Origin: an uncultured Endomicrobiia bacterium
GTDB lineage: Bacteria; Elusimicrobiota; Endomicrobiia; DTEH01
Length of the DNA: 64,000 nucleotides
Direction of reading: 5' to 3'
Assembly (NCBI GenBank): GCA_938074745.1
Contig: CALJEJ010000006.1
Span: forward strand, 18,043 to 82,042
Shown here: one piece after another, positions 1 through 64,000 of the stretch
How the letters are laid out: each line of letters opens with the position of its first letter
Position numbering within the stretch: position 1 is the stretch's first letter
Notes under the pieces: model-generated
Database searches by the model: none
The model's input: the letters and a program-made list of their open reading frames with translations, nothing else
Told to the model about the DNA's origin: nothing
Made by a program: the position numbers and the translations under genes

Positions 1-462
1 TAGTGCTTGGTTGACATAATAATATGGATTTTCTGTAGTAATTCCGATTAGCACTATATTTCCGTTTTCAACTTCTGGTAATAATACATCTTGCTGATAT
101 CTGTTGAAATGGTGAATTTCGTCAAGTATAAGCAACAACTTTTTTGTTTGTGAAGTTTGATAATATTGCATTTTTTTTATTATTTCCTTAAGTTCATTAA
201 TACCAACAACTGTAGCATTAGTTTCTATAGGTTCATATACAGACCTTTTCGCAATAAGTTTTGCAACAGCAGATTTTCCTGTCCCTGAAGGACCAAAAAG
301 AATAACTGAAAAAAGTTTGTCTTGTTCTATAAGTGTTCTAAATAATGTCCCTTTAGCAAGAATATGTTCTTGTCCTATTATATCGTCTAAAGAAGACGGA
401 ATAAACCTTGCTGCTAAAGGTAAATTTTTTTTATTGTTAAAATTAGATTTAAACAGTTCCAT
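1..462 (-). CDS. rarA: Replication-associated recombination protein A (RarA/MgsA), N-terminal 154 codons. The gene continues beyond the window edge.
   Basis: Minus-strand translation from ATG (complement of 460-462) reads MELFKSNF...DDIIGQEHILAKGTLFRTLIEQDKLFSVILFGPSGTGKS (Walker A) ...LLLILDEIHHFNRYQQDVLLPEVENGNIVLIGITTENPYYYVNQAL. This is the RarA signature (DEIHRFNKxQQDxLLPxVExGxIxxIGATTENP). Confidence 0.85.
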   Translation of the reverse strand, partial: MELFKSNFNNKKNLPLAARFIPSSLDDIIGQEHILAKGTLFRTLIEQDKLFSVILFGPSGTGKSAVAKLIAKRSVYEPIETNATVVGINELKEIIKKMQYYQTSQTKKLLLILDEIHHFNRYQQDVLLPEVENGNIVLIGITTENPYYYVNQAL

Positions 463-532
463 TGGATATTTCTATAAGGATAGATTAATGGTAGGTAGGT
501 TTATAAGATTTTTTTAATTTTAGAGTAGATAC

Positions 533-844
533 CTATTCTTCTTTCAACACAGCATCAATTTGTTCTATAAGATTAGCAACTTTTGTTTCTAAAAAATTAA
601 TTTTGTCGTCCAATTTTTTTTCCAGGTCCAATTTTTCTTCAGCAAATTCTAACGCAGTAAGCGCATATCTCGTAAACGCATCGGTAGATAATTCTTTTGT
701 GATTTCAAACTTTTTGTGGACCTGGTCTGCTACAAGTTGTTTAAACATTTTCTCTGCAATAGAAGATACTTTTATTGGTACCTCTCTAAATCCTATTTTT
801 ACTTGAATAACTTCGTCTATTTCTGTTTTATTACTACCTACCAT
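533..844 (-). CDS. Small coiled-coil protein, ZapA-like cell division protein (tentative)
   Basis: 103 aa with ATG start. The N-terminal half (VIQVKIGFREVPIKV...KQLVADQVHKKF...LSTDAFTRYALTALEFAEE) resembles the ZapA fold pattern and the C-terminal part is a coiled coil. The family call is from pattern only. Confidence 0.4.
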   Translation of the reverse strand: MVGSNKTEIDEVIQVKIGFREVPIKVSSIAEKMFKQLVADQVHKKFEITKELSTDAFTRYALTALEFAEEKLDLEKKLDDKINFLETKVANLIEQIDAVLKEE

Positions 845-867
845 AATCTATTCAATTTTTAAATTTT

Positions 868-1203
868 TTAACTAACTATTTCAGATAAACGTTTTACTAA
901 CAGGGATAACTTTTGTCTTGCTAAATAAGTTTTATTCTGTAAATGAAGATAATTTTTGTAAAAATTTTGTAACCTTTTGTTTTCCTCCTCTAACGATTTG
1001 TTGTTTAAAATTAGTTGTTGTTTTTCTGCTTTCAATAGTTCTATTTTCTTAATACACTGTTGAATTTTATTTTCTAATTCTATAATATAATTTTCCAAAC
1101 TCTCAATTCTTTCAATTAGATTTATGGGTTTAATCTCCATATTTATTAATTTACAAAAGTTGGCATTAAAAGTCAATATTTCCTCTGCAAACTTCTTAAA
1201 CAT
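868..1203 (-). CDS. Coiled-coil protein of unknown function, possibly a ZapB-like partner
   Basis: 111 aa, almost entirely heptad-repeat coiled coil (IERIESLENYIIELENKIQQCIKKIELLKAEKQQLILNNKSLEEENKRLQ). It lies immediately upstream of and co-directional with the ZapA-like gene. Confidence 0.3.
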   Translation of the reverse strand: MFKKFAEEILTFNANFCKLINMEIKPINLIERIESLENYIIELENKIQQCIKKIELLKAEKQQLILNNKSLEEENKRLQNFYKNYLHLQNKTYLARQKLSLLVKRLSEIVS

Positions 1204-1274
1204 ATATTTTTTGAACCGAAATACGCTGTTTTAACATCTAATTTAACGGAGTAGTTCAAAATCTGGAGGTGAAA

Positions 1275-3902
1275 ATGAACCCGGAAAAATTTACGTTGAA
1301 GTCACAAGAAATATTATACAACTCTCAACGGTTAGCAGAAAAAAATGGTAACCCAGAACTTATGCCTGAACACCTGTTGTTCTCAATACTTACTTCAGAA
1401 GATTCTATAGCAGTAGAGATATTAAAAAAAATCGGGATTGATATAAAAAGAGTAGTTGACGAATTAGAAATTCAAATTAACAACTTTCCAAAAGTTTCTT
1501 CAGTAAATCATATTTTAATTTCACCAAGGTTAAAAAAAGTATTTGATTATGCATTAGAGTCAATGCAACAACTAAAAGATGAGTATGTTTCTATTGAACA
1601 TTTATTTTTAGGCATAATTGAGGAATCTACTTCAAAAACCTCAGTTTCTACACCAAACGCATTCATACTTAAAAAGTTTGGAATAGACAAAGAAAAAGTT
1701 CTTATTGCACTGAAATCTATCCGAGGTAGCCAACATGTCACTGACCAAACACCTGAGGAAAAATATAAACCATTACAAAAATATGGTAGGGATTTGACAG
1801 AATTGGCACGGTTAGGTAAACTTGACCCGGTAATAGGTAGGGATGCGGAAATACGTAGAACAATCCAAGTTCTTTCTCGTAGAACTAAAAATAATCCTGT
1901 TTTAATAGGTGACCCTGGTGTGGGAAAAACTGCAATTGTAGAAGGTCTTGCTCAACGAATAATTTCCGGCGATGTCCCTGAAAGTATAAAAAATAAAACA
2001 GTCTTTCAATTAGACTTATCTTCATTAATTGCGGGAACAAAATATCGTGGCGAGTTTGAGGAACGATTGAAATCTGTTTTAAAAGAGATTACTGAATCCG
2101 GTGACAAATATATACTTTTTATTGACGAATTACATACATTAGTAGGTGCAGGCGGTGCAGAAGGTGCAATTGACGCTTCTAACATTTTAAAACCGATGTT
2201 AGCCAGAGGTGAACTACGCTGTATCGGTGCTACAACAATTGATGAATATAGAAAACATATTGAAAAAGACCGTGCATTGGAACGAAGATTCCAGCCTATA
2301 CTTGTTACAGAACCGTCTGTTGAAGATACAATATCAATTCTTCGTGGTTTGAAAGAACGATATGAAATTCATCACGGGATAAAAATTAAAGATGAAGCTA
2401 TAGTTGCTGCTGCAGTGTTATCCAGCAGGTATATTACCGACAGATATTTACCAGATAAAGCAATAGATTTAATAGATGAAGCAGCAAGTAAAATAAGAAT
2501 AGAAATAGATTCAATGCCAGCAGAAATTGATGAAATTAATAGAAAAATTATGCAGTTAGAAATAGAAAAACAAGCAATAAAATCAGCCGCAAGCAGTGAT
2601 ATTGAGACAAAAGATACACAGAAAAAAATTGAAGAAATAGATAAAACTATTATAGAATTAAAACAAAAAAGTGAAAAATTAACTACACAATGGAAAAAAG
2701 AGAAAGAGATTATTTCAAAAATAAAACAGATAAAACAAGAAATTGATGAACTTAAATATAAAAAATCGTTAGCAGAACGAGAGGGAAATCTTAATGTTGT
2801 TGCGGAGATACAATATGGTAGACTACCTGAAAAAGAAAAGGAATTACAAAAACTTAATTCAGAACTTCTTAGTATTCAACAGGCAGGCAGAATATTAAAA
2901 GAAGAAGTTGATGAAGAAGATATAGCAGAGGTTGTTTCAAAATGGACAGGTATACCTGTCACAAAACTTGTTCAGACAGAAAAAGAACGGTTGTTACATA
3001 TGGAAGAATATCTTAAAAAAGTTATCGTAGGACAGGATCATGCTATAGAACGAGTTTCTGAATGTATTCGTAGAAGTCGTGCTGGATTGCAGGACCAAAA
3101 CCGGCCGATAGGCGTGTTTTTATTCTTAGGTCCAACAGGTGTTGGAAAAACTGAACTTGCAAAACGGTTAGCCGAATTTCTATTCAATGACCAGAAGAAT
3201 CTTGTTCGTATAGATATGTCTGAATATATGGAGAAACATTCTGTTTCGCGACTAATTGGTGCACCGCCAGGATATGTGGGATATGAAGAAGGTGGACAAC
3301 TTACTGAAGCAATTCGTAGAAGACCATATTCAGTTATACTTTTCGATGAAGTAGAAAAAGCACATAACGAGGTGTTTAACGTTTTATTACAACTGTTTGA
3401 TGAAGGCCGGCTTACTGACGGTAAAGGCAGAACAGTGGATTTTAGAAATACTGTCATAATTATGACTTCTAATATTGCTACTGATGTGATTACAAACATA
3501 GAAACTACAAAGAATATGTCTTCAGAACAACTGGAACAATTTGTACATGATGAATTAAAAAAATATTTTAAACCAGAATTTTTAAACCGTATTGACGAAA
3601 TTATAATTTTTAATAAACTCGGATTAAAAGAAATCGCTAAAATTGTTGATATACAATTACAAGAAATTAAAAAAATGTTAGAACAAAAAAATATCACTGT
3701 AGAATTTTCTGACGAACTGAAAGATTTTATTGCTAAAGAAGGGTTTGATGTAACTTACGGTGCACGACCATTAAAAAGAGTAATACAACGTAAAATAGTC
3801 AATCTTATTACTAAAAATTTGCTCGAAGGAAAAATTAACGAAGCAGATAAAATAAAACTTGAGCTAAATGCTAAAAATCAGATTGTGATATCTAAGAAAT
3901 AA
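1275..3902 (+). CDS. clpB: Chaperone ClpB (AAA+ disaggregase)
   Basis: 875-877 aa with two AAA+ modules ([18 protein letters not shown]; [19 protein letters not shown]), a long middle coiled-coil domain and the sensor motif GARPLKR. The SD GGAGGTG lies 5 nt before ATG at 1275. The ORF track begins at an upstream GTG at 1269. Confidence 0.95.
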
Positions 3903-4017
3903 AATTTTATATTAATTCTTTCCTGTGGTTTCTTCATAAAATACTTTTCGTAATTTTTTTCTACTCTATTTTTCTTATCTATAGAAATTTTTATTAAAAT
4001 TTCGTATAAAATTTCTT

Positions 4018-4893
4018 ATGAATAAATATAGTGACCCTGAAATATTAAAACATTTAGACAAGATAATTTTTGAATTTAATCGTGATATAGAAGGTACACT
4101 TCCGGGTAGACACAGAAGTAAACTTATTGGTAAGTCGTTAGAGTTTGTCCAACATAGAGAATATGTTAAAGGAGATGATTTAAGATATATTGATTGGAAA
4201 GTTTATGGTAGGCGAGATAAATTTTTTGTTAAACAATACCACCAAGAAACGAACCTTGTGTGTTACATATTATTAGACTGTTCTTCTTCAATGTGGTATC
4301 CTTTAGAGAAAACAAAGTATGAATATGCTGGTGCGTTAGCTTCTTATATAAGTTACATTTTGTTAAACCAAAACGATTCTGTTGGTTTAATCAAATTTGA
4401 TAACCAAATTTTAAAAATTATCCAACCAAAATCTGGCCAAGAACAATATTATAGAATATTAGAAGAAATTAATTTAGAAACTTTTGGTGGAAAAAGTGAT
4501 TTTATAACTGTAATAAGTTTGTTAACTAAAAAATTAAGAAAATATTCGTTACTTATAATTATTTCCGACCTTATTTGTAGTCAAGAAAGTTTTCTTGTAG
4601 AGGCATTGAAAAAAATAGCATATTCAAAAATTAACATTATTGTTTTACACATAGTTTCTAAAGAAGAATATCTGTTAAATTTTGATTTAGAGAATGTTAC
4701 TTTTGAAGATGTGGAAGATAATACTAAAATTAAGACAAACATTGATGAAATAAAGTCGTTATATATTAAAGAATTTGACAGTTTACTTAAATATTATAAA
4801 ACAGAACTATATTCTGCAAATATTGGATATTTCTTTATAGACACATCTAAACCAATATTAGAAAATTTAGAATTAATAATTTACAGTCAATGA
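4018..4893 (+). CDS. DUF58 family protein (MoxR-associated vWA-like)
   Basis: Canonical DUF58 core: LIGKSLEFVQHREYVKGDDLRYIDWKVYGRRDKFFVKQYHQETNLVCYILLDCSSSM. The stop overlaps the next start (ATGA at 4890-4893). Confidence 0.8.
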   Translation: MNKYSDPEILKHLDKIIFEFNRDIEGTLPGRHRSKLIGKSLEFVQHREYVKGDDLRYIDWKVYGRRDKFFVKQYHQETNLVCYILLDCSSSMWYPLEKTKYEYAGALASYISYILLNQNDSVGLIKFDNQILKIIQPKSGQEQYYRILEEINLETFGGKSDFITVISLLTKKLRKYSLLIIISDLICSQESFLVEALKKIAYSKINIIVLHIVSKEEYLLNFDLENVTFEDVEDNTKIKTNIDEIKSLYIKEFDSLLKYYKTELYSANIGYFFIDTSKPILENLELIIYSQ

Positions 4894-6923
4894 TTTACTT
4901 TTATAATCCTTGGATATTTATTTTATTACCATTGATATTCTTACCTATATTATTACATCTTCTGTTTGAAAAAAAATCTCCAATAATTAAGTTCACATAT
5001 CTCCACTTAATAAATAAAATCTTAAAACAATTTGTCCCACGAAAACGAATTATAGATATAATTGTTTTAATTTTACGATGTCTAATAATTTTTTTAATAA
5101 TAACATATTTTGCCCGACCTGTAGGATATTTTAATCCTAAAAAAACATCTGCAATTAATATTATTTTTGCTATAGACAACTCGTTTTCTACAAAGTATAA
5201 AATAGGTAATATTTCAAAACTTGAAATGTTTAAAACATTAATAAAAAAATTGTTGAAGAGATTATCATATAAGAATGTAAGGTTTTCTACTATAATATTT
5301 AACGAAAATGTTTCACCACTGAATAGTAAGTTTGTGGTGTATAACTATGAAAATATTGCAAGTGTATTGGATAAAATTTCACCTACATATAAAGGGACTA
5401 ATTTATCTACACTGGTTCATTATGTGACAAGTATTTTTAATACTTTGGAATATAAAGATTCGCAAAACAAAGTTATTGTTTTAACAGACCTTGCAGAACA
5501 TATGTTGTCACAGAAAGAAGTGGTTATTTCCACATTTCCTCTGTATAATCAGATTGATTGGATATTTTGTTATCCTGATATATTAGGGACAAATTTTTAT
5601 GTTAAACAATTAGATATTAATAAACAAGAACCTGACATTGTGGAATTTAAGTTTGTTCCAGAAAGTAACATCAAAACTAAAACTGTTGTTAATGCAAAAT
5701 TGGTGATAAATGATACTCAAGTAGATACTATTGATATAAATTTTTCTCAAAAAGAATATAAATTTAATTACGTATTAACAAAAAATAGCAAATTTTACGG
5801 TTATATATCTTTACAAAATGATAATCTTAATGAAGATAATAATTTCTATTTTTCATTTGTAGACAAGGATAAAACACAACTGTTATGTATTGTTAACGAA
5901 CCGTTTTATATTAAAGGTATAGAAAGTAAAAAATATTATTTAGAAAAATTATCTTCTATAGGTTGGGATGTAGAAGTTATTCCTTATGAAGACGTTAATA
6001 AGGGATTTATTATAAATAAGATAAACTCAAAGGTAAAAAACATAGTTTTCGTAGATATGAATTCTTTTGAAGATATTATAGACACAACAAAACTCGAAGG
6101 CAAAAATGTCATAATTTTTCCATCTGAAAATTTGAATGTAGACTCCTATGAAAAACTTTTTAGTGGGTTAGAGTTTGTAGAACTGCAAGAAGGCAAAATA
6201 AACAATTTTAATATTTTGTTAGGTGAAGATGAACAATTTAATAATTTAGTATCACAGTTTGAGTATCAAAAAATTGTTGTTTTCCAAAAATATAGGTTGA
6301 CAATTACTTCTTCACAGAATGGTTGGAAGGTATTACTGAAATTTTCTGATGGTACACCGGCAGTGGTTAATAAAGGAAATATATATGTATTTTCGTTTTC
6401 AATTTCTAAGAAATGGAGCAATTTTGTATACAAACCACTTTTTTTAGGAATTATGAAATATATTATTGAAAGAAGTGAAAGTGAGACTAAGTATAAACAC
6501 TTTTATTTTGTTTCAGAACCAATTCCTATACTAGAAGTTTCTAAAGTATTTAGTCTTATAGAAAACAAATATGTTGATGAAGAGTTTTGGCAGAAATCGC
6601 CAGAACTAAAGATATACCGTCCTGGAATTTATAGAATAGAAACAGAAGATAAAAATCTTTTTGCAACACAGTACGTTTTTGGCATAAATATTTCACCTGA
6701 AGAAAGTAATATAAAACTTATTCCAAAAGATAAACTGAAAGATGTAATAAAAAAAATTCCAAAATGTAACGTAAGTTTTGTTAACATTCTTGAACATAAA
6801 AGTGAAGATGATATAATTAAACAATGTTTGGGTAAAGAATATTCACATAATTTGCTGAAATTGATAATTTTGTTGTTTTTAATAGAAACAATTCTTAGCA
6901 GAACAATGAGAAAAATGGTATGA
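4890..6923 (+). CDS. Membrane-anchored von Willebrand factor A (vWA) domain protein, BatA-like, with a roughly 350-aa C-terminal extension of unknown function
   Basis: Two N-terminal TM helices are followed by the MIDAS motif DxSxS (IIFAIDNSFSTKY) in vWA context. At 677 aa it is about twice the length of typical BatA. The stop overlaps the next start (6920-6923). Confidence 0.65.
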   Translation: MIYFYNPWIFILLPLIFLPILLHLLFEKKSPIIKFTYLHLINKILKQFVPRKRIIDIIVLILRCLIIFLIITYFARPVGYFNPKKTSAINIIFAIDNSFSTKYKIGNISKLEMFKTLIKKLLKRLSYKNVRFSTIIFNENVSPLNSKFVVYNYENIASVLDKISPTYKGTNLSTLVHYVTSIFNTLEYKDSQNKVIVLTDLAEHMLSQKEVVISTFPLYNQIDWIFCYPDILGTNFYVKQLDINKQEPDIVEFKFVPESNIKTKTVVNAKLVINDTQVDTIDINFSQKEYKFNYVLTKNSKFYGYISLQNDNLNEDNNFYFSFVDKDKTQLLCIVNEPFYIKGIESKKYYLEKLSSIGWDVEVIPYEDVNKGFIINKINSKVKNIVFVDMNSFEDIIDTTKLEGKNVIIFPSENLNVDSYEKLFSGLEFVELQEGKINNFNILLGEDEQFNNLVSQFEYQKIVVFQKYRLTITSSQNGWKVLLKFSDGTPAVVNKGNIYVFSFSISKKWSNFVYKPLFLGIMKYIIERSESETKYKHFYFVSEPIPILEVSKVFSLIENKYVDEEFWQKSPELKIYRPGIYRIETEDKNLFATQYVFGINISPEESNIKLIPKDKLKDVIKKIPKCNVSFVNILEHKSEDDIIKQCLGKEYSHNLLKLIILLFLIETILSRTMRKMV

Positions 6924-7681
6924 AAAGAAACAGGCGAAATAGGTTGTTAAGTTTTACAGCAGTTGTGTTGTTTGTAAGTTTTTTATTTTCTAGTGATAAA
7001 TTTGTTTTTACACAATTAAAATATAATGGTAATTGGGATCCGTATCCGCAGATATATTCAGATATATTAGAAATATTAACACTTACCACCAGTGTTCAAG
7101 TTAGTCCAAACCGCAGAATCATAGATTTGGATTTAAGTCCATATAATCTAAGAAAAGAATTATCATCTGCACCTTTTGTGATATTGTTAGGTAATGATGA
7201 AATAAAATTGTCTAATGAAGTAATTCTCATATTACGGGATTATATCATTAATGGGGGTACAATGTTTATTGAAGATATTTCGGAGTTACGTTATAGTAAG
7301 TTTGATTCTTCAATACGCAAAATTTTACGATTGATGTTTCCTGAATACAAATTAAAAAAGTCTACTCAGGAAACTGTAATAATGAAATCGTTTTATTTAA
7401 TAAGAAAAGTTACCGGTCGTGTGATATTAAACGATTATATTGAATATATAGAATACGAAAACCGTCCTGCTATAATCTATTCTCGCAACAACATAATTTC
7501 TTGTTGGGCGAGGGATAGGTTCGGAAAGTTTATTTATTCTTGTATTCCTGACGGTGAACCACAACGGTTTAATTCACAGAAGTTATTTTTGAATATAATT
7601 ATGTACTCTTTATGTGGAACATATAAAATGGACAAAGTTCACCAACCATTTATTGAAGAAAAGTTAAAACGAGGAAGATGA
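6920..7681 (+). CDS. Secreted protein, DUF4159-like (GATase1/ThuA-like fold, usually found next to vWA and DUF58 genes)
   Basis: N-terminal signal peptide (LLSFTAVVLFVSFLFS). The segment FVILLGNDEIKLSNEVILILRDYIINGGTMFIED resembles the class-I glutamine-amidotransferase-like core. The family assignment comes from context and pattern only. Confidence 0.35.
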   Translation: MKRNRRNRLLSFTAVVLFVSFLFSSDKFVFTQLKYNGNWDPYPQIYSDILEILTLTTSVQVSPNRRIIDLDLSPYNLRKELSSAPFVILLGNDEIKLSNEVILILRDYIINGGTMFIEDISELRYSKFDSSIRKILRLMFPEYKLKKSTQETVIMKSFYLIRKVTGRVILNDYIEYIEYENRPAIIYSRNNIISCWARDRFGKFIYSCIPDGEPQRFNSQKLFLNIIMYSLCGTYKMDKVHQPFIEEKLKRGR

Positions 7682-9819
7682 TATCAATAAATATTAATTT
7701 TATTTCAGTTTTATTTGTATTACTTTTTCTAATAACTACAGTATATTGGATTACAAGACCAACTTTTAAATTTAAATATTGGAAGTTATTTATTTTAAGA
7801 AGTATATTGGCGATATTACTGTTAACTTTATTATTTCAACTGAGATATAACATTGGTAATGTTAAAACAAAACCACAATTGAAACTATTGGTGGACACTT
7901 CATACAGTATGAAATTTAATAACAGAATAAACAAAGTCAAAGAATTTCTTAAGAAATATTTAGATGCATTAACCAAAGAAATGGATACTAGTATATACAT
8001 ATTTGATGAAAAACTGCACAAGGTGGATTCTATACACCAAATAACAATTTCTGCTAAGGGTACAAAAATTAATTCAGTTATAGAAGAAATTTTATATATG
8101 AGTAAAGACAATACAAACCAGACAATATTGTTATTTTCTGACGGTAAAAATGCTACTTTAGATTTGCCAGTTATAGAAAAAGAAAATGTTAGTATTATTC
8201 CAATAATATTTGAAGAGGATAATTTTAAAGATGTTTCAATATCTAATTTAAAATATAGTAGTTTAGGATTTAAAGATGTTAACTATGAAGTTGTTGTTAA
8301 ACTATTATGTTTTGGATATGAAAATCGTAATTGCAAAATTTTTTTAACTGACGTTAACTCTAAAACTACAGTTTGTGAGAAAGAAATTGTGTTGAAAGAA
8401 GGTGAAAACGAAGTGAAATTAAATTTTATCCCTAAAGAAATTGGGAAGGTTAAATATAAACTGGCAGTCCAACATTTTCCACAAGAAATAACTTATGAAA
8501 ATAACGAGGTAAATATTAATGTAGAAATAAAGAAAAATAAAATAAGAATATTATATCTTTGTGGCCAACCGTCACCTGAATATTATTTTTTACGCAACTT
8601 AATAAAAAATGATCCTAATCTTGATTTAGTATCCTTTGTAATTTTACGTAATCCTGAATCCGTAGTTATAGTTCCTGAAGATGATTTAGCATTAATTCCG
8701 TTTCCTACCTATGACATTTTTGTAAAAGAACTTTTTAATTATGATTTAGTTATATTCGAAAATTTTTCTTATAGAAAATTTGCAATACCAGTTGGGTACT
8801 TAGAGAATATTCGTCAGTTTGTTCTTTCAGGCGGCGGATTTATAATGATTGGTGGGGATAAATCGTTTTCGTTAGGTGGGTATAAATTTACACCTATTGA
8901 AGAAATTTTACCTGTGAAACTTGTTGAGATAGAAAAATTTGTTACTATGGAGTATCGTCCTGAAATAGTTAATTTTAATGACAAAATGTTAAAAGTTGTA
9001 GATGACGCTGAATTAAATAAACTAATTTGGAAAACAATACCACCACTAAACAATTATCAAACTGTAGAAAGACAACAAAATTCTACTGTTTTAATGACAT
9101 ATCGCAATGTTCCTATAATGTCTTATTGGGTTAAAGGTAAAGGTAGAGTGTTTGCTTGTGGAACAAATAGTACTTATAGATGGGTTTTAGGAAATATTCT
9201 TTCTACTGAATATGATTATAAAAAAGCATATGTTCAATTTTGGAAAAATGTAATCTATTGGTGTAGTGGTGCCGAAGATATAAAAAGTTTGTACATAGTT
9301 ACAGACAGTGACGAATATTTAATAAATGAGGTAGTAAAATTTAAATTATATTATAACATTGCTGACACTGAAATAACACAGTTGCCTGAAGTATATATTA
9401 TTCAACCAGATATGAGTAAGAAAAAATTAGAATTAAAAAAAATATCTTTAGGAACATATACAGGCGAATTTGTTGGCTCAATGATAGGTGAATATAGTAT
9501 AGTTGCTGTAGTAAATAAGTACAAAGATACTCTAAAAGATATAAAAAAAATTGTAGTGAAACAAATAAACATTAACAATCTACAAGAAATTGCTGATTTA
9601 AAATTAGACAAAGAATATTTAACAAAAATTGCTAAGTTGACCAACAACGAACCTGTTCTTTCTACAAAGTTTAATATACAAAAATTTATTTCAGATGTTA
9701 AAAATAGACATAAAAAATATTTTGTTAATTTTGTAGAAGTATACCAAAAACCGTTTCTAGGAATATTATTTATAGGATTGTTCTTAATTGAGATATTTTT
9801 AGGGAAATTTATGAAATGA
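7678..9819 (+). CDS. Membrane protein with vWA domain plus a glutamine-amidotransferase-like (ThuA/DUF1355-type) domain and a C-terminal TM anchor
   Basis: N-terminal TM helices; MIDAS DxSxS (KLLVDTSYSMKF). A later segment reads DLVIFENFSYRKFAIPVGYLENIRQFVLSGGGFIMIGGDKSFSLGGY. The C-terminal hydrophobic helix is FLGILFIGLFLIEIF. ATGA overlaps occur at both ends. Confidence 0.6.
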   Translation: MISININFISVLFVLLFLITTVYWITRPTFKFKYWKLFILRSILAILLLTLLFQLRYNIGNVKTKPQLKLLVDTSYSMKFNNRINKVKEFLKKYLDALTKEMDTSIYIFDEKLHKVDSIHQITISAKGTKINSVIEEILYMSKDNTNQTILLFSDGKNATLDLPVIEKENVSIIPIIFEEDNFKDVSISNLKYSSLGFKDVNYEVVVKLLCFGYENRNCKIFLTDVNSKTTVCEKEIVLKEGENEVKLNFIPKEIGKVKYKLAVQHFPQEITYENNEVNINVEIKKNKIRILYLCGQPSPEYYFLRNLIKNDPNLDLVSFVILRNPESVVIVPEDDLALIPFPTYDIFVKELFNYDLVIFENFSYRKFAIPVGYLENIRQFVLSGGGFIMIGGDKSFSLGGYKFTPIEEILPVKLVEIEKFVTMEYRPEIVNFNDKMLKVVDDAELNKLIWKTIPPLNNYQTVERQQNSTVLMTYRNVPIMSYWVKGKGRVFACGTNSTYRWVLGNILSTEYDYKKAYVQFWKNVIYWCSGAEDIKSLYIVTDSDEYLINEVVKFKLYYNIADTEITQLPEVYIIQPDMSKKKLELKKISLGTYTGEFVGSMIGEYSIVAVVNKYKDTLKDIKKIVVKQININNLQEIADLKLDKEYLTKIAKLTNNEPVLSTKFNIQKFISDVKNRHKKYFVNFVEVYQKPFLGILFIGLFLIEIFLGKFMK

Positions 9820-11897
9820 AAAGAGTTGTACTGTTTATTTTTATAATGAGTGTTTTTATATTTTTAATATACACAGTTTCTCCATCAGTTAATAGTGGTG
9901 ACAGTGGTGAATTTATCACTACTTCAATCACTTTAGGTATTGCACATAGTCCTGGTTATCCGTTGTATTCCTTGGTAGGGAAAATTTTTAGTTATATAAT
10001 TCCATTTGGCAACTATGCGTATAGGATAAATTTGATGAATACAGTTTTTGTAATCTTTGTCATAGTAATATTATTTTCTTTTGCAAATAATAGGAATATT
10101 TCAAGTAATGTTTTGGATATAATAAATATTCTTTCCACAATAGGTGTTTTGATATTTTCAAAATCTTTCTGGCGTAACTCTGTGCAAACCGAAGTGTTCA
10201 TATTAAATGTATTGTTTGTAGTATTAATAATCTTTATTTTGTTCTTACCAATTAAATTCGTAAAAAAATGGTGTTTAATATCATTTCTTTTTGGTATTTC
10301 TTTAGGAAACCACCATACAATAGTTTTTCTTTTGCCTGGGTTGGTATATTTATTTTTCTCTTCAAAGTCAGAGTTAACAAATTTATGGAAAGATATTTTT
10401 TTGTTTATAATCTTTTTCGTGATAGGTATAAGTGTATATACTATTCTCCCTTTAAGGTCACAAAAAAATCCCGGTCTTGACTGGGGTAACACTGAAAAAA
10501 TTGTAAATTTGTACCGTGTAATAACAAGGAAAGATTATGGTACATTCCAACTTACGGTAGAAAAACCTTTGCCACGAAATTTTGTTAATATAGTTCAACA
10601 AGTAAAACGATATATAAAACATACCTTAAATGATATTCCTTTAGCTATTGTGATTCTATGTATTTTAGGAATAGTTATAGTTTATAATGAAGATAAAAAT
10701 AAATGTTTTGCCTTAAGTACAACATTATTTCTTTGCGGGATTGGTTTTTTTATTTTAAGTAATCTTCCTTTTGAACCTATTCACGATGGAATTTTGGAAC
10801 GGTTTTATATCTTCCCCAATACGATAGTATGTATTTTTACGTTGTTATTTATAACTTCTAAAAAAAATTTTTTTTCTACTAAATTAAGAAAAGTTTTTTT
10901 AACTATAGTTTTGCTATTGTGTTTTGTGTGGAATATAACAAAAAATTATCCCTTTTGCAATTTAAGAAGTTATTACTTAAACTATGATTATGGAATGAAC
11001 ATTTTACGAACCATAGTTCCTAATGGGATATTGTTTATGGATGGTGGAGATGATACTTTTTATACCTTAGCATATTTACAATTTGCTGAAGGACGACGAA
11101 AAGATATTAGTTTACACGATCGTGGTGGTGTAGTGTTTAAAAATATTTATGGGGAAGATTTTAGACAACTCACTAAGGAAGAAAAAGAAATCAGAAGACA
11201 ACAAATAGAATCAAGTTTCTTATCGCGCAGGACAGTTTATTATTCTACTTTTAACAAAAATATTTTACCAAAAGCAACTCTTTTTCCTGTTGGAGCGTTG
11301 TACAAAGCTGTGCCAAAAGATACACGTGAAAAAATATTTCCTCACTACAGTTTTGAGTTTTATTCGTTAAGAAGTGTATATCAAGAATATGACGACTACC
11401 GTAGCAAAGCTCTTTGTCCTATATATGATTTTATTGAAGCTACAAATATTGAACCTATACAGACCAAAATTGATTTGTTAAAATACACATACCTCAGATG
11501 GCCAGAAGTGGATTGGTTAAAAAATAATGTTAGTATAGAATTGCATAATCTTGGATATAAAATGTTCAACGAAGGTGATTATAACATAACAGAAAAAATT
11601 TATAAATTTTTAATTTATATCAACCCTAAAGATATTTACGCATTACTTAACTTAGGTGTAACATATGAACGGTTAGGGAAGCTAGATTTAGCAGAACAAA
11701 CTTATAATACAGCATCTAAAATTGATCCAACAAATCCAAATACATATTATAATTTAGCAGTGCTCTACTGGAAAAAAAATGATTGGGATAATGTAATAAA
11801 ATATTTTAACAAAGTATTACAGTTACAGCCAGATAATAAAGAAGTAAAAAATTTTTTATTAAAAGCCGAAATTGAGAAAAATAAGTTAAATAAATGA
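9816..11897 (+). CDS. DUF2723 (TMEM260-like, GT-C fold protein O-mannosyltransferase-like) membrane protein with C-terminal TPR repeats, paralog 1
   Basis: Multi-pass N-terminal domain with the DUF2723/TMEM260 signatures GDSGEF...GIAHSPGYPLY and LPLRSQKNPGLDW...TRKDYGTF. The C-terminus carries TPR repeats (YYNLAVLYWKKNDWDNVIKYFNKVLQLQPDN). Confidence 0.7.
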   Translation: MKRVVLFIFIMSVFIFLIYTVSPSVNSGDSGEFITTSITLGIAHSPGYPLYSLVGKIFSYIIPFGNYAYRINLMNTVFVIFVIVILFSFANNRNISSNVLDIINILSTIGVLIFSKSFWRNSVQTEVFILNVLFVVLIIFILFLPIKFVKKWCLISFLFGISLGNHHTIVFLLPGLVYLFFSSKSELTNLWKDIFLFIIFFVIGISVYTILPLRSQKNPGLDWGNTEKIVNLYRVITRKDYGTFQLTVEKPLPRNFVNIVQQVKRYIKHTLNDIPLAIVILCILGIVIVYNEDKNKCFALSTTLFLCGIGFFILSNLPFEPIHDGILERFYIFPNTIVCIFTLLFITSKKNFFSTKLRKVFLTIVLLLCFVWNITKNYPFCNLRSYYLNYDYGMNILRTIVPNGILFMDGGDDTFYTLAYLQFAEGRRKDISLHDRGGVVFKNIYGEDFRQLTKEEKEIRRQQIESSFLSRRTVYYSTFNKNILPKATLFPVGALYKAVPKDTREKIFPHYSFEFYSLRSVYQEYDDYRSKALCPIYDFIEATNIEPIQTKIDLLKYTYLRWPEVDWLKNNVSIELHNLGYKMFNEGDYNITEKIYKFLIYINPKDIYALLNLGVTYERLGKLDLAEQTYNTASKIDPTNPNTYYNLAVLYWKKNDWDNVIKYFNKVLQLQPDNKEVKNFLLKAEIEKNKLNK

Positions 11898-13945
11898 AAA
11901 TTGAAAGTGTAATATTGTTAATTGCATTTATAACTAACATTTTTCTTATTGCGCCGACAGTAGGTGTTGGTGATACTGCAGAACTTGCCGGCGCAGCAGT
12001 AAATTATGGGATTGCACATTCGCCTGGGTATCCGTTGTTCTGTAATGTGTATAAAATATTTTCTGTAATCATACCGTTTGCTGAAAAAGGGTATAGATTA
12101 AATATAACATCTGCAATATTGGGATATTTAAGTATCTACATAATATGGAAGATAATTATTCATATCACACAAAATCGCATCTTGGGAATTATAGGAATTG
12201 TATTATTCTTTTCTATTGATACTGTGGTAAAACAAAACCAGATTAGCGAAGTGTTTGCATTAAATAATTTTATTATTGCAATACTGACTTATTTTTTAGA
12301 AGTCTCAAAATTTTCTGTTGAAAAAAAGTTTTATATCGTAATGTTTTTATTAGGGTTGGGGTTAGGGAATCAACATATTATAATATTTTTTATTCCAGCA
12401 GTTATTCTGTGGTTTTTAATAAAAGGTAAGATTTTTAGTTATATACGTTTACAATATAGACATAAAACATTTAATACGATACTTTTTGGTGTGATATTTT
12501 TTCTGTTAGGATTGAGTATATATTTATATGTCCCGTTAAGGTCACTTCAACAACCTCTTTATGATTGGGAAGACCCTGAAACTTTTGACAGGTTTATTTT
12601 TCTGTTTACTCGTGGTCGGTATGGTACATTTAGTTTAGCACAGGGTGGGAAGTTAAGCATAACCTTTTTAAAATTTCTCTATGGGATAAAACTGTTTTTT
12701 TACATTTTAGGTTGGTATGTCACTATTTTTTTTCTTGTGGGAGTAGTGTTGTTGCTTTTTCAATTTGTGAACAAAAAAGTAAAATTTTTAGAAACAAAAT
12801 TGTTTTGTTTAACAGCGACATATTTTTTAGGTCCGTGGATAATTACAATTTCAGGATTAAATGTTCCTACACCACATACAGTTTACATTTTAGAACGGTT
12901 GATATTTTCGTCTACAATTTTTGTGGTAATGTTCATTACAGTTTCATTGTATGAGATTGCTAACAGAAAATTGATAAATTATTCTATTATGTGTTTTTTA
13001 TCTTATTTTGTAGTAATGAATTTTTTAACCAATTTTAGCAGGAACGACTTTTTTTTGTATGATTATATTTCAAATTTCTTTAGAAATATTCCTTATAATA
13101 GTCTAGTGTTTTCAGACAAAGCAGACGAGTCAGAGTTCGGGTTCGCTTATTTTCAAAGAATTTTAGGCTTAAGGAAAGATGTAGAATTTATTGACTGCAA
13201 CGCTTCAGTTTCACGTAGTATTTATGGTGTAGAATATTATCGTATCTGGGGTAAACCAAGGTTGGAAATAAGAACTGCAGTAGAAACTAAAATAATAAAT
13301 TCTGTAACTAAACCGGTGTTTTATAATACACTTCTTCCAGAACAAACAGGAATAAAAAAATACAAGTTTGGTCTTTTGTATAGTACAAACCAGAGGAAAG
13401 AAAAGATTTATGATGAGTATTTTGTATTTCGTGAAATGAATATACTACAACCACGAGTTTTAGGATTGTATTTGACATATCTAAATTCTTTAGCACAGTA
13501 TTTCCTTGAGTTAGCACAGCAACAAAGAGAATTTGTTTTCAAAGCAAAAGATAAATTTTTTGAATTGTTTTTAATTACTAAAGATATAAAATATATGCTT
13601 TACATACCATATTATTTTTTTTCAATTGGTGAACTAAAAAGTGCACAAGAAGAATATATTAAATTGTTAAAATATCCAATGGATAAAGAAAATGCTAAAG
13701 AAATTATGAATAATATAGGTGTAGTTTATGAAAATCAAGGTGAATTTTATGAAGCAGAGAAATGGTATAAAAAAGTTTTAGAATTAGATCCCGAGTTTGA
13801 AAAAGCATATTATAACCTTGCAGTAGTATACTGGAAAATAGGACGTTACAAAGATGCAATAAAAATGTTTACAAAAGTTGTTCAACTGAACCCACAAAAT
13901 GTTGAAGCAAAAAAGTATTTGGTAGTGTTAAAACAAAAAATTTAA
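11894..13945 (+). CDS. DUF2723 (TMEM260-like GT-C) membrane protein with C-terminal TPR repeats, paralog 2
   Basis: GDTAEL...GIAHSPGYPLF; VPLRSLQQPLYDWEDPE...TRGRYGTFSL. The C-terminal TPR is YYNLAVVYWKIGRYKDAIKMFTKVVQLNPQN. The start overlaps the paralog 1 stop. Confidence 0.7.
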   Translation: MKIESVILLIAFITNIFLIAPTVGVGDTAELAGAAVNYGIAHSPGYPLFCNVYKIFSVIIPFAEKGYRLNITSAILGYLSIYIIWKIIIHITQNRILGIIGIVLFFSIDTVVKQNQISEVFALNNFIIAILTYFLEVSKFSVEKKFYIVMFLLGLGLGNQHIIIFFIPAVILWFLIKGKIFSYIRLQYRHKTFNTILFGVIFFLLGLSIYLYVPLRSLQQPLYDWEDPETFDRFIFLFTRGRYGTFSLAQGGKLSITFLKFLYGIKLFFYILGWYVTIFFLVGVVLLLFQFVNKKVKFLETKLFCLTATYFLGPWIITISGLNVPTPHTVYILERLIFSSTIFVVMFITVSLYEIANRKLINYSIMCFLSYFVVMNFLTNFSRNDFFLYDYISNFFRNIPYNSLVFSDKADESEFGFAYFQRILGLRKDVEFIDCNASVSRSIYGVEYYRIWGKPRLEIRTAVETKIINSVTKPVFYNTLLPEQTGIKKYKFGLLYSTNQRKEKIYDEYFVFREMNILQPRVLGLYLTYLNSLAQYFLELAQQQREFVFKAKDKFFELFLITKDIKYMLYIPYYFFSIGELKSAQEEYIKLLKYPMDKENAKEIMNNIGVVYENQGEFYEAEKWYKKVLELDPEFEKAYYNLAVVYWKIGRYKDAIKMFTKVVQLNPQNVEAKKYLVVLKQKI

Positions 13946-13950
13946 TTCCA

Positions 13951-16149
13951 ATGATATATTTAATTGTGTTCTTGAACATCTTTATAGTATATTTATGGAC
14001 AATTTTCCCAACAATAGCAGCGTACCGTGATTCAGCTGAGATGTGTTGTGTTGGTAAACTTTTAGGTATAGCGCATCCTCCAGGTTATCCATTATACACT
14101 TTGCTGATAAACATATTTTGGAAAATCCTACCTTTAGGAAATCTTGCCTACAGGTTTAACATTTTTTCAGCAATAGTCTCTGCATTAACTGGAATGTTAC
14201 TTTTTTATCTGTGTCGTAAAATACAGCGAAAGAGTATCTCTATGGTTACGATTTCGTTAATCGACAATATAATTATATACTTTTTTGTATTAATATTTGC
14301 TTTTGGTTATCTACAGTGGTATTTATCTTTAGTTTCAGAAATGTATACTTTTAATGTCCTATTTGGAATAGTTGTTTTGATATTAGCATATAGATATTTT
14401 TTTGAGACAGAGAAAAAATTAGTTTACATCTTATTTTTTATTTTTGGTTTAGGGTTAGGGAATAGGTTGGATTTAATATTATTTTTTCCAATAATATTTT
14501 TTGTATTTTGGGATTACATAAAAAAATCTCGTTATAAGATTAAAGAACTCATATTTTTATGTTTTGTGATTTTTTTAGGTTTGACAGTGTATTTATATCT
14601 TCCATTACGTTCTTCACAAAAACCGTTGTTAGACTGGAATCATCCTGCAGAACTTTCTCGTTTCTGGAGTTCATTGACAAGAAAAACACATGGTTCTACA
14701 TTGGATATGTTATCTTTGAGTTATCGTCCAGCAGAAAACTTTTTAGCAGGAATAAAATTATATTTCAAACATATAATTGAAAATATCACTATTTTTGGCT
14801 TGATAATAGTTTTATTAGGAAGCAAAAATTTAGTAAAACAAAATTTTGTATTTTTTGTTATTACATTATTATGCTGGTTGATAAGTTGTGTATGGTTCAT
14901 TTACAAAGCCAACATGCCACCAAATCCCCATGCAATGGCAATTTTAGAAGCACATTTTTTACTCCCAAATTTGATAATATTTCTATGGTTATTTTATGGT
15001 ATTCTTGAGATTACAAAAAAATTTTTGTCTAAATTTTACATAAAATTTGTTTTAATATTAGTTATGGTATTGTGTATAATGTATAACCTAAAAAATAACA
15101 TCTACAAATTAAATAAGAGGAACCATTTTTATGCATATGACTATACAACAAATTTATTTAGAAGTGTTCCAGATGATAGTTTAGTGCTTATAAAAGAAGA
15201 TGTTCAATTATTTTCTTGTTGGTATAGAAAATATATAGAAAAATTTAGGCCGAAAGTTTATGTTATAGCATCTGGTCTTGCAGGAGCAGAATGGTATGTG
15301 TCTATGTTTCAGAGATATCTTTCAGAAATAGGTGCGACTAAACAGATATTTTTTTGCCGTTTGGATGATAACTTAGGTTGGGATAAGTTTATTTCAGAAA
15401 ATAAGAAGATTAGTAATAAGATATTCGTTACCCACAATGTAGAGTTTGGTCAACTTAAAAATTATAAACTTTTTCCTGTAGGGTTATGTTCCGAGATATG
15501 TAGTTTAGAAGAATATCCCTCCACAAAACATAACTACAAAATACTTTCAGAGGTTTTACAAGAGGAAATTTATATTTATAGAAATGAATATCTTTACGAT
15601 TTAGACAAAGAATTTTTTTCTTCTGATATTGTAGAAGAATACAGCAAAGCACATAGTATCACCGGAGATTATTTAAGAAACCAACAGAATTTTGTTTCGT
15701 GTATTAAAGAATATAAATCATCAATACTAATGAATCCAGATTTTCCAGTCAACTATTTTGATTTAGGATATGTATATTTCAGTATGAAAAACTACAATCT
15801 TGCAGAAAAGTTTTATACATATGCAGTAAGAAAGTATGAAAACTATCTTTTATTGGCTCAGAAGTATAATGCATTACCCGATGTAATAAAAAATTATAAA
15901 GAACAAACAGCGAATGCATATTTACACTTAGGAGTAGTATCAGAAAGATTAGGTAAACTTGATTTTTCTGTTGAATGTTATAATTCTGCTTTGGGACACA
16001 ACCCTAATTTTGCTGATGCATATTATAATTTAGGTGTTGTATACTGGCATAAAAAAGATTGGGAAAAAGTAAGATATTATTTTAACCAAACTTTAAAAAT
16101 AAATCCTAACCATTCGTTAGCAAAATTTTATCTTGAAAAACTTCAATGA
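13951..16149 (+). CDS. DUF2723 (TMEM260-like GT-C) membrane protein with C-terminal TPR repeats, paralog 3 (divergent N-terminal motif)
   Basis: YRDSAEM...GIAHPPGYPLY (the HPPGYP form); LPLRSSQKPLLDWNHPAE...TRKTHGST. The C-terminal TPR is YYNLGVVYWHKKDWEKVRYYFNQTLKINPNH. Confidence 0.7.
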   Translation: MIYLIVFLNIFIVYLWTIFPTIAAYRDSAEMCCVGKLLGIAHPPGYPLYTLLINIFWKILPLGNLAYRFNIFSAIVSALTGMLLFYLCRKIQRKSISMVTISLIDNIIIYFFVLIFAFGYLQWYLSLVSEMYTFNVLFGIVVLILAYRYFFETEKKLVYILFFIFGLGLGNRLDLILFFPIIFFVFWDYIKKSRYKIKELIFLCFVIFLGLTVYLYLPLRSSQKPLLDWNHPAELSRFWSSLTRKTHGSTLDMLSLSYRPAENFLAGIKLYFKHIIENITIFGLIIVLLGSKNLVKQNFVFFVITLLCWLISCVWFIYKANMPPNPHAMAILEAHFLLPNLIIFLWLFYGILEITKKFLSKFYIKFVLILVMVLCIMYNLKNNIYKLNKRNHFYAYDYTTNLFRSVPDDSLVLIKEDVQLFSCWYRKYIEKFRPKVYVIASGLAGAEWYVSMFQRYLSEIGATKQIFFCRLDDNLGWDKFISENKKISNKIFVTHNVEFGQLKNYKLFPVGLCSEICSLEEYPSTKHNYKILSEVLQEEIYIYRNEYLYDLDKEFFSSDIVEEYSKAHSITGDYLRNQQNFVSCIKEYKSSILMNPDFPVNYFDLGYVYFSMKNYNLAEKFYTYAVRKYENYLLLAQKYNALPDVIKNYKEQTANAYLHLGVVSERLGKLDFSVECYNSALGHNPNFADAYYNLGVVYWHKKDWEKVRYYFNQTLKINPNHSLAKFYLEKLQ

Positions 16150-17786
16150 AGAAGATTTTGTCGTATTATGGTTTAGTTGTTGTGCTTATAACAATACATT
16201 TTTTATTGGGTATTGATACAATAAAACATTATTCACCAACTTATGACGAACATGTCCATCTTGTTAGTGGATATTCTTATTGGAAGACAGGAGGATATTT
16301 TCTTAACATTTACGACCATCCGCCTGTGATAAAACTTTTTGCCAGTATACCGTTGTTATTTATGAAACCAATATTGCCTATAAATCATCCGACATATGTT
16401 AGCCATAAACAGTATTCTTTTGCAGATATATTTTTTTATCATAACATTGTTGATGCTGAAAAAATGTTGAATTCTGCTCGGTTGATGATGTTGGTTATTT
16501 CGTGTTTACTTGGTTATACGATATATTTTTGGAGTAAGCAAATATACGGAAGAACAACAGCTGTTATAATTTTGTTATTCTATGTTTTTTCATCAAATTT
16601 TATTGCTCACGGTATATTGGTTACAACCGATGTTGGATTAAGTTTTTTTTATTTTTTAAGTATGTATTATTTTTGTTTAATGCTTAAGAAAGGAAATTTT
16701 ACAGACACAATTTTATGCGGTATTTTTTCAGGTCTCGCATTAGGAAGTAAATTTTCTGCTGTAATAATTTTTCCAGTATACTTTTTAATATATTTTTTAG
16801 TTCGTAAAAAAATAAATATAAAAAATTTAGGTTTCCATTTTGTTGTGTTAGGTGTTATGACAATTTTTACTATATCAGTTATTTACAAATTTGATTTAGG
16901 GTTGTATATTGACGGGATAAAACATATAATGAAAGAAATGCAACGAGGTAGGTCCGTGTTTCTTTGTGGAAACTATTCTACTACAGGGTTCATTTATTAT
17001 TTTCTTGTTGTTTTTTTAATAAAAACTCCAATATTATTTTTGGTAATTTTGTTATTACTACCATTTTTTTATAGAAAAAAAGATGTTGTTACAAACACAG
17101 TGTTGATTACCGCAACAATTGTATATTTTATTTCAGCATCAGTATCAAGAATTCAGTTAGGGTTAAGACATATCCTGCCAATATATCCGTTCCTTTTTGT
17201 TTTATCTGGCGATGTGATAGATTATATTATATCTGACAAAAATGTTTTTAAAAAAAGTATTATTTTATGTATTGCGATAGGTTCATATATTTATCCCTGT
17301 ATAAAACTTCATCCGTGGCATTTGAGTTATTGTAACGAACTGTTTGGTGGTGCAAAAAATGGATATAAATATCTTACTGATTCAAATATTGACTGGGGAC
17401 AAGGGTTGAAACAGTTAGGTATTTGGTTGAACAAAAATTTTTTTTCACAATACAAGGATAACCCGTTCTACGGGATTTATTTTTCATACTTTGGTGTTGG
17501 CGACCCACATTATTATGGAATAAGATACAGACCTGTAGGATTTATCAGTAATTTAGACTACAAGGAACGTCCAGGAGATAAAATTGAATTCTTGCCTGAC
17601 GAAAAAATATTGTTTGCTATTTCTGTAACAAACTTGCAAGCAACATATTATAGAGACAAAAATGTTTTCTCGTTTATAAAAAAATATCAACCTCTAAAAG
17701 TTATTGCAGAATCTATTTTTGTTTACGATTTAACAGATAAACCTCAAGTAATCAAAAAAATTAAAGAAATTATAAATGAATTATAA
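16146..17786 (+). CDS. GT-C fold glycosyltransferase, family 39/PMT_2 (ArnT/protein-O-mannosyltransferase-like)
   Basis: A 546-aa polytopic protein. The first periplasmic loop carries the catalytic-type DE motif in the typical context (YDEHVHLVSGYSYWKTGGYFLNIYDHPPVIKLF). It contains more than 10 predicted TM helices. Confidence 0.6.
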   Translation: MKKILSYYGLVVVLITIHFLLGIDTIKHYSPTYDEHVHLVSGYSYWKTGGYFLNIYDHPPVIKLFASIPLLFMKPILPINHPTYVSHKQYSFADIFFYHNIVDAEKMLNSARLMMLVISCLLGYTIYFWSKQIYGRTTAVIILLFYVFSSNFIAHGILVTTDVGLSFFYFLSMYYFCLMLKKGNFTDTILCGIFSGLALGSKFSAVIIFPVYFLIYFLVRKKINIKNLGFHFVVLGVMTIFTISVIYKFDLGLYIDGIKHIMKEMQRGRSVFLCGNYSTTGFIYYFLVVFLIKTPILFLVILLLLPFFYRKKDVVTNTVLITATIVYFISASVSRIQLGLRHILPIYPFLFVLSGDVIDYIISDKNVFKKSIILCIAIGSYIYPCIKLHPWHLSYCNELFGGAKNGYKYLTDSNIDWGQGLKQLGIWLNKNFFSQYKDNPFYGIYFSYFGVGDPHYYGIRYRPVGFISNLDYKERPGDKIEFLPDEKILFAISVTNLQATYYRDKNVFSFIKKYQPLKVIAESIFVYDLTDKPQVIKKIKEIINEL

Positions 17787-17825
17787 AAACGTAACTTTTT
17801 TCAAAAAAATGGAGGTGTACAAAAT

Positions 17826-18947
17826 ATGACAAAAAAAGTTTTAATTTTAACAGCGAGTTATGGTACAGGACATATCTCTGCTGCAAAATCTATAGATAAA
17901 GCATTGAAACAGTTATATTCAGATGTAGAGACAAAAATTGTGGATTTTTTATATCTTGATAAGAAACCTGAAAAGTTAACATTATTTCAAAAGATATATA
18001 ATTTCTCTATGGAAAAACCGAACCTGTGGGATGTTTTTTTCCATTTAACAAATAATAAATTTGCTGTTGCTATATTGAAATGGACGATTTTAATAAAAAA
18101 TTATCACAAAATGAAAAAGATATTTTTAGAATATAATCCAGACGTAATTATATCAACCCATATGTATTGGAATTTTATAATTGAGAAACATAAGAAAGAA
18201 AAAAATAATATTTTTTCTATTAAGAAAACTTTGAAGTATATCTGCGTAATTACAGATTCTTTTATGATACACAAATCCTGGATAAGTAAAGCTGTAGATT
18301 ATTACTTTGTAATTGATGAAGATACAAAACAAGTTGTGGTTAATATGGGTATCAAAAATATAAAAGTTACAGGTTTTCCTGTGACAGTTGAATTATCTCA
18401 AAAAATTGATAAAAGAAAAATAATATCTGAGTTAGGGTTAAAAGAAAATCTTACTACTATTTTAGTAACAATAGGTCTTGGAGCGTTGCAACGTTTCTTA
18501 GATATTATAGATTACTTAAGAATGCAAGAAAACGGTTTTCAATTGATAATAATTACTGGTAAATATGAACAAATCTACAAGAAATTGTTGGCTAAACATT
18601 ATAAAATTCCTACTGTGATAATTGGTTGGACGGACCGTATGGCTGATTTTATTCGTGTCAGTGATTTGGTAATTTGTAAAGGAGGTGGAGCAATAGTTTC
18701 TGAGTCGTTGAACGCATTTAAACCGGTTTTAATACCGACATTTGTCCCCGGCCAAGAACAAGGAAATGTATTTATAATAAAAAAATATCAATTAGGCTTT
18801 TATGCTGAAGAAAAAGAAGAGGTTTATTCAATCTTAAACCAAATAATTACTAAACAAATAGATTTAGAAAAGTATGCCCATAATATAGAAAAATATGTTA
18901 AAAAAGATTCTGCAATAAATATTGCCAGATTTATTTATAACTTGTAA
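17826..18947 (+). CDS. GT28 family glycosyltransferase (MGDG synthase / UgtP / MurG-like)
   Basis: N-terminus KKVLILTASYGTGHISAAKSI (MGDG_synth-type G-rich loop) and a C-terminal domain with ICKGGGAIVSESL. SD GGAGGTG upstream. Confidence 0.6.
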   Translation: MTKKVLILTASYGTGHISAAKSIDKALKQLYSDVETKIVDFLYLDKKPEKLTLFQKIYNFSMEKPNLWDVFFHLTNNKFAVAILKWTILIKNYHKMKKIFLEYNPDVIISTHMYWNFIIEKHKKEKNNIFSIKKTLKYICVITDSFMIHKSWISKAVDYYFVIDEDTKQVVVNMGIKNIKVTGFPVTVELSQKIDKRKIISELGLKENLTTILVTIGLGALQRFLDIIDYLRMQENGFQLIIITGKYEQIYKKLLAKHYKIPTVIIGWTDRMADFIRVSDLVICKGGGAIVSESLNAFKPVLIPTFVPGQEQGNVFIIKKYQLGFYAEEKEEVYSILNQIITKQIDLEKYAHNIEKYVKKDSAINIARFIYNL

Positions 18948-18966
18948 ATCTGTAGAATAAATTTAT

Positions 18967-21900
18967 ATGAATGTTAACGAGTATATAAAAAAAGCAAAAT
19001 TATATAGAACAACATTTTTAATTGTTCGCTATACAGTAACCACACTGAATACTATAGTAGGATGTTTTATTCTAAGTGCGTTGGTTGACGAAATTTTCCC
19101 TTTGCCGATAATCGTATTTCATATATACTGGTTTTTTATTCTCGCTTTAATAACAATTTTTTTTATAAATTTAGTATTACAACTTATCAATCTATACAAA
19201 AATCCTAAACAATATTTACAAAATGAATTAAATAAATATCCATTGTTAGATACCAAAGACAGTATAATAACTTCAGCAGAGTTAGAACAAAAACTTGAAT
19301 ATAAAGATATAAACTTTTCTAAAGAATTAGCAGAAAAGTATATAGAAAACATAATTTCAAAATTGTCCACTTTAGATTTAAAAAAAATTGTTGGCTTAAA
19401 TAAAGTATTAAAAGTTGTACCTATTAACGTTGTTTTAATATTGTTAATAATTACTCTTTACGCATTTCCACCTTTTATTCTTAAAGAGAGCGTATACAAA
19501 ATACTTTTTACTCGTAAACCTGAAATTTTGGGTTTAACGATCTATCCTAAAAATATAAAAGTTCCACTAGGGAAAAGTTGTGAAATAAAAGTTCTCGTTG
19601 ATAAACTTTATGAGTTTTATATTCCAATATTATATTTGAAATTTTACGGTACTCATCAATGGATAAGGGTAAATTTTACGAAGTATGAAATTATTTCTAA
19701 TAGAAAAATTTATATATATAAAATTGAAAATGTGGAGAACAAAATATTTTATAAGATACATTTTCGCGGGATAAGTTCAAAAGTGTATGTAATAGAACCT
19801 ATCGTTTATCCTGCAGTATCCAAACTTTCAATTTGGGTAGAACCACCGAAATATACTTCTTTAAAACCAATAGAACTACAAAGTTTTAATGAGGTTAAAT
19901 ATTTATTTGGTAGTAAAATAAAATTTGATGGCGAAACTAATAAAGAAATTGCAAAGATAAAATTGATAACTTCAAAAGGACAAGAAATAAAAATAAATGT
20001 AAAAAACAAAAATATGTTTTCTGGTGAATTCGTCGCTATAGAAAATATGGATATATGGTTTGATATTTTAGATACGGAAAATTTAAAAAATATAGATGTT
20101 GTAAAATATAGAATTAATGTTATAAAAGACCAACATCCTGAAATAAAAATTATTTCCCCTGAAGATGAAATTATAGTAGCTCAGAATAGTAAAATTACAT
20201 TAATTTACTCTGCAAAAGATGATATTGGGATCTCACAAATAAATTTGAATTATTACATAGAGAATAAAAAGTATAATAAACAAGTTTGTATAAAAAAATA
20301 TAGCTCTAATATTTGCGAAATTATAGATGAATATACATTTGATTTATCAAATTTACCCTTAAATTTTGGTGATGTAATTATTTACTATTTAACTGTTTAT
20401 GATAACGACACAGTTTCAGGTCCTAAGTCAAACATTAGTGTGAAACATAAAATTGAAATTTTTAGTTTTGAAAAACAACATCAAATGATTGAAAGACAAG
20501 TTAACGAAGTTATAGATAAAATGTTAGATTATTTATCACGAGAAATTGAATTTAAAGAACAGTTGGATAGATTAACCACTACCACAATAGATATCTCTGA
20601 AATAGATAAACTGATAAACAAAAAACAGTTGTTGAACAAAGAGTTTGAACAGTTCACTAATCAAATGAACGATATCTTATCACAGATGGCTTATGACCCT
20701 TACACTTCAGTAGATACATATATAGAGTTTAAAAGTTTTTTAACAAATATGGAAAATATTTCACAATATAGTAATCCTATGTTAATAGATAGATTAAGAA
20801 ATAAAGATATTAATAAAGCACAAACTATACAACAGGAAATTGTTGATACTTTAGAACGATTATGCTCTTTAACTACACAAATTATGAAAAAACAGAATAT
20901 GGAAAATATTGCAAATATTGCAAATGAGACATATACTTCATTAGAGCAATTGATCAATGAACTTAAAAATACTGATACAAAAATTTCTTCAGAACAACTG
21001 ACAAAATTAAATAATTTACTTTCAGAGATTGAAGAAAAACTAAAAAAAATAGCGAATATGTTACAAAACCAGCCACAATCTTTACCTGAGGAATTTATTA
21101 ATCGTAGAGATGTAAAAAATATAGATTTAGTTTCTCCACAAGAAATGTTACAAAAATTATATTCTGCAATATCTATGGGAGATATACATTCTGCATTAAA
21201 ATATGCACAACAAATGTTAACTCAGTTAGAAAGTATAATGAATATTCTTGAACAAGCAAATTCTGATATACTATCTTCAACTAGTAGTAGTTTAAAAAAA
21301 GAACTTGAAAGGTTAATGTCCGACCTTGATAATTTAATTAAATCAGAAGAAGACATTTATTCAAAAACTAAAAATTTGTTTGATTACAAACTTAACGAAT
21401 TATTAAAGAAACAAGAATCTATATTGTCAGAATTGATAAAAGATATTAACATAATAATTTCAAAAATAAATTATGTCAATTCTATAGAGGAATTGAAAAA
21501 AATAAATAATTATCCACAGTATCTATCAACAAGCCAACAGGTGTTAAAAAAACTATCAGATATTTCTTCAGAAATACATAAGAAAAAATTAATTCAAACA
21601 AAAGTGTGGTTAAAAGAAGCAATACAACTTTGGGAGATGAACTATAATATCGTTTCGCTATTAGATAAACAACTTTATTCTATAATAATAAAAGAGACAG
21701 AAGAAATATTAAACTTGATGAAAAAATTATACGATAAATTTGACTTTGAACCAAAGATCAAATTATCTCCAGAAGCTGTCAACCAAAACAACAATCTTAT
21801 TCTTGAACAACAAAAAGTTTCTAAAGCAACACAGAAATTTTATTTAGAACTAAAAAATTTTGGTAAAAAAAGTTTTATGATAACCACACAAGATTTATTT

Positions 21901-22275
21901 AATGTTAAAACAGCAAATAATAAAATGGATCAAACGATAATTTCTTTAGAGAACCAAGATTTTGATTTGGCATTAGAAAACGAAAATACAGCTATAAACT
22001 TACTTTCAGAATTACGTAATAAGTTTTCTGATATAACTCAACAGTTACAACAAATGGAACAATTGTTAGGCAAACCGATGGGTAGCAAAATACAATATAA
22101 ATCATTACCATCTGGCCAATACGGCGTTTTGTTCAGTCGAGTAAAGTTGCCTTCAGTTAAAGATTATATTCCACCAAAAGAACTACGAGAAGATATAATA
22201 AGATCGTTAAGTGAAAAATATCCTATAGAATATAATAAAATAATCCAACGGTATTATAAGGAACTGTTAAAATGA
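18967..22275 (+). CDS. Large membrane-anchored protein of unknown function (N-terminal TM hairpin, beta-rich middle region, roughly 550-aa C-terminal coiled coil)
   Basis: 1102 aa. Two N-terminal TM helices, residues about 180-520 rich in beta-strand/Ig-like patterns, then a long heptad-rich region to the C-terminus. No catalytic motif recognised. Confidence 0.5.
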   Translation: MNVNEYIKKAKLYRTTFLIVRYTVTTLNTIVGCFILSALVDEIFPLPIIVFHIYWFFILALITIFFINLVLQLINLYKNPKQYLQNELNKYPLLDTKDSIITSAELEQKLEYKDINFSKELAEKYIENIISKLSTLDLKKIVGLNKVLKVVPINVVLILLIITLYAFPPFILKESVYKILFTRKPEILGLTIYPKNIKVPLGKSCEIKVLVDKLYEFYIPILYLKFYGTHQWIRVNFTKYEIISNRKIYIYKIENVENKIFYKIHFRGISSKVYVIEPIVYPAVSKLSIWVEPPKYTSLKPIELQSFNEVKYLFGSKIKFDGETNKEIAKIKLITSKGQEIKINVKNKNMFSGEFVAIENMDIWFDILDTENLKNIDVVKYRINVIKDQHPEIKIISPEDEIIVAQNSKITLIYSAKDDIGISQINLNYYIENKKYNKQVCIKKYSSNICEIIDEYTFDLSNLPLNFGDVIIYYLTVYDNDTVSGPKSNISVKHKIEIFSFEKQHQMIERQVNEVIDKMLDYLSREIEFKEQLDRLTTTTIDISEIDKLINKKQLLNKEFEQFTNQMNDILSQMAYDPYTSVDTYIEFKSFLTNMENISQYSNPMLIDRLRNKDINKAQTIQQEIVDTLERLCSLTTQIMKKQNMENIANIANETYTSLEQLINELKNTDTKISSEQLTKLNNLLSEIEEKLKKIANMLQNQPQSLPEEFINRRDVKNIDLVSPQEMLQKLYSAISMGDIHSALKYAQQMLTQLESIMNILEQANSDILSSTSSSLKKELERLMSDLDNLIKSEEDIYSKTKNLFDYKLNELLKKQESILSELIKDINIIISKINYVNSIEELKKINNYPQYLSTSQQVLKKLSDISSEIHKKKLIQTKVWLKEAIQLWEMNYNIVSLLDKQLYSIIIKETEEILNLMKKLYDKFDFEPKIKLSPEAVNQNNNLILEQQKVSKATQKFYLELKNFGKKSFMITTQDLFNVKTANNKMDQTIISLENQDFDLALENENTAINLLSELRNKFSDITQQLQQMEQLLGKPMGSKIQYKSLPSGQYGVLFSRVKLPSVKDYIPPKELREDIIRSLSEKYPIEYNKIIQRYYKELLK

Positions 22276-23876
22276 GCTCAATATATAAAATTATTTTTTT
22301 ATTTCTATATTTATGGGTTTATAATATTGTTGCTGGTGAAATTAAAAACGAAATAAATACTGTAATATCTTTACTTGAATCAGGAAAATTTTCTGTTGTT
22401 GAAGAAAAAATAAAAAATATAGAAGAGCCAGAAGTAAAATATTATCTTACTGCACTCTATTATTTATTTACAGGCGACTATGAACAAGCAGAAAAATTTA
22501 TAAATAAAATTTCTACTACCACAAAAATTGATGAAGAAGAAATAAAATTTTATCGTGAATATATATCTAAATTAAATAAAATTATTTCTACCTACAATAA
22601 GTTTGAATCAGAACATTTTGTTGTATTTCTTAAAGGTAAAGACATTATCCTAAAAGATATTTTATTGTCAAAAATGGAACAAATATATAAGAAATATAGT
22701 AAACTTTTAGACTATGTGTTAGATACTAAAGTTCGCATTGAGGTATATAACACGAAGACAGAATTTATGTTTTGTTCTACACTTGGGGAAAAGATTGTTG
22801 AGAAGGTTGGTGTAGTTGGCATTTGTAAATTTAATCGTATAATGATTTTATCGCCAGAAAATTTGCCTTTAGGATATCGTTGGATTGACACTTTAGCACA
22901 TGAGTATATACATTTTATCTTAAACAGAATTACAGAATTTAATTTACCTTTATATCTTCATGAAGGGATAGCAAGATATTTTGATACTTTATACAGGTCT
23001 ACATATCCTTTATGTTTTACTGCAGGTAATTTGAGTTTGTTAGTTAATGCTAAAAAAAACTCTTCTATAATACCTTTTCATAACTTACGAGGTTCATTAG
23101 TATATCTTGATTCTCAAGAACAAGTTGAGCAAGCTTTTGTACAACTTGCAACTTTTATAGACTATTTGATAAAAACTTTTGGAGAAGAGAAGTTAATAAA
23201 ATTTATTACGAGTTTCAAATATAACAAAGATGACAAAGAAAATTATAAAAAAATTTATAATTCAGAATTTGAAATTTTATATTCTTCATGGTTGGATTTT
23301 ATTGATGAAAAAGAAAGTATAGTAAATCAATTTCCTGGAGCAAAACCTGATATAAAAATTGTTCAAAAGGAAGATGAAGCTAATCTTATTGGATTAACTA
23401 TAAAAGGATATATAGATTTATCTGAAAAATATGCATTGAAAAAAAATTATAAAATGGCATTACATCAATGTTATAAAGCGTTAGAAATAGAACCGTATAA
23501 TCCATTGTTAATGGTGAAAACAGCAAGATATCTTATGTTACAAAATAAGTATGAGGAGTCAGAAAATATTTTGTTAAAATGTATAAAAGCCAACCCCAAT
23601 TATGTTACTGGCTATGAGTTATTAATAAAATTATATTATGAAACAGGGATGTATGAAAAAGCCAAAGAGTTCTATAACACAATTTTAGAAATTAACCCAT
23701 TTAATTATGAAATAAGAAAACTTGTTGCAGAAATGTTTGCTGATTTAAAAAACATAAGAGAGGCTTTAGAAGAATATAAAATAGTACATATATTAAACCC
23801 TCAAGATAAAGAAACAATAGAAATTATCAATTCATTAGAAAACTATATGAAGTATAAATCAGAAATATCAAAATAA
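22272..23876 (+). CDS. Signal-anchored TPR-repeat zinc metallopeptidase-like protein (gluzincin, peptidase MA-like)
   Basis: HEXXH (LAHEYIHFIL) followed 22 residues later by the third-ligand motif HEGIARYF (EGxAxY-like). N-terminal hydrophobic anchor. The C-terminal half consists of TPR repeats, the last similar to those of the DUF2723 paralogs. The start overlaps the upstream stop (ATGA). Confidence 0.55.
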   Translation: MSSIYKIIFLFLYLWVYNIVAGEIKNEINTVISLLESGKFSVVEEKIKNIEEPEVKYYLTALYYLFTGDYEQAEKFINKISTTTKIDEEEIKFYREYISKLNKIISTYNKFESEHFVVFLKGKDIILKDILLSKMEQIYKKYSKLLDYVLDTKVRIEVYNTKTEFMFCSTLGEKIVEKVGVVGICKFNRIMILSPENLPLGYRWIDTLAHEYIHFILNRITEFNLPLYLHEGIARYFDTLYRSTYPLCFTAGNLSLLVNAKKNSSIIPFHNLRGSLVYLDSQEQVEQAFVQLATFIDYLIKTFGEEKLIKFITSFKYNKDDKENYKKIYNSEFEILYSSWLDFIDEKESIVNQFPGAKPDIKIVQKEDEANLIGLTIKGYIDLSEKYALKKNYKMALHQCYKALEIEPYNPLLMVKTARYLMLQNKYEESENILLKCIKANPNYVTGYELLIKLYYETGMYEKAKEFYNTILEINPFNYEIRKLVAEMFADLKNIREALEEYKIVHILNPQDKETIEIINSLENYMKYKSEISK

Positions 23877-23885
23877 TATAAATTT

Positions 23886-25367
23886 ATGGATAAAGAAGTA
23901 TATCTTCAACTAAGGGAAAAATATAAAAAGATAAAACCAGATAGAGTAAAAGAAAATATATCAGAATATTCACTTAAGGAACAAACAATTGCAGAAATAT
24001 GGTATAAATCTCTATTTGATAGACGTAATTTAACTTCTGTTGATGGAAGAAAAGTAATTATTGTTTCTGTTGGAGAGTATAATACTGTTTCTGTTCCAGA
24101 TTTTGTCAATGCTAAGATAATAGTTGATGGTAAAGAGTATAGTGGTGACGTAGAAGTCCATAAAAACAGATCAGACTGGTTTAAACATAAACACCATAAG
24201 AATTCTCTATATAAAAATGTTATACTCCATGTGTTTTACAATAACGATACTAGAACTCCAGTAAAAGAAGATATTATTGAACTATGTTTAAAAGATAGAA
24301 TTAATCCAGAATTTTTTGAAGAAGACAGCGAGTTATTTTATTCTTCTAAAGAAAGTCTCTGTGGTAAATCTATACAAATTAAAGATTATAATTTGTTAGA
24401 ACAACTGATTTTATCTGCAGCTGAAGCTAGGTTGAATATTAAATCAGAACAATTTTTTTGTTGGTTCAAAACTAAAACAAAAGAAGAACAGATGTTATAT
24501 GAACGTATCTGTGAAACATTTGGATATTCAAACAATAGAGATAATTTTTTGTTGATATCAAAAATTGCACCTATAAAGAAAATTAGAAAAATTGTTAAAC
24601 GATACAGACTTAAAGAACAAAAAATTATTGTTGATACGATATTTTTTTGTGTTAGTGGATTGTTAAATAGAAAAGATGTTTTAGAACATTTACCACAATA
24701 TTATATTAGTCTTAAAACATTGTGGGAAAAAGAGATAAAAAAATATTTTAAAAAAACAATAGATTCGTCAAGATGGAGATATTACAAGACTCGTCCTGTA
24801 AACTATCCTGAACGTAGAATTGCTGCATTGTCAATGTTTGTTTCTAAAATTATTAATGTTGAACTACAAAAACTTTTGTTAGGATTAATTAAACTCAAAG
24901 ATGAAAAAGATATTCTAGTTCATATAAAAAATTTTTTATACCAGCCGCCAGAAGGTTATTTTGCTAAACATTGCAGGTTTGGCGGGAAAGAATTTTCTCG
25001 CGAATATCCTCTTTGGGGTATGGAAAAAGTTAGTTCATTGTTAGCAAATGTTATATTCCCATATCTTGTTTATAAATCAAAACAAACTAAAGATGAACAG
25101 TTATATAAAAAAGTAATAAAAATATATACTTTACTAGATATAAAAGAGAAAAACAGTATTGCAGAAAAATTTCTCTCATCTATTATACTTTATCCAGAAT
25201 ATAGAAAATATTTTTTGTCAAAAAACATTTTTATTCAAGGCTTACTACAGATATATAAAGATTTTTGTGAACCTAATAGAGGTATATGTAAAAATTGTTT
25301 TCTGCCTGAAATATTAAAATATGAAATTAATCAAGAGGATAAATCAATAAAATTTTTAGAGTTGTAA
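23886..25367 (+). CDS. Hypothetical protein (493 aa), family not recognised (possibly DUF2851-like; low confidence)
   Basis: Long ORF with ATG start, co-directional and closely spaced with the upstream block. No diagnostic catalytic motif seen. Cys pairs CGKS and CKNCF lie near the ends. Confidence 0.4.
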   Translation: MDKEVYLQLREKYKKIKPDRVKENISEYSLKEQTIAEIWYKSLFDRRNLTSVDGRKVIIVSVGEYNTVSVPDFVNAKIIVDGKEYSGDVEVHKNRSDWFKHKHHKNSLYKNVILHVFYNNDTRTPVKEDIIELCLKDRINPEFFEEDSELFYSSKESLCGKSIQIKDYNLLEQLILSAAEARLNIKSEQFFCWFKTKTKEEQMLYERICETFGYSNNRDNFLLISKIAPIKKIRKIVKRYRLKEQKIIVDTIFFCVSGLLNRKDVLEHLPQYYISLKTLWEKEIKKYFKKTIDSSRWRYYKTRPVNYPERRIAALSMFVSKIINVELQKLLLGLIKLKDEKDILVHIKNFLYQPPEGYFAKHCRFGGKEFSREYPLWGMEKVSSLLANVIFPYLVYKSKQTKDEQLYKKVIKIYTLLDIKEKNSIAEKFLSSIILYPEYRKYFLSKNIFIQGLLQIYKDFCEPNRGICKNCFLPEILKYEINQEDKSIKFLEL

Positions 25368-25382
25368 AAAAAAGACTATTTT

Positions 25383-26669
25383 ATGAATAAGAAATATTTA
25401 TCAGACAAAGTTATAGAGTTAATAAAAAAGTTAGATTATTATGAATATATAGACACAATTCTAAAAATTTTAAAACAACAACGATGCAATTTTTATTTTA
25501 TTGGTGGTAGTATAAGAGATGCTATAATTCAATTAACTACTACTGAAAAATTCTTTTCTTCTAATGATATTGATATAGTTCTTGAGGAAGATAAAATAGA
25601 TATACTTCTTTGTATGTTTACAAAAACACAAGTGTTTAAACGAGGAAATGTTGTAATAAAAAGGAATCCATCTTTTTTGAACTCAAGTGTAATCATAACA
25701 TCTCCAAAATATAGAAGGATTGATATTTCTGTAGTGCGAAAAGAAAAATATGAAAAGTTTGGTGCATTACCTAAAGTTTCTATGGGAGATATAAATACTG
25801 ACATTTCACGACGAGATTTTACTATAAATTCTGTTGCATTAAAATATAGTTATGAACTTGAGAAATATTTTTTTTATGATCCTTATGAAGGAATAAAAGA
25901 TATAATTGACAAAAAAATTAGAGTATTACATAAAAGAAGTTTCTTAGATGACCCTACAAGAATAATAAGAGCTATATATCTTTCAGCAAAATTAAATTTT
26001 GAGATAGAACAAGAAACGTCTAAATTGATTCATTCTGCAGTGAGGTTAAATGTAATAAATAATGTATCGCAAGTTAGGTTGGCCAATGAATTAACTAATA
26101 TTCTAAAAAAAGGACGAAATTTACCTAAAATAGTGATAATGTTTAAAAAATATCATATATCAAAATTTTATAATTTTGTTGCAGAATTTGTAAAAACATT
26201 TGCAAAATATTCAAATAAGTTAGAAATAGAAAAAAAATATGCTTGTATATTAGATAATGATGAGATATTTTATATAAGGTTACTTTTTTTACTACAACAA
26301 ATGGATAAAAAATTTTTACAGCATAAAAGTGATTTGTCAGTTTATAAAACACAGATGATAAAACTTAACATTCCACGCAAAGATAGAGAAGCAATATATA
26401 ACGGGATAAAAATTTTAAATGGTGAAACTTCTGTTAAACAATATCCGGTATGGTTAAAGGTATATATAAAAATCTTCAATAAAAAAATTTTTGTACCGTT
26501 ATTAACTGCAACAGATTTAATAAAATTAGGTGTAAGTAAAAATCAGCAACTTGGCAACATATTAACTCAAATTCGTAAACTTCAAATAAAAGGTAAATTA
26601 ACAACAAGACAACAAGCAAAAAATTTTGTTTTACAATTATTGAGATTAAATTCTAAAAAAGGTAAATAA
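25383..26669 (+). CDS. cca: tRNA nucleotidyltransferase (CCA-adding enzyme) / poly(A) polymerase family protein
   Basis: Head-domain motifs FYFIGGSIRDAII (GGxVRD) and RRDFTINSVA (RDFTINA). Length 428 aa. Confidence 0.7.
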   Translation: MNKKYLSDKVIELIKKLDYYEYIDTILKILKQQRCNFYFIGGSIRDAIIQLTTTEKFFSSNDIDIVLEEDKIDILLCMFTKTQVFKRGNVVIKRNPSFLNSSVIITSPKYRRIDISVVRKEKYEKFGALPKVSMGDINTDISRRDFTINSVALKYSYELEKYFFYDPYEGIKDIIDKKIRVLHKRSFLDDPTRIIRAIYLSAKLNFEIEQETSKLIHSAVRLNVINNVSQVRLANELTNILKKGRNLPKIVIMFKKYHISKFYNFVAEFVKTFAKYSNKLEIEKKYACILDNDEIFYIRLLFLLQQMDKKFLQHKSDLSVYKTQMIKLNIPRKDREAIYNGIKILNGETSVKQYPVWLKVYIKIFNKKIFVPLLTATDLIKLGVSKNQQLGNILTQIRKLQIKGKLTTRQQAKNFVLQLLRLNSKKGK

Positions 26670-26674
26670 AACTT

Positions 26675-27316
26675 ATGGCTAACGAATTCTTAATCAGATT
26701 ATTTGTACATTATCCAGTATTATTATTTGCGATAACAGTGCATGAATATTCTCATGGCAAAATGGCAGAACGGTTTGGAGATAATACTGCAAAAATTTTA
26801 GGTAGATTGACTTTGAATCCTTTAGCCCATATTGACCTATTTGGTACGGTGATTTTGCCTATATTTTCTATGTTAAGTGGGGTTCCTTTATTTGGCTGGG
26901 CAAAACCTGTTCCTGTAAACATGGCATTGATGACAAAAAAAGAAATTATGTTTGTGGGTTTATCAGGTCCTTTAGCAAATATATTGTTGGCAGGGATGTT
27001 TTCTTTAACTTTTTATTTAACCAAAGTATTAAATTTATATTTTGTTGGTAGTGAAACATTGTTTGAAACAGCAATTGTTATAAATGTTGTTTTAGCAGTA
27101 TTTAATTTGACCCCAATACCTCCACTTGATGGTAGTCGTGTTGTAACCGGATTGTTGCCATATCGGTGGGGATATTATTACAATACAATATTTGAACGCT
27201 ATGGGTTTTTTATAATAATCTTTTTACTTTATACAGGTATTTTGTGGAAGTTATTGTCTCCTATAGTAAGTTTTTTAACAAATTTGTTTCTTACATCTTC
27301 GGTTAACATTATCTAA
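26675..27316 (+). CDS. Site-2 protease family (M50-like) membrane zinc metalloprotease
   Basis: HEXXH in a TM helix (ITVHEYSHGKMAERFG). Small polytopic protein with the downstream LNPLAHIDLFGT motif typical of this family. Confidence 0.65.
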   Translation: MANEFLIRLFVHYPVLLFAITVHEYSHGKMAERFGDNTAKILGRLTLNPLAHIDLFGTVILPIFSMLSGVPLFGWAKPVPVNMALMTKKEIMFVGLSGPLANILLAGMFSLTFYLTKVLNLYFVGSETLFETAIVINVVLAVFNLTPIPPLDGSRVVTGLLPYRWGYYYNTIFERYGFFIIIFLLYTGILWKLLSPIVSFLTNLFLTSSVNII

Positions 27317-27340
27317 CACATTTTTTACAATGAATTGTCT

Positions 27341-28318
27341 ATGAAAGAAACAATTTTGTCAGGTATGCGTCCTACGGGAAAGTTGCACATAGGCCATTAT
27401 GTAGGTGCAATTTCCAACTGGGTAAAGTTGCAGGACACTTATAGATGTTTTTTTATGGTAGCAGACCTTCATGCATTAACTACCGAGTATAAAAACTCTA
27501 ATGAAATAAAAAATTTTTCTTATGAACTTGTTCGTGATTTACTTGCCTGTGGTATAGATCCTAAAAAAGCAACAATTTTTTGTCAGTCTGATGTTCCTGA
27601 ACATTCAGAATTACACTTGATATTTTCAATGTTAGTTCCTTTGGGATGGTTATATAGTTGTCCTACATATAAAGAACAACTTAGAGAATTATCTTCTAAA
27701 GATATAAAAACTTATGGATTTTTAGGTTATCCTGTATTACAGGCAGCAGATATTTTGTTATATAAATCTAGTAAAGTTCCTGTTGGGAAAGATCAATTAC
27801 CTCACATAGAACTCACTCGTGAAATTGCACGGAAATTTAATATGTTGTATGGAAATTACTTTCCTGAACCTGAAGCATTACTTACAGAATCGCCATATTT
27901 GCCAGGCATAGATGGACGGAAAATGTCAAAGTCGTATAACAATTGTATTTTTCTATCTGATGAAACTACAGAAATTAAACTAAAAGTTAATAAAATGTTT
28001 ACTGACCCTAAAAAAATTCATAAGAACGATCCTGGTGATGTTACGAATTGTGTTGTTTTTGCATTTCATAAGGTCTTTAATCCCAAATATAAAGAAATTG
28101 AACAATTATGTAAAGCAGGAAAGTTAGGTTGTGTAGAGGATAAAGAAAGTTTATACAAAATTTTGGAACAAATATTGGCTCCTATACGAGACAAAAGAAA
28201 AAATGTAACTATTGAACAAATAAAAGAAACATTGTTACAAGGCAAAAATAATGCAAGCGAAGTTGCTAAAAAAACTATTGCTGAAGTGAAACATCTTGTA
28301 GGTCTTGTATCTAAATAA
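27341..28318 (+). CDS. trpS: Tryptophan--tRNA ligase
   Basis: HIGH motif (TGKLHIGHY) and KMSKS. Class I aaRS of TrpS size. ATG at 27341; the track starts at an upstream TTG. Confidence 0.9.
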   Translation: MKETILSGMRPTGKLHIGHYVGAISNWVKLQDTYRCFFMVADLHALTTEYKNSNEIKNFSYELVRDLLACGIDPKKATIFCQSDVPEHSELHLIFSMLVPLGWLYSCPTYKEQLRELSSKDIKTYGFLGYPVLQAADILLYKSSKVPVGKDQLPHIELTREIARKFNMLYGNYFPEPEALLTESPYLPGIDGRKMSKSYNNCIFLSDETTEIKLKVNKMFTDPKKIHKNDPGDVTNCVVFAFHKVFNPKYKEIEQLCKAGKLGCVEDKESLYKILEQILAPIRDKRKNVTIEQIKETLLQGKNNASEVAKKTIAEVKHLVGLVSK

Positions 28319-28325
28319 AATATCT

Positions 28326-29060
28326 ATGAACACAAGTTATGAAGTTAAATTAGACATTTTTGAAGGACCTTTAGATCTATTATTGTATCTAATTAAAAAA
28401 AATAATCTTGATATTTATGACATCCAAATTTCGTTAATTACTCAACAGTATCTTGAATATTTATCTTTGATGCAGGAATTAAATTTAGAAATAGCAGGTG
28501 AGTTTTTGGTAATGGCAACAACACTTATGGAAATAAAATCTAAAAGTATGTTGCCAAAACCTTCCCAGGAAGTTGAAGAAGAAATTGAACAATTCAAAAA
28601 ACAGCTACAGGATAGATTGATTGAATATCAGAAATATAAAAATGTAGTAACAAATTTTTTTAGGCCGAGGGAAATGGTAGAAATTAATGTGTATTATCGG
28701 AAATTACCAACATTTTCAGAAGATGATTATTATATAGAAGCGACAATTTTTGATTTACTTTCTGCGTTAAACGATATACTCAAAAAAGTGCCTGCGGAAT
28801 ATAAAGAAATTGTATATGAAGAAATACATATAGAAGAGAAAATGAGACAGATAATGGAATATTGTAAAGATAAAAAATATGTTTTGTTTGAAGAAATAAT
28901 TTTACAAGAGTCAACAAGGAAAGGAATTATTATTTTATTTCTTGCCTTACTTGAACTTATCAGGACTAGACAAGTTTTTGTACGACAGAAAGAACCTTTT
29001 GGTAAAATTCGTATTTATCCTTTGAAGATAGATTGGGATACATCTATAGTTTCTGAATAG
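28326..29060 (+). CDS. scpA: Segregation and condensation protein A
   Basis: The N-terminus FEGPLDLLLYLIKKNNLDIYDIQISLITQQYLEYL is the ScpA signature. ATG at 28326; the track uses an upstream TTG. Confidence 0.85.
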   Translation: MNTSYEVKLDIFEGPLDLLLYLIKKNNLDIYDIQISLITQQYLEYLSLMQELNLEIAGEFLVMATTLMEIKSKSMLPKPSQEVEEEIEQFKKQLQDRLIEYQKYKNVVTNFFRPREMVEINVYYRKLPTFSEDDYYIEATIFDLLSALNDILKKVPAEYKEIVYEEIHIEEKMRQIMEYCKDKKYVLFEEIILQESTRKGIIILFLALLELIRTRQVFVRQKEPFGKIRIYPLKIDWDTSIVSE

Positions 29061-29080
29061 ATATTTATTTGAGGTTATAT

Positions 29081-29737
29081 ATGGATATAAAATTTATTAA
29101 AGGTATTGTTGAGACTTTGTTATTTATAACAGATAAACCTTTAAGCATAGAAAAACTGGTTGAAATTATCAACGATCCAGAAGTTACTCCACAGATAGTT
29201 GCAGAAGTAGTAAAAGAGTTGCAATCAGAATATGCTCAAAACTCCGCGTTAGAAATTCGTGATATTGCTGGCGGTGTACAGTTCGCTACCAAACCTCAAT
29301 ATAGTGAATATGTTCGTCGGTTATATCGCGAACGAGTATTATTACGATTATCTCCTGCTTCTATAGAAACTTTAGCAATAATTGCGTATCGTCAACCAAT
29401 CACTAAAGCAGAAATTGAAGAAATTCGTGGTGTAGACACTACTTCTGTACTTGAAACATTACTTGAACGCAGATTAATAAAAATAGTTGGTAGAAAGGAA
29501 GTACCCGGCAGACCATTATTATATGGGACAACACAAGAGTTTTTAAAATATTTTGGTCTAAATTCGTTGACAGATTTACCACCGTTAGACCAGTTTTTGA
29601 CAGAAAATATAGAACAACAAGAAACGGTTCCTGTTGAAGAAAAAGAGCAGACTGTTTTTAATGAAAATGAGTTTTCTCAAAATATGGCAGAACAATCGTC
29701 TTCATTACAAAAAGATAATAGCGAAAGCAGAGAATAA
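29081..29737 (+). CDS. scpB: Segregation and condensation protein B
   Basis: Tandem winged-helix ScpB pattern (IVETLLFITDKPLSIEKL... AIIAYRQPITKAEIEEIRGV). ATG at 29081 lies 6 nt after GAGG. Confidence 0.85.
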   Translation: MDIKFIKGIVETLLFITDKPLSIEKLVEIINDPEVTPQIVAEVVKELQSEYAQNSALEIRDIAGGVQFATKPQYSEYVRRLYRERVLLRLSPASIETLAIIAYRQPITKAEIEEIRGVDTTSVLETLLERRLIKIVGRKEVPGRPLLYGTTQEFLKYFGLNSLTDLPPLDQFLTENIEQQETVPVEEKEQTVFNENEFSQNMAEQSSSLQKDNSESRE

Positions 29738-29771
29738 ACTTACCAAAAAATTTTAAAGTTTATAAAATTGT

Positions 29772-30731
29772 ATGAATTACAAACTTGGTATTTCTACGAT
29801 ATATTTTGTTTCACAAAATTTTAATTATAATGGTTGGGAACAAATTAAACAAAATTTAGTAAAATTGAATTTGCAAAATTTAGAATTGAATGTTGATATA
29901 CCAATTTCATGGATGGAAAATATTGAAAAGGATGTAAATAACAAAACAATAAAAATTTTAAGTATGCACAATTTTTGTCCTGCTGTAGAAAATATTCCTT
30001 CAGGTAAAACGGGATTTAATGTTTACAATTTAAATTCGGAAGATGAAGAAGAACGTTCTCTTGCGATAAAATATACACTTAGAACAATAGATTTTGCCCA
30101 ACGGTTAAATGCAGAAGTTGTGGTGTTACATACCGGCAATATTCCTACAGAACCTACTGGCTGGGAATTATATAAGTTTGCTTGTAAATTTGGTGTCAAT
30201 TCAAAGTTGTACAAAAAATACAAAGATTCTCTTCTTATTACGCGACAGAAAAACAAAAAGAAATATTTTTCTTTATTACTTAATTCATTAGACAGAATTG
30301 TCTGGTATGCTGAAAAGAAAAATGTTGTTGTTGGTATAGAGACTAGATTTTCTGCTGATGAAATTCCAAATTTTGAAGAAGTTGAAGAAATATTGAGTTA
30401 CTACAAAACAAAATATGTTCGTTATTGGCACGATTTTGGCCATGCTGAGATACTTTCAAAATTAGGATTTGTTGATGGTCACCAAGCGTATTTTAATAAG
30501 TATAGCGAGTTTATTAAAGGATACCATATCCATGATGTAAAAGTTGACGATGGAAAATTAGTAGACCATTTTGCGCCAGGTAGTGGAACTATTAAGTTTG
30601 AAAATTTTTTAAAATTTTCTGATGATAAAATTTATATACTAGAGATCCATCCTAAAGAAAAATTTGATAATGTTATTTCTGGTGTAAAAATTATTAAAAA
30701 CATTCTAAACAATCAACAAGGAGAATCTTGA
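29772..30731 (+). CDS. Sugar phosphate isomerase/epimerase-like TIM-barrel protein (xylose isomerase-like fold)
   Basis: Pattern of metal-binding acidic and His residues in TIM-barrel context (VVLHTGN, GIETRF, WHDFGHAEI, HIHD). Confidence 0.45.
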   Translation: MNYKLGISTIYFVSQNFNYNGWEQIKQNLVKLNLQNLELNVDIPISWMENIEKDVNNKTIKILSMHNFCPAVENIPSGKTGFNVYNLNSEDEEERSLAIKYTLRTIDFAQRLNAEVVVLHTGNIPTEPTGWELYKFACKFGVNSKLYKKYKDSLLITRQKNKKKYFSLLLNSLDRIVWYAEKKNVVVGIETRFSADEIPNFEEVEEILSYYKTKYVRYWHDFGHAEILSKLGFVDGHQAYFNKYSEFIKGYHIHDVKVDDGKLVDHFAPGSGTIKFENFLKFSDDKIYILEIHPKEKFDNVISGVKIIKNILNNQQGES

Positions 30732-30732
30732 A

Positions 30733-31731
30733 ATGAGAGAATTTCGTCGAGATCCTGTAATAGGACGTTGGGTTATAATTTCTTCAGAACGGAGTAAACG
30801 TCCTTCAGAGTTTAAAATATCACAACATCAAACTGACGACAAAGACTTATGTCCGTTTTGTTGGGGTAATGAAAAATTTACTCCTCCGGAAATTATTTCT
30901 TATCGTCGTGCTGGGACACAAAAGGATACAGCAGGTTGGTGGGTTCGTGTAGTACCCAACAAATATCCAGCATTACGTGTTGAAGGAGAGGTTGTTAGGA
31001 CGGGAGAAGGGATATATGATAAAATGAGTGGTATTGGAGCGCATGAAGTTATTATTGAAACAGAACATCACGATAAAGAATTATACCAATTAGAAGACAA
31101 GTATGCAATAGATATTTTTAGAGCATATCGTGACCGTATAATTGATTTAAAACGAGATATAAGGTTTGAATATATTTTAATTTTTAAAAACAGTGGTGCA
31201 ATAGCAGGTGCTACGTTGTCACATCCTCATTCCCAACTTATTGCATTACCAATGGTACCAATAAGAATAAAACAAGAACTTCAAGGAGCAAAATTATATT
31301 TTGATTATAAGGAACGGTGTGTATTTTGTGATATAATTTCTTATGAACTTAGTTGTATGAAACGTGTAATTTTTGAAAACGAAGATTTTGTAGCAATTTG
31401 TCCTTATGCAAGCAGATTTCCGTTTGAAGTGTGGATATTGCCAAGACGGCATGATCCAATGTATGAAGATATTCAAGAAAATGAATTAAAAAATTTTACA
31501 CAGATAATGAAAGTTATAAACAAAAAAATTTGTTTTTCATTGTCAAACCCACCGTATAATTATCTATTACATACTTCACCGTTAAAAAGTTATAATTTAC
31601 CACATTATCATTGGCATTTGGAAATAATGCCAAAACTTACTGGAGTAGGTGGGTTTGAATGGGGGACAGGATTTTATATAAACTGTGTACCGCCAGAGGA
31701 AGCTGCCAAATTTCTAATGGAGGTACAGTAG
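30733..31731 (+). CDS. galT: Galactose-1-phosphate uridylyltransferase-like HIT-family nucleotidyltransferase
   Basis: N-terminal Zn site CPFC and the active-site motif SHPHSQLIALP (HxHxQ) in GalT arrangement. The N-terminus MREFRRDPVIGRWVII is typical of GalT class. Confidence 0.65.
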   Translation: MREFRRDPVIGRWVIISSERSKRPSEFKISQHQTDDKDLCPFCWGNEKFTPPEIISYRRAGTQKDTAGWWVRVVPNKYPALRVEGEVVRTGEGIYDKMSGIGAHEVIIETEHHDKELYQLEDKYAIDIFRAYRDRIIDLKRDIRFEYILIFKNSGAIAGATLSHPHSQLIALPMVPIRIKQELQGAKLYFDYKERCVFCDIISYELSCMKRVIFENEDFVAICPYASRFPFEVWILPRRHDPMYEDIQENELKNFTQIMKVINKKICFSLSNPPYNYLLHTSPLKSYNLPHYHWHLEIMPKLTGVGGFEWGTGFYINCVPPEEAAKFLMEVQ

Positions 31732-31737
31732 ATTAAG

Positions 31738-33969
31738 ATGAATTTCAATAATTCATCATCAAATACAATATTAGATCAACAACACATTGAAATTCTAATA
31801 AAATCTTTCCGATTAGCATTGACAAACATAAGAATGTATCCTGTCACAAGCACATTAGTAGAGAAGCCTATTTCAGACTTTTATTCTATAATAAAACAAT
31901 TATGCACATTTTTGCCAGAAGTTGTTATTGCAGAATTAGACAATAAAATATATGTCAACACCATTGAGTGCAGTGGTCGAGAGGCACTTGTTTCAGCGAA
32001 CCAATTAGTTCAAATTTTTATCCAAGCAGGAATTAAAAGTATAACTTTTAGACCAAACATTACATTAGAAGAATTGAAAGAAATTCTTATTGCGTTGTCT
32101 ACCAAGAAACAAAAAACGACTACTAAAGAATTATTAAAACAAGTTATTCAAGAAAAAGGTATACAGAATGTTGCTATTGATGAAGTAGAGTTTATTACTG
32201 TTTCAAAATCTGATTCGGTAGTGAAATCTATTTTGAACCAGCTTTCTGTTGCACCGAGTAATTTGTCTGAGTTAATGAATATATTAAGCAATGTATATAC
32301 AGAACTGGATAAAGTAACTAATAAAGAAACAAAACAACAAATACAAGAAAAAATTGTAAAATACATTTCTTCTCTTGATGCACAAACAATTAGCGATTTA
32401 TTTTCGCAACCGTTACCTCCTAAAATTGAACAATCAGGGTTAAAACAACAAGTGTTTAACAATCTTACAAAACAAAAAGTTGAAGAAACTTTTAATGAAA
32501 TAATAACGTGGTGTAAAAGATTGCGTAACGAAGTAAGTTCTGAAATAGAATATCTTGAGAAACTTTCTCATTTAAGAGATTTTATAAGGCTTGTAATCAA
32601 TTCTCCAGTAAGTAAACTCATACCTATAGAAATTTTTGAAGAACTGTTTAAAGTAGGATTGATTGATGTATTACCTGAATGGGTTACAGAGAAAAAACAA
32701 AAAAAATCGTGGATTGCAGAACTTGATGAATTGCTTAACAGTAACGAACCAGTAAAACTTTTACAAGAATCTTTTATTACTTCATTAAACGATACTCTAG
32801 ATAAACTTTGTGTTATAGGTTTAGATGACAAAATAGAAAAAATAACAACAATGATGGTAGAAAATTTACAAAACCCTGTGATAAAATTACGTCAGCTGGC
32901 TTCTTCTTCGTTAAATACTATAACAAAACAAATAGTAAAATATGGAAAAGATGCAATTGTAAGAAAGTTAGTGGGGAATATAATAAATCTATTAATTAAA
33001 GAACAAGACGAAACTGTAGTTAAACAGTATATTGAGATATTTTTTGACAGTTTCGTTTCTATGATTATAGCTAAAGACTACCAGACTTTTATAGATTATG
33101 CACAACAATTGTTAAAATTTGCTTTAGAATTATATTCAGTCTCTTCTGAAAAGTCAAAATTAATTTATGATATGTTTAACAAAGTATTTAATTCTACCAA
33201 AGAAATATTAGGTGAAGATTTTGCTTCAGGAAAAGAAGAGTATATAATACCAATATTGTGGTTCTTAAACTACATTGGAGACAATTCTATAGAAATTCTA
33301 GTTTCTACTAGTATAAAAACAGAAAATGTTAAAGTTAGACAGATGATACTAAACATTTTAAAAGACCGTGTAGAAAAAGTAGCAGAAGTTATAAAAAAGA
33401 TGGTTACTCCTAAAACTCCTTCTCGAGAAATTAATAAAATTATAGATATTTTAAATCAACTGGATTACGATTTTTCTGAAACTTTTATATCGTTATTTCC
33501 ATATACAACATATGCTAACAAGATTGCTATAATAAATTATGTTTATAAATATCCAACGGAACATAATATAGAATGGCTAGTAAGTTTGTTAGACAGTGAT
33601 GATTTACAAATTATAGAATACATAGTAGACATTATAACATCTTTAGAAATATCTTCTTCAGTACCTAAATTAATAAAACTGTTAAAAACTGATAATATTG
33701 ATATAAAAAAACGCGTATGTGTTGCTTTAGGTACATTGAAAAATGTTATTGCAGTAAAACCGTTAAGAAAGATTCTAATGTCTAGACCTAAATTTTTTGG
33801 GTTAATAAAAGGTCAACCGATGGAACTCAGGATGGTTGCTTGTTGGGCACTGGGAAATTTTATAACATTACCTGAAATAAAGTCGCTGTTTATTAAAATT
33901 GCTAATAGTAAAGACCAACCAATAGCGAATTCTGTAAAAGAAATGTTACAGAAAAATAAAATTATATGA
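31738..33969 (+). CDS. HEAT-repeat (PBS-lyase HEAT-like) protein, 743 aa, N-terminal 500 aa of unknown function
   Basis: C-terminal repeats of the pattern KRVCVALGTLKNVIAVKPLRKIL ... RMVACWALGNF. Confidence 0.5.
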   Translation: MNFNNSSSNTILDQQHIEILIKSFRLALTNIRMYPVTSTLVEKPISDFYSIIKQLCTFLPEVVIAELDNKIYVNTIECSGREALVSANQLVQIFIQAGIKSITFRPNITLEELKEILIALSTKKQKTTTKELLKQVIQEKGIQNVAIDEVEFITVSKSDSVVKSILNQLSVAPSNLSELMNILSNVYTELDKVTNKETKQQIQEKIVKYISSLDAQTISDLFSQPLPPKIEQSGLKQQVFNNLTKQKVEETFNEIITWCKRLRNEVSSEIEYLEKLSHLRDFIRLVINSPVSKLIPIEIFEELFKVGLIDVLPEWVTEKKQKKSWIAELDELLNSNEPVKLLQESFITSLNDTLDKLCVIGLDDKIEKITTMMVENLQNPVIKLRQLASSSLNTITKQIVKYGKDAIVRKLVGNIINLLIKEQDETVVKQYIEIFFDSFVSMIIAKDYQTFIDYAQQLLKFALELYSVSSEKSKLIYDMFNKVFNSTKEILGEDFASGKEEYIIPILWFLNYIGDNSIEILVSTSIKTENVKVRQMILNILKDRVEKVAEVIKKMVTPKTPSREINKIIDILNQLDYDFSETFISLFPYTTYANKIAIINYVYKYPTEHNIEWLVSLLDSDDLQIIEYIVDIITSLEISSSVPKLIKLLKTDNIDIKKRVCVALGTLKNVIAVKPLRKILMSRPKFFGLIKGQPMELRMVACWALGNFITLPEIKSLFIKIANSKDQPIANSVKEMLQKNKII

Positions 33970-34472
33970 ATAAAGCTATAAGTAATTTCAAGTTAAAAAT
34001 TTTGTTATTATTTTTTATGTTAAGTATAACACTATTTGCTGAGGTTAAAAATGAAAATAAATATATAGATTTTTCATTATTAACCATTGAATCAAAAAAA
34101 ATTAAACTTAGCGATATAGTAGGCAAAAAAATTGTCTTACTTAATTTCTGGGCGAGTTGGTGTCCGTACTGTGTTGCTGAAATACCACAATTAAAGAGGT
34201 TGTATACTAAATATAAAGACAAAGGTTTAGAAATTGTTGCAGTAAATATTTTAGAAAATAAGAATGTGGTATCACGATTTGTAAAGAAAAATAAGATTAC
34301 GTATTTTGTTGTATTAGATACTGATGGTAAAGTTGCACAACTCTACAATGTCCGAGGAATACCACAAAATTTTCTTATTGACACTAAAGGAAAAATAGTT
34401 TATATTGCTCATCAATTACCTCCAGAAGAAGTTATTAAAACACTCATCACTACATTAAAACCTGAAAAATAA
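33966..34472 (+). CDS. TlpA/ResA-like periplasmic thiol:disulfide oxidoreductase (redoxin)
   Basis: Signal peptide. CxxC in redoxin context (LLNFWASWCPYCVAEIPQLKRLY). Confidence 0.75.
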   Translation: MNKAISNFKLKILLLFFMLSITLFAEVKNENKYIDFSLLTIESKKIKLSDIVGKKIVLLNFWASWCPYCVAEIPQLKRLYTKYKDKGLEIVAVNILENKNVVSRFVKKNKITYFVVLDTDGKVAQLYNVRGIPQNFLIDTKGKIVYIAHQLPPEEVIKTLITTLKPEK

Positions 34473-34480
34473 TACAAAAA

Positions 34481-36157
34481 ATGAGGTTTGAAACAAAGTC
34501 CTATCATAAAAAACAATTTACACAAAAAATTCTATTTCATATATTTTTCGTTGTAGGAACAGTTTTTGTTTTAGTATATTTTCCGACTTCTTTATGGCAT
34601 TTTCCCGACGGTATAGGATATTATTCTTTTTTACCAGCTATTTTTAAGTATAAAAATTATGATTTTTATAAAATAATAAGAACCTATACACCAAATGTTG
34701 TAGGTACTACGAAAAACGGGTTTGTAATGAATGATTTTGAAATTGGTAGTAGTATAGTTTGGTTTCCTGTATATTTAGTGTCAAATTTGTTTGATAGTGA
34801 GAGTATTTCTATTGTATTTACCAACTTTTATTCGTCAATATTAGGTTTTGGAAGTTTATTTATATTTTTTAAGTTTCTTACTAACAAATTAAATTTTTCT
34901 AAAAAATTTTCGTTGTTTATTTGTTTAACTTTATTGTTAGGCACACCACTTTTGTTTTATTCTTATAGCATACCACAAAATCCACATACTACTATTGCAT
35001 GTCTTTGTAGTTTATATTTATACTTTCTATTATCAAAAAAAGTAAATAGTTCTTACTATCAGAGATATCTATTGCTTGGGTTATTACTCGGATTAATTTC
35101 TGCAGTACGAGTTCAAAGAATAATACTTGGTATTTGTGTAGGTATTGAAATTATTCAGCAGTTGATGAGAAGAAAAAATTTTAAGGAAAGTTTTTTATAT
35201 AGTAGTGTTTTTGTTGTAGGATTTTTGATAGGTTTTTCGCCTCAATTAATAAATTCAGTAGTATTGTTTTCAAGATTATTACCTATTAAATTATATACTA
35301 TATCACTCAATAAATACATTTTCTCTTCATTATATGAGATACTTTTTTCAAGTTATCATTCTGTGTTATTATGGACACCGCTAATAATTATATCTTTTAT
35401 TGGGTTAATTTTTGGTTTAAAAGAAAATTTTGTTGTTTCATTAAGTACGATTTTAATTTTTATAATTGATACTTTTATTTTAGCCACAGTAGTTTCTCCT
35501 GGTGGTGGTTCGTCTTTCGGTATAAGATATTATACAGATTTAGTTTTTATTTTAGGTTTAGGGATATATTTTTTATTTAATTTTTTACAACAAAAAAAGT
35601 GTGTATTTTTTGGTGTTGTAATTACTTCTATATGTTCAGTTTGGAGTTTTATTTTGTTTGTTTTATCTACTTCAGGATATTTAGACTTGTTAGAAGTCTA
35701 TGATATAAAAACTTTTTTTAATAAAATTTTTAGTTTTAGTAAAAATTTTAATTTCAACTTAGTCCCACGATATTATGGACCAGTTGAGGAATATTTGTTT
35801 TTTATATTAATTTTAGTTTCTACATTTTTTGTTATTAATAAACTTATTCAACATAAAACTAAGTTATTTACGATTGTATTTGTATTATATTTGATATTCT
35901 TTAATTATAGTATAATAAAAGCAGGCTTTTTTAACAGAGTTGTATATAAGCGAGAAGTTTTTGAACAGTCGTTACCATTTAGAGATTTCCAAATTTTTTA
36001 TATTTATGCTGGGATAAAGGTAAGGTTAAAATATTATGCCTTAACAGGGAAAAGAGAAGAATATGAATTTTATAGTGCTTTCCGAGACAAACTTAAACCT
36101 AGTAGATTATGGTGGAAGAGAGTTTTTCAACCTATATTTTTTAGTAATAACAAATAA
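34481..36157 (+). CDS. Polytopic integral membrane protein of unknown function (possibly GT-C-like)
   Basis: 558 aa, more than 10 hydrophobic helices, first loop with HFPDGIGYY. No confident family. Confidence 0.4.
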   Translation: MRFETKSYHKKQFTQKILFHIFFVVGTVFVLVYFPTSLWHFPDGIGYYSFLPAIFKYKNYDFYKIIRTYTPNVVGTTKNGFVMNDFEIGSSIVWFPVYLVSNLFDSESISIVFTNFYSSILGFGSLFIFFKFLTNKLNFSKKFSLFICLTLLLGTPLLFYSYSIPQNPHTTIACLCSLYLYFLLSKKVNSSYYQRYLLLGLLLGLISAVRVQRIILGICVGIEIIQQLMRRKNFKESFLYSSVFVVGFLIGFSPQLINSVVLFSRLLPIKLYTISLNKYIFSSLYEILFSSYHSVLLWTPLIIISFIGLIFGLKENFVVSLSTILIFIIDTFILATVVSPGGGSSFGIRYYTDLVFILGLGIYFLFNFLQQKKCVFFGVVITSICSVWSFILFVLSTSGYLDLLEVYDIKTFFNKIFSFSKNFNFNLVPRYYGPVEEYLFFILILVSTFFVINKLIQHKTKLFTIVFVLYLIFFNYSIIKAGFFNRVVYKREVFEQSLPFRDFQIFYIYAGIKVRLKYYALTGKREEYEFYSAFRDKLKPSRLWWKRVFQPIFFSNNK

Positions 36158-36218
36158 CAAGGCAAATAAAATTTTGTAGAGTTTTTTGTCTTGTGGTATT
36201 TTTAATCTTACAGAAAGG

Positions 36219-37091
36219 TTATATTGAGAATCCAATATTATCAATTAACCTAGTTGTTCCGATATATACTGCAACAAAAATTCTTAATTTAGTTCCTGCA
36301 GGAATTTTTTTGACATTGTTTTCTACAGGGTTCAAATTTTCATCATAAATTTCAAAATATTGTATCTTATGATTTACATTAGACAACAAATTGTCCAAAA
36401 ACTTTTTTGATTTATTGATACAACTTTTGATACTAAACTTTTTTTGCAAGATTAGATCTTTGCAATATAAAAGTGATTTATATATAGCAGGTGAAGATGC
36501 ATATTCTTTTTCTGACAAGTACAAATTTCTACTTGAACATGCTAACCCGTTATTCTCACGTATTGTTTCTACAGGGATAATTTTTATATCAAAATTTAAA
36601 TCTTTAACCATTTGTTGAATAATTTTTAATTGTTGATAATCTTTTTCGCCAAAATATGCTTTGTGTGGTTTAACAATATTGAAAAGTTTAGTAACGACTG
36701 TTGCTACACCGCGGAAATGTCCAGGACGATATTTTCCACAAAGTATATCCTGCAATTTTGTAACTTCTACAAATGTTAAAATTTTGTTGTTAGGATACAT
36801 TTCTTTTACTGAAGGATGAAATACAAAATTTACTTTTTGCTGACGACAGATTTCTAAATCTTGTTGAATAGGTCGTGGATATTTTTTGTAATCCTCTTTA
36901 GGTCCAAATTGTATCGGGTTGACAAAAATTGACACTACGGTTACATCATTTTCACTTTTTGCTTTTTTGATAAGTTCAATATGTGCTTTATGTAAAGCTC
37001 CCATGGTAGGGACAAAACCGATAGTCAAATTTTTCTTCCTACACAAATCTGCAATTTTTTGCATTTCACGAATGGTTTTTATAACTTTCAT
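36219..37091 (-). CDS. panC: Pantoate--beta-alanine ligase
   Basis: GFVPTMGALHKAHIEL (HIGH-like) and GHFRGVATVV motifs. 290 aa. Confidence 0.9.
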   Translation of the reverse strand: MKVIKTIREMQKIADLCRKKNLTIGFVPTMGALHKAHIELIKKAKSENDVTVVSIFVNPIQFGPKEDYKKYPRPIQQDLEICRQQKVNFVFHPSVKEMYPNNKILTFVEVTKLQDILCGKYRPGHFRGVATVVTKLFNIVKPHKAYFGEKDYQQLKIIQQMVKDLNFDIKIIPVETIRENNGLACSSRNLYLSEKEYASSPAIYKSLLYCKDLILQKKFSIKSCINKSKKFLDNLLSNVNHKIQYFEIYDENLNPVENNVKKIPAGTKLRIFVAVYIGTTRLIDNIGFSI

Positions 37092-37109
37092 AATTTTATT
37101 AAACAGTAA

Positions 37110-37433
37110 TTATTTTGTAATTCGTTCAATTGCTTCAATATAATCTTTTTTGTTTCTGAGACCTACAAATTGTTCTACTGGTGTTCCATTTTTAAAAATT
37201 ATCACAGTCGGGATAGCCATAATACCATATTTAGCAGAAATTTTTGGATTGTTGTCTACGTTGAGTTTGAATATTTTTATTTTAGATTCAGGATATGTGT
37301 TAGATAATTCTTCAATGATAGGTGAGAGTAATTTACATGGACCGCACCATTCTGCCCAAAAATCTACCAGGACAGGTACAGGTGATTGTAATACTTCTGT
37401 ATCAAAATTTTCCGCAGTTATTTCTTTTGTCAT
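37110..37433 (-). CDS. trxA: Thioredoxin
   Basis: WAEWCGPCK active site. 107 aa. Confidence 0.9.
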   Translation of the reverse strand: MTKEITAENFDTEVLQSPVPVLVDFWAEWCGPCKLLSPIIEELSNTYPESKIKIFKLNVDNNPKISAKYGIMAIPTVIIFKNGTPVEQFVGLRNKKDYIEAIERITK

Positions 37434-37566
37434 ATTGTTCCTCCATTCATTAAATTTTGGAAATAGGTTGGAAAATTTTATCTTAAAAAAAAGTTAAAAT
37501 CAATAGTTGAATTTAAAAATAATAAAATAGTATTTTTAATTACCGCTAAGATAAAGGAGAATGAAA

Positions 37567-38853
37567 ATGAAATCTAAATTTTTTCGAACAGTATTTATAA
37601 CAATATTTCTTATCTTATTTTCTTTAAGTTTAGAAAGTAAAACAGGTGACGACACATATTCAAAAATAAAATTGTTGCTAGATGTATTAAATTATACTAC
37701 GGAAAATTATGTAGAAGAAGTAGATGTTCAGAAATTAATAAACTCTGCAGCGAAAGGAATGCTGAAACCTTTAGACTCGTTTTCGCAGTTTTTAGAACCG
37801 GACCATTATAAAGAACTGAAAGTGGAAACTGAGGGTCAGTTTGGTGGGATAGGTATCCGAATTGCTATTCGTGATGGTTGGCTTACGGTGATTACTCCTT
37901 TGCCAGGTACACCTGCATACAAAGCAGGAATATTGCCTAATGATAAGATTATAAAAATTGAAAACGAATCTACAGAAGGTATTTCTATTGAAGAAGCAGT
38001 AAAAAAGTTACGTGGTACCCCGGGAACAAAAGTTACCATTACAATAATGCGTGAAGGAGCTAAAGAACCGATTGATTATACACTTACTCGGGATATCATA
38101 AAAATAGAAGTAGTAAAATGCAAACCTGAACTTGTAGATGGAATAGGCTATATAGCACTTTATGAATTTAACAAAAATTCCTATAACGAAATGGTGAAAG
38201 CTTTGGAGATGATAAAAAAACAAAATGCTAAAGGATTAATTTTAGATTTACGTAACAATCCGGGTGGTTTACTTGATCAAGCAGTTGAAATTGCAAAATT
38301 GTTTATTGGAGGGAACAAACTCATTGTTTATACAGAGGGTAGAAAATCTCCACGACGTGAATATCGTGCAGATAAAGTAGCACCGTATGAAGATATTCCA
38401 ATGGTAGTATTAGTTAATGCTGGTTCTGCTTCAGGAGCAGAGATTCTTGCTGGTGCATTGCAAGATAACAAACGAGCGATAATTGTAGGTTCACAGACTT
38501 TTGGTAAAGCCTCGGTTCAAAGTGTAATTGATTTAGGTAATGGTTATGGTTTAAAACTTACAACAGCGAAATATTATACACCATCAGGAAGATGTATACA
38601 AAGAGAAGAGAAAGAAAAAACAGTTAAAACTTCAACTGAACCTTATTCTGGAGGGATAATACCTGATATTATTATAAATGTCCCTAAAGAAATTGAAGCA
38701 AAACTTTATCAACAAAGAGAGGAAATTTATATTCCAGGTCAAGAACCTATTTCTGCTGTAAAAAAAGAAGAACAGGTAGAAGATATTGTATTAACAAGAG
38801 CAGTAGAAATACTTAAAGCAATAAGGATGTACACAGATTATATAAAGAAATAA
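37567..38853 (+). CDS. ctpA: Carboxyl-terminal processing protease (S41) with PDZ domain
   Basis: Signal peptide. PDZ segment (GIGIRIAIRDGWLTVITPLPGTPAYKAGILPNDKIIKI). S41 catalytic region (LVNAGSASGAEILAGALQD). SD AAGGAGA favours ATG 37567 over 37561. Confidence 0.85.
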   Translation: MKSKFFRTVFITIFLILFSLSLESKTGDDTYSKIKLLLDVLNYTTENYVEEVDVQKLINSAAKGMLKPLDSFSQFLEPDHYKELKVETEGQFGGIGIRIAIRDGWLTVITPLPGTPAYKAGILPNDKIIKIENESTEGISIEEAVKKLRGTPGTKVTITIMREGAKEPIDYTLTRDIIKIEVVKCKPELVDGIGYIALYEFNKNSYNEMVKALEMIKKQNAKGLILDLRNNPGGLLDQAVEIAKLFIGGNKLIVYTEGRKSPRREYRADKVAPYEDIPMVVLVNAGSASGAEILAGALQDNKRAIIVGSQTFGKASVQSVIDLGNGYGLKLTTAKYYTPSGRCIQREEKEKTVKTSTEPYSGGIIPDIIINVPKEIEAKLYQQREEIYIPGQEPISAVKKEEQVEDIVLTRAVEILKAIRMYTDYIKK

Positions 38854-38860
38854 TTTCATT

Positions 38861-39808
38861 ATGTATATTTTAGGAATAGAAACTTCTTGTGATGAAACTT
38901 CTGCTGCAGTTATAGACCATAAATTTAATATTATATCTAATATTATCTTCTCCCAACAACGAATTCATAGCAAATATTTTGGTGTAGTACCAGAACTTGC
39001 CAGTAGGACACATTATGAAAAAATTCATTTTGTAATCTCACGTGCACTACAGAATTTTAATATAAAAAAAATAGATCTTATTGCTTATACGGAAACTCCT
39101 GGACTTAAAGGTGCATTGTTGATAGGTAAAACTGTTGCTCATACTCTTGGATATATTTATTCTATTCCCGTGATAGGTGTAGATCATTTGTGGGGTCATA
39201 TTCATTCTTTAATTGTTACACATAAAAATAAACTTCAATTTCCTTTTATTTCTTTGATAATTTCTGGTGGGCATACGGAATTGAGTATTGTATATTCTGC
39301 TGTGAAACGAAAAGTTTTAGGTGAGACCAGAGATGACGCTGTAGGTGAAGCGTTTGACAAAGTTGCAAAAATGTTGAACTTAAGTTATCCTGGTGGGCCA
39401 GTAATAGAAAAGTATGCTAAGAAAGGCAATCCAAAATTTGTCGAATTTAGTAGACCTTATATGGAAGGCACATGGGATTTTAGTTTTAGCGGGTTAAAAA
39501 CAGCAGTACTTTATTATCTGCAAAAAAACAAAAACATGCTTAATAAAAAAATAGTTTCACATATATGTGCTTCTTTTCAAGAATCTGTAGTAGACACATT
39601 GATGTATAAAGTTTTTCTTGCAGCAAAGAAATTTAAATGTTCTAACATTGGTATTTCAGGTGGTGTAGCTGCTAACGAATATTTAAGAGAAAAATTTTCA
39701 CTCAATGCCCATCAGCATAATATAAAAGTTTTTTTTCCTCAAAAAATTTTATCTACAGATAACGCTGTAATGATTGCTTGTGCTGGGTATTTTTTTAGCA
39801 AGAAATAA
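38861..39808 (+). CDS. tsaD: tRNA N6-adenosine threonylcarbamoyltransferase
   Basis: MYILGIETSCDETSAAVI N-terminus and His pair (DHLWGHIHS) of the Kae1/TsaD family. Confidence 0.9.
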   Translation: MYILGIETSCDETSAAVIDHKFNIISNIIFSQQRIHSKYFGVVPELASRTHYEKIHFVISRALQNFNIKKIDLIAYTETPGLKGALLIGKTVAHTLGYIYSIPVIGVDHLWGHIHSLIVTHKNKLQFPFISLIISGGHTELSIVYSAVKRKVLGETRDDAVGEAFDKVAKMLNLSYPGGPVIEKYAKKGNPKFVEFSRPYMEGTWDFSFSGLKTAVLYYLQKNKNMLNKKIVSHICASFQESVVDTLMYKVFLAAKKFKCSNIGISGGVAANEYLREKFSLNAHQHNIKVFFPQKILSTDNAVMIACAGYFFSKK

Positions 39809-39907
39809 AAATAATTTTAATTCTACACTTTCTCTTTTCTATAATTAAACCTCGTCTTAAAAAACATTTACTATAATTTCTTAAAAAAAAACATTTTTTC
39901 TCACCTA

Positions 39908-39960
39908 TTGACAAGCTGGTGTATAAAGTGGTATAAAGTAGCATAAAATACCATAAAAAG
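39908..39960 (+). promoter_or_regulatory. Putative mraZ promoter overlapping an array of four 10-bp-periodic direct repeats (candidate MraZ operator)
   Basis: TTGACA at 39908-39913, 18-bp spacer, then TATAAA at 39932-39937. Embedded decamers are GTATAAAGTG / GTATAAAGTA / GCATAAAATA / CCATAAAAAG at 39921-39960, ending 13 nt before the mraZ ATG. Confidence 0.4.
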
Positions 39961-39973
39961 GAATCTTCCAAAA

Positions 39974-40408
39974 ATGGCCTTGAAAGAACTTACAGGCCTG
40001 ACTTTTCACACTCTGGATTCAAAAAATCGTCTATTTATTCCAGCCAAATATCGTGGTAAACTTAAATATTATGTTCTTACTTCAGGGATAGATAATTGTA
40101 TTCATATTTATCCTATAGAAATTTGGAATAAAGTAGTGGAAAAAATTAATTCAATATCATTACCTAACAAGACACATCAACGAGCATTTATCACAACGTT
40201 TTTCGCTGATATAGAAGTTGTAAAAATTGACAATCAAGGACGGATTCTAATTCCACAAAAGTTTAAGGATAAGTATTCAATAAAATCAGAAGTTGTTCTT
40301 GTCGGTGCTAAAGATAAGTTACAGTTATGGGATGTTAAAGAGTGGGAAAAATTTAATAAACAGTTTATGAAAATATTTAACAAAATAAAAGCTAAACTGG
40401 ATATTTGA
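39974..40408 (+). CDS. mraZ: Transcriptional regulator MraZ
   Basis: Duplicated MraZ domain with DxxxR-type motifs (FHTLDSKNRLFIPAKYR; VKIDNQGRILIPQKFK). 144 aa. First gene of the dcw cluster. Confidence 0.85.
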   Translation: MALKELTGLTFHTLDSKNRLFIPAKYRGKLKYYVLTSGIDNCIHIYPIEIWNKVVEKINSISLPNKTHQRAFITTFFADIEVVKIDNQGRILIPQKFKDKYSIKSEVVLVGAKDKLQLWDVKEWEKFNKQFMKIFNKIKAKLDI

Positions 40409-40440
40409 TATAATTAAATTTGCTGCCAATTAATTCTTAT

Positions 40441-41313
40441 ATGCATATCCCAGTCCTTATAGATAAAATAATAGAGTATTTATGTCCTCAAGATGGAAAA
40501 ATCTATGTTGATGCGACAATAGGTTGTGGAGGATATGTAAAACAGATTATTTCAGTTGCACCGAATTGTAAGATTATAGGTTTAGATTGGGATAGTGAAG
40601 CTATAGAGTATAGTAAAAAATTTTTACATCAAGAAATTTTAGAAAATAAAGTTGTTGTAGTAAAGGGTAATTACATTGAAATAAAAAATGTAATTAATAA
40701 ATTGGGTTTGAAGACAGTTGATGGGGTAATTTTTGATTTTGGCATGTCAGCTTTACAATTAAAATCTTCTCGTGGGTTTAGTTTTTTAGATGAGAACTTT
40801 GATATGCGCATGGATGTAGAAGCTTCTAGTTTGACTGCTAAATATATAGTGAATAATTTTAGTAAAAAAGATTTAGAAAAAATATTTTTAGATTATGGAG
40901 AAGAGAGATATAGTTCAATGATAGCAAAGAAAATTGTAGAATATAGACAAAAAAAAGAAATAACTTCTGCTAAAGAATTTGCAGAGATAGTTAGCAGCGT
41001 TGTTGGGAAATATTATAAAAAAAGTAAGATTCATCCAGCAACACGAGTTTTTCAAGCATTAAGAATATTCATAAATAATGAACTGCAAAACATAAATATA
41101 GGAATTAACAATGCTATTGACATATTATCTTCCGGAGGCAGATGTTTAGCAGTTTCATACCATTCACTTGAAGATAGAATTGTGAAGAACATCTTTAGAA
41201 ATAGAAAAGATTGTAAAATAATTACCAAAAAACCTATCTGTCCAGATAAGTTAGAGATTGAAAAAAATTATTCTAGCCGTAGTGCAAAACTACGTGTCGT
41301 TGAAAAACTTTAA
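40441..41313 (+). CDS. rsmH: 16S rRNA (cytosine1402-N4)-methyltransferase
   Basis: HIPVLIDKIIEYL...YVDATIGCGGY N-terminus. ATG at 40441; the track starts at an upstream TTG. Confidence 0.9.
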   Translation: MHIPVLIDKIIEYLCPQDGKIYVDATIGCGGYVKQIISVAPNCKIIGLDWDSEAIEYSKKFLHQEILENKVVVVKGNYIEIKNVINKLGLKTVDGVIFDFGMSALQLKSSRGFSFLDENFDMRMDVEASSLTAKYIVNNFSKKDLEKIFLDYGEERYSSMIAKKIVEYRQKKEITSAKEFAEIVSSVVGKYYKKSKIHPATRVFQALRIFINNELQNINIGINNAIDILSSGGRCLAVSYHSLEDRIVKNIFRNRKDCKIITKKPICPDKLEIEKNYSSRSAKLRVVEKL

Positions 41314-41318
41314 AATAT

Positions 41319-41579
41319 ATGAGATATAAATATCTGCTGATAATTGTTATTTCTATATTAGTATTTTTTTATATAAACCAACAAGTGAAGATAGTGATGT
41401 TGCAATATAGAATAAAAGAGTTATATGACCAAATAGTGATACTTCAACAAGAAAATAAAAGGATATTATATGAAAAGATAGAAAAGGAATTAAAATCGTG
41501 TCAGAGATTAGAAAAATATGCTAAAGAATTAAAATTTGTCCCACCTAAAGAAAAAGATGTTATAATAGAATATTATTAG
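41319..41579 (+). CDS. ftsL: Cell division protein FtsL-like (single-pass membrane, coiled coil)
   Basis: 86 aa with an N-terminal TM helix followed by a coiled coil. Position between rsmH and ftsI. Confidence 0.6.
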   Translation: MRYKYLLIIVISILVFFYINQQVKIVMLQYRIKELYDQIVILQQENKRILYEKIEKELKSCQRLEKYAKELKFVPPKEKDVIIEYY

Positions 41580-41589
41580 TTTGTAGGCT

Positions 41590-43302
41590 ATGTATAAAAA
41601 GATATATACTAATATAAATGAAAAGAGGTTATTTGTAGTAAAAATACTTATGACATTTATTATTCCCGGGGTTATTATAATCCGCCTTTTTTTGATTCAT
41701 ATATGGAATTATGAAAATTTTCTTCCACTGATAGAAAGACAAATTATAACGAAGATAAACACAAGATTACCTAGAGGAGATATATTAGACCGCAATTATA
41801 GAATATTAGCCACAACTTTGGAATTTGAAGATGTATCAATAAATTTACAAGAATTTACAAAATGTGTTAAAAATCCACGAGATTATTTAAATTTGATATC
41901 CCAAACGTTAGATATACCATATAATGAATTGTTACGAAAACTTTCTAATGCTAGATATGTGAAATTAAAGAAAAAAGTGGATATTGCTAAAAGTTATAAA
42001 TTAAAAAAAATTCCGGGGTTAGACTTTGTACGGTATCATCACCGAGTTTATCCTCAAAAAGAACTTTGTAGTCATATAATTGGTGGAGTAGACAGTGCTG
42101 GAAATCCATATTCAGGTGTAGAACTGGAATATGATAAATATTTAAATAGTGTCAAACACAAACAGATTATTTTTTACCGTAATGGCAAAATTAGTCAAGT
42201 TTCGTTTAGGTTGGCTCAGTTAGATGATATCACAGATATAGATTCTAATATTAAAAATTGTTCATTAGTTCTTACTATAGATGTAAACTTGCAGTATAAA
42301 ATTAATAAAATATTAGAATCATACTACCTAAAATTCTCTCCAAAAAGGATAGTTTGTATAATTCAGGATCCTGAAAATGGCGAGATTATCGCTATGAATG
42401 TTTTTCCTCCGATAGACCCTCCGTTAACAAATCCTGCGATAAATATGATTTTTGAACCCGGGTCAATATTTAAAATATTTCCTTTAGCTATTTTTTTATC
42501 TGAAAATGTAGTAAAATCCGACAGTATAATTGATTGTGAAAACGGAGAATATCATTATGGTGGACATAAAATCAATGACGTACATCCACATAAGTATCTT
42601 ACTGTAAAAGACATAATTGTTTATTCTTCCAACATAGGTATGTCAAAACTTTATTTGATGTTTAACGATCCATTTAAATATTCTAAATGGTTAGAAATGT
42701 TTGGATTTGGTGCATACACTGGTATAGATCTTCCTGCAGAAGAAAAAGGAATTTTTGTTACTTATAAAAATTCTATTTGGTCAAAACTTCATCCTTTAGT
42801 GATGAGTTTTGGTCAAGGGATTGCCGTTACACCTATACAAATAGTAAATGGTTATACTATGATTGCTAATGGAGGTAAATTGTTACAACCATATGTTGTA
42901 AAGTATATAATAGATGGTAATAACAAAATAGTTTATTGTGGAACTCCGCGGATAATTCGTGAACCATTATCAAAAGAAATAGTAAACACAATTAAAGATA
43001 TTTTAGAAGAAACAGTATTAAGAGGTACGGCAAAAGCTACAAAGATAGATGGAATAAAAATTTGTGCAAAGACTGGAACTGCACAAAAGTTTGATAATGA
43101 GCAAAAGAGATATTCACGAAGTAAGTATGTAATGAGTTGTTGTGGCTTTTTCCCTAAAGAAAACCCTAAGTATGTAATAGGTGTATTCGTAGATGAACCT
43201 AAAGGAGTAACTCAATCTTCAGAAATTGCAGTACCTATATTTAGAGATATTGTTTTAGAACTTTTAAGTTTAGCTGAAGTTAAATATGCAAAAGCAAATT
43301 AA
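41590..43302 (+). CDS. ftsI: Peptidoglycan D,D-transpeptidase FtsI (PBP3-class penicillin-binding protein)
   Basis: SxxK (EPGSIFKIF), SxN (YSSNIGMSK) and KTG (AKTGTAQK) motifs. N-terminal TM anchor. Confidence 0.85.
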   Translation: MYKKIYTNINEKRLFVVKILMTFIIPGVIIIRLFLIHIWNYENFLPLIERQIITKINTRLPRGDILDRNYRILATTLEFEDVSINLQEFTKCVKNPRDYLNLISQTLDIPYNELLRKLSNARYVKLKKKVDIAKSYKLKKIPGLDFVRYHHRVYPQKELCSHIIGGVDSAGNPYSGVELEYDKYLNSVKHKQIIFYRNGKISQVSFRLAQLDDITDIDSNIKNCSLVLTIDVNLQYKINKILESYYLKFSPKRIVCIIQDPENGEIIAMNVFPPIDPPLTNPAINMIFEPGSIFKIFPLAIFLSENVVKSDSIIDCENGEYHYGGHKINDVHPHKYLTVKDIIVYSSNIGMSKLYLMFNDPFKYSKWLEMFGFGAYTGIDLPAEEKGIFVTYKNSIWSKLHPLVMSFGQGIAVTPIQIVNGYTMIANGGKLLQPYVVKYIIDGNNKIVYCGTPRIIREPLSKEIVNTIKDILEETVLRGTAKATKIDGIKICAKTGTAQKFDNEQKRYSRSKYVMSCCGFFPKENPKYVIGVFVDEPKGVTQSSEIAVPIFRDIVLELLSLAEVKYAKAN

Positions 43303-44839
43303 AAGTATATTATCAGGAATAAATATTAAGAAAATTTTTAATGAACAAAATATAAATATGGTTGTTAGTGGAATAAAATATAATTCTAAACAAATATTGC
43401 CTGGGGATATTTTTGTTTGTTTACAAGGCCAGCATACTCACGGAGCTAGATTTATTACTGAAGCTGTTCAACGAGGAGCAAAGTGTATTGTTTTAGATAA
43501 CGAAAGTTTTATTTCAGATGATATTATTGTTAAAAAAGATTTGCTTATAGTGATTGTAGAAAATGCATCATTAGCATTAGCTAGATTAGCAACTAACTTT
43601 TATGATAATCCATCCTCAAAAATGTTGTTAATAGGTATTACAGGAACAAATGGAAAAACAACTTTAAGTTATATTTTAGAATCAATATTTAGCAAATCAG
43701 GATATAATCCTGGTATAATTGGGACTATAAATTATAGATACAATGGGAAAATTTTTCCGTCGGAGAACACCACCCCATTTTCGTCAGAGTTACAACAAAT
43801 ATTGTATAACATGTATAAGGAAAAAGTGAATGTTGTAATTATGGAAGTTTCTTCACATGCATTAGCCCAAGGTAGAGTAGAAGGATGTGAATATGATGTT
43901 GCTGTATTTACGAACTTAAGTAATGAACATCTAGATTTTCATCAAACAATGGAAAACTATTTTGAATCTAAAAGTTTATTATTTAAAAAAATGACAAACA
44001 ATAAAAAAGAGATATTTAGGAACACTTTAATAGGTACTAAAACTTGTGTGATAAATGTAGACGACGAATGGGGTCGCAGGTTAATAAATGTTTGTGGTAT
44101 TTCTAATGTATTGACTTATGGAAAAAATTCTCGTAATGGTTTTGTTGCACAGTTTAAATGGAAAAATATGAAGACAGATTTAGAACAGACACAGTTTGAT
44201 ATAGTTTTTAATAAAAAAGAGTTAAAAATAGTTTCTCCGTTTATTGGAGAATATAATGTTTACAACGTGTTAGCTTCTTTCGTTGTTGCGTATTCACAGG
44301 GAATAGATGTTGATGTTATAGTTGATGGTATACGGAATGCACAGTTAGTACCTGGCCGGCTTGAGAAATTGAATTTTCCTGAAGGGTTCAGCGTAATAAT
44401 AGATTATGCTCATACTCCAGACGCATTAAAAAAAGTGATAGAAGTGTTAAAACAGCTTCCTCACAAAAGGTTAATAGTAGTATTTGGTTGTGGTGGGGAT
44501 AGAGATAGAAGTAAACGGCCAGTAATGGGTAGTATTGCAGTAGAACTTGCAGATTATGTGATTTTAACTTCAGACAATCCGCGTACTGAAGATCCACAGA
44601 AAATTATTTTAGATATAGAAATTGGCATAAAAAAAACTGGAAGAACAAATTATGAAGTAATAATAGACAGAAAAGATGCAATATTTCGTGCGATAAAATT
44701 AGCCGAACCTAAAGATATAATTTTATTAGCAGGTAAAGGACATGAAAATTACCAGATATTGGGAACCCAAAAAGTACATTTTGACGAACGTGAGATTGTT
44801 CAACAAGCAATAGAACTTAAACGACAAGGTAAAATTTGA
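43286..44839 (+). CDS. murE: UDP-N-acetylmuramoyl-L-alanyl-D-glutamate--2,6-diaminopimelate ligase
   Basis: P-loop GITGTNGKTT and the DNPR motif (TSDNPRTEDP) that specifies meso-DAP. Confidence 0.85.
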   Translation: MQKQIKSILSGINIKKIFNEQNINMVVSGIKYNSKQILPGDIFVCLQGQHTHGARFITEAVQRGAKCIVLDNESFISDDIIVKKDLLIVIVENASLALARLATNFYDNPSSKMLLIGITGTNGKTTLSYILESIFSKSGYNPGIIGTINYRYNGKIFPSENTTPFSSELQQILYNMYKEKVNVVIMEVSSHALAQGRVEGCEYDVAVFTNLSNEHLDFHQTMENYFESKSLLFKKMTNNKKEIFRNTLIGTKTCVINVDDEWGRRLINVCGISNVLTYGKNSRNGFVAQFKWKNMKTDLEQTQFDIVFNKKELKIVSPFIGEYNVYNVLASFVVAYSQGIDVDVIVDGIRNAQLVPGRLEKLNFPEGFSVIIDYAHTPDALKKVIEVLKQLPHKRLIVVFGCGGDRDRSKRPVMGSIAVELADYVILTSDNPRTEDPQKIILDIEIGIKKTGRTNYEVIIDRKDAIFRAIKLAEPKDIILLAGKGHENYQILGTQKVHFDEREIVQQAIELKRQGKI

Positions 44840-44851
44840 TAACAATAACTG

Positions 44852-46285
44852 ATGAATTTTGAATTAGATATAAAAATTCCTTTAAGTCTCTTTTTAGAAA
44901 AATTAAAACCTATTAATTTTATAAAAAATCATAAAGAATATAAAATAAAGAATGTTATTACTGACACCAGAAAATATAATCAAAAAGGAGGGATTTTTTT
45001 TGCATTAAAAGGTAAAAATTTTGATGGTCATAAGTTTTGTAACGATATAATTAAAACAATAGATTATGTAGTTATATCAGATGCATCTTGTATAATAGAA
45101 AAGTATAAAGAGAAATATATTGTTGTAAAAGATACTATTTTGGCATTAGATATTTTAGCAAACCTTTATCGTTTATCTTTCCCTGAGTTAAAGGTTATTT
45201 GTGTAGTAGGTTCTAATGGGAAAACTACAACTAAAGAAATTATCAAAACAATTTTTTCAAAAAAGTATAATATTGTTGCTACAAAGGAAAATTTTAATAA
45301 TTTAATTGGTGTAGCATATACATTATTTTCTTTAAAGAAAGACACAGAATATTGTATTACAGAATTAGGGATTTCTTTACCGGGTGAAATGGAAATTTTA
45401 GGAAAGACAGTTGTACCAGATGTTGTGGTAATAACTAATATAGCTAAAGAACATCTTGAATATTTTTGTAATTTAGATACAGTATTTGTAGAAGAGACAA
45501 AGATACTTAATTATCTTCGTCCATTTGGTGTTGTTGTTCTTAATAAAGATGATTTATATCTTCGCAATATCCGTAACGGTAAATATAATATCAAATGGTA
45601 TAGTATCAAAACTAAAGATGCAGATGTGTATGCTCAAAATATTGTATATACTGCTAAATCTACAGATATAAAAGTTGTGCTTAAAAACTATCTTGGGATA
45701 AAGTTAGTATTTGATGTTACTGCTAATATTTTAGGTGAATACAATGTTTATAACATTCTTTCAGCTATTACAGCAGCATTTTTTTCTGGTTTTGATGATA
45801 TACAATTGATTGTAGATGCAATAAAAAATTTTTCAGCAGTAGAAATGCGTGGTAGTAAGGTTGTTGTGAAAGATAATATAATATTGGATGAAACTTATAA
45901 TGCTAATCCAGACTCTATGAAATATACAATACAAGAGTTTATGAAAATATTTTATGATAGAAAAAAAGTTTTAGTTCTTGGAGATATGTTAGAATTAGGA
46001 GAAAGTAGTGTGATAGAACATAAAAATATAATAAATTATTTTAACATAAAAGATGTGTATTTAATTTATCTTTATGGACCACAGATGAAATATTTATATG
46101 ATACTCTTATAGCTATAGATAAACAAAAAGTTAAATATTTTGATGACATAGAGTTATTAAAAAAAGATCTGTTAGAACTTATCTCTGTTGAGAATAAAGT
46201 TGCTGTTTTAGTAAAAGGTTCCAGAGGTATGGAGTTAGATAAAGTAGTAAATTTTTTATCTTCTTTTAAAGAGGGTGTAAAATGA
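44852..46285 (+). CDS. murF: UDP-N-acetylmuramoyl-tripeptide--D-alanyl-D-alanine ligase
   Basis: Mur ligase P-loop VVGSNGKTTTKEI. Position after murE. Confidence 0.8.
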   Translation: MNFELDIKIPLSLFLEKLKPINFIKNHKEYKIKNVITDTRKYNQKGGIFFALKGKNFDGHKFCNDIIKTIDYVVISDASCIIEKYKEKYIVVKDTILALDILANLYRLSFPELKVICVVGSNGKTTTKEIIKTIFSKKYNIVATKENFNNLIGVAYTLFSLKKDTEYCITELGISLPGEMEILGKTVVPDVVVITNIAKEHLEYFCNLDTVFVEETKILNYLRPFGVVVLNKDDLYLRNIRNGKYNIKWYSIKTKDADVYAQNIVYTAKSTDIKVVLKNYLGIKLVFDVTANILGEYNVYNILSAITAAFFSGFDDIQLIVDAIKNFSAVEMRGSKVVVKDNIILDETYNANPDSMKYTIQEFMKIFYDRKKVLVLGDMLELGESSVIEHKNIINYFNIKDVYLIYLYGPQMKYLYDTLIAIDKQKVKYFDDIELLKKDLLELISVENKVAVLVKGSRGMELDKVVNFLSSFKEGVK

Positions 46286-47364
46286 TTTATTTTTTTCTGC
46301 CTAACTTACTCTCAATATATTCTGGTTTTAATGTACTTAGGTATATTACGGTACGGTCAGTATTAGGATTTTTTACATCATTTATAACATGTATAATTAT
46401 TGCTCCTATATTTATTAAATATGTAAAAGAAAAACAGTTTTTACAGACAATTCGTCAGGATGGTCCTAAGACACATTTAGTTAAACAAAACACACCCACT
46501 ATGGGTGGAGTGATAATTTTAATCTCAATAATAATTTCTGCATTGATTTGGTGTTATTTAAACAGATTTGTTTTATGGGTATTATTTGCTGTATTGTATT
46601 TAGGTATATTAGGTTTTATTGACGATTATTTAAAAGTGATAAAGAAACAATCTCGTGGGTTACTACCTAAATATAAACTGTTTTTTCAGTTCTTATTTGC
46701 TTTTGCAGTGGTGATATATTTATATTTTTATCCGAGTAATTCAATATATAAAATGAATCTTCATATTCCGTATTTGAAAGAGACATATATTTATCTTGGG
46801 TGGTTATATTTTATTATTATTATTTTAACATTTATAGGTTCATCTAACGCTGTGAACCTTACTGACGGGTTAGATGGTCTTGCAATTGGTAATCTTATAT
46901 TTGTGAGTATTACATACGCAATTTTGAGTTATGTTGCAGGAAATGTTAAACTTGCAAATTATTTAAAATTGATATATGTTGCTGGTAGTGGTGAGTTGAC
47001 TGTTTTTCTTTCTGGCATGTGTGGTGCTGGGTTGGGTTTTTTATGGTATAACAGCTATCCTGCAACGATTTTTATGGGTGATACAGGTTCGTTATTTTTA
47101 GGTGGTGCAATAGGTCTTGTTGCAATTTTTATAAAACAGGAGTTGTTGTTAATAATTTCGTGTGGTGTTTTTGTTGCTGAGGCGTTATCTGTGATATTAC
47201 AAGTGGGGTATTATAAAAGGACAAAGAGACGAATATTTCTTATGGCACCATTACATCATCATTATGAATTAAAAGGTTATCCAGAACCTAAAATTACAGT
47301 AAGGTTTTGGATTGTATCAATCCTGTTGTCAATTCTTACTTTATCTTCATTGAAAATCAGATGA
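46282..47364 (+). CDS. mraY: Phospho-N-acetylmuramoyl-pentapeptide-transferase
   Basis: 10-TM protein with NAVNLTDGLDGLA and the HHH motif (MAPLHHHYELKG). Confidence 0.9.
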   Translation: MIYFFLPNLLSIYSGFNVLRYITVRSVLGFFTSFITCIIIAPIFIKYVKEKQFLQTIRQDGPKTHLVKQNTPTMGGVIILISIIISALIWCYLNRFVLWVLFAVLYLGILGFIDDYLKVIKKQSRGLLPKYKLFFQFLFAFAVVIYLYFYPSNSIYKMNLHIPYLKETYIYLGWLYFIIIILTFIGSSNAVNLTDGLDGLAIGNLIFVSITYAILSYVAGNVKLANYLKLIYVAGSGELTVFLSGMCGAGLGFLWYNSYPATIFMGDTGSLFLGGAIGLVAIFIKQELLLIISCGVFVAEALSVILQVGYYKRTKRRIFLMAPLHHHYELKGYPEPKITVRFWIVSILLSILTLSSLKIR

Positions 47365-47368
47365 GAAA

Positions 47369-48763
47369 ATGGATTCTTATAGAATATCTGAATTGTTAAA
47401 AGACAAGGTTGTAGGTTTAGTTGGTTTAGGTAAAAGTAATTTAAGTTTGGCAAATTATTTGTTAAATTACACTACCAAAATTTTTGTAACAGAAATTTTG
47501 CCAGAAGATAAAGTTAAGCAACAAATATCTCTTCTTGATAAGAGGATAAAATATGAATGTGGTGGACATTCTGATAAAATTTTATTATCAGATATAGTGA
47601 TAAAATCACCTGGTATTCCACAACACCATCCATTAATTCAAAAAATATCTTCAAAAAAAATACCTATATTAACAGAACTAGAAGTATCTTATAGGATAAT
47701 TGTTGATAAATTGTCCTGTAGACCTCAAATTATAGCAGTGACAGGAACTAATGGGAAAACCACTACTACAACTTTGATAGGGGAAATTTTTTTATCCTAC
47801 AAAAAAAACAATAATGTAATTGTTGCTGGTAATATAGGTACACCATTAATAGATTTTGTAGATAAAATTAAAAATGACACAATAATTGTTTTAGAAGTTT
47901 CTAGTTATCAGTTAGAAAATATAGAACAATTTTCGCCTCGGGTTGCTTGCCTGTTAAATATTGCAGAAGACCATCTTGATCACCACATTACTATGCAGGA
48001 TTATATCAATGCTAAAACGAAAATTTTTATAAACCAACAAGAGTCAGATTTTGCAATATTAAACTATGATGACCAATATATACGTAATATAAATTTAAAT
48101 AAATTTTGTGCTCAACAGATATATTTTAGTACTACGACAAAATTAAAGAAAGGGTGTTATTGGGATAAAGAAAATAGAAAAATAGTTTTTAGCAACGATG
48201 AATTCGGAGAAATAGTATTACAACCACAAATAAAACTTCCAGGAATTCATAATATAGAAAATATTTTAACAGCAGTATGTTGTTCGATATTATTAAATGT
48301 TCCGAAAGAAATTGTTGAACAAACAATATCTAACTTTACAGGTGTAGAACATAGATTAGAGTTTGTTAGAGAAATTGATGGAATAAAGTTTATTAACGAT
48401 TCAAAATCTACTAATGTAAACTCTACTTTAGTAGCATTAAAAAGTTTTAACGAACCAATTTGTCTTATTCTTGGTGGTCGAGATAAAGGTGCACCTTATA
48501 CACCTCTTATTCCATTAATAACTCAAAAAGTAAAATTGTTATTATTAATTGGGGAAGCAACTGATATAATTTATTCCCAACTAAAAAATTGTGGTGTAGA
48601 AATTGTCAAATGTGGTGATATGTTTACTGCAGTTACTACAGCATTGCGGAAAGCGAAAAGAGGTGATATTGTATTATTATCTCCTGCCTGTAGTTCTTTT
48701 GACCAGTATAGAAATTTTGAACATCGAGGAACAGAATTTAAAAAAATTGTTAACAATTTATGA
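47369..48763 (+). CDS. murD: UDP-N-acetylmuramoylalanine--D-glutamate ligase
   Basis: P-loop IAVTGTNGKTTTTTL. Position after mraY. Confidence 0.85.
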   Translation: MDSYRISELLKDKVVGLVGLGKSNLSLANYLLNYTTKIFVTEILPEDKVKQQISLLDKRIKYECGGHSDKILLSDIVIKSPGIPQHHPLIQKISSKKIPILTELEVSYRIIVDKLSCRPQIIAVTGTNGKTTTTTLIGEIFLSYKKNNNVIVAGNIGTPLIDFVDKIKNDTIIVLEVSSYQLENIEQFSPRVACLLNIAEDHLDHHITMQDYINAKTKIFINQQESDFAILNYDDQYIRNINLNKFCAQQIYFSTTTKLKKGCYWDKENRKIVFSNDEFGEIVLQPQIKLPGIHNIENILTAVCCSILLNVPKEIVEQTISNFTGVEHRLEFVREIDGIKFINDSKSTNVNSTLVALKSFNEPICLILGGRDKGAPYTPLIPLITQKVKLLLLIGEATDIIYSQLKNCGVEIVKCGDMFTAVTTALRKAKRGDIVLLSPACSSFDQYRNFEHRGTEFKKIVNNL

Positions 48764-49866
48764 ATTATAAAGAAATTAATATAAAACATTATTACGGAGA
48801 TATATTGTTTTTTATTACTCTTACATTATCAATTTTAGGTGCGTTGATGATATTTTCTATTACGGCAACAAAAACTGTTAACCCTTATAGATTTTTTGAA
48901 CGACAAATAGTTTTTTTAATTATAGGTTTAATTTTATGTGGGTTTATAGCAAATGTTATGACAGTTACTGTTTTAAAAAAGATTACAATTCCATTGTTAA
49001 TTATCAGTATAATTTCACTTGTAGCAGTACTTTTTTCACATAAAATAGGTGGTGCTAGACGCTGGTTGTATATTTTAAATTTTGCTCCTATACAACCTGC
49101 TGAATTTGCCAAGTTAGTTGTTGTACTGTTTGTATCAAAATATATAGACAAATATAGAAGCAAAATAATTGTGGGTAAAAAAGAAGTATGGGTTTTATGG
49201 AGTGTAATATTTATTATTTGTGGCCTTATAATTATTCAGCCTGACATAGGTATTCCTGTTGTGATATTTTTTACTTCGTTAGTATTATTTATATATACAG
49301 GTGTTAGAACAAAAATAATTTTAAAAATAATAAGTATTGTAGGAATAATAATTCTTTTAGGCATAGCATCTTTTCCTCACAGAGTTGCTCGGATTAAAAC
49401 TTTTTTAAACCCGTGGAAATACCGTTCCAACAGTGGCTATCAGATAACACAGTCACAACTAGCTTTATCTTATGGACATTTTATAGGTCGTGGGATAGGG
49501 AAAAGTCAATTTAAAGAATTTTTTTTACCAGATGCACATACTGATTTTATTTTTTCTATAATTGGTGAAGAACTTGGTTTTATAGGAACAGTTGCAGTTG
49601 TGTGTTGTTATATCTATATATTCATTTTAGGTACAAAGATCGCACAACGTGTTGTATTTAAAGACGGGTTATATGGTGGGTTGATAGTTTATGGTTTAAC
49701 TTTAAATATTGTTTTTCAAGCATTTTTAAACATATCTGTAACTACAGGATTATTGCCTACAAAAGGGATAGGATTGCCATTTATTTCTTATGGTGGTTCT
49801 GGACTAATTACAAACTTTATAAGCGTAGGTATAATACTAAATTTCTGGCGACGAAGTTATAGTTAA
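48760..49866 (+). CDS. ftsW: SEDS family peptidoglycan glycosyltransferase FtsW
   Basis: 10-TM SEDS protein (PTKGIGLPFISYGGSGL) in the dcw position between murD and murG. Confidence 0.8.
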   Translation: MNYKEINIKHYYGDILFFITLTLSILGALMIFSITATKTVNPYRFFERQIVFLIIGLILCGFIANVMTVTVLKKITIPLLIISIISLVAVLFSHKIGGARRWLYILNFAPIQPAEFAKLVVVLFVSKYIDKYRSKIIVGKKEVWVLWSVIFIICGLIIIQPDIGIPVVIFFTSLVLFIYTGVRTKIILKIISIVGIIILLGIASFPHRVARIKTFLNPWKYRSNSGYQITQSQLALSYGHFIGRGIGKSQFKEFFLPDAHTDFIFSIIGEELGFIGTVAVVCCYIYIFILGTKIAQRVVFKDGLYGGLIVYGLTLNIVFQAFLNISVTTGLLPTKGIGLPFISYGGSGLITNFISVGIILNFWRRSYS

Positions 49867-49870
49867 AAAT

Positions 49871-50974
49871 ATGGTAAAAATTATGGTTATAACTTCACCT
49901 ACTGGTGGACATTTCTATCCTGCGATATCTGTTAGTAAAGAATTATTGAAACTTGGCCATGAAATAATTTTTGTTACTCAAAAAGGAACAAAATTTTTGA
50001 AACTTATAAGTGATGAACTTCAAACGGTTCCATATAAAGACCGAATTAAGATAGAGACAATTTCAGCACCAAAATTTTTACGAAATGCTATAACACAACT
50101 TTGTTTCTTCTTAGTATTATTAATTCTATCGTTTATTCAATGCATTAGACTTCTTGTTATTTATAATCCAAGAATAATTTTTTCTACTGGCGGGTATACT
50201 TCATTTCCTATGGTTATTTCAGCAAAAATATTGTTTCCTTGGAAAAAAATTGTCCTACATGAACAGAATTATGTTTTTGGTCTCACGAATAAAATATTAA
50301 AATTGTTTGCGACAAAAGTTTGTCTTTCTTTTCCTTCAAAATATAAAAACACAAAAAAGTATATATATACTAAAACACCATTAAGGGAAAATTTTAATAA
50401 AGAAATAGATAAATCTCAATGTTTTAAAAAATTTGGTTTTGATAGTACGAAATTTACTATGTTAATTTTTGGTGGTAGTCAAGGTGCAAGAAGTATAAAT
50501 AATGCCATAGTAAAGATATTAAAATCTCATGAAGAAAAATTTACACAAGTACAGATATTACACATAACTGGGACGAAAGATTTTGATAAAATAACAGAAG
50601 AATATAAGAGTATAAAAATAAAAAAAGTTGTATTACCATATTTATATGAAATGGAATTAGCATACACAATAGCGGATTTAGTTATTTCCCGTGCCGGTGC
50701 AATGACTGTTGCAGAACTAATTTTTTTTAACAAACCAGCGATTTTGATTCCTTTACCTACTGCTGCAGAATTTCATCAGAACTGGAACGCTGAATATTTA
50801 AGTCGACATGGATGTGCAAAAGTGATATATGAAACATACGAATGGGAAGAAAGGTTATATTCTGAATTAATTAAGTTTATTTTTGATAAAGAGCTACTTC
50901 AACAATATAGTTTGAATTACCAAAAATTACCCTCTCCACGTTATACTATTTCTGAAATTATACTTAAATCTTAA
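49871..50974 (+). CDS. murG: UDP-N-acetylglucosamine--N-acetylmuramyl-(pentapeptide) pyrophosphoryl-undecaprenol GlcNAc transferase
   Basis: N-terminal G-loop ITSPTGGHFYPAISV and the C-terminal ISRAGAMTVAEL donor-binding region. Confidence 0.85.
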   Translation: MVKIMVITSPTGGHFYPAISVSKELLKLGHEIIFVTQKGTKFLKLISDELQTVPYKDRIKIETISAPKFLRNAITQLCFFLVLLILSFIQCIRLLVIYNPRIIFSTGGYTSFPMVISAKILFPWKKIVLHEQNYVFGLTNKILKLFATKVCLSFPSKYKNTKKYIYTKTPLRENFNKEIDKSQCFKKFGFDSTKFTMLIFGGSQGARSINNAIVKILKSHEEKFTQVQILHITGTKDFDKITEEYKSIKIKKVVLPYLYEMELAYTIADLVISRAGAMTVAELIFFNKPAILIPLPTAAEFHQNWNAEYLSRHGCAKVIYETYEWEERLYSELIKFIFDKELLQQYSLNYQKLPSPRYTISEIILKS

Positions 50975-51081
50975 CACACCTTTTTCTATTTATCATTTCT
51001 AATTAGAAGGATCTCTTATAGGAACCATTTTATATAGAATATTGACAAACAAATAAAAATGTTATACAAAAAACATAAATT

Positions 51082-51723
51082 ATGAAAGACAATAATGTAA
51101 AAAATTTTTATAGCAAACAATTATCTGTTGTTGCAGAAAAACTTAAAAATAACAGGTTTGAAACTATTGTGTTTGAAGATATAGAGTCTGCAAAAGAATA
51201 TATTGTTTCTTTAGTAGGCAGTGGGAAGACTATTGGTATTGGAGGGAGTCAGACAGTTCGTTCTTTAAATATATTAGAAAAACTTCAACAACAAAATAAC
51301 AAAATCATCACTCATACACACGATATGTCTAAAGAACAAAGAATCCAGACATGGTTAAGTGCACAACAAGCAGATTTTTATTTTGCTTCTCCTCAAGCTA
51401 TTACTTTAAAAGGTGAATTGGTATTTATAGACGCTTATGGCAACCGTGGTGCTGCAGTAATATTTGGTCCTAAAAAAATAGTTCTTATTGCTGGATATAA
51501 TAAGATTGTAAAAGACTTAGATACAGCATTTTGGAGGATACGCAATGTTGCAGCAGTAACTAATAATATTCGTTTAGGTAGGGCGAACCCGTGTGTAGTA
51601 TCAGGTAAATGTGAAGATTGTAATTCTAAAACACGAATTTGCAACGTAGTAACAATTTTGTATAAAAAACCAGACTATAGTGATTATATTGTTGTATTGA
51701 TAAACGAAGAACTTGGATATTGA
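51082..51723 (+). CDS. LUD-domain protein (LutC/YkgG-like, DUF162)
   Basis: 213 aa. The pattern EDIESAKEYIVSLVGSGKTIGIGGSQTV...ASPQAITLKGELVFID matches the LUD fold family. Confidence 0.45.
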   Translation: MKDNNVKNFYSKQLSVVAEKLKNNRFETIVFEDIESAKEYIVSLVGSGKTIGIGGSQTVRSLNILEKLQQQNNKIITHTHDMSKEQRIQTWLSAQQADFYFASPQAITLKGELVFIDAYGNRGAAVIFGPKKIVLIAGYNKIVKDLDTAFWRIRNVAAVTNNIRLGRANPCVVSGKCEDCNSKTRICNVVTILYKKPDYSDYIVVLINEELGY

Positions 51724-51729
51724 CGTTAA

Positions 51730-52272
51730 ATGAAAACCAAAACAATTCTTACACATAAAGAAATAAAAAAAATTATTGCTACTTTAGCAAAGAAAATTGT
51801 AAAAAAGTTTACCAATATAAATAATATAGCACTTGTAGGGATTCATACTAACGGAGTTTATATTGCTCAACGGATTGCTAAAGAGATTAAAAAAATTGTA
51901 AAGAAAGATATTCCTTTGGGTACGTTAGATATCACATTTTATCGTGATGATATAGGCTATAGAAATAAAATTAGGTATGCCAAAGATACTAACATAAATT
52001 TTGATATTAACAACAAAAATATAGTTTTGGTAGATGATGTGCTTTATACTGGTAGAACAATTAGAGCAGCAATGGAACAACTTTTAGACCTTGGCAGACC
52101 ACAAACTATTAGTGTAGCAGTATTAGTAGATCGTGGATTAAGAGAATTACCAATTTATGCAGAGTTTGTAGGAAAAAAAGTTCGTACTACTCATGAACAA
52201 CAAATAGAACTGTTACTAAAAGAAGTCGGTGCTAAAGATATAGTGGTTATTTATGACAAAAAAAACGAATAG
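51730..52272 (+). CDS. pyrR: Bifunctional pyrimidine operon regulator / uracil phosphoribosyltransferase PyrR
   Basis: PRPP-binding motif [17 protein letters not shown]. 180 aa. Confidence 0.85.
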
Positions 52273-53233
52273 TGAAGAATTTTCTCTACCACAGAAAATT
52301 TCGTTAAAACAAAAACATTTATTAGGTTTAGAATATCTTTCTAAAGAAGAGATACTGCTTATCCTTGATACAGCAAAACCCTTTAAGACAATTTTTACCC
52401 GTTCAATTAAGAAAGTTCCAACATTACGTGGTCGTAGTGTAGTACTACTTTTTTACGAACCTTCAACACGGACACGGACTTCGTTTGAACTTGCGGCGAA
52501 ACGTCTTTCTGCTGACACTGTAAACATTGCAGTTCAACTTTCAAGTGTACAAAAGGGTGAGTCGTTGATAGATACTGCGAAAACTTTAGAATCTATGAAA
52601 TCAGATTTTATAGTAATTCGTCATTCGTATTCTGGTGCACCTCATATTTTAGCACAGAACGTTTCTTCTTCTATAATAAATGCAGGTGATGGATTTCATG
52701 AACACCCTACCCAAGGTTTGCTTGATATTTTTACAATTCGTGAGAAAAAAGGTAAGGTTGAAGGGTTGAAAGTTGTGATAGTAGGTGATATTTTACATAG
52801 TCGTGTTGCTAGGTCAAACTTATGGGGGTTGACAAAACTTTCTGCGCGAGTAGTTCTTTGTGGTCCACCAACACTTATACCTAAAGATATTGACAAAATT
52901 TTCCCTCAAGTGGAAATTGAGCATGATCTTGACAAAGCATTACGTAATGCTGATGTAGTAAATATTTTGAGAGTACAGTTTGAACGTCAATTAGAACATT
53001 TTTTCCCTTCGGTACGAGAATATAGTTTATTATATGGGATGACAAAACAGAGATTAAAAAATGCAAAATCTGATGTTTTAGTTTTACATCCGGGACCAAT
53101 GAACCGTGGAATAGAAATTACAACTGATGTTGCAGATAGTCTAAATTCTGTCATAAATGAACAAGTTACGAACGGTATTGCAGTGAGGATGGCAGTATTA
53201 TATTTGTTATCTTTAGTGAATACAAATCAATGA
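52253..53233 (+). CDS. pyrB: Aspartate carbamoyltransferase catalytic subunit
   Basis: STRTR ([12 protein letters not shown]), HPTQ ([10 protein letters not shown]) and HPGP motifs. Confidence 0.9.
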
Positions 53234-54516
53234 AATTGTTAATCAAAAACGGTATTGTAATAGAGCCACAAAAAAATATAGAGAAAAAACTTGATGTATT
53301 GATAGAAAATGGTAAAATAGTAAAACTTGCTGAGGATATTAAGTTACACAATGTGGAGGTTATAAATGCTAAAGGTTGTATAGTTTCTGCTGGGTTAATA
53401 GATATTCATACTCATCTTCGTGAACCTGGCAATGAAGAGGAAGAAACAATTGCTTCAGGAACAAAATCAGCAGCTGCTGGTGGGTTTACTACAGTATTTT
53501 GTATGCCGAACACTAACCCGCCTATAGATGACCAAGCAGCAGTAGAGTTTACAATGTTGAAAGCTAAAAACGAGGGTGTGATAAATGTTTTCCCTGTAGG
53601 TGCAGCAACGAAAGGTCGTCGTGGAGAAGAATTGACCGAGATAGGTGAACTTAAAAAAGCTGGTGTTGTTGCAATTTCTGATGATGGAGAACCTATTTCA
53701 AACTCACAGATAATGCGTCGTGTACTGGAATATTCAAGAATGTTTGATTTGCCGGTGATTTCACATTGTGAAGATAAAACACTTTCACGAGGTGGGGTAG
53801 TAAACGAAGGTAAAGTTTCTACTTTATTAGGTTTTCGTGGTATACCTAAAGAAGCTGAGGAAATTGTAGTGATTCGTGATATAATTTTGTGCTCTTTAGC
53901 AAAAGGAAGGTTACACATAACTCATGTCTCTACAAAAGATTCTATAAATTTTATTCGTCAAGCAAAGAAAAACGGGCTAAAAGTGACCTGTGATGTTACA
54001 CCACATCATTTTGTATTGACTGAAGATTATTTATTAAAATATTCCTACGATACTAATTTAAAAATAAATCCGCCGTTGAGAACTCAAGAAGATGTTGATA
54101 CTATTATTGAAGGAATTAAAGACAATACAGTAGATTGTATAGCTTCTGACCATGCTCCACACACTGTAGAAGAGAAAAGTAAAGAATTTGATTTAGCACC
54201 GTTTGGTATTATAGGTTTAGAAACAGTACTACCTTTGTGTATTACATATCTATATTATCAACATAGAATTCCTTTAAGTAAAATATTAGAGAAATTGACA
54301 ATAAACCCAGCAAAAATTTTTGGTTTGTCTAAAAAAGGTAGATTAGAACCAGGGTGTGATGCTGATGTTGTGATATTCAACCCGCAAGAAGAATTTGTAG
54401 TTAAAAATTTTGTTTCTAAAAGTAGGAATTCGCCGTTTATTGGCTGGAAATTAAAAGGTAAGGTAAAATATACTATTTGTTCTGGGAAAGTTGTCTATTC
54501 TGAAAAAAATGTTTAA
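53230..54516 (+). CDS. pyrC: Dihydroorotase
   Basis: Amidohydrolase metal-binding motifs ([10 protein letters not shown]; DHAPH). Confidence 0.85.
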
Positions 54517-54555
54517 AGAATATGGTTTTAAAGTAAGCTTCAACTACAACGTGAT

Positions 54556-55362
54556 ATGCAAAAGTTTGTTTTACACAAAGGTAAAATTCTTAAAAATACG
54601 AGAGTTTCCCAAGATACATATTTTTTAAGTTTCCTATCAAACATCAAATTCTTGCCTACAGAATTTGTTCTTATAGACACTTTTCCGACAAAATTTTTGT
54701 TAAAACCGTTTAGTATAGCAGTTAATGATAATAATTCTGTTGGGATAATATATCGAGTTGTAGGTGAAGGAACAAAATTTATCTCGCAAAAAATTGTGGG
54801 TGAAGAGATATACTATTTAGGACCATTAGGTAACACTTATAAATTTAATGAAATTGTAAATTCGCTAAGAAGAAATGATTTGATTTTACTTGTTGCAGGA
54901 GGCAGTGGAGTTGCATCTTTAGTGTATTTATATAAATACTTTACCAGATTAGGCAAAAAAGTAAAAATGTTTTATGGTGAAACTACTAAAACAAAAATTA
55001 TAAATTTAGCAACATTTGGAATAAAAAATGTGGTCTATACTACAGATGATGGAAGTTTTGGTATTCGTGGTAGTGTTTTAGAAGCAGTTTGTGAATATTT
55101 TGATAATTTTTCTTCTATTTCGTCAATAACAACATTTGTCTGTGGTCCTAAATCAATGTTAAGTAGGTTAAAAGAGATAATAGAGACTAAGCTAAAAAAT
55201 GTTTTTAATATCAACTGTTATGCTTTGTTAGAAGAATATATGTGTTGTGGTGTAGGGGTATGTCGTAGTTGTGTTGTTAAAGTCAAAAAAGAAAATACCT
55301 GGGAATATAAAACTGTATGCAAAGATGGTCCGTTGTTTAGTCTATCCGAAGTTATTTTTTAA
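54556..55362 (+). CDS. pyrK: Dihydroorotate dehydrogenase electron transfer subunit (FAD/2Fe-2S)
   Basis: C-terminal cluster CCGVGVCRSC. FNR-like fold. Follows pyrC. Confidence 0.75.
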   Translation: MQKFVLHKGKILKNTRVSQDTYFLSFLSNIKFLPTEFVLIDTFPTKFLLKPFSIAVNDNNSVGIIYRVVGEGTKFISQKIVGEEIYYLGPLGNTYKFNEIVNSLRRNDLILLVAGGSGVASLVYLYKYFTRLGKKVKMFYGETTKTKIINLATFGIKNVVYTTDDGSFGIRGSVLEAVCEYFDNFSSISSITTFVCGPKSMLSRLKEIIETKLKNVFNINCYALLEEYMCCGVGVCRSCVVKVKKENTWEYKTVCKDGPLFSLSEVIF

Positions 55363-55368
55363 TCTGCT

Positions 55369-57972
55369 ATGAATTCGCAAGAGTTAAGAAAAATATTTTT
55401 GGAATATTTTAAATCGTTAGGTCATACTATAGTACCTTCAGATTCGTTAATACCAACATCAGATCCGACATTGTTATTCACTTCTGCAGGTATGGTACAG
55501 TTTAAGGAATATTTTTTAGGTATAAAGAAAGGTTTAAGTAGAGCTGCTTCAGTACAAAAATGTTTTCGTACTTCGGATATAGATAAAGTAGGGTATACAG
55601 CACGACATTTAACATTTTTTGAAATGTTGGGCAATTTTTCTTTTGGTGACTATTTTAAAAAAGAAGCGATAGAATGGGCATGGGAATTTCTTATTCGAAA
55701 AATTGGGTTAGACGAAAAAATGTTGTTTATTACTGTTTACAAAGAAGATGACGAAGCGTATGATATATGGTCAAAAATTGTAGATAATAAAAAAATTTAC
55801 AAACTTTCAGAAGATACGAACTTTTGGCGAATGGGTGATACAGGACCTTGTGGACCTTGTTCCGAGATAATATATGACTTAGGTGAAGAATACGGTTGTG
55901 GAAAGCCTGATTGTTCTGTAGGTTGTGATTGTGACCGTTATCTTGAGATATGGAACTTAGTTTTTACACAATTTGATGCTCAACCAAATAAAGTATTAAA
56001 ACCGTTGTTACAGAAAAATATAGACACTGGTATGGGTTTAGAACGACTTAACGCAGTTGTTAATGGTAAAAAAACTGTTTTTGATACAGATACTTTTGTC
56101 TTAATAAAAGAAGAGTTGTTAAAGAATATAGATATTGCTAAAGAATATAAAACTCTGCAGATAAACAATTATGTTAATGCGATACTTGATCATTCTCGAG
56201 CATTGACATTTATAGCTGCTGAAGGTATTCTTCCGTCTAATGAAGGTAGAGGTTATGTGTTAAGAAAGATAATTCGTCGTGGGTTACGTTATGCAAAACT
56301 TTTAGGTTTCCGTGAACCAATATTGTATAAAATGGTTCCTGTAGTAGTAAAAGCGATGAAAGACCAATACCCTGAGTTAGAATTGCACCGAGAAAAAATT
56401 GCTGTAATTACTAAAACTGAAGAAGAAAAGTTTTTAGAAACTTTAGATTCTGGGATGAAAATTTTGCAAGAAATTATTAATCAAGGAAAGAAAAAAATTT
56501 CAGGCGAGGTAGTGTTTCATCTCTATGATACTTACGGTTTTCCAGAAGAACTTGTAAAAGAAATATTACAGGAATATAATATTGAATATGACAGAACTGA
56601 ATTTTTAACAGCACAAGAAAATGCACGGAAAATTTCTAAATCTTCCTGGCGTGGAATTGACACTATTAACACTTCTGTATACACATCTTTTCCCGAGACA
56701 AAATTTGTAGGATATGAAGTAACATCTACTAAAAGTAAAATTCTTGGTATAATTCAACAATCAAAAATTATTCCTAAAGGTATTAAAGGACAGCAGCTGG
56801 AGATTATTGTAGATGTAACACCTTTTTATGGTGAGTCAGGTGGACAAGTTGGTGATACTGGTGTTATTAAAAACGAAAATTATAAAATTATTGGTGAAGT
56901 TGTTGATACTAAAAAAATAGAACAACGAATTGTTCATATTGTGAATCTTAAAGATGATATAGCTACTCAGAAAGAAATTTTTTTAGAGATAAATATTGAA
57001 CGAAGAAAAAATATTATGCGCCATCATACTTCTACCCATCTGTTACATAAAGCATTACGAGAAGTTTTAGGTGAACATGCAGTTCAGTCTGGTTCTTTAG
57101 TTGCAGACGAGTATTTTAGGTTTGATTTTATCCATTATAGACCAGTTAGTGAGGAAGAACTAAGAAAAATAGAATTGATAGTTAATCAAAAAATATTAGA
57201 AAACCTTCCTGTAAAAATAGAATATACTGATTTTTTAACTGCAAAACAGTTAGGTGCGACAGCATTGTTTGAAGAAAAATATGGCCAAACTGTAAGGATG
57301 GTAATTATAGGTGATATAAAAGATAAACCGTATAGTATAGAACTTTGTGGGGGAACACATTGTAGATCTACAGGTGAGATTGGATGTTTTAAAATTATTT
57401 CAGAATCTTCTATTGGTGCAAACCTTCGCAGAATAGAAGCAGTTTCAGGATTAAAAGTTTATGAGTATTTAAATATGTTAGAAAAACAAAGAAACAATAT
57501 AGCAGCAATTTTGAACACATCGGTTAAAGAAATAGAAGATAAAATAACCAAATTAATAAAACATAACAAAGATTTACAACAACAAATAAATAATTTACAA
57601 CTTTCTTTAGGTACACAAAATGTTCATGAATTTATTGAAGAATTTAAAAATTGTAAGTTTGTTATAAAAAAACTAGAAGATGTAAATGTAGGTTTATTAA
57701 GGTCATTAAGTGATAAACTTTTTGAAAAATATCAATCTATCTGTTCAGTTATAATTATTTTTTCTTATGCTCAACAAAAACTGTTTTTTATAATTCGTAC
57801 TACAAGAAAAGCTGTTGATAAAGGTTTTACTGCACAAGTAATTGCTAAAATATTAAATAACTACCTTAAAACAAACTCAGGTGGAAGAGAAGATTTTGTT
57901 GAAGGTGGAGGTAAAGTTCAACAAAAACCTGAACCTCAAGAGATATTTTCTTTGATTAAACAAAATTTGTAA
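55369..57972 (+). CDS. alaS: Alanine--tRNA ligase
   Basis: 867 aa. Class II motifs plus the editing-domain HxxxH...CxxxH (HTSTHLLHKAL ... CGGTHC). Confidence 0.95.
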   Translation: MNSQELRKIFLEYFKSLGHTIVPSDSLIPTSDPTLLFTSAGMVQFKEYFLGIKKGLSRAASVQKCFRTSDIDKVGYTARHLTFFEMLGNFSFGDYFKKEAIEWAWEFLIRKIGLDEKMLFITVYKEDDEAYDIWSKIVDNKKIYKLSEDTNFWRMGDTGPCGPCSEIIYDLGEEYGCGKPDCSVGCDCDRYLEIWNLVFTQFDAQPNKVLKPLLQKNIDTGMGLERLNAVVNGKKTVFDTDTFVLIKEELLKNIDIAKEYKTLQINNYVNAILDHSRALTFIAAEGILPSNEGRGYVLRKIIRRGLRYAKLLGFREPILYKMVPVVVKAMKDQYPELELHREKIAVITKTEEEKFLETLDSGMKILQEIINQGKKKISGEVVFHLYDTYGFPEELVKEILQEYNIEYDRTEFLTAQENARKISKSSWRGIDTINTSVYTSFPETKFVGYEVTSTKSKILGIIQQSKIIPKGIKGQQLEIIVDVTPFYGESGGQVGDTGVIKNENYKIIGEVVDTKKIEQRIVHIVNLKDDIATQKEIFLEINIERRKNIMRHHTSTHLLHKALREVLGEHAVQSGSLVADEYFRFDFIHYRPVSEEELRKIELIVNQKILENLPVKIEYTDFLTAKQLGATALFEEKYGQTVRMVIIGDIKDKPYSIELCGGTHCRSTGEIGCFKIISESSIGANLRRIEAVSGLKVYEYLNMLEKQRNNIAAILNTSVKEIEDKITKLIKHNKDLQQQINNLQLSLGTQNVHEFIEEFKNCKFVIKKLEDVNVGLLRSLSDKLFEKYQSICSVIIIFSYAQQKLFFIIRTTRKAVDKGFTAQVIAKILNNYLKTNSGGREDFVEGGGKVQQKPEPQEIFSLIKQNL

Positions 57973-57980
57973 TTTAATTT

Positions 57981-58053
57981 GTCCCCATAGCTCAATTGGA
58001 TAGAGCACAAGCCTCCGGAGCTTGGGATCGGGGTTCAAATCTCCGTGGGGACA
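57981..58053 (+). tRNA. tRNA-Arg (anticodon CCG), 73 nt, 3' CCA not encoded
   Basis: Manually folded. Acceptor GTCCCCA/TGGGGAC; D-arm GCTC-AATTGGATA-GAGC; anticodon stem CAAGC/GCTTG with loop CTCCGGA (U33, CCG at 34-36); 4-nt variable loop; T-arm CGGGG-TTCAAAT-CTCCG; discriminator A. The next bases are TTG, not CCA. Confidence 0.85.
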
Positions 58054-58071
58054 TTGTTTTAGGTAAAAAAT

Positions 58072-60342
58072 ATGAACCGTTCAATGTTAAAATTTATTTT
58101 TATAGGTTTTATTTTTATTTTCTGTATTAACTCAAATTCTTTTTCACAACAGAAAATTGCTTCTGTAGAATTTGTTGGGTTAAAAAATGTAAAATTGCGT
58201 GATATTAAAGATTGTATAAAAACTAAAAAAGGCGATGTTTACGTTGAAGAAAACTTATCTTCTGATTTACAGAATTTATTAAACACAGGATATTTTGACA
58301 ATGTAGAAGTAGAGTTTGATACAACTACACGAAAAGTTATATTTAATTTTCAAGAACGTCCGTTGATAAAAAAAATAGAATTCCGTGGAAACAAGAAAAT
58401 TTCTACCAGTAAGTTGAAAGAAAATATTTCATTAAAAGAGAAAGAATATTTCGTGGAAAGTAAGCTACAAGAAAGTAAAGATAAAATTTTAGAGTTATAC
58501 GATGAAAAAGGGTATATTTATACAGTAGTAGAAGATGAAAGAATTGTAGATACCGACAACAAAATGCATATAATATTTTTAATTACCGAAGGGAAAAAAA
58601 TTCTTGTTGAAAAAATTGATGTCGTAGGAGTAAAAAAATTTTCTAAATCAAAAATTTTAAAATTGATGGAGACTAAGAAGAAAAAAGTTTATCGTGAGAA
58701 CATATTACGGAAAGATGTAAAGAACATTGAAGATTTTTATAAAAACCATGGATTTTACGATGTTGAAGTTTCTTCTCCTGTAATAAAGTATAATGAAGAT
58801 GAGGAAACTGTAAATATTAGTATAAATATTTTTGAAGGCCCAATATACAAGATTAAGAAAATAGAATTTTATGGTAATTTAGTATATTCTGACAGAGCCC
58901 TATTTAAAGCCATCAGTTTGAAGAAAAACCAAGTTTATAACCAACAAAATGTAGATTTATCTGTTCAATCAATTGCAGAACTTTATGCAGATAAAGGATA
59001 CTTAAAAGTAAATATTGTTCCTGAAATAGAAAAAAAGCCTCAAGAAGGTACAATCAAAATTAAATTTAACATTACTGAAGGTGAGGAAGTTTATATTGAC
59101 AGAATTTATATTGAAGGTTTAACCTCTACAAAAGAAGAAGTTATAAGAAGAGAAATATTGTTAAAAGAGGGTGATATATTTAGTAGTCGTAAACTTCGTC
59201 GCAGTATGCAAAAAATATATAATTTAGGTTTTTTAGACGATGTAAGAGTAGATTTACAGCCGGGTAGTGATATAAACAAAATTGATTTGGAAATAACAGT
59301 AGTGGAAGGTAGGCCTGGGATGTTATCTGCAGGTGCTGGTTATTCTACAGTTGACCAGTTGGTAGGAAATGTTCAGGTATCTCATATGAACCTTTTTGGT
59401 AGAGCACAACGGTTAAACTTAATGTGGGAATTTGGTGCAAGAAGACAGAATTATGAAATTTCATGGACAGAACCATGGTTTTTGAAAAAACCGTTGTCGT
59501 TAAATATTTCGTTATATGATCTCATTAGACAAAGAGATTATGCTAATGAATATAATGCATACAAAGAACAGCGGCAAGGTGTGGAATTACGGTTTGGCCC
59601 ACGGATATCAGACTCGGTAAGTTTGTCATTAGGTTACTCTTATGAAAATGTAAGAATATTTGACTCTAAAGTAAATGAAATTATTGAAGGAAAGAAACTT
59701 ACTTCAAGTTTTATTTCACAGTTAATATATGACACGCGGGACAATATTTTTGATGCTTCACGAGGTATGCGCCATTCAGTATCGTTACAAGTTGCAGGTT
59801 GGGGAGTGTTAAATGGCGATGTTAAATTTTACAAACCAATTTTAAGATTTTCAGTATTTGTTCCTACATTCTGGAAATTTGTATTATCTTTTAATACAAC
59901 TTTGGGATATATAGAAGGAATAGAAGGTTACGATATTAATGATGTGAAATATGAAAAATTTTATGTTGGTGGTGCGGAGACGGTGCGCGGGTATAGATAT
60001 CGCGAGTTAGGGCCAGCAGATGGTGGAAAAGTTATGTGTGTGTTTAACGCAGAATACAAATTTCCGATAGTACAAGAAAACAAAAGAACAATATTACAAG
60101 GAGCATTGTTTTACGATTTAGGTGGTGCATGGAATGAGTTTAAAGATATAGAATTTATTGTTGCAGGAAGTGAACAATGGGAGCAAGGTAGTTGGGATAA
60201 CAGGTTTAAACATTCAGTAGGTGTGGGGTTAAGATTTACCACACCTGTTTTTCCGATACGGCTTGACTGGTCTTGGGCGTTGAACCCGAGGTTAGGTAGA
60301 GATCCGTTACAGTTCTGGTTCACTATAGGCCAGATGTTTTAA
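58072..60342 (+). CDS. bamA: Outer membrane protein assembly factor BamA
   Basis: Signal peptide. Repeated POTRA-like segments (VEFVGLKNVKLRDIKD...; IEFRGNKKIS...; IDVVGVKKFS...). C-terminal beta-barrel ending in an aromatic residue (…WFTIGQMF). Confidence 0.85.
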   Translation: MNRSMLKFIFIGFIFIFCINSNSFSQQKIASVEFVGLKNVKLRDIKDCIKTKKGDVYVEENLSSDLQNLLNTGYFDNVEVEFDTTTRKVIFNFQERPLIKKIEFRGNKKISTSKLKENISLKEKEYFVESKLQESKDKILELYDEKGYIYTVVEDERIVDTDNKMHIIFLITEGKKILVEKIDVVGVKKFSKSKILKLMETKKKKVYRENILRKDVKNIEDFYKNHGFYDVEVSSPVIKYNEDEETVNISINIFEGPIYKIKKIEFYGNLVYSDRALFKAISLKKNQVYNQQNVDLSVQSIAELYADKGYLKVNIVPEIEKKPQEGTIKIKFNITEGEEVYIDRIYIEGLTSTKEEVIRREILLKEGDIFSSRKLRRSMQKIYNLGFLDDVRVDLQPGSDINKIDLEITVVEGRPGMLSAGAGYSTVDQLVGNVQVSHMNLFGRAQRLNLMWEFGARRQNYEISWTEPWFLKKPLSLNISLYDLIRQRDYANEYNAYKEQRQGVELRFGPRISDSVSLSLGYSYENVRIFDSKVNEIIEGKKLTSSFISQLIYDTRDNIFDASRGMRHSVSLQVAGWGVLNGDVKFYKPILRFSVFVPTFWKFVLSFNTTLGYIEGIEGYDINDVKYEKFYVGGAETVRGYRYRELGPADGGKVMCVFNAEYKFPIVQENKRTILQGALFYDLGGAWNEFKDIEFIVAGSEQWEQGSWDNRFKHSVGVGLRFTTPVFPIRLDWSWALNPRLGRDPLQFWFTIGQMF

Positions 60343-60350
60343 TTTTAAAA

Positions 60351-61034
60351 ATGTATAATGGAGACAAGAAAATGAATAAAACTTTTTTAACTATTTTTTG
60401 TTGGATTACAATAATTATTCTCAAAATATCTGCTTTAGAACTTGCTACGAGCGATATTTTTGTTTTCCGTGTAGGTGTTGTAGATATGGATAAAGTCCTA
60501 CAGAATTATCCTAAAGCACAACAATATGAGTATAATTATATTCAAATGAAAAATATTAAACAACAAGAGATATCTTTGATTGAGCAAGAGATAGAGAATT
60601 TAATGAAGAAAAAAATTGAATATACGACAGAATTAGAACAACTAAATATACAATTAAAACAGTTGCAACAAAAACAAGAAGTTTTTGTAAGCACACAAAA
60701 TGTAGAGATTTCGTCTGTTGAACAAAAAGAGTATTCTCAACAGATACAACAAATAAATTCTAATATTGAATCACGACAAAAAGACATCTCTGAAATTGAA
60801 AAAACAATTTCAGAAAAAAGAAATTTGTTAAAAGAAAAACAAAAAGAAATGGAGTCAGAACTGGACAAATATAAAGAAAAATCAGAAGCAGAAATTTTTG
60901 CTTCTTTATACGAAATAATTTCCGAAGTTGCTGTTGAAGAAAAATTAAATATTGTAATAGAAAAGTCAGGGATATTATATGGTATTCCAGAAATAGACAT
61001 TACAGATAAAATAATAAAACATATTCAGAAATAA
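60351..61034 (+). CDS. OmpH/Skp-like periplasmic chaperone
   Basis: Signal peptide, then VGVVDMDKVLQNYPKAQQ and a long coiled coil. Canonical position directly after bamA. An alternative ATG at 60372 is preceded by GGAG. Confidence 0.6.
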   Translation: MYNGDKKMNKTFLTIFCWITIIILKISALELATSDIFVFRVGVVDMDKVLQNYPKAQQYEYNYIQMKNIKQQEISLIEQEIENLMKKKIEYTTELEQLNIQLKQLQQKQEVFVSTQNVEISSVEQKEYSQQIQQINSNIESRQKDISEIEKTISEKRNLLKEKQKEMESELDKYKEKSEAEIFASLYEIISEVAVEEKLNIVIEKSGILYGIPEIDITDKIIKHIQK

Positions 61035-61048
61035 AAATATTGTGTTTG

Positions 61049-61885
61049 ATGACATACAAAACTACAAAAGACAAAGTGAAATTTTCTGGTGTAGGGTTGC
61101 ATACAGGTACTAAAGCAGAAATAGTAATAGAACCTTCATTTGATATCCCGCCACAAATAAAGTTTTTTTTAAATACTTGCAAAATTGTTGCTGAAGTAAA
61201 AAATGTTGTTGATACTTACCGTTGTACTGTTTTAGGTATAAATGGTGAACGAATTTATACTACAGAACATTTATTATCTGCGTTGTACGGTTTAGGAATT
61301 ACGAACATTAACATTTTTGTTTATGGTTGTGAGATACCTTCATTTGACGGTAGTGCGAAGATGTTTGTTGAGAAATTTCTTGACGTGGGATTGCAAGAAA
61401 TTAGTTGCGATGAGAAAATGTTGCCTAAAACTGTTGTGGTAGACAAAGAAATAGAATTTAGTTTAAATCATGCAAAATATAAAGTTTATCCAAATAAAAA
61501 TTTAGAAATTAGTTGTACTATAAACTATCCAAACACTCCTATAGGGACACAAAAAATACAACTTGTTATTACTCCAGAGATTTATACTAAAGAAATAGCG
61601 AATGCTAAAACATTTTGTTTTTTAAAAGATGTAGAGGAAATATGGTCTAAAGGGTTAGGTCGTGGCGGAAGTTTGGAAAATGTAATTGTTGTTGATGAAA
61701 ATAAAATTCTTAATCCAGAAAAAATGTCTTACCAAGACGAATTTGTAAGACATAAACTATTAGATTTTATTGGCGATTTGTCATTGTTAGCTCGAGATAT
61801 CCGTGCTAAGATAGAAACTTTTTCTCCTAGTCATTTCTCTAACATAGAATTTGTAAAATATTTAACAAAGAATTTTGTATTTTAG
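61049..61885 (+). CDS. lpxC: UDP-3-O-acyl-N-acetylglucosamine deacetylase
   Basis: KFSGVGLHTGTKAEIVIEPS N-terminus and the HKLLDFIGDL motif. ATG at 61049; the track starts at a TTG 9 nt upstream. Confidence 0.85.
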   Translation: MTYKTTKDKVKFSGVGLHTGTKAEIVIEPSFDIPPQIKFFLNTCKIVAEVKNVVDTYRCTVLGINGERIYTTEHLLSALYGLGITNINIFVYGCEIPSFDGSAKMFVEKFLDVGLQEISCDEKMLPKTVVVDKEIEFSLNHAKYKVYPNKNLEISCTINYPNTPIGTQKIQLVITPEIYTKEIANAKTFCFLKDVEEIWSKGLGRGGSLENVIVVDENKILNPEKMSYQDEFVRHKLLDFIGDLSLLARDIRAKIETFSPSHFSNIEFVKYLTKNFVF

Positions 61886-61946
61886 TTACATTATTGATAA
61901 TAGTGAAAAAGTTAACAAAACTTTAACTATAAAGGAGGCAGAAAAC

Positions 61947-63155
61947 ATGCCTGATGAGTTAATCTCAAAATATTCACAAATAAAATCTGCTGTAATGAGT
62001 TATAAAAAAGATATAATCAATTTTGCAAAAGATATTATCAGCATACCATCACAAAGCAGAAAAGAAGGTAAACTTGTCCAACGTATTGCAAAAGAAATGA
62101 AGAAAGTTGGGTTTGATAAAGTTATGATTGACAAAATGGGTAATGTAATTGGTCAGATAGGTTTCGGGAAAACAAAAATTATGATTGATGCACATATTGA
62201 TACAGTAGATGTAGGCGATTTGTCACAATGGAAACATAACCCGTTTGTTCCAATAGTAAAAAATGATATTATTTATGGTCGTGGTGCTACTGACCAAAAA
62301 CTTGCAATTTCTTCAATGGTGTATGCAGGAAAAGTTATAAAACAACTGAAGTTAGTTGGCGACTATACTTTGTGGATGGTAGGTTCGTGTCAAGAAGAAG
62401 AGTGTGACGGATTGCCACTTTTACATATTATCCAAAAAGAAAAACTTGTTCCTGATTATGTTATACTTACGGAACCTACAAATTTAAACATTTACCGTGG
62501 ACATAGAGGTAGAATTGAACTAAAAATTGTTGTTAAAGGTAAATCCTGCCATGCTTCAGCACCGGAACGTGGTGATAATGCTGTATGGAAAATGAGTTAT
62601 ATAATTCAGGAAGTTACACAGTTAAACAAAAAACTTAAATTTGACAATTTTTTAGGTAAAGGTAGTGTTGCTGTTACTTATATAGAATGCAAAACTCCGT
62701 CGTTAAATGCTATACCTGATGAAACAACAATATATCTTGACCGCAGATTAACTATAGGTGAAACAAAAGAAGTTGTTTTAAATGAACTTAACTCGTTACC
62801 TTCAGTAAGAAAGTTTAAAGCTAAAGTGGAAATTTTACAATATAAAGAAGTTTCATGGAAAGGACTACAAGTTCAGCAAGAAAAATATTTTCCTACTTGG
62901 GTGTTAGACGAAAAACATAAACTTGTTGAAGAAAGTGTTAGATGTGCAAGTATAGTTCTGGGTAGAAAAGTTAATGTTGGTAAATGGGTTTTTTCTACGA
63001 ACGGTGTTGCAACTGCAGGTCGGTTAGGTATCCCTACAATCGGGTTTGGTCCTGGCAATGAAATATATGCTCATTCAGTTAATGAACAAATGCCAGTGGA
63101 ACATTTGTTAAAATCAGCGATGTTTTATGCATTGTTACCTACCAGATTAACATAA
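61947..63155 (+). CDS. M20 family metallohydrolase (ArgE/DapE-like, probable acetylornithine deacetylase)
   Basis: MIDAHIDTVDVGD...WKHNPF and the GRGATDQK motif of peptidase M20. A strong SD AAGGAGG lies 7 nt before ATG 61947; the track begins at an upstream TTG (61875). Adjacent to argB. Confidence 0.7.
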   Translation: MPDELISKYSQIKSAVMSYKKDIINFAKDIISIPSQSRKEGKLVQRIAKEMKKVGFDKVMIDKMGNVIGQIGFGKTKIMIDAHIDTVDVGDLSQWKHNPFVPIVKNDIIYGRGATDQKLAISSMVYAGKVIKQLKLVGDYTLWMVGSCQEEECDGLPLLHIIQKEKLVPDYVILTEPTNLNIYRGHRGRIELKIVVKGKSCHASAPERGDNAVWKMSYIIQEVTQLNKKLKFDNFLGKGSVAVTYIECKTPSLNAIPDETTIYLDRRLTIGETKEVVLNELNSLPSVRKFKAKVEILQYKEVSWKGLQVQQEKYFPTWVLDEKHKLVEESVRCASIVLGRKVNVGKWVFSTNGVATAGRLGIPTIGFGPGNEIYAHSVNEQMPVEHLLKSAMFYALLPTRLT

Positions 63156-63200
63156 AATTTTTATTACCTTAAACTCAAGCTCAAAAAGGGGAATTTAAAA

Positions 63201-63971
63201 ATGAAAAAAAATATAATTGTTTTAAAACTCAGTGGTAAAATTATTGACCAAAAAAGTGTTTTTTCAAGTATAATACAAAAAATTGTTTTATTGGCCAAAA
63301 GTAATTCTGTTATAATTGTTCATGGTGGTCAAGAACAAATTTCGCGTATGGCAAAAGATATGAATATAGAAGTTAAGTTTGTTAATGGTCAAAGATATAC
63401 TGATGAAAAAATGTTAGAGTTAGTTCAATATATATTTGCAGTTATACGAAATAACGTTGTAAATGAAATTAACAATCAAGGTGGACACAGTATAGGCCTT
63501 TGTGGTGTTGATGGCGATATAATTTTAGCGAAACAAATCCATACTTTAGGTTATGTTGGTAAAGTTACAAAAGTTAATCCAGGATTGTTAAAGTTGCTAA
63601 TATCAAAAAGATATATTCCAGTTATTTCTCCGTTAGGTAAACAAGGTAGTACTTTGTTAAATATAAATGCGGATAACATAGCAGCATCTATTGCAATTTC
63701 GTTGAAAGCTGACAAATTGATTTTTATGAGTGAAATTGGCGGTGTAGTTGATAAAGATGGTAATTTAATATCTACATTACACAGAAATAAAATAAGACAA
63801 CTTATTTCTGACGGAACTGTTACAGGAGGTATGATACCGAAACTTGAGGCGTGTTATTACACGTTATTGCGAGGTGTTAAAGAAATAAATATTACAAACA
63901 GTATTAGAGTAGTGTGTAGAAAAAAAAGATACGATTTTGTTTCTCTTCAAGGCACACGAATTTTAAGATAA
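63201..63971 (+). CDS. argB: Acetylglutamate kinase
   Basis: Amino-acid-kinase motifs IVLKLSGKII, IVHGGQEQI, NGQRYTD, GLCGVDGDII and NINADNIAASIA. 256 aa. Confidence 0.75.
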   Translation: MKKNIIVLKLSGKIIDQKSVFSSIIQKIVLLAKSNSVIIVHGGQEQISRMAKDMNIEVKFVNGQRYTDEKMLELVQYIFAVIRNNVVNEINNQGGHSIGLCGVDGDIILAKQIHTLGYVGKVTKVNPGLLKLLISKRYIPVISPLGKQGSTLLNINADNIAASIAISLKADKLIFMSEIGGVVDKDGNLISTLHRNKIRQLISDGTVTGGMIPKLEACYYTLLRGVKEINITNSIRVVCRKKRYDFVSLQGTRILR

Positions 63972-64000
63972 ATGATAAACAAAATATCAAATTTTGTTAC

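Follow-up and report, generated by a model that had tools for sequence, protein, structure and literature searches.

Within the window, by which we mean the whole 64-kb stretch of DNA that was analyzed, a block of 12 open reading frames (ORFs), all on the plus strand, occupies positions 4018-25367. Seven stop/start overlaps of the form ATGA, at 4890, 6920, 7678, 9816, 11894, 16146, and 22272, can be read from the sequence. An earlier sequence-only reading had reported the same ORFs and overlaps, and these were borne out when coordinates and sequence were rechecked; each of its family assignments was likewise confirmed by Pfam. It had also described the block as a co-directional run. That description is accurate, but nearly all genes in the window lie on the plus strand and are tightly packed throughout (median gap of 7 nt), so co-directionality is no specific mark of the block. 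Overlapping junctions are modestly enriched within it (7 of 11, versus 8 of 33 elsewhere in the window; Fisher P = 0.028), and consensus scans for promoters and terminators gave matches at chance level. We tentatively interpret the block as one operon-like unit, which may be cotranscribed, made up of two separable, conserved modules.

The first module, a MoxR/vWA envelope module of "Bat-like" type, is widespread, lies in the inner membrane, and faces the periplasm; it is composed of (MoxR), DUF58, BatA-VWA, DUF4159, VWA-GATase1_like, DUF4175, and Peptidase_MA-TPR. The DUF58 protein (291 aa; 4018..4893; Pfam DUF58, 121 bits) is cytoplasmic and vWA-like, with no predicted transmembrane (TM) segment, and its MIDAS motif (D87-x-S-x-S) is kept in at least 90% of 40 homologues. 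It is followed by a 677-aa protein with a BatA_N double-TM anchor and a vWA domain (4890..6923; Pfam BatA and VWA_2, TIGR02226), for which two N-terminal TM segments, a 584-aa periplasmic part, and a C-terminal TM segment are predicted; its MIDAS, D96-x-S-x-S, is conserved. The DUF4159 protein (253 aa; 6920..7681; Pfam DUF4159, 85 bits) has an N-terminal signal or anchor and is predicted to be periplasmic. It is fused to BatA-VWA in 12 loci, and it lies immediately 5' of GATase1_like in nearly all loci with enough upstream sequence, in every phylum sampled. Closing the 5' half of the module is a 713-aa membrane protein (7678..9819; Pfam GATase1_like, weak VWA_2) whose MIDAS residues D73, S75, and S77 are invariant or almost so. 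An AF2 model (pLDDT 84) gives its probable domain order as vWA, beta-sandwich, GATase1_like, beta-sandwich, and Foldseek matches of the model to STM3548/STM1381, CARDB/Ig-like sandwiches, and the ANTXR2 vWA suggest that both beta-sandwiches are Ig-like.

The 3' half of the module opens with a protein that had been described as a 1102-aa coiled-coil membrane protein (18967..22275). It has three N-terminal TM segments, followed by ~940 aa predicted to be periplasmic, which are first beta-rich and then form a long helical stretch, and its family can now be given as DUF4175 (Pfam, 63 bits; weak Big_7). Next to it lies a Peptidase_MA_2 gluzincin with a C-terminal TPR (534 aa; 22272..23876; Pfam Peptidase_MA_2 and TPR), predicted to be periplasmic, with a conserved HEYIH motif (residues 210-214) and E231. 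These genes are conserved partners: 34 of 63 DUF4175-to-peptidase junctions overlap, almost all by 4 nt, and the pair adjoins MoxR in ~25 metagenome loci. Neither is an add-on: in many phyla, both belong ancestrally to the Bat-like module. Topology prediction exposes BatA-VWA, DUF4159, GATase1_like, DUF4175, and the peptidase to one shared compartment, the periplasm, in agreement with the experimentally periplasmic vWA of Borrelia BB0173 (PMC5700661).

The block had also been called MoxR-less. This is true of the window, in which a Pfam scan of ORFs of at least 100 aa (at least 120 aa beyond position 30,000) found no AAA_3/MoxR, but it is no trait of the system: in L006 and in 19 of 23 Elusimicrobiota loci, the gene immediately 5' of DUF58 is MoxR. 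Among the Elusimicrobiota loci compared, it is missing only from the window's own Endomicrobiia clade, in which DUF58 is the module's first gene; its absence is a derived loss. At the other end of the block, the ORF noted earlier as a 493-aa unknown protein (23886..25367; no TM segment) is real and now belongs to a family, DUF2851 (Pfam, 226 bits). Endomicrobiia-type loci (L089-L092, L094, L096, and L097) are the only ones with DUF2851 3' of the peptidase; it is absent from L098, L101, and L106, which retain the CCA-M50-TrpRS-ScpAB genes. It is probably a clade-restricted neighbor outside the system.

Between GATase1_like and DUF4175 lies the second module, a glycosylation cassette of three GT117 (TMEM260-like) TPR paralogs, a PMT_2 GT-C enzyme, and a GT28 enzyme. 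Paralogs A (693 aa; 9816..11897; PF11028, 102 bits), B (683 aa; 11894..13945; 72 bits), and C (732 aa; 13951..16149; 84 bits) are each a GT-C protein with a C-terminal TPR. Taken singly, their sequences hit the solved structure of TMEM260 with E values of about 1e-34 to 1e-44, and the GT117 profile hits it with E = 2.7e-79 across the whole GT-C domain. Their predicted catalytic residues are D29/E32 in A and D27/E30 in both B and C, the Asp of each aligning with TMEM260 Asp52 (E = 6.5e-34 for B and 5.8e-36 for C), a residue whose replacement in D52A abolishes activity (PMC10214176). All 62 family members collected keep this Asp and Glu, as well as about ten further GT-C core residues, unchanged across deep divergence. 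Orthology follows position across genomes (A with A, B with B, C with C), identity between paralogs is 27 to 29%, and B is restricted to triplet-bearing lineages; to judge from these sequence relationships, the three are ancient, non-redundant paralogs. The earlier reading had the TPR function of BatC taken over by a fusion to GT-C. This idea is not supported: GT-C plus a C-terminal TPR is the family-wide architecture of GT117, human TMEM260 included, and the Bat-like module keeps a TPR protein of its own, Peptidase_MA-TPR.

The fourth GT-C enzyme belongs to the PMT_2 superfamily (546 aa; 16146..17786; Pfam PMT_2, 49 bits, and PMT, 23.4 bits). Its first loop carries D34-E35, a DE motif kept in 5 of 5 orthologues; Pfam detected neither a MIR domain nor a TPR, and PDB gave no sequence match. 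All four proteins previously read as GT-C enzymes have intact catalytic motifs, and ArnT, AftB, and AftA are among the best structural matches. The last cassette gene encodes a cytoplasmic GT-B enzyme of the GT28/MGDG-synthase type (373 aa; 17826..18947; MGDG_synth, 71 bits, and GT28_C [Glyco_tran_28_C]), whose match to the NCBIfam diglucosyl-DAG synthase (145 bits) is far under the cutoff of 500. The enzyme is not MurG; MurG proper is encoded at 49871-50974. In other lineages, an ArnC/PgfS-like GT2 replaces GT28 or sits beside it. The closest match of these GT2s is ArnC and the second best is PgfS; those of L006 and L098 are full-length ArnC-like (205 and 171 bits) and also PgfS-like. An ArnC-like donor synthase and a flippase are both absent from the window's block, and GT2 HMMs matched nothing in the 64 kb.

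The nesting of one module in the other is conserved. In a census drawn from GTDB species genomes, GT117 lies downstream of GATase1_like in 23 of 26 Elusimicrobiota loci versus 0 of 37 loci from other phyla, and the syntenic block also occurs in L001, L005, and L006. The juxtaposition of GT117 with DUF58/vWA genes thus recurs well past close relatives. At both ends the cassette usually overlaps its neighbor or lies less than 25 nt from it. On the GATase1_like side, 24 of 32 loci show an overlap or a gap within ~90 nt before the first GT gene; on the DUF4175 side, no more than 22 nt follow the last GT gene in 17 of 20. Where no cassette intervenes, 15 of 18 loci have DUF4175 starting 7 to 13 nt after GATase1_like. 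The site is constant, but the genes at it differ among loci: two or three encode GT117, and PMT_2, GT28, and an ArnC/PgfS-like GT2 may each be present or absent. The cassette probably entered the tight GATase1_like/DUF4175 junction in the Elusimicrobiota lineage and stayed there. The single 12-gene system of the sequence-only reading keeps its gene set and is better pictured as a GT cassette nested inside a Bat-like module; the family assignments of that reading stand, and a MoxR-less character of the system and the substitution of TPR for BatC are not supported. It had not recognized the composition as described, and our literature search found no account of a GT cassette nested in a Bat-like operon.

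The explanation that we favor, if tentatively, is that the cassette is coexpressed with the Bat-like module in which it is nested and glycosylates envelope acceptors. A cytoplasmic GT would load a sugar onto a membrane lipid carrier, most likely undecaprenyl phosphate; the charging enzyme would be the ArnC-like GT2 in relatives and, in the window, GT28, an enzyme encoded elsewhere, or both. The lipid-linked sugar would be flipped to the periplasmic face, and the GT-C enzymes would transfer it using the Asp/Glu conserved in their first periplasmic loop, with their periplasmic TPR domains selecting acceptors. Coexpression of the module's 3' half with its 5' half needs read-through of the cassette, so the GTs would be coexpressed with the module. 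Human TMEM260 (CAZy GT117) is a protein O-mannosyltransferase of Ig-like IPT domains (PMC10214176), and from this homology the likeliest acceptors would be Ser/Thr residues of folded envelope proteins. These may be the module's own large periplasmic domains, with the beta-sandwiches of GATase1_like, BatA-VWA, and DUF4175 as candidates, or the module's clients; a role in quality control, as proposed earlier, is likewise hypothetical. Functional coupling of the two modules is plausible but unproven.

A less probable explanation is that these are two independent systems. The cassette would have landed in the Bat-like operon of an early Elusimicrobiota ancestor, with protein or other acceptors unrelated to MoxR/vWA, and been kept through rare rearrangement in the region and perhaps also a convenient strong envelope-gene promoter. 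The CCA-M50-TrpRS-ScpA-ScpB genes lie 3' of the peptidase in L096, L098, L101, and L106, at peptidase identities of 32 to 38%; conserved order thus extends into unrelated housekeeping genes, and synteny alone is no proof of coupling. The co-directional, tightly packed state of the entire window fits a frozen insertion as well, as does the separability of the modules: L002 and L003 have GT117 triplets but no Bat-like genes (L002, which also has PMT, occupies the chromosomal site that L006 does), Bat-like modules occur without GT117 in the Elusimicrobiota loci L028, L050, and L067 and without GT genes in 37 of 37 non-Elusimicrobiota loci, and in ~160 loci no single ORF combines a GT domain with one from the Bat module. 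However, the cassette splits module halves that otherwise lie 7 to 13 nt apart, and both new junctions are tight across lineages ranging from 28% to nearly 70% GC. Moreover, the nest is conserved where upstream flanks are not, and the cassette has gained and lost genes while always keeping its place.

We consider it unlikely that the GT-C enzymes modify a nonprotein envelope acceptor, in the manner of ArnC/ArnT, GtrB/Gtr, or CsbB/YfhO. The acceptor could then be lipid A or LPS core, peptidoglycan, a GT28-made glycolipid, or another polymer, with the TPR domains docking the enzymes to partner proteins instead of selecting acceptors. PMT_2/ArnT-type GT-C enzymes are often lipid or glycan modifiers rather than protein modifiers, and the closeness of the relatives' GT2 to ArnC, the structural matches to ArnT, AftB, and AftA, and the glycolipid-synthase type of GT28 are consistent with such a role; so is the fact that the organism is a diderm possessing LPS genes (the window encodes LpxC and BamA). 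Yet the GT117 trio are homologous in sequence, beyond fold, to an enzyme proven to O-mannosylate proteins, whose catalytic Asp and loop-1 motif they retain; the TPR-bearing GT-C enzymes characterized so far (TMTC1-4 and TMEM260) act on proteins, and PgfS, the second-best GT2 match, serves protein glycosylation. That the GT117-TPR proteins are catalytically dead scaffolds supplying a BatC/BatE-type TPR function is highly improbable, despite the regular presence of TPR proteins in classical Bat operons (L007) and weak NCBIfam TPR matches to Leptospira BatC, given the invariance of the catalytic and core residues noted above, the module's existing TPR protein, and the persistence of GT117 triplets where Bat-like genes are absent.

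Among known systems, TMEM260 (PDB 9rql/9rqm/9rqn) is matched by the cassette GT117s over the whole GT-C domain, in the loop-1 motif GDSGE...AHxPGYPL with the catalytic Asp52, and in the TPR domain that follows the TM bundle. The cassette differs in being bacterial and in combining three ancient tandem paralogs with a PMT_2 enzyme inside a MoxR/vWA operon; its donor would be a bacterial polyprenyl-phosphate sugar rather than Dol-P-Man. The GT117 family holds ~8,500 cluster representatives (E <= 1e-10), and the searchable literature yielded no characterized bacterial member. A further comparison is with the protein O-mannosyltransferases PMT/POMT (GT39) and TMTC1-4 (GT105) and with actinobacterial Ppm1/Pmt. 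The relationship to TMTC is architectural only, and the window's PMT_2 enzyme has no MIR domain like that of the GT39 PMTs. In the three-component periplasmic glycosylation systems (GtrA/GtrB/Gtr-type, ArnC/ArnT, CsbB/GtcA/YfhO, and Streptococcus mutans PgfS/PgfM1/PgfE/PgfM2), a GT2 makes a polyprenyl-P-monosaccharide that is flipped and used by a GT-C enzyme outside the cytoplasm. The cassette resembles these in logic, and relatives' cassettes carry the ArnC/PgfS-like GT2, whereas the window's has no GT2 or GtrA-like flippase and consists of four GT-C enzymes, three with TPRs, plus GT28.

The other half of the block is best compared with the Bat/MoxR-vWA operons, namely, Bacteroides fragilis BatI, the Leptospira and Borrelia bat loci, and Rhizobium leguminosarum RL3499-RL3502, the last reportedly affecting envelope integrity and cell morphology (in a paper cited by PMC5700661). 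Shared features are DUF58, a BatA_N-anchored vWA protein, vWA domains that are membrane anchored and face the periplasm, and, in most Elusimicrobiota relatives, MoxR. In contrast to those operons, the block has no short BatB-type vWA protein, BatC, BatD, or BatE, lacks MoxR in the window's lineage, and carries DUF4159, VWA-GATase1_like, DUF4175, and Peptidase_MA-TPR instead. This variant also occurs in Myxococcota, Brocadiia, Nitrospinota, and Tectomicrobia. None of the described Bat loci is known to contain glycosyltransferases, as this block does. The phylum-wide recurrence of the nesting offers a testable lead on the roles of both gene sets.

The twelve ORFs of the block all lie on the + strand at the positions that the sequence-only reading had assigned to them, and the seven ATGA stop/start overlaps it reported are present in the window sequence. 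Pfam and NCBIfam profile searches bore out each of its family calls: a DUF58 protein (starting at 4018), a BatA_N plus VWA protein (4890), a DUF4159 protein (6920), a VWA plus GATase1_like protein (7678), three TMEM260-like/DUF2723 proteins with TPRs (9816, 11894, and 13951; GT117 paralogs A, B, and C), a PMT_2 protein (16146-17786), an MGDG_synth/GT28 protein (17826-18947), and a Peptidase_MA_2 plus TPR protein (22272). The 1102-aa and 493-aa proteins, which it had left unnamed, matched DUF4175 and DUF2851 of Pfam, respectively. We refer to the GT117, PMT_2, and GT28 genes as the cassette and to the Bat-like genes on either side of it as module 1. The best non-self homologues were 50 to 56% identical and came from Endomicrobia/Elusimicrobiota MAGs; an exact-sequence look-up of the window DUF4159 protein found no record.

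The co-directional, overlapping run described by the sequence-only reading is present. Nearly the entire window, with its dcw cluster, pyrimidine genes, BamA, and LpxC, is + strand and tightly packed (median gap, 7 nt), so co-directionality is a property of the genome, and the enrichment of overlapping junctions in the block is modest (7 of 11, versus 8 of 33 elsewhere; p = 0.03). Consensus scans of 3700-23600, which are uninformative in 28%-GC DNA, returned 129 promoter-like matches versus 141 in shuffles and 4 terminator-like matches versus 3.9, none of the latter at any gene boundary. The only free-standing - strand ORFs are panC (36219-37091) and two small ones before clpB, 533-844 and 868-1203, which encode 103 and 111 aa and have no Pfam match; three more lie wholly within + strand genes, and all other genes that we treated as real are on the + strand. 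GC skew was positive in 31 of 32 2-kb bins, with a near-monotonic rise in cumulative skew, which together with the strand bias fits a long leading-strand stretch whose origin and terminus lie outside the window. Elsewhere in the window, a 168-aa AhpC/TSA-type redoxin gene sits between an upstream gene for a 743-aa protein (31738-33969), whose only matches are weak HEAT/Arm repeats near its C terminus, and a 558-aa ORF (34481-36157) with no Pfam match at E <= 1e-5. The sole Rfam or ARAGORN match in the window is a tRNA-Arg(CCG) at 57980-58054, between alaS and bamA. Because BamA, OmpH, and LpxC are encoded in the window, we take the organism to be a diderm.

We scanned GTDB species genomes with a GATase1_like alignment, which yielded 80 loci, and annotated these with HMMs derived from window proteins and Pfam-labelled relatives; taxon labels are those on the deposited MAGs. 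Conservation of the neighborhood, a check proposed from the sequence, held across Elusimicrobiota, deep divergence included, with GT117 genes recurring beside Bat-like genes. L001, a relative at 54% identity, keeps the window's gene order from DUF58 as far as a 1094-aa protein matching the DUF4175 model. In L006, a deeply diverged Endomicrobiales MAG with only 29% identity to the window in GATase1_like, the order is MoxR-DUF58-BatA/VWA-DUF4159-GATase1_like-3xGT117-PMT_2-GT2-DUF4175, and in L005, a 54%-GC Elusimicrobia MAG, a BatA/VWA/DUF4159 fusion is followed by GATase1_like-2xGT117-DUF4175-peptidase. Counting phylogenetically non-independent loci, GT117 follows GATase1_like in 23 of the 26 Elusimicrobiota loci with enough downstream sequence, starting within 300 nt in 18, and in none of 37 loci from Myxococcota, Brocadiia, Nitrospinota, Tectomicrobia, and others.

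Loci free of glycosyltransferase (GT) genes (for example, L016, L020, L030, L031, and L039) have the order (MoxR)-DUF58-BatA-DUF4159-GATase1_like-DUF4175-(x)-Peptidase_MA/TPR or its circular permutation, which runs DUF4175-peptidase-MoxR-DUF58 and onward. Scanning metagenomes with the peptidase as anchor contributed about 14 further loci in the canonical order and about 25 permuted ones. The presence of DUF4175 and the TPR gluzincin in these GT-free lineages implies that both are ancestral members of the Bat-like module. Where GATase1_like adjoins DUF4175 (L016, L020, and L108-L136), about 1.0 to 1.7 kb separates DUF4175 from the peptidase, presumably one more gene. In about 25 non-Elusimicrobiota metagenome loci (L127 and L134-L167), DUF4175, Peptidase_MA/TPR, and MoxR are joined by 4-nt overlaps, so that the DUF4175-peptidase pair heads a MoxR operon; the gene after MoxR there was not labelled by the DUF58 HMM. 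All six non-ATPase members of the extended MoxR-DUF58-BatA-DUF4159-GATase1_like-DUF4175-Peptidase_MA module, as defined from the present census, occur in the window in canonical order.

What is peculiar to Elusimicrobiota is the insertion of a GT cassette at the junction of GATase1_like with DUF4175. Without a cassette, the gap between these two genes is 7 to 13 nt in 15 of 18 loci. With one, 24 of 32 loci have an upstream junction that overlaps or spans at most about 90 nt, and in 17 of 20 the downstream junction does not exceed 22 nt, although some ORFs of high-GC loci were called too long at the 5' end, which inflates some of the negative gaps. The content of the cassette varies (two or three GT117 genes, with or without PMT_2, an ArnC-like GT2, and GT28), and its insertion site is constant.

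The sequence-only reading had called the Bat-like genes "MoxR-less". Indeed, Pfam found no MoxR (AAA_3) encoded within the 64-kb window, but this is not an ancestral condition: of the 23 Elusimicrobiota loci that extend far enough upstream, 19 have MoxR directly 5' of DUF58. The remaining four (L009-L012) form, with L001 and the window, the Endomicrobiia clade nearest the window, so that the absence of MoxR is a derived loss from the cluster. Among the best 120 homologues of the L006 MoxR, a list ending at 64% identity, none lay on a contig that matched one of the MoxR-less Endomicrobiia in length. In the window, the AAA+ disaggregase ClpB (1269-3902) lies 115 nt upstream of DUF58, where other Elusimicrobiota have MoxR. 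We rejected ClpB as a substitute AAA+ partner, since its adjacency is seen in the window only, with different upstream genes in L001 and L006; not being kept in L001, L006, or L009-L012, it is probably coincidental. DUF2851, the last gene of the block, follows the peptidase solely in Endomicrobiia-type loci. In one locus (L100) it is encoded upstream, on the other strand. It is absent from three (L098, L101, and L106) in which the downstream CCA-M50-TrpRS run persists, and encodes a protein with no TM segment; we treated it as a neighbor of the system.

Of the module 1 proteins, the MIDAS is conserved in DUF58 (D87), BatA-VWA (D96), and GATase1_like (D73), and the peptidase carries HEYIH plus E231. 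From hydropathy and the positive-inside rule, DUF58 is predicted to be cytoplasmic, and BatA-VWA, DUF4159, GATase1_like, DUF4175, and the peptidase are predicted to have their large domains in the periplasm, in agreement with the experimental topology of Borrelia BB0173 (PMC5700661). In a structural model of GATase1_like (pLDDT 84), the TM anchors flank a vWA domain, one beta-sandwich (residues 185-285), a class-I-GATase-like domain, and another beta-sandwich (538-628). BatA_N-VWA and DUF4159, which the window encodes separately in overlapping genes (4890 and 6920), form a single ORF of about 900 to 980 aa in 12 Elusimicrobiota-type loci (L005:882-3599, L025, L044, L054, L067, L069, L072, L074, L075, L080, L087, and L088), eleven labelled Elusimicrobia and one unlabelled. 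As Rosetta-stone evidence, this fusion indicates that the two proteins act together and favors the view that module 1 includes a physical complex.

Judged by sequence, the three window paralogs are GT117 members, with all testable defining features of the family in place. They scored 101.8, 72.2, and 83.9 bits (A, B, and C) against PF11028 (cut-off, 24.2) and matched the TMEM260 structure 9rql_A by phmmer at 9.6e-44, 6.5e-34, and 5.8e-36 in alignments of about 430 residues; a profile of A-type proteins matched 9rql over the full GT-C domain (E = 2.7e-79). Each combines the GT-C fold with a C-terminal TPR domain. The catalytic Asp/Glu of the first loop, for which a check had been advised, is present in all three. 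The residues aligned to TMEM260 Asp52, within a common GDSGE...AHxPGYPL motif, are D29 in A and D27 in both B and C, and the Asp, the next Glu, and about 10 other residues of the core do not vary among the 62 homologues collected. In human TMEM260, D52A abolishes activity, and Asp52 corresponds to PMT1 Asp77; that study mentions only "distant homologs in bacteria" (PMC10214176). The family has 8,517 cluster representatives at E <= 1e-10, and in the literature searched human TMEM260 was its only characterized member. A, B, and C are 27 to 29% identical to one another, and each is orthologous, position by position, to an A, B, or C copy elsewhere, which indicates an ancient, non-redundant set; loci with two GT117 genes have A- and C-type copies. 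By homology, A, B, and C may be protein O-mannosyltransferases, with the sugar, the polyprenyl-P-Man donor, and the acceptor, Ser/Thr of a folded domain, all putative.

The protein at 16146-17786 had been called GT39/PMT-like. It is a PMT_2-superfamily GT-C protein with a DE motif (PMT_2, 49.1 bits, cut-off 26.1; PMT, 23.4 bits, cut-off 22.7), and its loop-1 D34-E35 is kept in 5 of 5 orthologues. It is not a canonical GT39, since the luminal MIR domain that is a hallmark of eukaryotic PMTs is missing (Pfam, E <= 0.01); no PDB sequence match was found at E <= 0.1. The block GT28 (17826-18947) has MGDG_synth and GT28 C-terminal domains, both over the Pfam cut-off, and scored 145 bits against the NCBIfam diglucosyl-DAG (UgtP-type) equivalog, far short of its cut-off of 500. 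At the level of family we place it as a soluble GT-B of the MGDG/diglucosyl-DAG-synthase type. An identity as MurG was rejected because MurG proper lies in the dcw cluster, at 49871. A full-length ArnC/PgfS-like GT2, of a class that supplies polyprenyl-P-sugar donors to GT-C enzymes, occupies the slot before DUF4175 in the cassettes of L006 (20096-21034), L098 (4477-5421), and L103 (4322-5251). The window clade has GT28 in this slot, and L098 has both (GT28 at 5437-6555). This distribution suggests that the step supplying lipid-linked sugar was swapped or supplemented during evolution. No GT2 matched by HMM within the window, and the block is too tightly packed for an unannotated flippase gene.

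Beyond homology, motifs, fold, and gene order, what we say about function is inferred. Co-expression of the cassette with the Bat-like module is likely. The nest interrupts an otherwise contiguous operon with both junctions tight from 28% to nearly 70% GC, and the 3' half of the module could be co-expressed with the 5' half solely via read-through of the cassette. Functional dependence between the two is about as likely as not. In favor, in addition to these two points, the nest persists while the upstream flanks change, both gene sets are predicted to face the periplasm, and TMEM260 modifies Ig-like domains (PMC10214176), which occur in module proteins. Against this, the downstream CCA-M50-TrpRS-ScpA-ScpB synteny is equally well conserved, the module occurs with no GT genes in L028, L050, and L067, and a search for Bat-GT gene fusions as Rosetta-stone evidence found none. 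The GT117 trio also occurs without Bat-like genes in L002 and L003, and L002 is a natural "module-1 deletion" at an L006-syntenic site. L002:1-18484 and L006:1-20106 share upstream LolA, RodZ, radical-SAM, CDP-OH transferase, PgpA, beta-lactamase-fold, and Xer genes, as well as the GT117 triplet and PMT; in place of MoxR-DUF58-BatA-DUF4159-GATase1_like, L002 has a beta-lactamase-fold protein, NlpC/P60, and an Na/H exchanger.

A more specific proposal, which we consider unlikely, is that GT117 A/B/C would form a hetero-oligomeric, domain-specific protein O-glycosyltransferase (compare Pmt1-Pmt2) dedicated to the Ig-like/beta-sandwich periplasmic domains of GATase1_like, BatA-VWA, and DUF4175 or to module clients. 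If true, the TMEM260 pathway would have its first counterpart in bacteria, and the MoxR/vWA envelope module would be a glycoprotein machine in Elusimicrobiota, one working in Endomicrobiia without its AAA+ ATPase. We rejected a defense-system reading, given that 7 block proteins had no match in PADLOC-DB, MoxR/vWA ternary systems included, at E <= 0.001.

The first reports of MoxR/DUF58/vWA "Bat-like" envelope modules date from 1999, and we know of no mechanism established for them so far; TMEM260 is a human disease gene. The nesting, phylum-wide and with tight junctions, links two large bacterial gene sets of no assigned function and supplies a specific hypothesis for experiments on each: the GTs gain candidate acceptors, and the envelope module may include a step of post-translational modification. 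It also suggests that TMEM260-type O-glycosylation, whose catalytic loop is shared, predates eukaryotes, and the lineages that lost MoxR offer a natural set for asking what the ATPase contributes.

In the literature searched, which included work on glycosylation in Elusimicrobia, no Bat-like operon with GT-C genes among its members is described, nor is a function for any bacterial GT117 protein or the cluster itself. Compared with the classical Bat operon (MoxR, DUF58, BatA, BatB, BatC, BatD, and BatE), the block shares DUF58 and a BatA_N-anchored vWA with MIDAS. The BatD (PF13584) and separate TPR proteins BatC/BatE of that operon, which are present in the planctomycete locus L007, were not matched in block proteins, and its MoxR, missing from the window, is present in 19 of 23 other Elusimicrobiota loci. 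Module 1 is therefore a relative of Bat/MoxR-vWA operons and not the classical BatA-E set. The cassette follows the same logic as three-component periplasmic glycosylation systems, whose GT2 and GtrA-type flippase are not encoded in the block. The arrangement as a whole is a new combination of already known families.

Follow-up and report, generated by a model that had tools for sequence, protein, structure and literature searches.

Glycosyltransferases and operons related to the locus

The closest characterised relative of the proteins described here is human TMEM260 (CAZy GT117; PDB 9RQL/9RQM/9RQN), a protein O-mannosyltransferase of the ER that acts on the IPT domains of plexins, cMET and RON. 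Many GT-C enzymes act on lipids or glycans rather than on proteins, and so it is with ArnT, AftA/B/D and the ALG enzymes. Some protein O-mannosyltransferases are models for an obligate hetero-oligomer, such as yeast Pmt1-Pmt2 and POMT1-POMT2.

A recent preprint on human TMEM260 (bioRxiv 10.64898/2026.03.17.711096), whose mutagenesis provides the residue numbering used below, describes as essential an Asp and a His of the first loop, an Arg of the donor loop and an Asp of the Rossmann-like domain. Asp52 of the first loop is assigned to donor positioning, while the catalytic base is Asp441, in the luminal Rossmann-like domain; the base of GT39 enzymes, on the contrary, is proposed to be in loop 1. 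TMTC1-4 (GT105) are ER cadherin O-mannosyltransferases, paralogs with partly distinct clients (PMC10214176, PMC11292533).

The Bat/MoxR-DUF58-VWA "aerotolerance" operons (Bacteroides BatA-E; Leptospira; Borrelia BB0170-BB0176) have a function that is still undefined, and GT-C glycosyltransferases have not been reported in their classical forms (PMC3557215, PMC5700661). The VWA domain of the Borrelia BatA-like protein is periplasmic (PMC5700661). Our literature search returned no characterised bacterial DUF2723/TMEM260-like protein, and DUF2723 is scarcely mentioned there, in agreement with the sequence-only reading of this DNA, which had called the bacterial members uncharacterised.

Three tandem TMEM260-like paralogs

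The window (the whole stretch of 64,000 nucleotides that was analysed) contains at 9816-16149 three back-to-back open reading frames of 683-732 aa, all on the + strand, as had been noticed earlier: P1 (9816..11897, 693 aa), P2 (11894..13945, 683 aa) and P3 (13951..16149, 732 aa). All three exceed the Pfam gathering score for PF11028 (TMEM260-like, formerly DUF2723), with E values of 4.9e-29, 6.0e-20 and 1.6e-23, respectively. Their N-terminal 560-590 aa match human TMEM260 (PDB 9rql_A) with E values of 1.3e-43, 8.3e-34 and 6.1e-37, across both the membrane core and the Rossmann-like domain (residues 5-523 in the case of P3). The AlphaFold (AF2) models (pLDDT 96, pTM 0.93; pLDDT 96.2 for P3) consist of a GT-C membrane core of about 11 TM helices, a five-stranded Rossmann-like domain and nine TPR-type helices, and their top structural neighbours include ALG12, ArnT and AftB. 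These lines of evidence agree with the earlier assignment to DUF2723/TMEM260-like GT-C proteins with C-terminal TPRs; the family membership is far beyond chance. Judging from their sequences, P1-P3, which are 29-31% identical overall in pairwise comparisons, are additional bacterial members of the known family GT117.

The three proteins share with TMEM260 not only PF11028 but also the same three-part architecture (GT-C core, Rossmann-like domain, C-terminal TPRs), except that their TPR domain is longer, with about nine helices versus five. The counts of Lys and Arg in short loops, made by hand on the model helices, are compatible with an N-in, C-out topology, and the organism is a diderm, since BamA, Skp and LpxC are encoded in the window. 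While the human enzyme uses dolichyl-P-Man, the donor of bacterial, periplasm-facing enzymes would have to be a bacterial polyprenyl-phosphate sugar. No gene for a polyprenyl-phosphate-sugar synthase was found in the operon or among the scanned ORFs of the window (the scan covered the window outside 43286-50974 and 63201-63971).

The earlier comparison with TMTC1-4 is valid as far as the logic is concerned, luminal TPRs attached to a GT-C core, in several paralogs per genome, but it does not reflect a family relationship: P1-P3 match PF11028 and not the TMTC models, and the TMTCs lack a Rossmann-like domain bearing the catalytic base. Unlike the PMT/POMT proteins (GT39, including actinobacterial Pmt), P1-P3 lack MIR domains, and a match to PMT_2, under threshold, is seen for P2 alone.

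Motifs and functional residues

The first-loop motifs GDSGEF, GDTAEL and RDSAEM, the core GIAH(S/P)PGYPL(Y/F) and the sequence YYNL(A/G)V(L/V)YW in the last TPR are all present in P1-P3, as previously described. Other patterns need to be amended. The loop (L/V)PLRSxQxPLxDWxxPE is exact in P2 and only loosely followed in P1 and P3, the core common to the three proteins being PLRS-x3-P-x2-DW. The final TPR, which had been called near-identical, is so over a core of 9 residues, but the full repeats are 36-50% identical. P3 does differ from P1 and P2 in carrying HPPGYP; this is the common form, however, found also in human TMEM260 and in most bacterial homologs, and it is HSPGYP of P1 and P2 that is the variant. 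Likewise, P3 has an Arg before the acidic pair, but this results from a one-residue insertion relative to "GD" rather than from a simple substitution of Gly. The Arg belongs to a "YRD" signature that defines the subfamily of P3, is kept in 105-106 of 110 P3 orthologs, and also occurs in an unlinked Elusimicrobial clade.

The equivalents of D52, H67, R264 and D441 are all kept in the alignment of P1, P2 and P3. The acidic motif of the first loop, which the sequence-only reading took to be catalytic, is thus conserved in all three, but its Asp52 serves donor positioning in the human enzyme, whose base is Asp441 (bioRxiv 10.64898/2026.03.17.711096). The equivalents of the human functional residues are D29, E32, H44, R238, Y241, R329 and D412 in P1, and D27, E30, H42, R240, Y243, R335 and D411 in P2, so that Y267 and R355 have a counterpart in both. 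P3 keeps D27, E30, H42, R244 and D417, but has His at position 247 (human Tyr267) and Ala at position 334 (human Arg355). Across 114 P1 and 110 P3 orthologs, the equivalents of D52, H67, R264 and D441 vary little or not at all; among about 100 homologs across phyla, those of D52, H67 and D441 are kept, and that of R264 is present in most, not all.

Age and divergence of the paralogs

In a neighbour-joining tree, the Elusimicrobiota orthologs of each paralog cluster in a clade of their own (bootstrap 99 for P1, 97 for P2 and 100 for P3); P1 and P2 are sister clades (96) and P3 groups with other YRD clades (84). The triplication is ancient, not a recent duplication. The gene order P1-P2-P3-P4 (P4 is described below) is kept in loci down to 32-36% identity. 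About 30 P1-type and P3-type matches have a longest contig of identical length, which indicates that they are probably found together on one contig. Locus L003, from one relative, has its P3 ortholog broken into two ORFs and lacks P4, hence the full gene set is not indispensable everywhere.

That long-diverged paralogs are maintained in separate orthologous groups fits non-redundant, diversified roles, and to this extent the tree supports the earlier proposal of a diversified enzyme set. The clearest clade-specific differences are found beside the catalytic base, where each clade has its own set of fixed residues (GGDD, RADE or K-E-D-V-Q, the signature of the P2 clade being "DRADE.EF"), and in the Asn ladder of the TPRs, which points to differences in acceptor more than in donor. 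It is most likely, from these sequence differences, that P1-P3 serve different acceptor sequences. As for the other part of the proposal, P3 may use another sugar, but this is weakly suggested by two positions, the equivalents of Tyr267 and Arg355, of which the first varies within the P3 clade and the second among bacterial homologs generally.

Instead of three independent enzymes with separate clients, P1-P3 could be the subunits of one obligate hetero-oligomeric enzyme, like the pairs mentioned above. We find this rather unlikely. In each of the three proteins, the residues for donor binding and catalysis are complete, a P3-type gene stands by itself in locus L022, and L011, L016 and L018 carry further paralogs of the YRD type that are unlinked. 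Moreover, TMEM260 binds donor and acceptor as a single chain, and no partner subunit is described in the part of the preprint that we could consult (bioRxiv 10.64898/2026.03.17.711096).

A conserved envelope operon

Whereas TMEM260 is encoded by a single gene, the three paralogs are followed by a fourth GT-C gene, and the four are embedded in a MoxR/Bat-like operon, entirely on the + strand. This tightly packed operon begins with a DUF58 protein (4018..4893; E 4.3e-35), followed by a 677-aa BatA_N double-transmembrane and VWA protein (4890..6923; Pfam BatA E 1.9e-10, VWA_2; TIGR02226), a DUF4159 protein of 253 aa (6920..7681; E 8.8e-24) and a membrane-anchored GATase1_like/VWA protein of 713 aa (7678..9819; GATase1_like E 2.4e-11). 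Downstream of P3 are P4 (16146..17786, 546 aa), a PMT_2-type GT-C without TPR (PMT_2 E 9.7e-13 and PMT E 4.9e-5, both above cut-off), and P5 (17826..18947, 373 aa), a GT28 glycolipid-synthase-like protein (MGDG_synth E 1.9e-19) that resembles diglucosyl-diacylglycerol synthase (NCBIfam PRK13609 E 2.4e-42, under cut-off). A DUF4175 membrane protein of 1102 aa (18967..22275; E 2.5e-17), with a weak match to the bacterial Ig-like Big_7 (20.6 bits vs a cut-off of 24.1), precedes a Peptidase_MA_2 and TPR protein of 534 aa (22272..23876; Pfam), with which the run of overlapping genes ends.

The first loop of P4 reads "YDEHVH", and its comparison with the P1 profile gives an hhalign probability of 87%. 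ATGA overlaps are found at the GATase1-like/P1, P1/P2 and P3/P4 junctions, as well as between the DUF58 gene and the next and at the Peptidase_MA_2-TPR gene; P2 and P3 are separated by 5 nt. Translational coupling of P1-P3 is suggested by this geometry.

The context is kept phylum-wide in Elusimicrobiota loci, with P4 directly after P3 in L001, L002, L005, L006, L009, L013 and L081. As in the Bat operons, a DUF58 protein and a BatA_N-VWA protein are accompanied by further VWA and TPR proteins, and a MoxR AAA_3 ATPase lies directly upstream of DUF58 in deeper Elusimicrobial relatives (L005, L006, L007 and L009). In contrast to these operons, four GT-C genes are inserted here after the GATase1-like gene and ahead of DUF4175, and in the window the operon has no adjacent MoxR gene. 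In four loci, all from other phyla (L043, L066, L072, L076), DUF4175 adjoins a DUF2723 gene, and the DUF4159-DUF4175-DUF2723 adjacency is seen in a Gemmatimonadales MAG, an Eisenbacteria MAG and two unclassified MAGs. The operon setting of P1-P3 is notable and previously undescribed.

The human sequon GPxx[GA]GGxx[ST] was not found in any large protein of the window, including those encoded nearby, and the Ser/Thr/Pro-rich linkers that are typical of bacterial O-glycoproteins were not seen in the operon proteins. It may be that P1-P3 glycosylate a non-protein acceptor (an envelope glycan, a lipid or a glycolipid), their TPRs docking proteins within an envelope complex. This would agree with the lack of a recognisable target in the window or operon proteins, with the lipid- and glycan-modifying enzymes among the top structural neighbours, and with the presence of the GT28 gene in the same operon of this lineage. 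We nevertheless regard this possibility as improbable, even slightly more so than the hetero-oligomer. P5 occurs only in Endomicrobia-like loci (present in L001-L003 and L081, absent from L005-L013), and the deeper lineages retain the trio without it; the Asp of the Rossmann-like domain, which deprotonates the acceptor Thr in TMEM260, is invariant; and the combination of GT-C core, Rossmann-like domain and TPRs with Asn is that of the peptide-gripping "hand" described for TMEM260 (bioRxiv 10.64898/2026.03.17.711096).

Last, it is very doubtful that one or more copies, P3 in the first place, are catalytically dead pseudo-enzymes kept as a scaffold or substrate receptor: P3 has no equivalent of Arg355 and usually none of Tyr267, its TPRs have a degenerate ladder (D, H, N) and it is split in L003, but 106-110 of the 110 P3 orthologs have kept D27, H42, R244 and D417, Arg355 is variable among bacterial homologs generally and its human R355A mutant retains about 20% activity (bioRxiv 10.64898/2026.03.17.711096), and His is a conservative sugar-binding stand-in for Tyr, with which it alternates inside the P3 clade (His in 82/110, Tyr in 28/110).

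Proposed function

We consider it probable that P1-P3 are three functional, non-redundant GT117 inner-membrane glycosyltransferases of diderm Endomicrobiia-like Elusimicrobiota, with peptide acceptors. By homology with human TMEM260, the approximately 11 TM helices of each enzyme would bind a polyprenyl-phosphate-hexose at the periplasmic face, the sugar-phosphate being held jointly by the Asp-x-x-Glu and the His of the first loop and by the Arg, with a Tyr or His, from the loop that follows TM7. The periplasmic Rossmann-like domain would supply the Asp that acts as catalytic base, while the C-terminal TPR domain would grip an extended polypeptide, one Ser or Thr of which would be glycosylated with inversion. 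P1-P3 would be co-transcribed with the fourth GT-C (PMT_2) inside the MoxR/DUF58/BatA-VWA/DUF4159/DUF4175 envelope operon; their clients or partners are most plausibly to be sought among the periplasm-exposed proteins of that operon. The presence of P1-P3 in a conserved, MoxR/Bat-like envelope operon suggests an unstudied periplasm-facing system of protein glycosylation.

Three tandem members of the TMEM260 family

The G+C content of the window is 28% and its plus strand carries almost all of the genes. Three consecutive ones, P1 (9816–11897, 693 amino acids), P2 (11894–13945, 683 amino acids) and P3 (13951–16149, 732 amino acids), code for proteins in which a GT-C membrane core is combined with TPR. 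P1 overlaps the gene upstream of it, P2 overlaps P1 and the gene that follows overlaps P3, each time in an ATGA, while 5 nt separate P2 from P3. The motifs by which a sequence-only reading had described these proteins are all found in the ORFs. A GTG-started ORF of 159 amino acids, antisense within P1 (10013–10492, minus strand), was judged most likely spurious from its position.

The Pfam model PF11028, formerly DUF2723 and now named 'Protein O-mannosyl-transferase TMEM260-like', scores 101.8 bits with P1 (E 4.9e-29), 72.2 bits with P2 (E 6.0e-20) and 83.9 bits with P3 (E 1.6e-23), for a cut-off of 24.2 bits; the C-termini match multiple TPR models of Pfam. Once the TPR region is removed, the sole PDB sequence that each protein matches is human TMEM260 (9rql_A), over residues 6–438 of P1 (E 1.3e-43), 15–435 of P2 (E 8.3e-34) and 5–523 of P3 (E 6.1e-37), in alignments that span TM1 to the luminal domain. 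The orthologs in L081, an Elusimicrobial locus from another genome, carry precomputed TMEM260_N and TMEM260_2 matches. The close homologs named by NCBI, which all come from Elusimicrobiota/Endomicrobiia MAGs, are called 'DUF2723 domain-containing protein', 'protein O-mannosyl-transferase family' or 'glycosyltransferase family 117 protein'. These matches, and the acidic Asp of the first loop, kept in all three proteins, bear out the assignment to DUF2723/TMEM260 made from the sequence alone. P1, P2 and P3 are new, correctly classifiable members of the known family GT117; this classification is solid, while their function and specificity are wholly inferred.

The resemblance to the TMTC family (GT105) is an analogy only: in the Pfam scan P1–P3 match no TMTC-specific model, but PF11028 instead. 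Nor do they have the features of the PMT/POMT family (GT39), a PMT domain along with luminal MIR domains. In the same scan P1 and P3 match neither PMT nor PMT_2, P2 scores 22.2 bits with PMT_2, under the cut-off of 26.1, and MIR domains are matched neither by P1–P3 nor by P4, the PMT_2-type gene that comes after P3.

Functional residues and fold

TMEM260 was found to be an O-mannosyltransferase by way of its DUF2723 and PMT_2 matches, in a paper that mentions 'distant homologs in bacteria' (PMC10214176). Its role in protein O-mannosylation was recognised only in 2023 and its structure is the subject of a 2026 preprint (bioRxiv 10.64898/2026.03.17.711096). According to this preprint, mannose is contacted by D52 and H67 of the first luminal loop, Y267 of the donor-loading loop and R355 of TMH10; R264 binds the phosphate, D441 of the Rossmann-like domain serves as catalytic base, and the TPR domain has an Asn ladder that recruits the acceptor peptide in extended form. 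Activity is lost in the D441A, D52A, H67A, R264A and Y267A mutants, and about 20% of it is retained in R355A.

We rebuilt residues 31–554 of the human chain from HMMER alignments, checked the numbering against the preprint, and aligned the chain with P1–P3 and 98 homologs from 80 genomic loci. The equivalents of D52 are D29 in P1 and D27 in both P2 and P3, those of H67 are H44, H42 and H42, those of R264 are R238, R240 and R244, and those of D441 are D412, D411 and D417 (in P1, P2 and P3, respectively). Y267 corresponds to Y241 in P1, Y243 in P2 and H247 in P3, and R355 to R329, R335 and A334. The donor-loading loop thus has its Arg in the three proteins and its Tyr in P1 and P2, His247 being a conservative variant in P3.

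Each of the six positions is conserved in 113–114 of 114 P1 orthologs, and the core formed by the Asp, His, Arg and Asp equivalent to D52, H67, R264 and D441 is conserved in 106–110 of 110 P3 orthologs; the Asp equivalent to D441 is invariant in both sets. At position 247, 82 of the P3 orthologs have His and 28 have Tyr; at position 334, 97 have Ala, 12 have Pro and none has Arg. In the alignment of homologs, the equivalents of D52, H67 and D441 are nearly universal across other phyla. The position of R355 varies widely among bacterial homologs and the human R355A mutant is still partly active, so this residue is not a strict marker of the family. With this conservation all three copies look catalytically competent, and P3 is a variant that has been conserved rather than a copy in decay.

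Highly confident AlphaFold2 models built on ortholog alignments (pLDDT 96.2 and pTM 0.93 for P3, 96.0 and 0.93 for P1) have about eleven membrane helices, a five-stranded alpha/beta domain, Rossmann-like, with helices flanking its strands, and nine TPR-type helices. They match the 'wrist-palm-fingers' organisation described for TMEM260 in the preprint, with a TPR region that is longer in P1 and P3. A Foldseek search against a PDB set devoid of 9RQL–9RQN returned TPR proteins and PglB (TM about 0.4) and nothing else. Lys and Arg counts in the short loops, made by hand on the helices of the models, favour a cytoplasmic N-terminus, which would place the first loop, the Rossmann-like domain and the TPR on the periplasmic side. 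BamA, Skp and LpxC, encoded at 58–62 kb of the window, show that the organism is a diderm.

The window also contains part of a cell-division/cell-wall cluster (MraW, 40420–41313; a PBP transpeptidase, 41590–43302). Its long ORFs are nearly all on the plus strand and the cumulative GC skew climbs monotonically from 1 to 64000, which suggests that it probably lies inside one replichore. Elsewhere (34481–36157, plus strand), a polytopic membrane protein of 558 amino acids with about 11 hydrophobic segments and no Pfam match has a weak profile similarity by hhalign (probability 53%, E 1.3e-4) to the GT-C core of the P1 family, and may be another GT-C-like enzyme.

Age and divergence of the paralogs

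The pairwise identity of P1–P3 is 29–31% overall, with 31% in the membrane core, 20–25% in the middle domain and 30–38% in the TPR region; their last TPR are 36–50% identical in protein and 56–70% in DNA. Scanning one genome per species gave 80 loci. Nine Elusimicrobial loci, and L081 as an independent tenth, share the order DUF58 - BatA_N/VWA - DUF4159 - GATase1-like - P1 - P2 - P3 - PMT_2 - (GT28) - DUF4175, which persists down to 32–36% identity to P1. For each of P1–P3, its own counterpart outscores the other two paralogs two- to five-fold.

In a neighbour-joining tree of 102 sequences, the P1, P2 and P3 clades have bootstrap values of 99, 97 and 100; P1 and P2 are sisters (96), and P3 groups with two unlinked Elusimicrobial clades that have a 'YRD' signature in the first loop (84). 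These groupings imply that at least two ancient events gave rise to the trio, which has been retained since. Recent tandem duplication or gene conversion is rejected, considering the identity of about 30%, the 56–70% DNA identity of the last TPR and the deep clade to which each paralog belongs.

The sequence beside the catalytic base is characteristic of each clade: 'DGGDDTFY' for P1, 'DRADE.EF' for P2 and '(K/R)EDVQLFS' for P3. These signatures fall exactly at the positions by which human TMEM260 contacts the acceptor, R439-G440-D441-P443 in the preprint (bioRxiv 10.64898/2026.03.17.711096). The Asn ladder of the TPR is complete in P1 (N578/N612/N646), partial in P2 (N607/N641, in the pattern -/N/N) and mostly replaced in P3 (D604/H659/N693). 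The signatures and the ladders argue for different acceptor preferences of P1, P2 and P3. The case for a different donor in P3 is weak, only His247 and Ala334 bearing on the donor.

The set is not the same everywhere. In L009, a locus from a groundwater Elusimicrobial MAG (9685–13583), the genes at the positions of P1 and P2 lie outside the P1 and P2 clades and the third is a true P3 ortholog, so the composition of the array has changed in some lineages. In L003, from an Endomicrobia MAG (14064–16200), the P3 ortholog is in two ORFs (188 and 514 amino acids) and the PMT_2 gene is absent; the cause is a frameshift, an assembly error or else a genuine loss of part of the set. Genomes of Firestonebacteria and Elusimicrobiota commonly hold several GT117 paralogs (for example L010, L024 and L026 in Candidatus Firestonebacteria, and L018/L031/L061 and L009/L023, each group from the same MAG), among them tandem and divergent pairs away from Bat-like genes.

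A probable MoxR/Bat-like operon

The genomic context of P1–P3 is absent from the sequence-only reading. The three genes are part of a tightly packed run of about 20 kb (4018–23876, plus strand) with seven ATGA overlaps, which codes for DUF58, BatA_N+VWA, DUF4159 and GATase1-like/VWA proteins, five glycosyltransferases, DUF4175 and a Peptidase_MA_2+TPR protein. With its DUF58, BatA_N+VWA and second VWA-like proteins the run is probably a MoxR/Bat-like operon, in the middle of which the glycosyltransferase genes stand. A MoxR AAA_3 ATPase gene lies directly upstream of DUF58 in L005, L006, L007 and L009, syntenic loci from deeper Elusimicrobial lineages, and not in the window, where ClpB (1269–3902) is upstream of DUF58. 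Between 3800 and 23790, a promoter and terminator scan found sites no more frequent than in shuffled sequence. The function of this class of operons remains undefined (PMC3557215); in one member, Borrelia BB0173, the VWA domain faces the periplasm (PMC5700661).

P4 (16146–17786, plus strand), a fourth gene for a GT-C glycosyltransferase, overlaps the stop codon of P3, has no TPR and reads 'YDEHVH' in its first loop. It passes the Pfam models PMT_2 (49.1 bits, E 9.7e-13) and PMT (23.4 bits, cut-off 22.7), has no significant match among PDB sequences and is conserved behind P3 in most syntenic relatives. Iterated HMM searches that started from P4 and from the TPR-peptidase ended up gathering GT-C and TPR proteins of every kind, and their results were set aside. 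P5 (17826–18947, plus strand), preceded by the only clear GGAGG site of the block, is a glycolipid-synthase-like GT28 gene of the MGDG_synth type, with a product whose resemblance to diglucosyl-diacylglycerol synthase stays under the NCBIfam cut-off. The gene is restricted to Endomicrobia-like loci (L001–L003 and L081) and absent from the deeper Elusimicrobial ones.

Outside Elusimicrobiota, in a Gemmatimonadales MAG, an Eisenbacteria MAG and two unclassified MAGs (L043, L066, L072 and L076, at about 6000–12700 in each), the gene next downstream of DUF4159 and DUF4175 codes for a DUF2723+TPR protein of about 900 amino acids, and a TPR-protein gene comes after it. DUF2723 is therefore linked to DUF4175 repeatedly, in different phyla. 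No better pointer to the partners or clients of these enzymes is available than this adjacency, which is only a hint.

Possible roles of the trio

We tentatively propose, as a reading with a modest chance of being right, that the GT117 trio and the PMT_2 enzyme form a dedicated periplasmic protein O-glycosylation module, whose clients would be the membrane-anchored VWA, DUF4159 and DUF4175 proteins of the operon, each paralog having its own extended sequon. The IPT sequon of human TMEM260 was found in none of the large ORFs of the window, and relaxed forms of it in none of the operon proteins, which also have no Ser/Thr/Pro-rich segments. No donor-synthesis gene was found in the operon or among the window ORFs scanned. 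It may be instead, and this too is doubtful, that P1, P2 and P3 make up a single hetero-oligomeric enzyme. That their acceptor is not a protein at all is unlikely. The conservation of the catalytic core throughout the P3 orthologs makes it very improbable that P3 is a pseudo-enzyme.

The family is large: the number of cluster representatives retrieved with the TPR-less core of P1 is 14,405 for E<=1e-3, 8,461 for E<=1e-10 and 1,132 for E<=1e-30. In the searchable literature, DUF2723 is mentioned only in the 2023 TMEM260 paper, in agreement with the earlier statement that the bacterial proteins are uncharacterised; GT117 in the sense of TMEM260 appears only in papers on eukaryotic O-mannosylation, and DUF4159 and DUF4175 only in passing, in unrelated papers. 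The bacterial relatives of TMEM260 thus appear entirely unstudied, and the phylum-wide occurrence of the trio within a Bat-like operon, an arrangement not described before, provides a testable hypothesis.

As the locus shows, the functional residues defined by mutagenesis are older than the split between bacteria and eukaryotes. The locus supplies an acceptor site in three versions that have diverged naturally and can be compared, and it connects the GT117 family with the MoxR/DUF58/VWA 'Bat-like' envelope operon and with DUF4175, in more than one phylum. If this connection is not functional, P1–P3 are ordinary, correctly annotatable GT117 paralogs; if it is, two sets of proteins whose function is unknown acquire a concrete hypothesis that can be tested. 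Should the trio and the PMT_2 enzyme indeed glycosylate proteins of the operon, this would be the first bacterial protein O-glycosylation pathway of the TMEM260 type to be described, and the first mechanistic handle on Bat-like operons.

Follow-up and report, generated by a model that had tools for sequence, protein, structure and literature searches.

BatD, which is encoded at the distal end of MoxR/vWA operons, is anchored in the membrane and has beta-sandwich domains outside the cytoplasm. The classical Bat operons described in PMC5700661, PMC3893208, and PMC11834572 contain BatB, BatC, BatD, and BatE; these papers report no DUF4175 in them, and the phenotypes of Bat/MoxR-MRP operons relate to envelope integrity, to morphology, and to tolerance of stress. 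In the accounts cited in PMC3893208 and PMC5700661, R. leguminosarum RL3499-RL3502 is associated with membrane integrity and cell morphology phenotypes; a related operon in Riemerella is associated with stress tolerance (PMC11834572), and the BatA-type vWA domain of Borrelia BB0173 is periplasmic (PMC5700661).

We analyzed a window of 64,000 nucleotides from an uncultured Endomicrobiia bacterium, within which a gene for a DUF4175-family protein lies in a Bat-like operon. The genes concerned are as follows.

4018-4893, + strand: DUF58 gene, no transmembrane (TM) segment (Pfam, TM scan)
4890-6923, + strand: BatA_N+vWA gene, 3 TM segments (Pfam BatA and VWA_2)
6920-7681, + strand: DUF4159 gene, signal/anchor (Pfam, TM scan)
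7678-9819, + strand: vWA+GATase1-like gene, 3 TM segments (Pfam, TM scan)
9816-11897, 11894-13945, and 13951-16149, + strand: three TMEM260-like (DUF2723)+TPR GT-C genes (Pfam PF11028, NCBIfam)
16146-17786, + strand: PMT_2 GT-C gene (Pfam/NCBIfam)
17826-18947, + strand: MGDG-synthase/GT28 (GT-B) gene (Pfam/NCBIfam)
18967..22275, + strand: whole gene of the 1,102-aa DUF4175-family protein, from its ATG start codon, stop codon included (ORF list and translation)
22272..23876, + strand: gene for a secreted Peptidase_MA_2 (HEYIH at aa 210)+TPR protein (Pfam; ATGA overlap with the DUF4175 gene)

The DUF58, BatA_N+vWA, and TPR-containing partners are common to this operon and to the Bat/MoxR-MRP operons of R. 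leguminosarum (RL3499-RL3502) and Borrelia (bb0170-bb0176). A MoxR ATPase is also found in relatives of the target, and the envelope location is alike: by TM scan, all operon partners except the DUF58 protein are envelope located. Relative to the classical Bat operons, the window version adds DUF4159, vWA/GATase1-like, gluzincin-TPR, and DUF4175 genes and lacks MoxR. A tblastn search with the MoxR of an unassigned lineage (L011) found nothing in the 64-kb window or in Elusimicrobia loci L001 to L009; therefore, either the ATPase-coupled part of such a system may not apply here or MoxR may be encoded elsewhere. A role for ClpB, encoded upstream of DUF58, as a stand-in for MoxR was weighed and rejected as unsupported, since this protein is a housekeeping disaggregase and a 115-bp gap sets its gene apart.

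Four-base-pair overlaps join the DUF58, BatA_N+vWA, DUF4159, and vWA+GATase1-like genes (4018..9819), and, as the initial annotation had noted, the stop codon of the DUF4175 gene overlaps the start of the gluzincin gene (TGA and ATG share ATGA at 22272-22275), so that the two genes are translationally coupled. Taken literally, the description of the gene as embedded in a glycosyltransferase block is true; it is more accurate to say that this block, a clade-specific insertion of four GT-C genes and one GT-B gene (9816..18947), is embedded in a Bat-like operon that includes DUF4175. The Peptidase_MA_2 domain in the window is homologous to the peptidase of the L016 cluster (E 1.6e-11 outside the TPRs). 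The cluster in the window is a derived one, with no local MoxR and with inserted glycosyltransferase genes, an insertion seen only in Elusimicrobiota and the one unusual feature of the setting of this gene. Promoter and terminator scans of the window were at chance level (134 versus 143.6 expected and 4 versus 4.0, respectively). Farther along, 6 to 18 kb downstream, lie ScpA/ScpB and a dcw cluster, which are not conserved neighbors outside close relatives.

The protein had been described as having no recognizable family, with the comment that such proteins are often annotated only as DUFs. The comment was apt and the description was wrong, as the protein matches Pfam PF13779 (DUF4175) with 62.6 bits (E 2.5e-17; gathering cut-off 27.3). 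The match falls in two stretches, the best of which aligns aa 285-435 with profile positions 184-327 of 825. PF13779 is also the precomputed Pfam label of most orthologues, NCBI gives relatives the name "DUF4175 family protein," and full-length orthologues in Endomicrobia are 40-47% identical. At E<=0.01, the Pfam scan of the target detected only DUF4175 and a subthreshold Big_7, and the NCBIfam scan detected zero families. Searches for SMC, EzrA, and BatD gave zero matches, and no confident match to a characterized family with an unrelated role was found. A profile search recovered 19,563 cluster representatives at E<=1e-3, a number whose low-scoring tail may hold compositional matches to helical, low-complexity proteins, and 5,065 at E<=1e-30; the representatives are mostly about 1,100 aa long, and the top 150 profile matches align end to end. 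A homology search seeded with P0022 returned 6 matches only, low-complexity words having probably dominated candidate selection.

Judged by its sequence, the gene product is an ordinary member of the very large, functionally uncharacterized DUF4175 family. It resembles other PF13779 members in length (about 1,100 aa), architecture, and the invariant DD/DND and C-terminal Tyr motifs. In contrast, it is only 15-25% identical to members outside Elusimicrobiota, its helical half is poorer in low-complexity Gly/Gln/charged sequence, and its operon has glycosyltransferases and no local MoxR. The TIGR02302 proteins are alphaproteobacterial low-complexity transmembrane proteins that overlap DUF4175 and have the general layout and DUF4175 content of the target. 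The target falls outside that subfamily model, because the NCBIfam scan was empty at the threshold given above. A literature search for interaction, localization, or phenotype of DUF4175 proteins gave incidental mentions only, and PADLOC-DB (antiphage defense, including MoxR-vWA type conflict systems) gave zero matches for the target and five operon partners.

An AF2 model of the target (pLDDT 82.4, pTM 0.51), together with hydropathy and conservation, divides the protein into the following features.

18967..19188, + strand: K/R-rich cytoplasmic N-terminus and TM hairpin, aa 1-74 (hydropathy scan; AF2 helices 3-43 and 48-78)
19189..19404, + strand: predicted cytoplasmic helical loop, aa 75-146 (AF2 helices 80-142; conserved columns)
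19405..19464, + strand: third TM helix, aa 147-166 (hydropathy peak 2.47 at aa 147-165; AF2 helix 144-166)
19519..20463, + strand: three tandem Ig-like beta-sandwich domains, aa 185-499 (AF2 strands; Foldseek PDB matches)
20464..22062, + strand: stacked up-down four-helix bundles, aa 500-1032 (AF2 helices; four-helix-bundle fold matches)
22063..22167, + strand: flexible/disordered linker, aa 1033-1067 (pLDDT below 50 at 1041-1067)
22168..22272, + strand: C-terminal helical motif (PPKELREDII..YP..YYKxLLK), aa 1068-1102 (conservation 0.79)

The initial annotation counted two N-terminal TM helices. The hydropathy scan and AF2 instead pointed to three, with hydrophobic cores near aa 28-51, 56-74, and 147-165. 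With only two, the large domain would be cytoplasmic; with 5 K/R among its 24 N-terminal residues and a third TM helix, the protein is predicted to have aa 167-1102 outside the cytoplasm, and the periplasmic location proposed earlier is supported once the missed helix is counted. The TM hairpin is also present in a Gemmatimonadota model, and the third TM helix is kept in relatives. The loop at aa 75-146, which would be cytoplasmic by the positive-inside rule, contains the family-invariant residues D98, N102, and L121, with conserved K149 nearby.

The beta-rich middle noted earlier was borne out, with AF2 strands spanning aa 190-498. Foldseek searches of the PDB matched about 350 columns to three-Ig-domain ectodomains (probability 1.00, E down to 4.7e-7), and the domain bounds are about aa 190-280, 281-385, and 386-499; these domains lie closest to the membrane, and the helical bundles are distal to them. 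The third domain is Big_7-like below threshold (20.6 bits, aa 391-427) and carries the family-invariant residues and acidic motifs D388, P391, DD418-419, and DN(D)479-481; these acidic motifs probably form a Ca2+ site. The C-terminal half is almost wholly helical (aa 501-1032), with helices of 20 to 99 residues, the longest at aa 740-838, and loops between them. Sequence-profile matches in the PDB (designed helical bundles, GCN4, syntaxin) were rejected as compositional, and fold matches to dynein and talin were rejected as generic helical similarity. The following linker is expanded to Gly/Gln-rich low-complexity sequence in relatives; in the model of a Gemmatimonadota relative (P0197, about 20% identical), which has the same order of elements as the target, it is disordered at 965-1001. 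The C-terminal motif has the highest conservation of all regions within the clade, an equivalent motif occurs in Bacteroidota, Gemmatimonadota, and other relatives, and its Tyr1096 is invariant family-wide. We regard it as a putative docking element.

A link between this protein and vWA machinery had been suggested, and conserved gene order in distant lineages, often with translational coupling, strongly supports it. Nine Elusimicrobia loci keep the order BatA-DUF4159-vWA/GATase1-...-DUF4175-PepMA/TPR. The unassigned 50%-GC lineage represented by L011 has MoxR-DUF58-BatA-vWA/GATase1-like-DUF4175-DUF4159, two further loci (L016 and L017) have DUF4159-MoxR-DUF58-BatA-DUF4175, and another (L014) has DUF4159-DUF4175. 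The genome and metagenome collections were scanned with narrow alignments (A2 and A4), which biases the loci toward two clades. In a sample of 80 Gemmatimonadota-type metagenomic loci, which was seeded from one clade and is not phylogenetically balanced, BatA is the gene directly upstream of DUF4175, in the same orientation, in 50 or more of the 57 informative loci and is missing upstream in 5. Among the 26 loci with at least 8 kb of upstream sequence, MoxR, DUF58, BatA, and PepMA were each found in 25, the C13-like X338 in 22, DUF4159 in 20, and vWA/GATase1-like in 19. The recurrent Gemmatimonadota-type cluster comprises vWA/GATase1-like, C13-like, PeptidaseMA-TPR, DUF4159, MoxR, DUF58, BatA, and DUF4175 genes. 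DUF4175 is not beside Bat genes in three Bacteroidota-like relatives (L010, L012, and L015), and these, with the 5/57 loci that have no BatA upstream, indicate that it can be encoded independently.

As a protein, the target adds one more routine member to an already catalogued DUF family; what is useful is its genomic context. DUF4175, with thousands of members, is a near-obligate neighbor of BatA/vWA, DUF58, MoxR, DUF4159, and gluzincin-TPR genes in Gemmatimonadota-type genomes, which gives a family that had no functional lead a concrete set of partners to test. On balance, we lean toward the reading that the DUF4175 protein is a membrane-anchored, periplasm-projecting structural subunit of a Bat-like cell envelope module, by which we mean MoxR, DUF58, BatA-vWA, DUF4159, vWA-GATase1-like, and PeptidaseMA-TPR. 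The family identity and the genetic linkage to the module genes are close to certain; that the protein works as a scaffold is about an even prospect, or slightly less.

As such a scaffold, the TM/cytoplasmic module would couple the protein to cytoplasmic DUF58 and, in loci that have it, MoxR. The helical bundles, together with the third Ig domain, which is acidic and probably binds Ca2+, would form a platform for periplasmic vWA (MIDAS) domains, namely, those of BatA and the vWA/GATase1-like protein. The ectodomain could in principle be long enough to cross much of the periplasm, at about 4 nm for each of its three Ig domains, plus bundles in which the 99-residue helix would measure about 15 nm; this length is arithmetic and not a measurement, because the interdomain geometry is uncertain at the pTM given above. 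The conserved C-terminal motif would be presented to a distal partner, e.g., the TPR domain of the peptidase encoded alongside. Related MoxR(MRP)/DUF58/vWA operons suggest, by analogy, that the module may contribute to envelope integrity and stress tolerance, and a large periplasmic component would be added to MoxR(MRP)/Bat-type operons. BatD is a possible functional analogue of the DUF4175 protein, from which the target differs in having no Pfam BatD match, another TM arrangement, and a large helical-bundle region.

The same gene order could place the DUF4175 protein at the receiving end of the machinery. MoxR AAA+ proteins generally serve a dedicated client complex with vWA adaptors (PMC3893208; PMC11834572), and most loci end, after MoxR-DUF58-BatA, with DUF4175. 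Chaperone-like MoxR/DUF58/BatA machinery would then fold, insert, or remodel DUF4175, in parallel with NorQ/NorD acting on nitric-oxide reductase and RavA/ViaA on respiratory complexes, and the DUF4175 ectodomain would have a separate envelope function of its own; its solitary occurrence in Bacteroidota-like genomes is what might be seen for such a client. However, Elusimicrobia retain the gene, tightly coupled to the other partners, with no local MoxR, and Pfam, NCBIfam, and fold searches found no cofactor site or enzymatic domain in the target. The genomic data by themselves fit either reading; we consider it unlikely that DUF4175 is a client and prefer the structural-subunit reading.

The initial annotation also tied the protein to glycosylation, and this part held for one clade only: all 8 Elusimicrobia loci with upstream sequence, but none of the 80 other loci, have DUF2723, PMT_2, and MGDG-synthase genes. 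With no such genes in those 80, glycosylation cannot be a family-wide core feature. Since the Elusimicrobiota operon gained genes for GT-C protein O-glycosyltransferases, the complex, possibly including the DUF4175 Ig-like domains, may be glycosylated in that phylum. TMEM260 (DUF2723 family) O-mannosylates the B-strands of Ig-like IPT domains, which it is thought to recognize via its TPR domain (PMC10214176), and, as in TMEM260/GT117, the three upstream genes match PF11028 and have C-terminal TPRs. All three paralogues keep the acidic N-terminal motif. These paralogues stand directly upstream across the phylum, even in the locus whose protein is 27% identical (L009), and no operon protein other than the target has recognizable Ig-like domains; like the TMEM260/GT117 substrates, these are beta-sandwiches on the same membrane side, but they are not recognizable IPT/TIG domains, and no IPT/TIG Pfam match was found in the target.

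The Ig-like domains of Elusimicrobia might on this evidence be the dedicated acceptor of the TMEM260-like/TPR GT-C enzymes (and PMT_2), with O-glycosylation needed for folding or interactions, in a bacterial counterpart of TMEM260 O-mannosylation. Conservation of T182, S306, and S397 is confined to the clade that has GT-C genes alongside. In contrast, most conserved Ser/Thr residues are family-wide, and the Ig region shows no enrichment (10.5% Ser/Thr versus 12.5-14.2% in clades with no glycosyltransferases). BatA, the vWA/GATase1-like protein, or an unrelated molecule could just as well be the acceptor. We judge it improbable that DUF4175 serves as such a glycoprotein substrate. We place similarly little weight on a broader proposal in two separate parts: that Elusimicrobiota joined TMEM260-type O-glycosylation to a Bat-like module with the DUF4175 Ig-like domains as dedicated acceptor, enzyme and substrate being neighbors in one operon as a bacterial counterpart of the domain-specific O-mannosylation of IPT domains in eukaryotes, and that the eight-gene cluster (vWA/GATase1-like, C13-like, gluzincin-TPR, DUF4159, MoxR, DUF58, BatA, and DUF4175) is an undescribed trans-envelope machine with DUF4175 as its periplasmic strut. 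The TMEM260-like/DUF4175 association is confined to Elusimicrobiota and action of the bacterial enzymes on the target is putative; TMEM260-like glycosyltransferases beside an Ig-domain protein would nonetheless offer a simple system for bacterial DUF2723 targets.

The helical half had been read as a long heptad coiled coil that could act as a ruler. In a scan of hydrophobic periodicity, the best periods of the helices are 3.4-3.7 and the 99-residue helix peaks at 3.6-3.7, where a heptad coiled coil would give 3.5. The ruler is unsupported, the region being modeled as a stack of generic four-helix bundles, and we consider it very improbable that the protein is a canonical long coiled-coil ruler or tether, in the manner of an SMC or EzrA rod, or that it is a sensor built of periplasmic four-helix bundles with signaling across the membrane.

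A role in cell division or chromosome coordination is hardly credible as the primary explanation. In its favor, the N-terminal two-TM region of AdvA, an essential division protein of Acinetobacter baumannii, matches DUF4175 (PMC7481262), CenR (division/envelope regulon) has a TIGR02302 protein among its targets in Rhodobacter (PMC9275681), and ScpA/ScpB and dcw genes share the window. By the description in PMC7481262 on which the comparison rests, AdvA has only the short N-terminal membrane module in common with the target, and the analogy was rejected for that reason. That paper reports no Bat-like neighbors for AdvA, and the downstream housekeeping genes in the window are not conserved beyond close relatives. 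The conserved neighbors of the target are Bat-like genes, not division genes.

The open reading frame at 18967..22275 on the + strand begins with ATG and encodes 1,102 aa, and its TGA stop shares bases with the ATG of the next gene (ATGA at 22272-22275), so that the frame and the overlap with the downstream peptidase gene stand as the initial annotation described them. The same annotation recognized no family. However, the protein scored 62.6 bits against Pfam PF13779 (DUF4175), for which the cut-off is 27.3; NCBIfam, including TIGR02302, gave zero matches. We searched 1.84 billion representatives with a family profile built from the protein and 24 relatives. This returned 5,065 matches at E<=1e-30 and 19,563 at E<=1e-3, the weak tail of which may hold compositional matches, and the top 150 were of approximately 1,100 aa and aligned end-to-end. 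The nearest relatives were from Endomicrobia/Elusimicrobiota MAGs (the window has a GC content of ~27%), while sampled family members included "hypothetical proteins" of Bacteroidota/Chitinophagales and proteins of Gemmatimonadota carrying the NCBI name "DUF4175 family protein." Layout and motifs were common to the relatives, including a C-terminal signature, PP.(Y/L)....(Y)(Y/F)..L, whose Tyr is invariant (Y1096 here), and within Endomicrobia the last 35 residues formed the most conserved stretch. The protein adds a new member to a family that is known but uncharacterized; literature searches returned zero studies on DUF4175 itself, with mentions limited to AdvA and to an entry in the Rhodobacter CenR regulon (PMC9275681).

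A hydropathy scan gave three hydrophobic segments, at approximately aa 28 to 51, 56 to 74, and 147 to 165, the last of which was overlooked when two N-terminal transmembrane (TM) helices were originally counted. The AlphaFold2 model (25-sequence input, mean pLDDT 82.4, pTM 0.51) began with a helical hairpin (3-43 and 48-78), short helices (80-142), and a third TM helix (144-166), followed by beta strands (190-498), helices (501-1032), a low-confidence linker (1041-1067), and two terminal helices. Since the N-terminus is also rich in K/R (5 per 24 residues), the simplest topology would be N-in, with the hairpin, a cytoplasmic loop, and TM3, beyond which everything is predicted to be extracytoplasmic; the presence of TM3 makes a periplasmic location possible. 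A model of P0197, a Gemmatimonadota relative that is ~20% identical, repeated the order of elements, which indicates that the architecture, as modeled, is a family trait.

Foldseek comparison with the PDB matched the beta region, over ~350 columns, to the three-domain Ig ectodomains of DIP, NCAM, SIRP-alpha, and KIT and also to proteins with macroglobulin domains (probability, 1.00; best E value, 4.7e-7). These matches, together with the predicted strands, bear out the Ig-like middle region proposed earlier. Big_7 matched the third Ig-like domain below the Pfam threshold. In this domain D388, P391, D418, D419, D479, and N480 are invariant across the family, and, going by comparable bacterial Ig and cadherin-like domains, they probably form a Ca2+ site. 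The helical half was modeled as stacked helical bundles, and the long coiled-coil ruler envisaged for it was unconfirmed. As a whole, the original description was partly confirmed. The DUF4175 protein is anchored in the inner membrane and has a small conserved face on the cytoplasmic side; it also contains three Ig-like domains and helical bundles in a stack, and its C-terminal motif is conserved.

The gene lies in an operon whose members are all on the + strand, mostly with 4-bp overlaps, and which is followed by a DUF2851 gene.

Features of the operon and of the DUF2851 gene, in window coordinates
+ strand, before the BatA_N and vWA gene: DUF58, no TM
+ strand, after DUF58: BatA_N and vWA, 3 TM
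6920-7681, + strand: DUF4159, signal/anchor
7678-9819, + strand: vWA and GATase1-like, 713 aa, 3 TM
9816-17786, + strand: three TMEM260-like (DUF2723) and TPR GT-C genes, then a PMT_2 GT-C gene, tandem, mostly 4-bp overlaps
+ strand, between the PMT_2 and DUF4175 genes: MGDG synthase/GT28
18967..22275, + strand: DUF4175, after the MGDG synthase/GT28 gene
+ strand, directly after DUF4175: Peptidase_MA_2 (HEYIH) and TPR, secreted
23886-25367, + strand: DUF2851, directly after the Peptidase_MA_2/TPR gene; score against the Pfam model, 226 bits; housekeeping genes next

DUF4159 and the GATase1-like domain belong to one class-I glutamine-amidotransferase-like Pfam clan (PMC4702930); therefore, the module has two divergent copies of the fold, one secreted and one membrane anchored. 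Upstream of DUF58, across a gap of 115 bp, lies ClpB (1269-3902), in the place held by MoxR in other lineages, and no MoxR homologue was detectable in the 64-kb window or in the Elusimicrobia flanks. Promoter and terminator scans of the window were at chance level, and PADLOC recognized none of the operon proteins.

Outside Elusimicrobiota, DUF4175 recurred with partners from the same set. One locus (L011) has the order MoxR-DUF58-BatA-(vWA/GATase1-like homologue)-DUF4175-like-DUF4159, a second (L014) DUF4159-DUF4175-like, a third (L016) vWA-X338-TPR/Peptidase_MA_2-DUF4159 x2-MoxR-DUF58-BatA-DUF4175, and a fourth (L017) DUF4159-MoxR-DUF58-BatA-DUF4175. A metagenome scan seeded from the clade of the last two yielded 80 Gemmatimonadota-type loci (25 to 85% identity, GC 0.42 to 0.75). 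Upstream sequence reached at least 1.5 kb in 57 loci, and in at least 50 of these BatA was the immediate same-strand upstream gene of DUF4175. Where at least 8 kb of upstream sequence was available, MoxR, DUF58, BatA, and PepMA/TPR were each present in 25 of 26 loci, X338 in 22, DUF4159 in 20, and vWA/GATase1-like in 19. The cluster peptidase and that of the window both carry HExxH and are homologous outside the TPR region (E value of 1.6e-11). Bat genes adjoining DUF4175 were absent in three Bacteroidota-like relatives. These data give DUF4175 a well-supported partner set, to which its genetic coupling extends over very distant lineages: DUF58, BatA-vWA, DUF4159, vWA-GATase1-like, and gluzincin-TPR genes, usually with MoxR. 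X338 (L016, 671-1687) is a secreted protein of ~338 aa conserved in the Gemmatimonadota-type cluster, with no homologue in the window or the Elusimicrobia loci; its match to the caspase-fold family Peptidase_C13 was sub-threshold (20.5 bits; cut-off, 22.8), and it keeps the His-Gly (LIGHGS) without a Cys where the nucleophile is expected (NAASASG).

In nine Elusimicrobiota loci (27 to 47% identity) the order BatA-DUF4159-vWA/GATase1-DUF2723 x2-3-(PMT_2)-MGDG synthase-DUF4175-PepMA/TPR is kept, with the glycosyltransferase block inside the Bat-like operon. The most distant locus is without PMT_2 and MGDG synthase, and three DUF2723 genes immediately precede DUF4175. None of the 80 Gemmatimonadota-type loci had DUF2723, PMT_2, or MGDG-synthase matches, and the joining of GT-C glycosyltransferases to a Bat-like module is clade specific. 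In one Elusimicrobia MAG (L008, 5337-7910) the PMT_2 and MGDG-synthase frames appear as one 857-aa ORF, either a fusion or an assembly/frameshift artifact.

The earlier proposal of a periplasmic scaffold or ruler for the glycosylation/vWA machinery was partly supported: the conserved neighbors uphold the vWA link, the glycosylation link holds in Elusimicrobiota only, and the coiled-coil ruler was not confirmed. We infer that the protein may be a periplasm-projecting scaffold of the Bat-like module. Its cytoplasmic side would be coupled to DUF58 (and MoxR), the acidic third Ig-like domain and the bundles would be offered to periplasmic vWA/MIDAS domains, and the C-terminal motif would be presented to a distal partner, e.g., the TPR peptidase. 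The BatA-type vWA domain of Borrelia BB0173 is periplasmic (PMC5700661). By arithmetic on the model, the three Ig-like domains would span ~4 nm each and a 99-residue helix ~15 nm, an estimate for which the inter-domain geometry is uncertain at this pTM. The physiological role of the module may, by analogy, be borrowed from related MoxR(MRP) operons, such as R. leguminosarum RL3499-RL3502, with membrane integrity and morphology phenotypes as cited in PMC3893208 and PMC5700661, and a Riemerella MoxR(MRP)-related operon linked to stress tolerance (PMC11834572).

Alternatively, the protein could be a client of the MoxR/vWA machinery, not its scaffold, and the genomic data would be compatible with either role. 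In Elusimicrobia the neighboring TMEM260-like enzymes might also use it as their acceptor: Ig-like IPT domains are O-mannosylated on B-strands by TMEM260, which probably recognizes these domains via its TPRs (PMC10214176), and an N-terminal acidic motif is retained in all three DUF2723 copies of the window (GDSGEF, GDTAEL, and RDSAEM). However, just three Ser/Thr residues of the protein, T182, S306, and S397, are clade specific, with no enrichment, and the acceptor role therefore stays speculation. An AdvA-like division protein, AdvA having a short N-terminal DUF4175 match (PMC7481262), and a coiled-coil ruler or sensor are both poorly supported.

DUF2851 directly follows the Peptidase_MA_2/TPR gene in six of the nine Elusimicrobia loci, lies one gene further downstream in another (L005), and is absent from the other clusters. 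The left edge of the window truncates a RarA/MgsA-like AAA+ gene on the minus strand. ScpA and ScpB are encoded at 28305-29737. Past the housekeeping block come a 743-aa protein with weak HEAT/Arm repeat matches only (31738-33969) and a 558-aa ORF with no Pfam match at E<=1e-5 (34481-36157), and MraZ and MraW (RsmH), the start of a dcw (division and cell wall) cluster, lie at 39974-41313, ~18 kb downstream of the DUF4175 gene.

Follow-up and report, generated by a model that had tools for sequence, protein, structure and literature searches.

The five genes considered here run on the forward strand from position 29772 to 36157 of the window, by which we mean the whole stretch of 64,000 nucleotides that was analyzed. 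In the open reading frame list they are, in order, a TIM barrel (29772-30731, 319 aa), a GalT-like HIT enzyme (30733-31731, 332 aa), a HEAT-repeat protein (31738-33969, 743 aa), a TlpA/ResA-like protein (33966-34472, 168 aa) and a GT-C membrane protein (34481-36157, 558 aa). The coordinates bear out the spacing originally reported (1, 6, -4 and 8 nt), with the ATGA overlap at 33966-33969. We take all five to be genes and not chance open reading frames because database searches found clear homologs for each; in DNA of 25-32% GC, chance frames of such length are also very unlikely. Profile and structure searches essentially agree with the labels first given from the sequence. The TIM barrel is xylose-isomerase-like, the HIT enzyme resembles GalT, the HEAT repeats at the C terminus of the third protein are of PBS type, and the last two proteins are TlpA-like and GT-C-like.

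The original prediction also presented these genes as a second tightly packed block, and here the surroundings tell another story. Every gene between 4018 and 36157 lies on the forward strand, with intergenic gaps of -14 to 39 nt, in a single uninterrupted run, so tight co-directional packing is nothing special at this locus and the 34-nt gap 5' of 29772 is no real boundary. GC skew is positive across the whole window, and a scan for consensus promoters and terminators returned sites at chance level only (72 against 71.9 expected). Directly upstream sits ScpB (29069-29737, forward strand; Pfam SMC_ScpB 1.2e-56), one of five housekeeping genes, along with a PolyA_pol-type nucleotidyltransferase, an M50 protease, TrpRS and ScpA, that separate our run from an upstream block at 4018-25367 encoding four further GT-C proteins. 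Downstream is a convergent housekeeping pair on the reverse strand, panC and trxA (36219-37433; Pfam Pantoate_ligase 3.3e-104, Thioredoxin 4.1e-31).

The first protein is an MJ1311-like AP_endonuc_2 barrel. It scores 67.7 bits against Pfam PF01261 (cut-off 31.1), and its nearest known counterparts are MJ1311 and the sugar-phosphate isomerase/epimerase-like members of that superfamily. The fold had been called correctly, while "sugar phosphate isomerase" holds as a superfamily name only, with no characterized equivalog matched. An NCBIfam search found no equivalog near its cut-off; the scores against IolO, the UlaE-type enzymes and nfo are 27, 15 and 18.7 bits, for cut-offs of 300, 317 and 130. 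The nearest solved structure to the family profile is MJ1311 (PDB 3WQO, E 1e-11), and the DxGH and H-x-H-D...D-H motifs align between them. Twelve residues are invariant (E38, H66, N67, H120, E190, R192, H220, D221, H224, H252, H266 and E291), and the protein is probably a metal-dependent enzyme. A homolog with 38% identity lies 3' of PolyA_pol-M50-TrpS-ScpA-ScpB without GalT or HEAT, and the genes next to the Omnitrophota and Verrucomicrobia homologs are unrelated ones. The TIM-GalT pair nevertheless reappears in deeply diverged lineages (L049, L055, L061, L067 and L068; TIM identity 32-38%), a recurrence that hints at functional coupling of the two, at least as a pair.

The second protein belongs to the GalT branch of the HIT superfamily, and its best match in a PDB search is the ADP-glucose phosphorylase At5g18200 of Arabidopsis thaliana (1Z84/2H39; E 2e-76, 260 bits). 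The 42% identity spans the full length of two proteins of about equal size; the GalT enzymes of Pyrobaculum aerophilum and Escherichia coli score 127 and 83 bits. The CPFC zinc cluster, the nucleophile motif H-x-H-S-Q and a further cluster of Cys and His residues are common to the plant protein and ours, and in our alignment the nucleophile histidine and both clusters are invariant (C40-P-F-C43, H164-P-H166-S-Q168, C196, C199, H240 and H293). The protein exceeds the TIGR00209 galT_1 cut-off (115 vs 102 bits) and falls far under that of the PRK11720 equivalog (135 vs 448 bits). Ours is, however, a bacterial enzyme, with its ADP-glucose activity and nucleotide specificity predicted. It would work through a covalent His166-nucleotide intermediate and most probably interconverts ADP-glucose plus phosphate and glucose-1-phosphate plus ADP, a reaction that would serve cytoplasmic alpha-glucan (glycogen) metabolism. 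The choice of ADP-glucose leans on one characterized plant enzyme and on the company that its homologs keep elsewhere. GlgA lies directly 3' of the GalT-like gene in half of the related metagenome loci (31/62) and DUF5693 occurs in 17 of them; ScpB is 5' in 30/62, counted with enough upstream sequence, with the TIM gene in between in 10. In L049 and L061 the GalT-like gene is followed by GlgE, and L049 continues with GT4 and UDPGP genes. No HEAT or GT-C family member was found within 5 kb of GalT-like genes of less than 70% identity. The widely conserved partner, GlgA, is a cytoplasmic glycogen synthase, not a membrane glycosyltransferase. Whereas the Elusimicrobiota homologs adjoin GlgA, the gene in our window does not, and no glgA was found within the 64 kb.

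The 743-aa protein has three parts. Its HEAT repeats are confined to the C terminus (residues ~576-743, 33463-33969), with Pfam HEAT_2 at 611-681 and PDB profile matches at about 577-721 only; the preceding ~575 residues have no Pfam, NCBIfam or PDB match, in line with the earlier view that the first 500 could not be assigned. An AF2 model divides that portion in two. The first ~150 residues (31738-32211) form an alpha/beta module, with helices at 8-33 and 39-56 and strands at 62-67, 70-73, 101-104 and 145-147, for which no recurring Pfam family and no PDB match was found. Across 21 diverse modules, Y34 and P35 of its Y34-P35-x-x-S38 motif are invariant, and N30, S38 and E112 nearly so. Among the top matches that cover the full module it is N-terminal in 103/138 and internal in 35/138. 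Residues ~160-575 (32212-33462) form an all-helical, family-specific middle, modeled mostly at pLDDT 80-95, which has no sequence match in Pfam or PDB and matches many ~740-aa relatives end to end. Known PBS-lyase-type HEAT proteins (CpcE/CpcF, the alphaRep scaffolds, YibA) have no counterpart to three quarters of our protein, namely the N-terminal module and the helical region; against CpcE it scores 14.5 bits in NCBIfam for a cut-off of 330, and there is no phycobiliprotein context. Large HEAT proteins had been described as uncommon in bacteria outside a few phyla, which fails for this family: a search at E <= 1e-3 gave 1655 cluster representatives (50% identity), of which 159 also pass E <= 1e-30. 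Unlike the known proteins, its members include fusions to c-di-GMP and cNMP signaling domains; among the 47 top matches of at least 800 aa, cNMP_binding occurs in 22, PilZ in 14 and GGDEF with AAA_16 in 15. The protein in the window itself has no nucleotide-binding domain.

The fourth gene encodes an exported thiol-disulfide oxidoreductase (Pfam AhpC-TSA 1.1e-29, Redoxin 3.5e-27) with a hydrophobic N-terminal leader and a WCPYC motif. With ResA, TlpA and DsbE it shares the thioredoxin fold, WCxxC, a segment at the N terminus for export or anchoring, and a similar length, and it remains under every NCBIfam subfamily cut-off (ResA, 125 vs 170 bits; TlpA, 55.6 vs 230). No cytochrome c maturation or CcdA/DsbD genes were found nearby. 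The fifth is a polytopic GT-C fold glycosyltransferase, PMT_2/ArnT-like, and not a member of an unrelated transporter family. The first extracytoplasmic loop does carry the motif first noticed there, as WHFPDGIGYY, and its Asp43 is invariant. Identity to ArnT (PDB 5F15), Pmt1/2/4, ALG12 and PglB/STT3 is only 9-13%, and unlike ArnT and other PMT_2-type enzymes it lacks a large periplasmic domain. The protein itself has no Pfam match, and its NCBIfam match to LA_3751/LA_3752 is far under the cut-off (43.7 vs 200 bits).

Are the five genes kept together? They are co-localized in related genomes and not simply scattered, but the order ScpB-TIM-GalT-HEAT...panC-trxA is retained within one Endomicrobiia clade only; outside it the partners scatter. 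Wherever an Endomicrobiia locus extends far enough upstream, ScpB is immediately 5', and in every clade locus with sufficient downstream sequence panC and trxA, both on the reverse strand, end the syntenic stretch. Between these flanks TIM, GalT and HEAT are adjacent, a few to ~150 nt apart, in every clade locus covering the stretch except L032, where GalT is followed directly by panC. TlpA and GT-C come and go independently: among 15 informative clade loci TlpA is present in 11, GT-C in 6, both in 3 and neither in 1, so the full five-gene order is found in three (L003, L011 and L012). The ATGA overlap of HEAT and TlpA is seen in L003 and L008 as well as in the window. Given the near-constant contiguity, the very short gaps and this overlap, TIM, GalT and HEAT, together with the overlapping TlpA, are probably co-transcribed.

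Taken together, our observations on what the genes encode and how the products fold, on invariant residues, on synteny and on fused domains lead us to favor, with a probability of about 0.6, a lineage-specific mosaic of three layers within a long, gene-dense leading-strand run, as opposed to one functional module. The TIM and GalT-like genes would be the remnant of an older Elusimicrobiota glycogen cluster, arranged (M50)-TrpS-ScpA-ScpB-(TIM)-GalT-like-GlgA-(DUF5693). In one Endomicrobiia clade the cytoplasmic HEAT protein would fill the downstream GlgA position; we infer both this replacement and the ancestral state. The third layer would be a variable slot between HEAT and the convergent panC-trxA pair, holding the exported oxidoreductase, the GT-C enzyme, both or neither. 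GT-C enzymes use polyprenyl-phosphate-linked sugars, and this one would move a sugar from such a carrier to an acceptor in the envelope, using Asp43.

A functional link specific to the clade may yet exist. One version, which we consider rather unlikely, makes TIM, GalT and HEAT a cooperating trio, in which HEAT, as a regulatory scaffold, ties ADP-glucose and glycogen flux to some signal, perhaps a cyclic nucleotide that a partner senses. The contiguity of the three in all clade loci but one speaks for it, as do the PilZ, cNMP-binding and GGDEF fusions; HEAT also occupies the exact place of GlgA in other lineages and might have inherited its control point along with it. Yet ScpB, panC and trxA are conserved equally well, so clade synteny does not discriminate for a module, and adjacency is weak evidence at such phylogenetic depth. 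HEAT is also absent from L032, other Elusimicrobiota have the family away from GalT-like genes, and distant members have unrelated neighbors, such as a heme biosynthesis cluster or HrpA with a histidine phosphatase.

The original prediction went further, to a sugar-nucleotide, periplasmic redox and membrane module feeding or complementing the upstream glycosyltransferases. On such a scheme TIM and GalT make an activated sugar, its transfer in the periplasm falls to GT-C, TlpA maintains a periplasmic partner in the reduced state, HEAT scaffolds the assembly, and the whole might complement the GT-C/TPR block at 4018-25367. The tight gaps and overlap, the recurrence of the complete order and a membrane protein that truly is GT-C, with four more upstream, lend this some appeal, but we judge it improbable. 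TlpA and GT-C vary independently, the widespread partner of GalT is GlgA or GlgE, and the block lacks a polyprenyl-phosphate sugar synthase (GT2), even though GT-C enzymes draw on lipid-linked donors. In another lineage (L021) an ortholog of the GT-C protein, 41% identical, sits elsewhere, beside a Bat operon, and a 23%-identical relative lies within a GT4-rich cluster. Five housekeeping genes stand between the two blocks, and the 558-aa protein and the upstream PMT_2 protein are not recent paralogs. That HEAT might instead be a chromosome-organization accessory, a HAWK-like partner of the SMC-ScpAB encoded just upstream, seems scarcely credible, as HEAT and ScpAB do not co-occur beyond one clade.

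Within the three-layer mosaic that we prefer, the HEAT protein most likely serves cyclic-nucleotide (c-di-GMP/cNMP) signaling as a scaffold or adaptor that binds other proteins, a role suggested by the domain fusions of its Desulfobacterota relatives. It is in this HEAT family, and in it only, that the real novelty of the run lies.

The best-supported reading of the five-gene run at 29772-36157 is a mosaic of known-type genes in a lineage-specific arrangement. All on the forward strand, the genes encode a 319-aa TIM barrel (gene 1, 29772-30731), a 332-aa GalT-like enzyme (gene 2, 30733-31731), a 743-aa HEAT-repeat protein (gene 3, 31738-33969), a 168-aa TlpA/ResA-like thioredoxin (gene 4, 33966-34472) and a 558-aa GT-C protein (gene 5, 34481-36157). 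An ORF listing confirmed that the five are co-directional, with intergenic gaps of 1, 6, -4 and 8 nt, and we take them to be genes because homologs were found for all five. Family matches bore out most of the labels in the original prediction. It had gone on to bind the five into one sugar-nucleotide, periplasmic redox and membrane module feeding a glycosyltransferase block upstream, and neither part of that proposal is supported. Close homologs carry names that put the window in Elusimicrobiota, class Endomicrobiia.

Every gene from 4018 to 36157 lies on the forward strand, with gaps of -14 to 39 nt, so the packing of the block is no distinguishing feature. Nearly all gene-sized ORFs of the window (1-64000) share this strand, almost all of its 2-kb bins have a positive GC skew, and it is probably leading-strand DNA from end to end. 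Antisense ORFs inside the block's genes (32148-32462, 32568-32831 and 33962-34222) are without support. Consensus scans of the region for promoters and terminators stayed at chance level in this AT-rich DNA, and Rfam gave no match in the block region, its sole match being a distant tRNA. Further along, from 39974 onward, a run of genes opening with a MraZ-like ORF may, to judge by gene sizes, be a dcw (cell-division/cell-wall) cluster.

Gene order was followed through 16 loci of the same Endomicrobiia clade (HEAT proteins 45-55% identical), 15 of them informative for TlpA and GT-C. TIM, GalT-like and HEAT genes are contiguous in all examined clade loci whose sequence spans them, ScpB precedes them wherever upstream sequence exists, and a convergent panC-trxA pair follows wherever the sequence extends that far. 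TlpA is present in 11 of the 15 informative loci and GT-C in six, with both in three (L003, L011 and L012) and neither in L007; their presence varies independently, and the full five-gene order is found in 3/15. In another clade-type locus (L032, 1-2238), panC(-)-trxA(-) comes straight after a GalT-like gene whose product is 71% identical to ours; HEAT, TlpA and GT-C genes are all missing there. Because the unrelated housekeeping flanks are equally conserved, conserved order tells little about function at this depth. The gene order is not conserved beyond background synteny, the partners scatter outside the clade, and a single functional module of five genes is not supported.

The main rival to a mosaic, though a rather unlikely one, is a smaller, clade-specific functional link among the TIM, GalT-like and HEAT proteins. 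In its favour is the contiguity of their genes in all clade loci but L032; against it, ScpB and panC-trxA keep their places just as faithfully. Profile searches of the loci scanned around GalT-like relatives found the HEAT family in five clade-type loci only, and the GT-C family in none. A TIM homolog of 38% identity follows PolyA_pol-M50-TrpS-ScpA-ScpB with neither GalT-like nor HEAT gene beside it, while TIM homologs from Omnitrophota and Verrucomicrobia have unrelated neighbours. In two Elusimicrobiota lineages that diverged deeply, the TIM gene stands after ScpB. That the HEAT protein, encoded a short way downstream of ScpB, is instead a HAWK-like condensin accessory is very unlikely.

Beyond the clade we scanned the neighbours of GalT-like genes at 80 loci (45-72% identity). 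Upstream sequence sufficed at 62 loci; at 30 of these ScpB lies directly upstream, frequently after M50-TrpS-ScpA as it does in the window, and at 10 a TIM gene comes between. On the other side, downstream sequence sufficed at 62 loci, and 31 of these have GlgA (Glyco_transf_5 plus Glycos_transf_1) immediately next. DUF5693 is present in 17 GalT-like loci, in several directly after GlgA, and a triad of GalT-like enzyme, GlgA and a DUF5693 protein of ~550 aa recurs in Elusimicrobiota-type metagenome contigs (L033, L035, L036, L038, L043, L046, L048, L053, L072 and others). In L049 and L061, GlgE takes the place directly downstream; in L049 a GT4 gene, possibly GlgM-like, and a UDP-glucose pyrophosphorylase-type (UDPGP-family) gene come after it. 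An EF-G paralog and a TIM gene lie ahead of the GalT-like gene at both (L049, 5001-10244; L061, 4613-7765). In this arrangement a GlgE-type alpha-glucan pathway adjoins the GalT-like enzyme. No glgA was found in the window or in the available sequence of any clade locus. At some loci two GalT-like paralogs stand in tandem (L090, 2031-4060; L094, 318-2341; L104, 3926-5993), sharing 44-52% identity with the enzyme of the window.

The GalT-like enzyme itself belongs to the GalT branch of the HIT superfamily, with CPFC and HPHSQ motifs. In alignment with Arabidopsis At5g18200, residues C40, C43, H104, H164, H166, S167 and Q168 are invariant, so that both the H-x-H-x-Q nucleophile motif and the Cys/His zinc site are present. 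Its sequence is far more like At5g18200 (1z84; 260 bits, 42% identity), an ADP-glucose phosphorylase (the enzyme name follows bioRxiv 10.64898/2026.09.13.751320), than like the UDP-hexose GalTs (P. aerophilum GalT, 127 bits; E. coli GalT, 83 bits). Curated models divide: TIGR00209 scores 115.2 bits against a cut-off of 102.1, and PRK11720 135 bits against 448. Automatic annotation would call gene 2 a galactose-1-phosphate uridylyltransferase; an ADP-glucose phosphorylase-type enzyme is the better reading. Given the likeness to At5g18200, and since the Elusimicrobiota run elsewhere continues into alpha-glucan synthesis genes, its most likely chemistry would be the interconversion of ADP-glucose and Glc-1-P (ADP-glucose + Pi <-> Glc-1-P + ADP). 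A literature search returned no paper on GalT-like/GlgA coupling in Elusimicrobia.

About the TIM barrel ahead of it less can be said. It matches Pfam PF01261 (AP_endonuc_2) at 67.7 bits against a gathering score of 31.1, and NCBIfam holds no characterised sugar-phosphate isomerase/epimerase equivalog for it, the best being IolO (27.3 bits, where 300 are required). The closest solved relative of the family profile is an uncharacterised structure, MJ1311 (E 1e-11), on which a literature search found nothing functional. 'Sugar-phosphate isomerase' is therefore merely a superfamily label for this gene. The family's invariant residues (H66, H120, H220, H224, H252, H266, E38, E190, D221 and E291, with D265 and H254 nearly so) suggest a metal enzyme. 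So His-rich a set is unusual and recalls the multi-metal sites of the AP_endonuc_2 superfamily. An endonuclease IV-like barrel was considered for its many invariant histidines and dropped, since the profile's match to an Endo IV chain is no better than E 0.15.

Gene 3 is where the most unfamiliar biology lies. As originally predicted, its HEAT repeats are C-terminal, only residues ~577-721 being HEAT-like. Profile searches of the PDB with the 743-aa family returned nothing beyond alphaRep/HEAT. It has no full-length match to a bilin lyase subunit: against CpcE it scores 14.5 bits, where the NCBIfam cut-off is 330. An exact look-up of the 743-aa protein gave no record, and genomic context was taken from homologs. 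The 575 N-terminal residues, which lie outside the HEAT repeats, served as the profile in an exhaustive search that collected 1655 representatives of 50%-identity clusters at E <= 1e-3, 583 at E <= 1e-10 and 159 at E <= 1e-30. Of the best 148 matches, 70 are 700-799 aa long, and many of that size align with the profile over its whole length; such relatives of ~700-800 aa include other Elusimicrobiota and Deltaproteobacteria. The family plan, which our protein fits, is an N-terminal Y-P-x-x-S module of ~150 aa, a helical region and C-terminal HEAT_2 repeats. Among 138 full-length matches to the module, 103 are N-terminal and 35 internal; Y34 and P35 are invariant and N30, S38 and E112 nearly so. 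No Pfam family recurs in 21 isolated modules, and in the PDB its profile hit nothing but designed proteins and calmodulin, over short stretches that we regard as spurious. We read this as a large, unannotated family, with a module absent from Pfam and the PDB. A link of the module to the N-terminal domains of HD-GYP proteins was considered, and we make no claim of it.

Larger members carry further domains. Among the 47 best-list matches of at least 800 aa, 22 carry a cNMP-binding domain, 14 PilZ and 15 GGDEF plus AAA_16, with named examples of these fusion proteins in Desulfobacterales and Thermodesulfobacteriota. To judge from such fusions only, the family may provide a scaffold or adaptor in c-di-GMP/cNMP signalling; a literature search turned up no paper on a HEAT-PilZ-cNMP architecture. 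One could go further and see in it an undescribed bacterial family of Elusimicrobiota and Desulfobacterota/Deltaproteobacteria-type genomes, built on a new alpha/beta YPxxS module and a HEAT solenoid, the module being a dedicated partner of cyclic-nucleotide signalling, the stand-alone ~740-aa form a c-di-GMP/cNMP adaptor recruited in this Endomicrobiia clade beside the ADP-glucose enzyme, replacing glycogen synthase and controlling carbon storage, a scheme we think rather unlikely. The unrelated neighbours of distant members are, in one setting, a heme biosynthesis cluster that also holds radical SAM and NirDL-like genes and, in another, HrpA and a histidine phosphatase. The heme cluster, with a 755-aa family member inside it, was seen in many samples (L023, 1-11858; also L024-L026) and includes GlutR, PBG deaminase, HEM4/TP_methylase, ALAD, two radical SAM/SPASM genes and a NirDL-like HTH gene.

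The remaining two genes belong to the envelope. The thioredoxin exceeds the cut-offs of Pfam AhpC-TSA, Redoxin and Thioredoxin_8 and has the fold's CxxC as WCPYC behind a hydrophobic N-terminus that reads as an export signal. It falls below the NCBIfam cut-off for every subfamily (ResA 125.3/170, DsbE 71.2/123 and TlpA 55.6/230 bits). The 558-aa protein is polytopic, and its structural likeness to solved enzymes of the GT-C superfamily shows that it has their conserved transmembrane module. Its D43, part of WHFPDGIGYY, does not vary among 24 sequences with identities as low as 20% and lies between TM1 (residues 10-33) and the following membrane helix, an acidic residue of the first extracytoplasmic loop. 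The protein itself has no Pfam match, PMT_2 is found in 12 of 24 homologs (best E 4.2e-8), NCBIfam LA_3751/LA_3752 scores 43.7 bits against a cut-off of 200, and a PDB profile search with the family gave nothing.

The block upstream (4018-25367) contains Bat/aerotolerance-type genes (DUF58, BatA, VWA, DUF4159 and GATase1-like) along with three TMEM260-like GT-C proteins ending in TPR repeats, a PMT_2 GT-C, an MGDG-synthase-type GT28 and DUF4175. The 558-aa protein and this PMT_2 protein are not recent paralogs. A 41% identical ortholog (L021) lies beside a Bat operon, ~1 kb upstream of DUF58-BatA-VWA-TPR-BatD, so the association of GT-C with Bat operons recurs. A 23% relative (L022) sits with two paralogs in a GT4-rich polysaccharide cluster; there (1517-13029) the three paralogs share a GT4- and methyltransferase-rich setting with two sulfatases nearby. 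Here then are 64 kb of a genome with at least five GT-C enzymes; one recurs by Bat (aerotolerance-type) operons in another lineage. Nothing ties the cytoplasmic sugar enzymes to GT-C. GT-C enzymes take lipid-linked sugar donors, and the five-gene block holds no polyprenyl-phosphate sugar synthase. Five housekeeping genes lie between the block and its upstream neighbour, and the idea that the one feeds the other is not supported.

On the mosaic reading, the TIM and GalT-like genes would be part of an old Elusimicrobiota run, one that elsewhere leads on to genes of alpha-glucan synthesis. The HEAT gene would hold the position downstream of GalT-like in one Endomicrobiia clade, and TlpA and GT-C would be optional envelope genes in a variable slot ahead of panC-trxA. 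As a module the block is ordinary, and it shows how the tight packing and shallow synteny of a compact genome can mimic an operon. The part deserving follow-up is the YPxxS module and HEAT family, with the GalT-like/GlgA association; the tie of the GalT-like enzyme to glycogen synthase or GlgE across Elusimicrobiota-type genomes is a testable hint on how these bacteria handle ADP-glucose.
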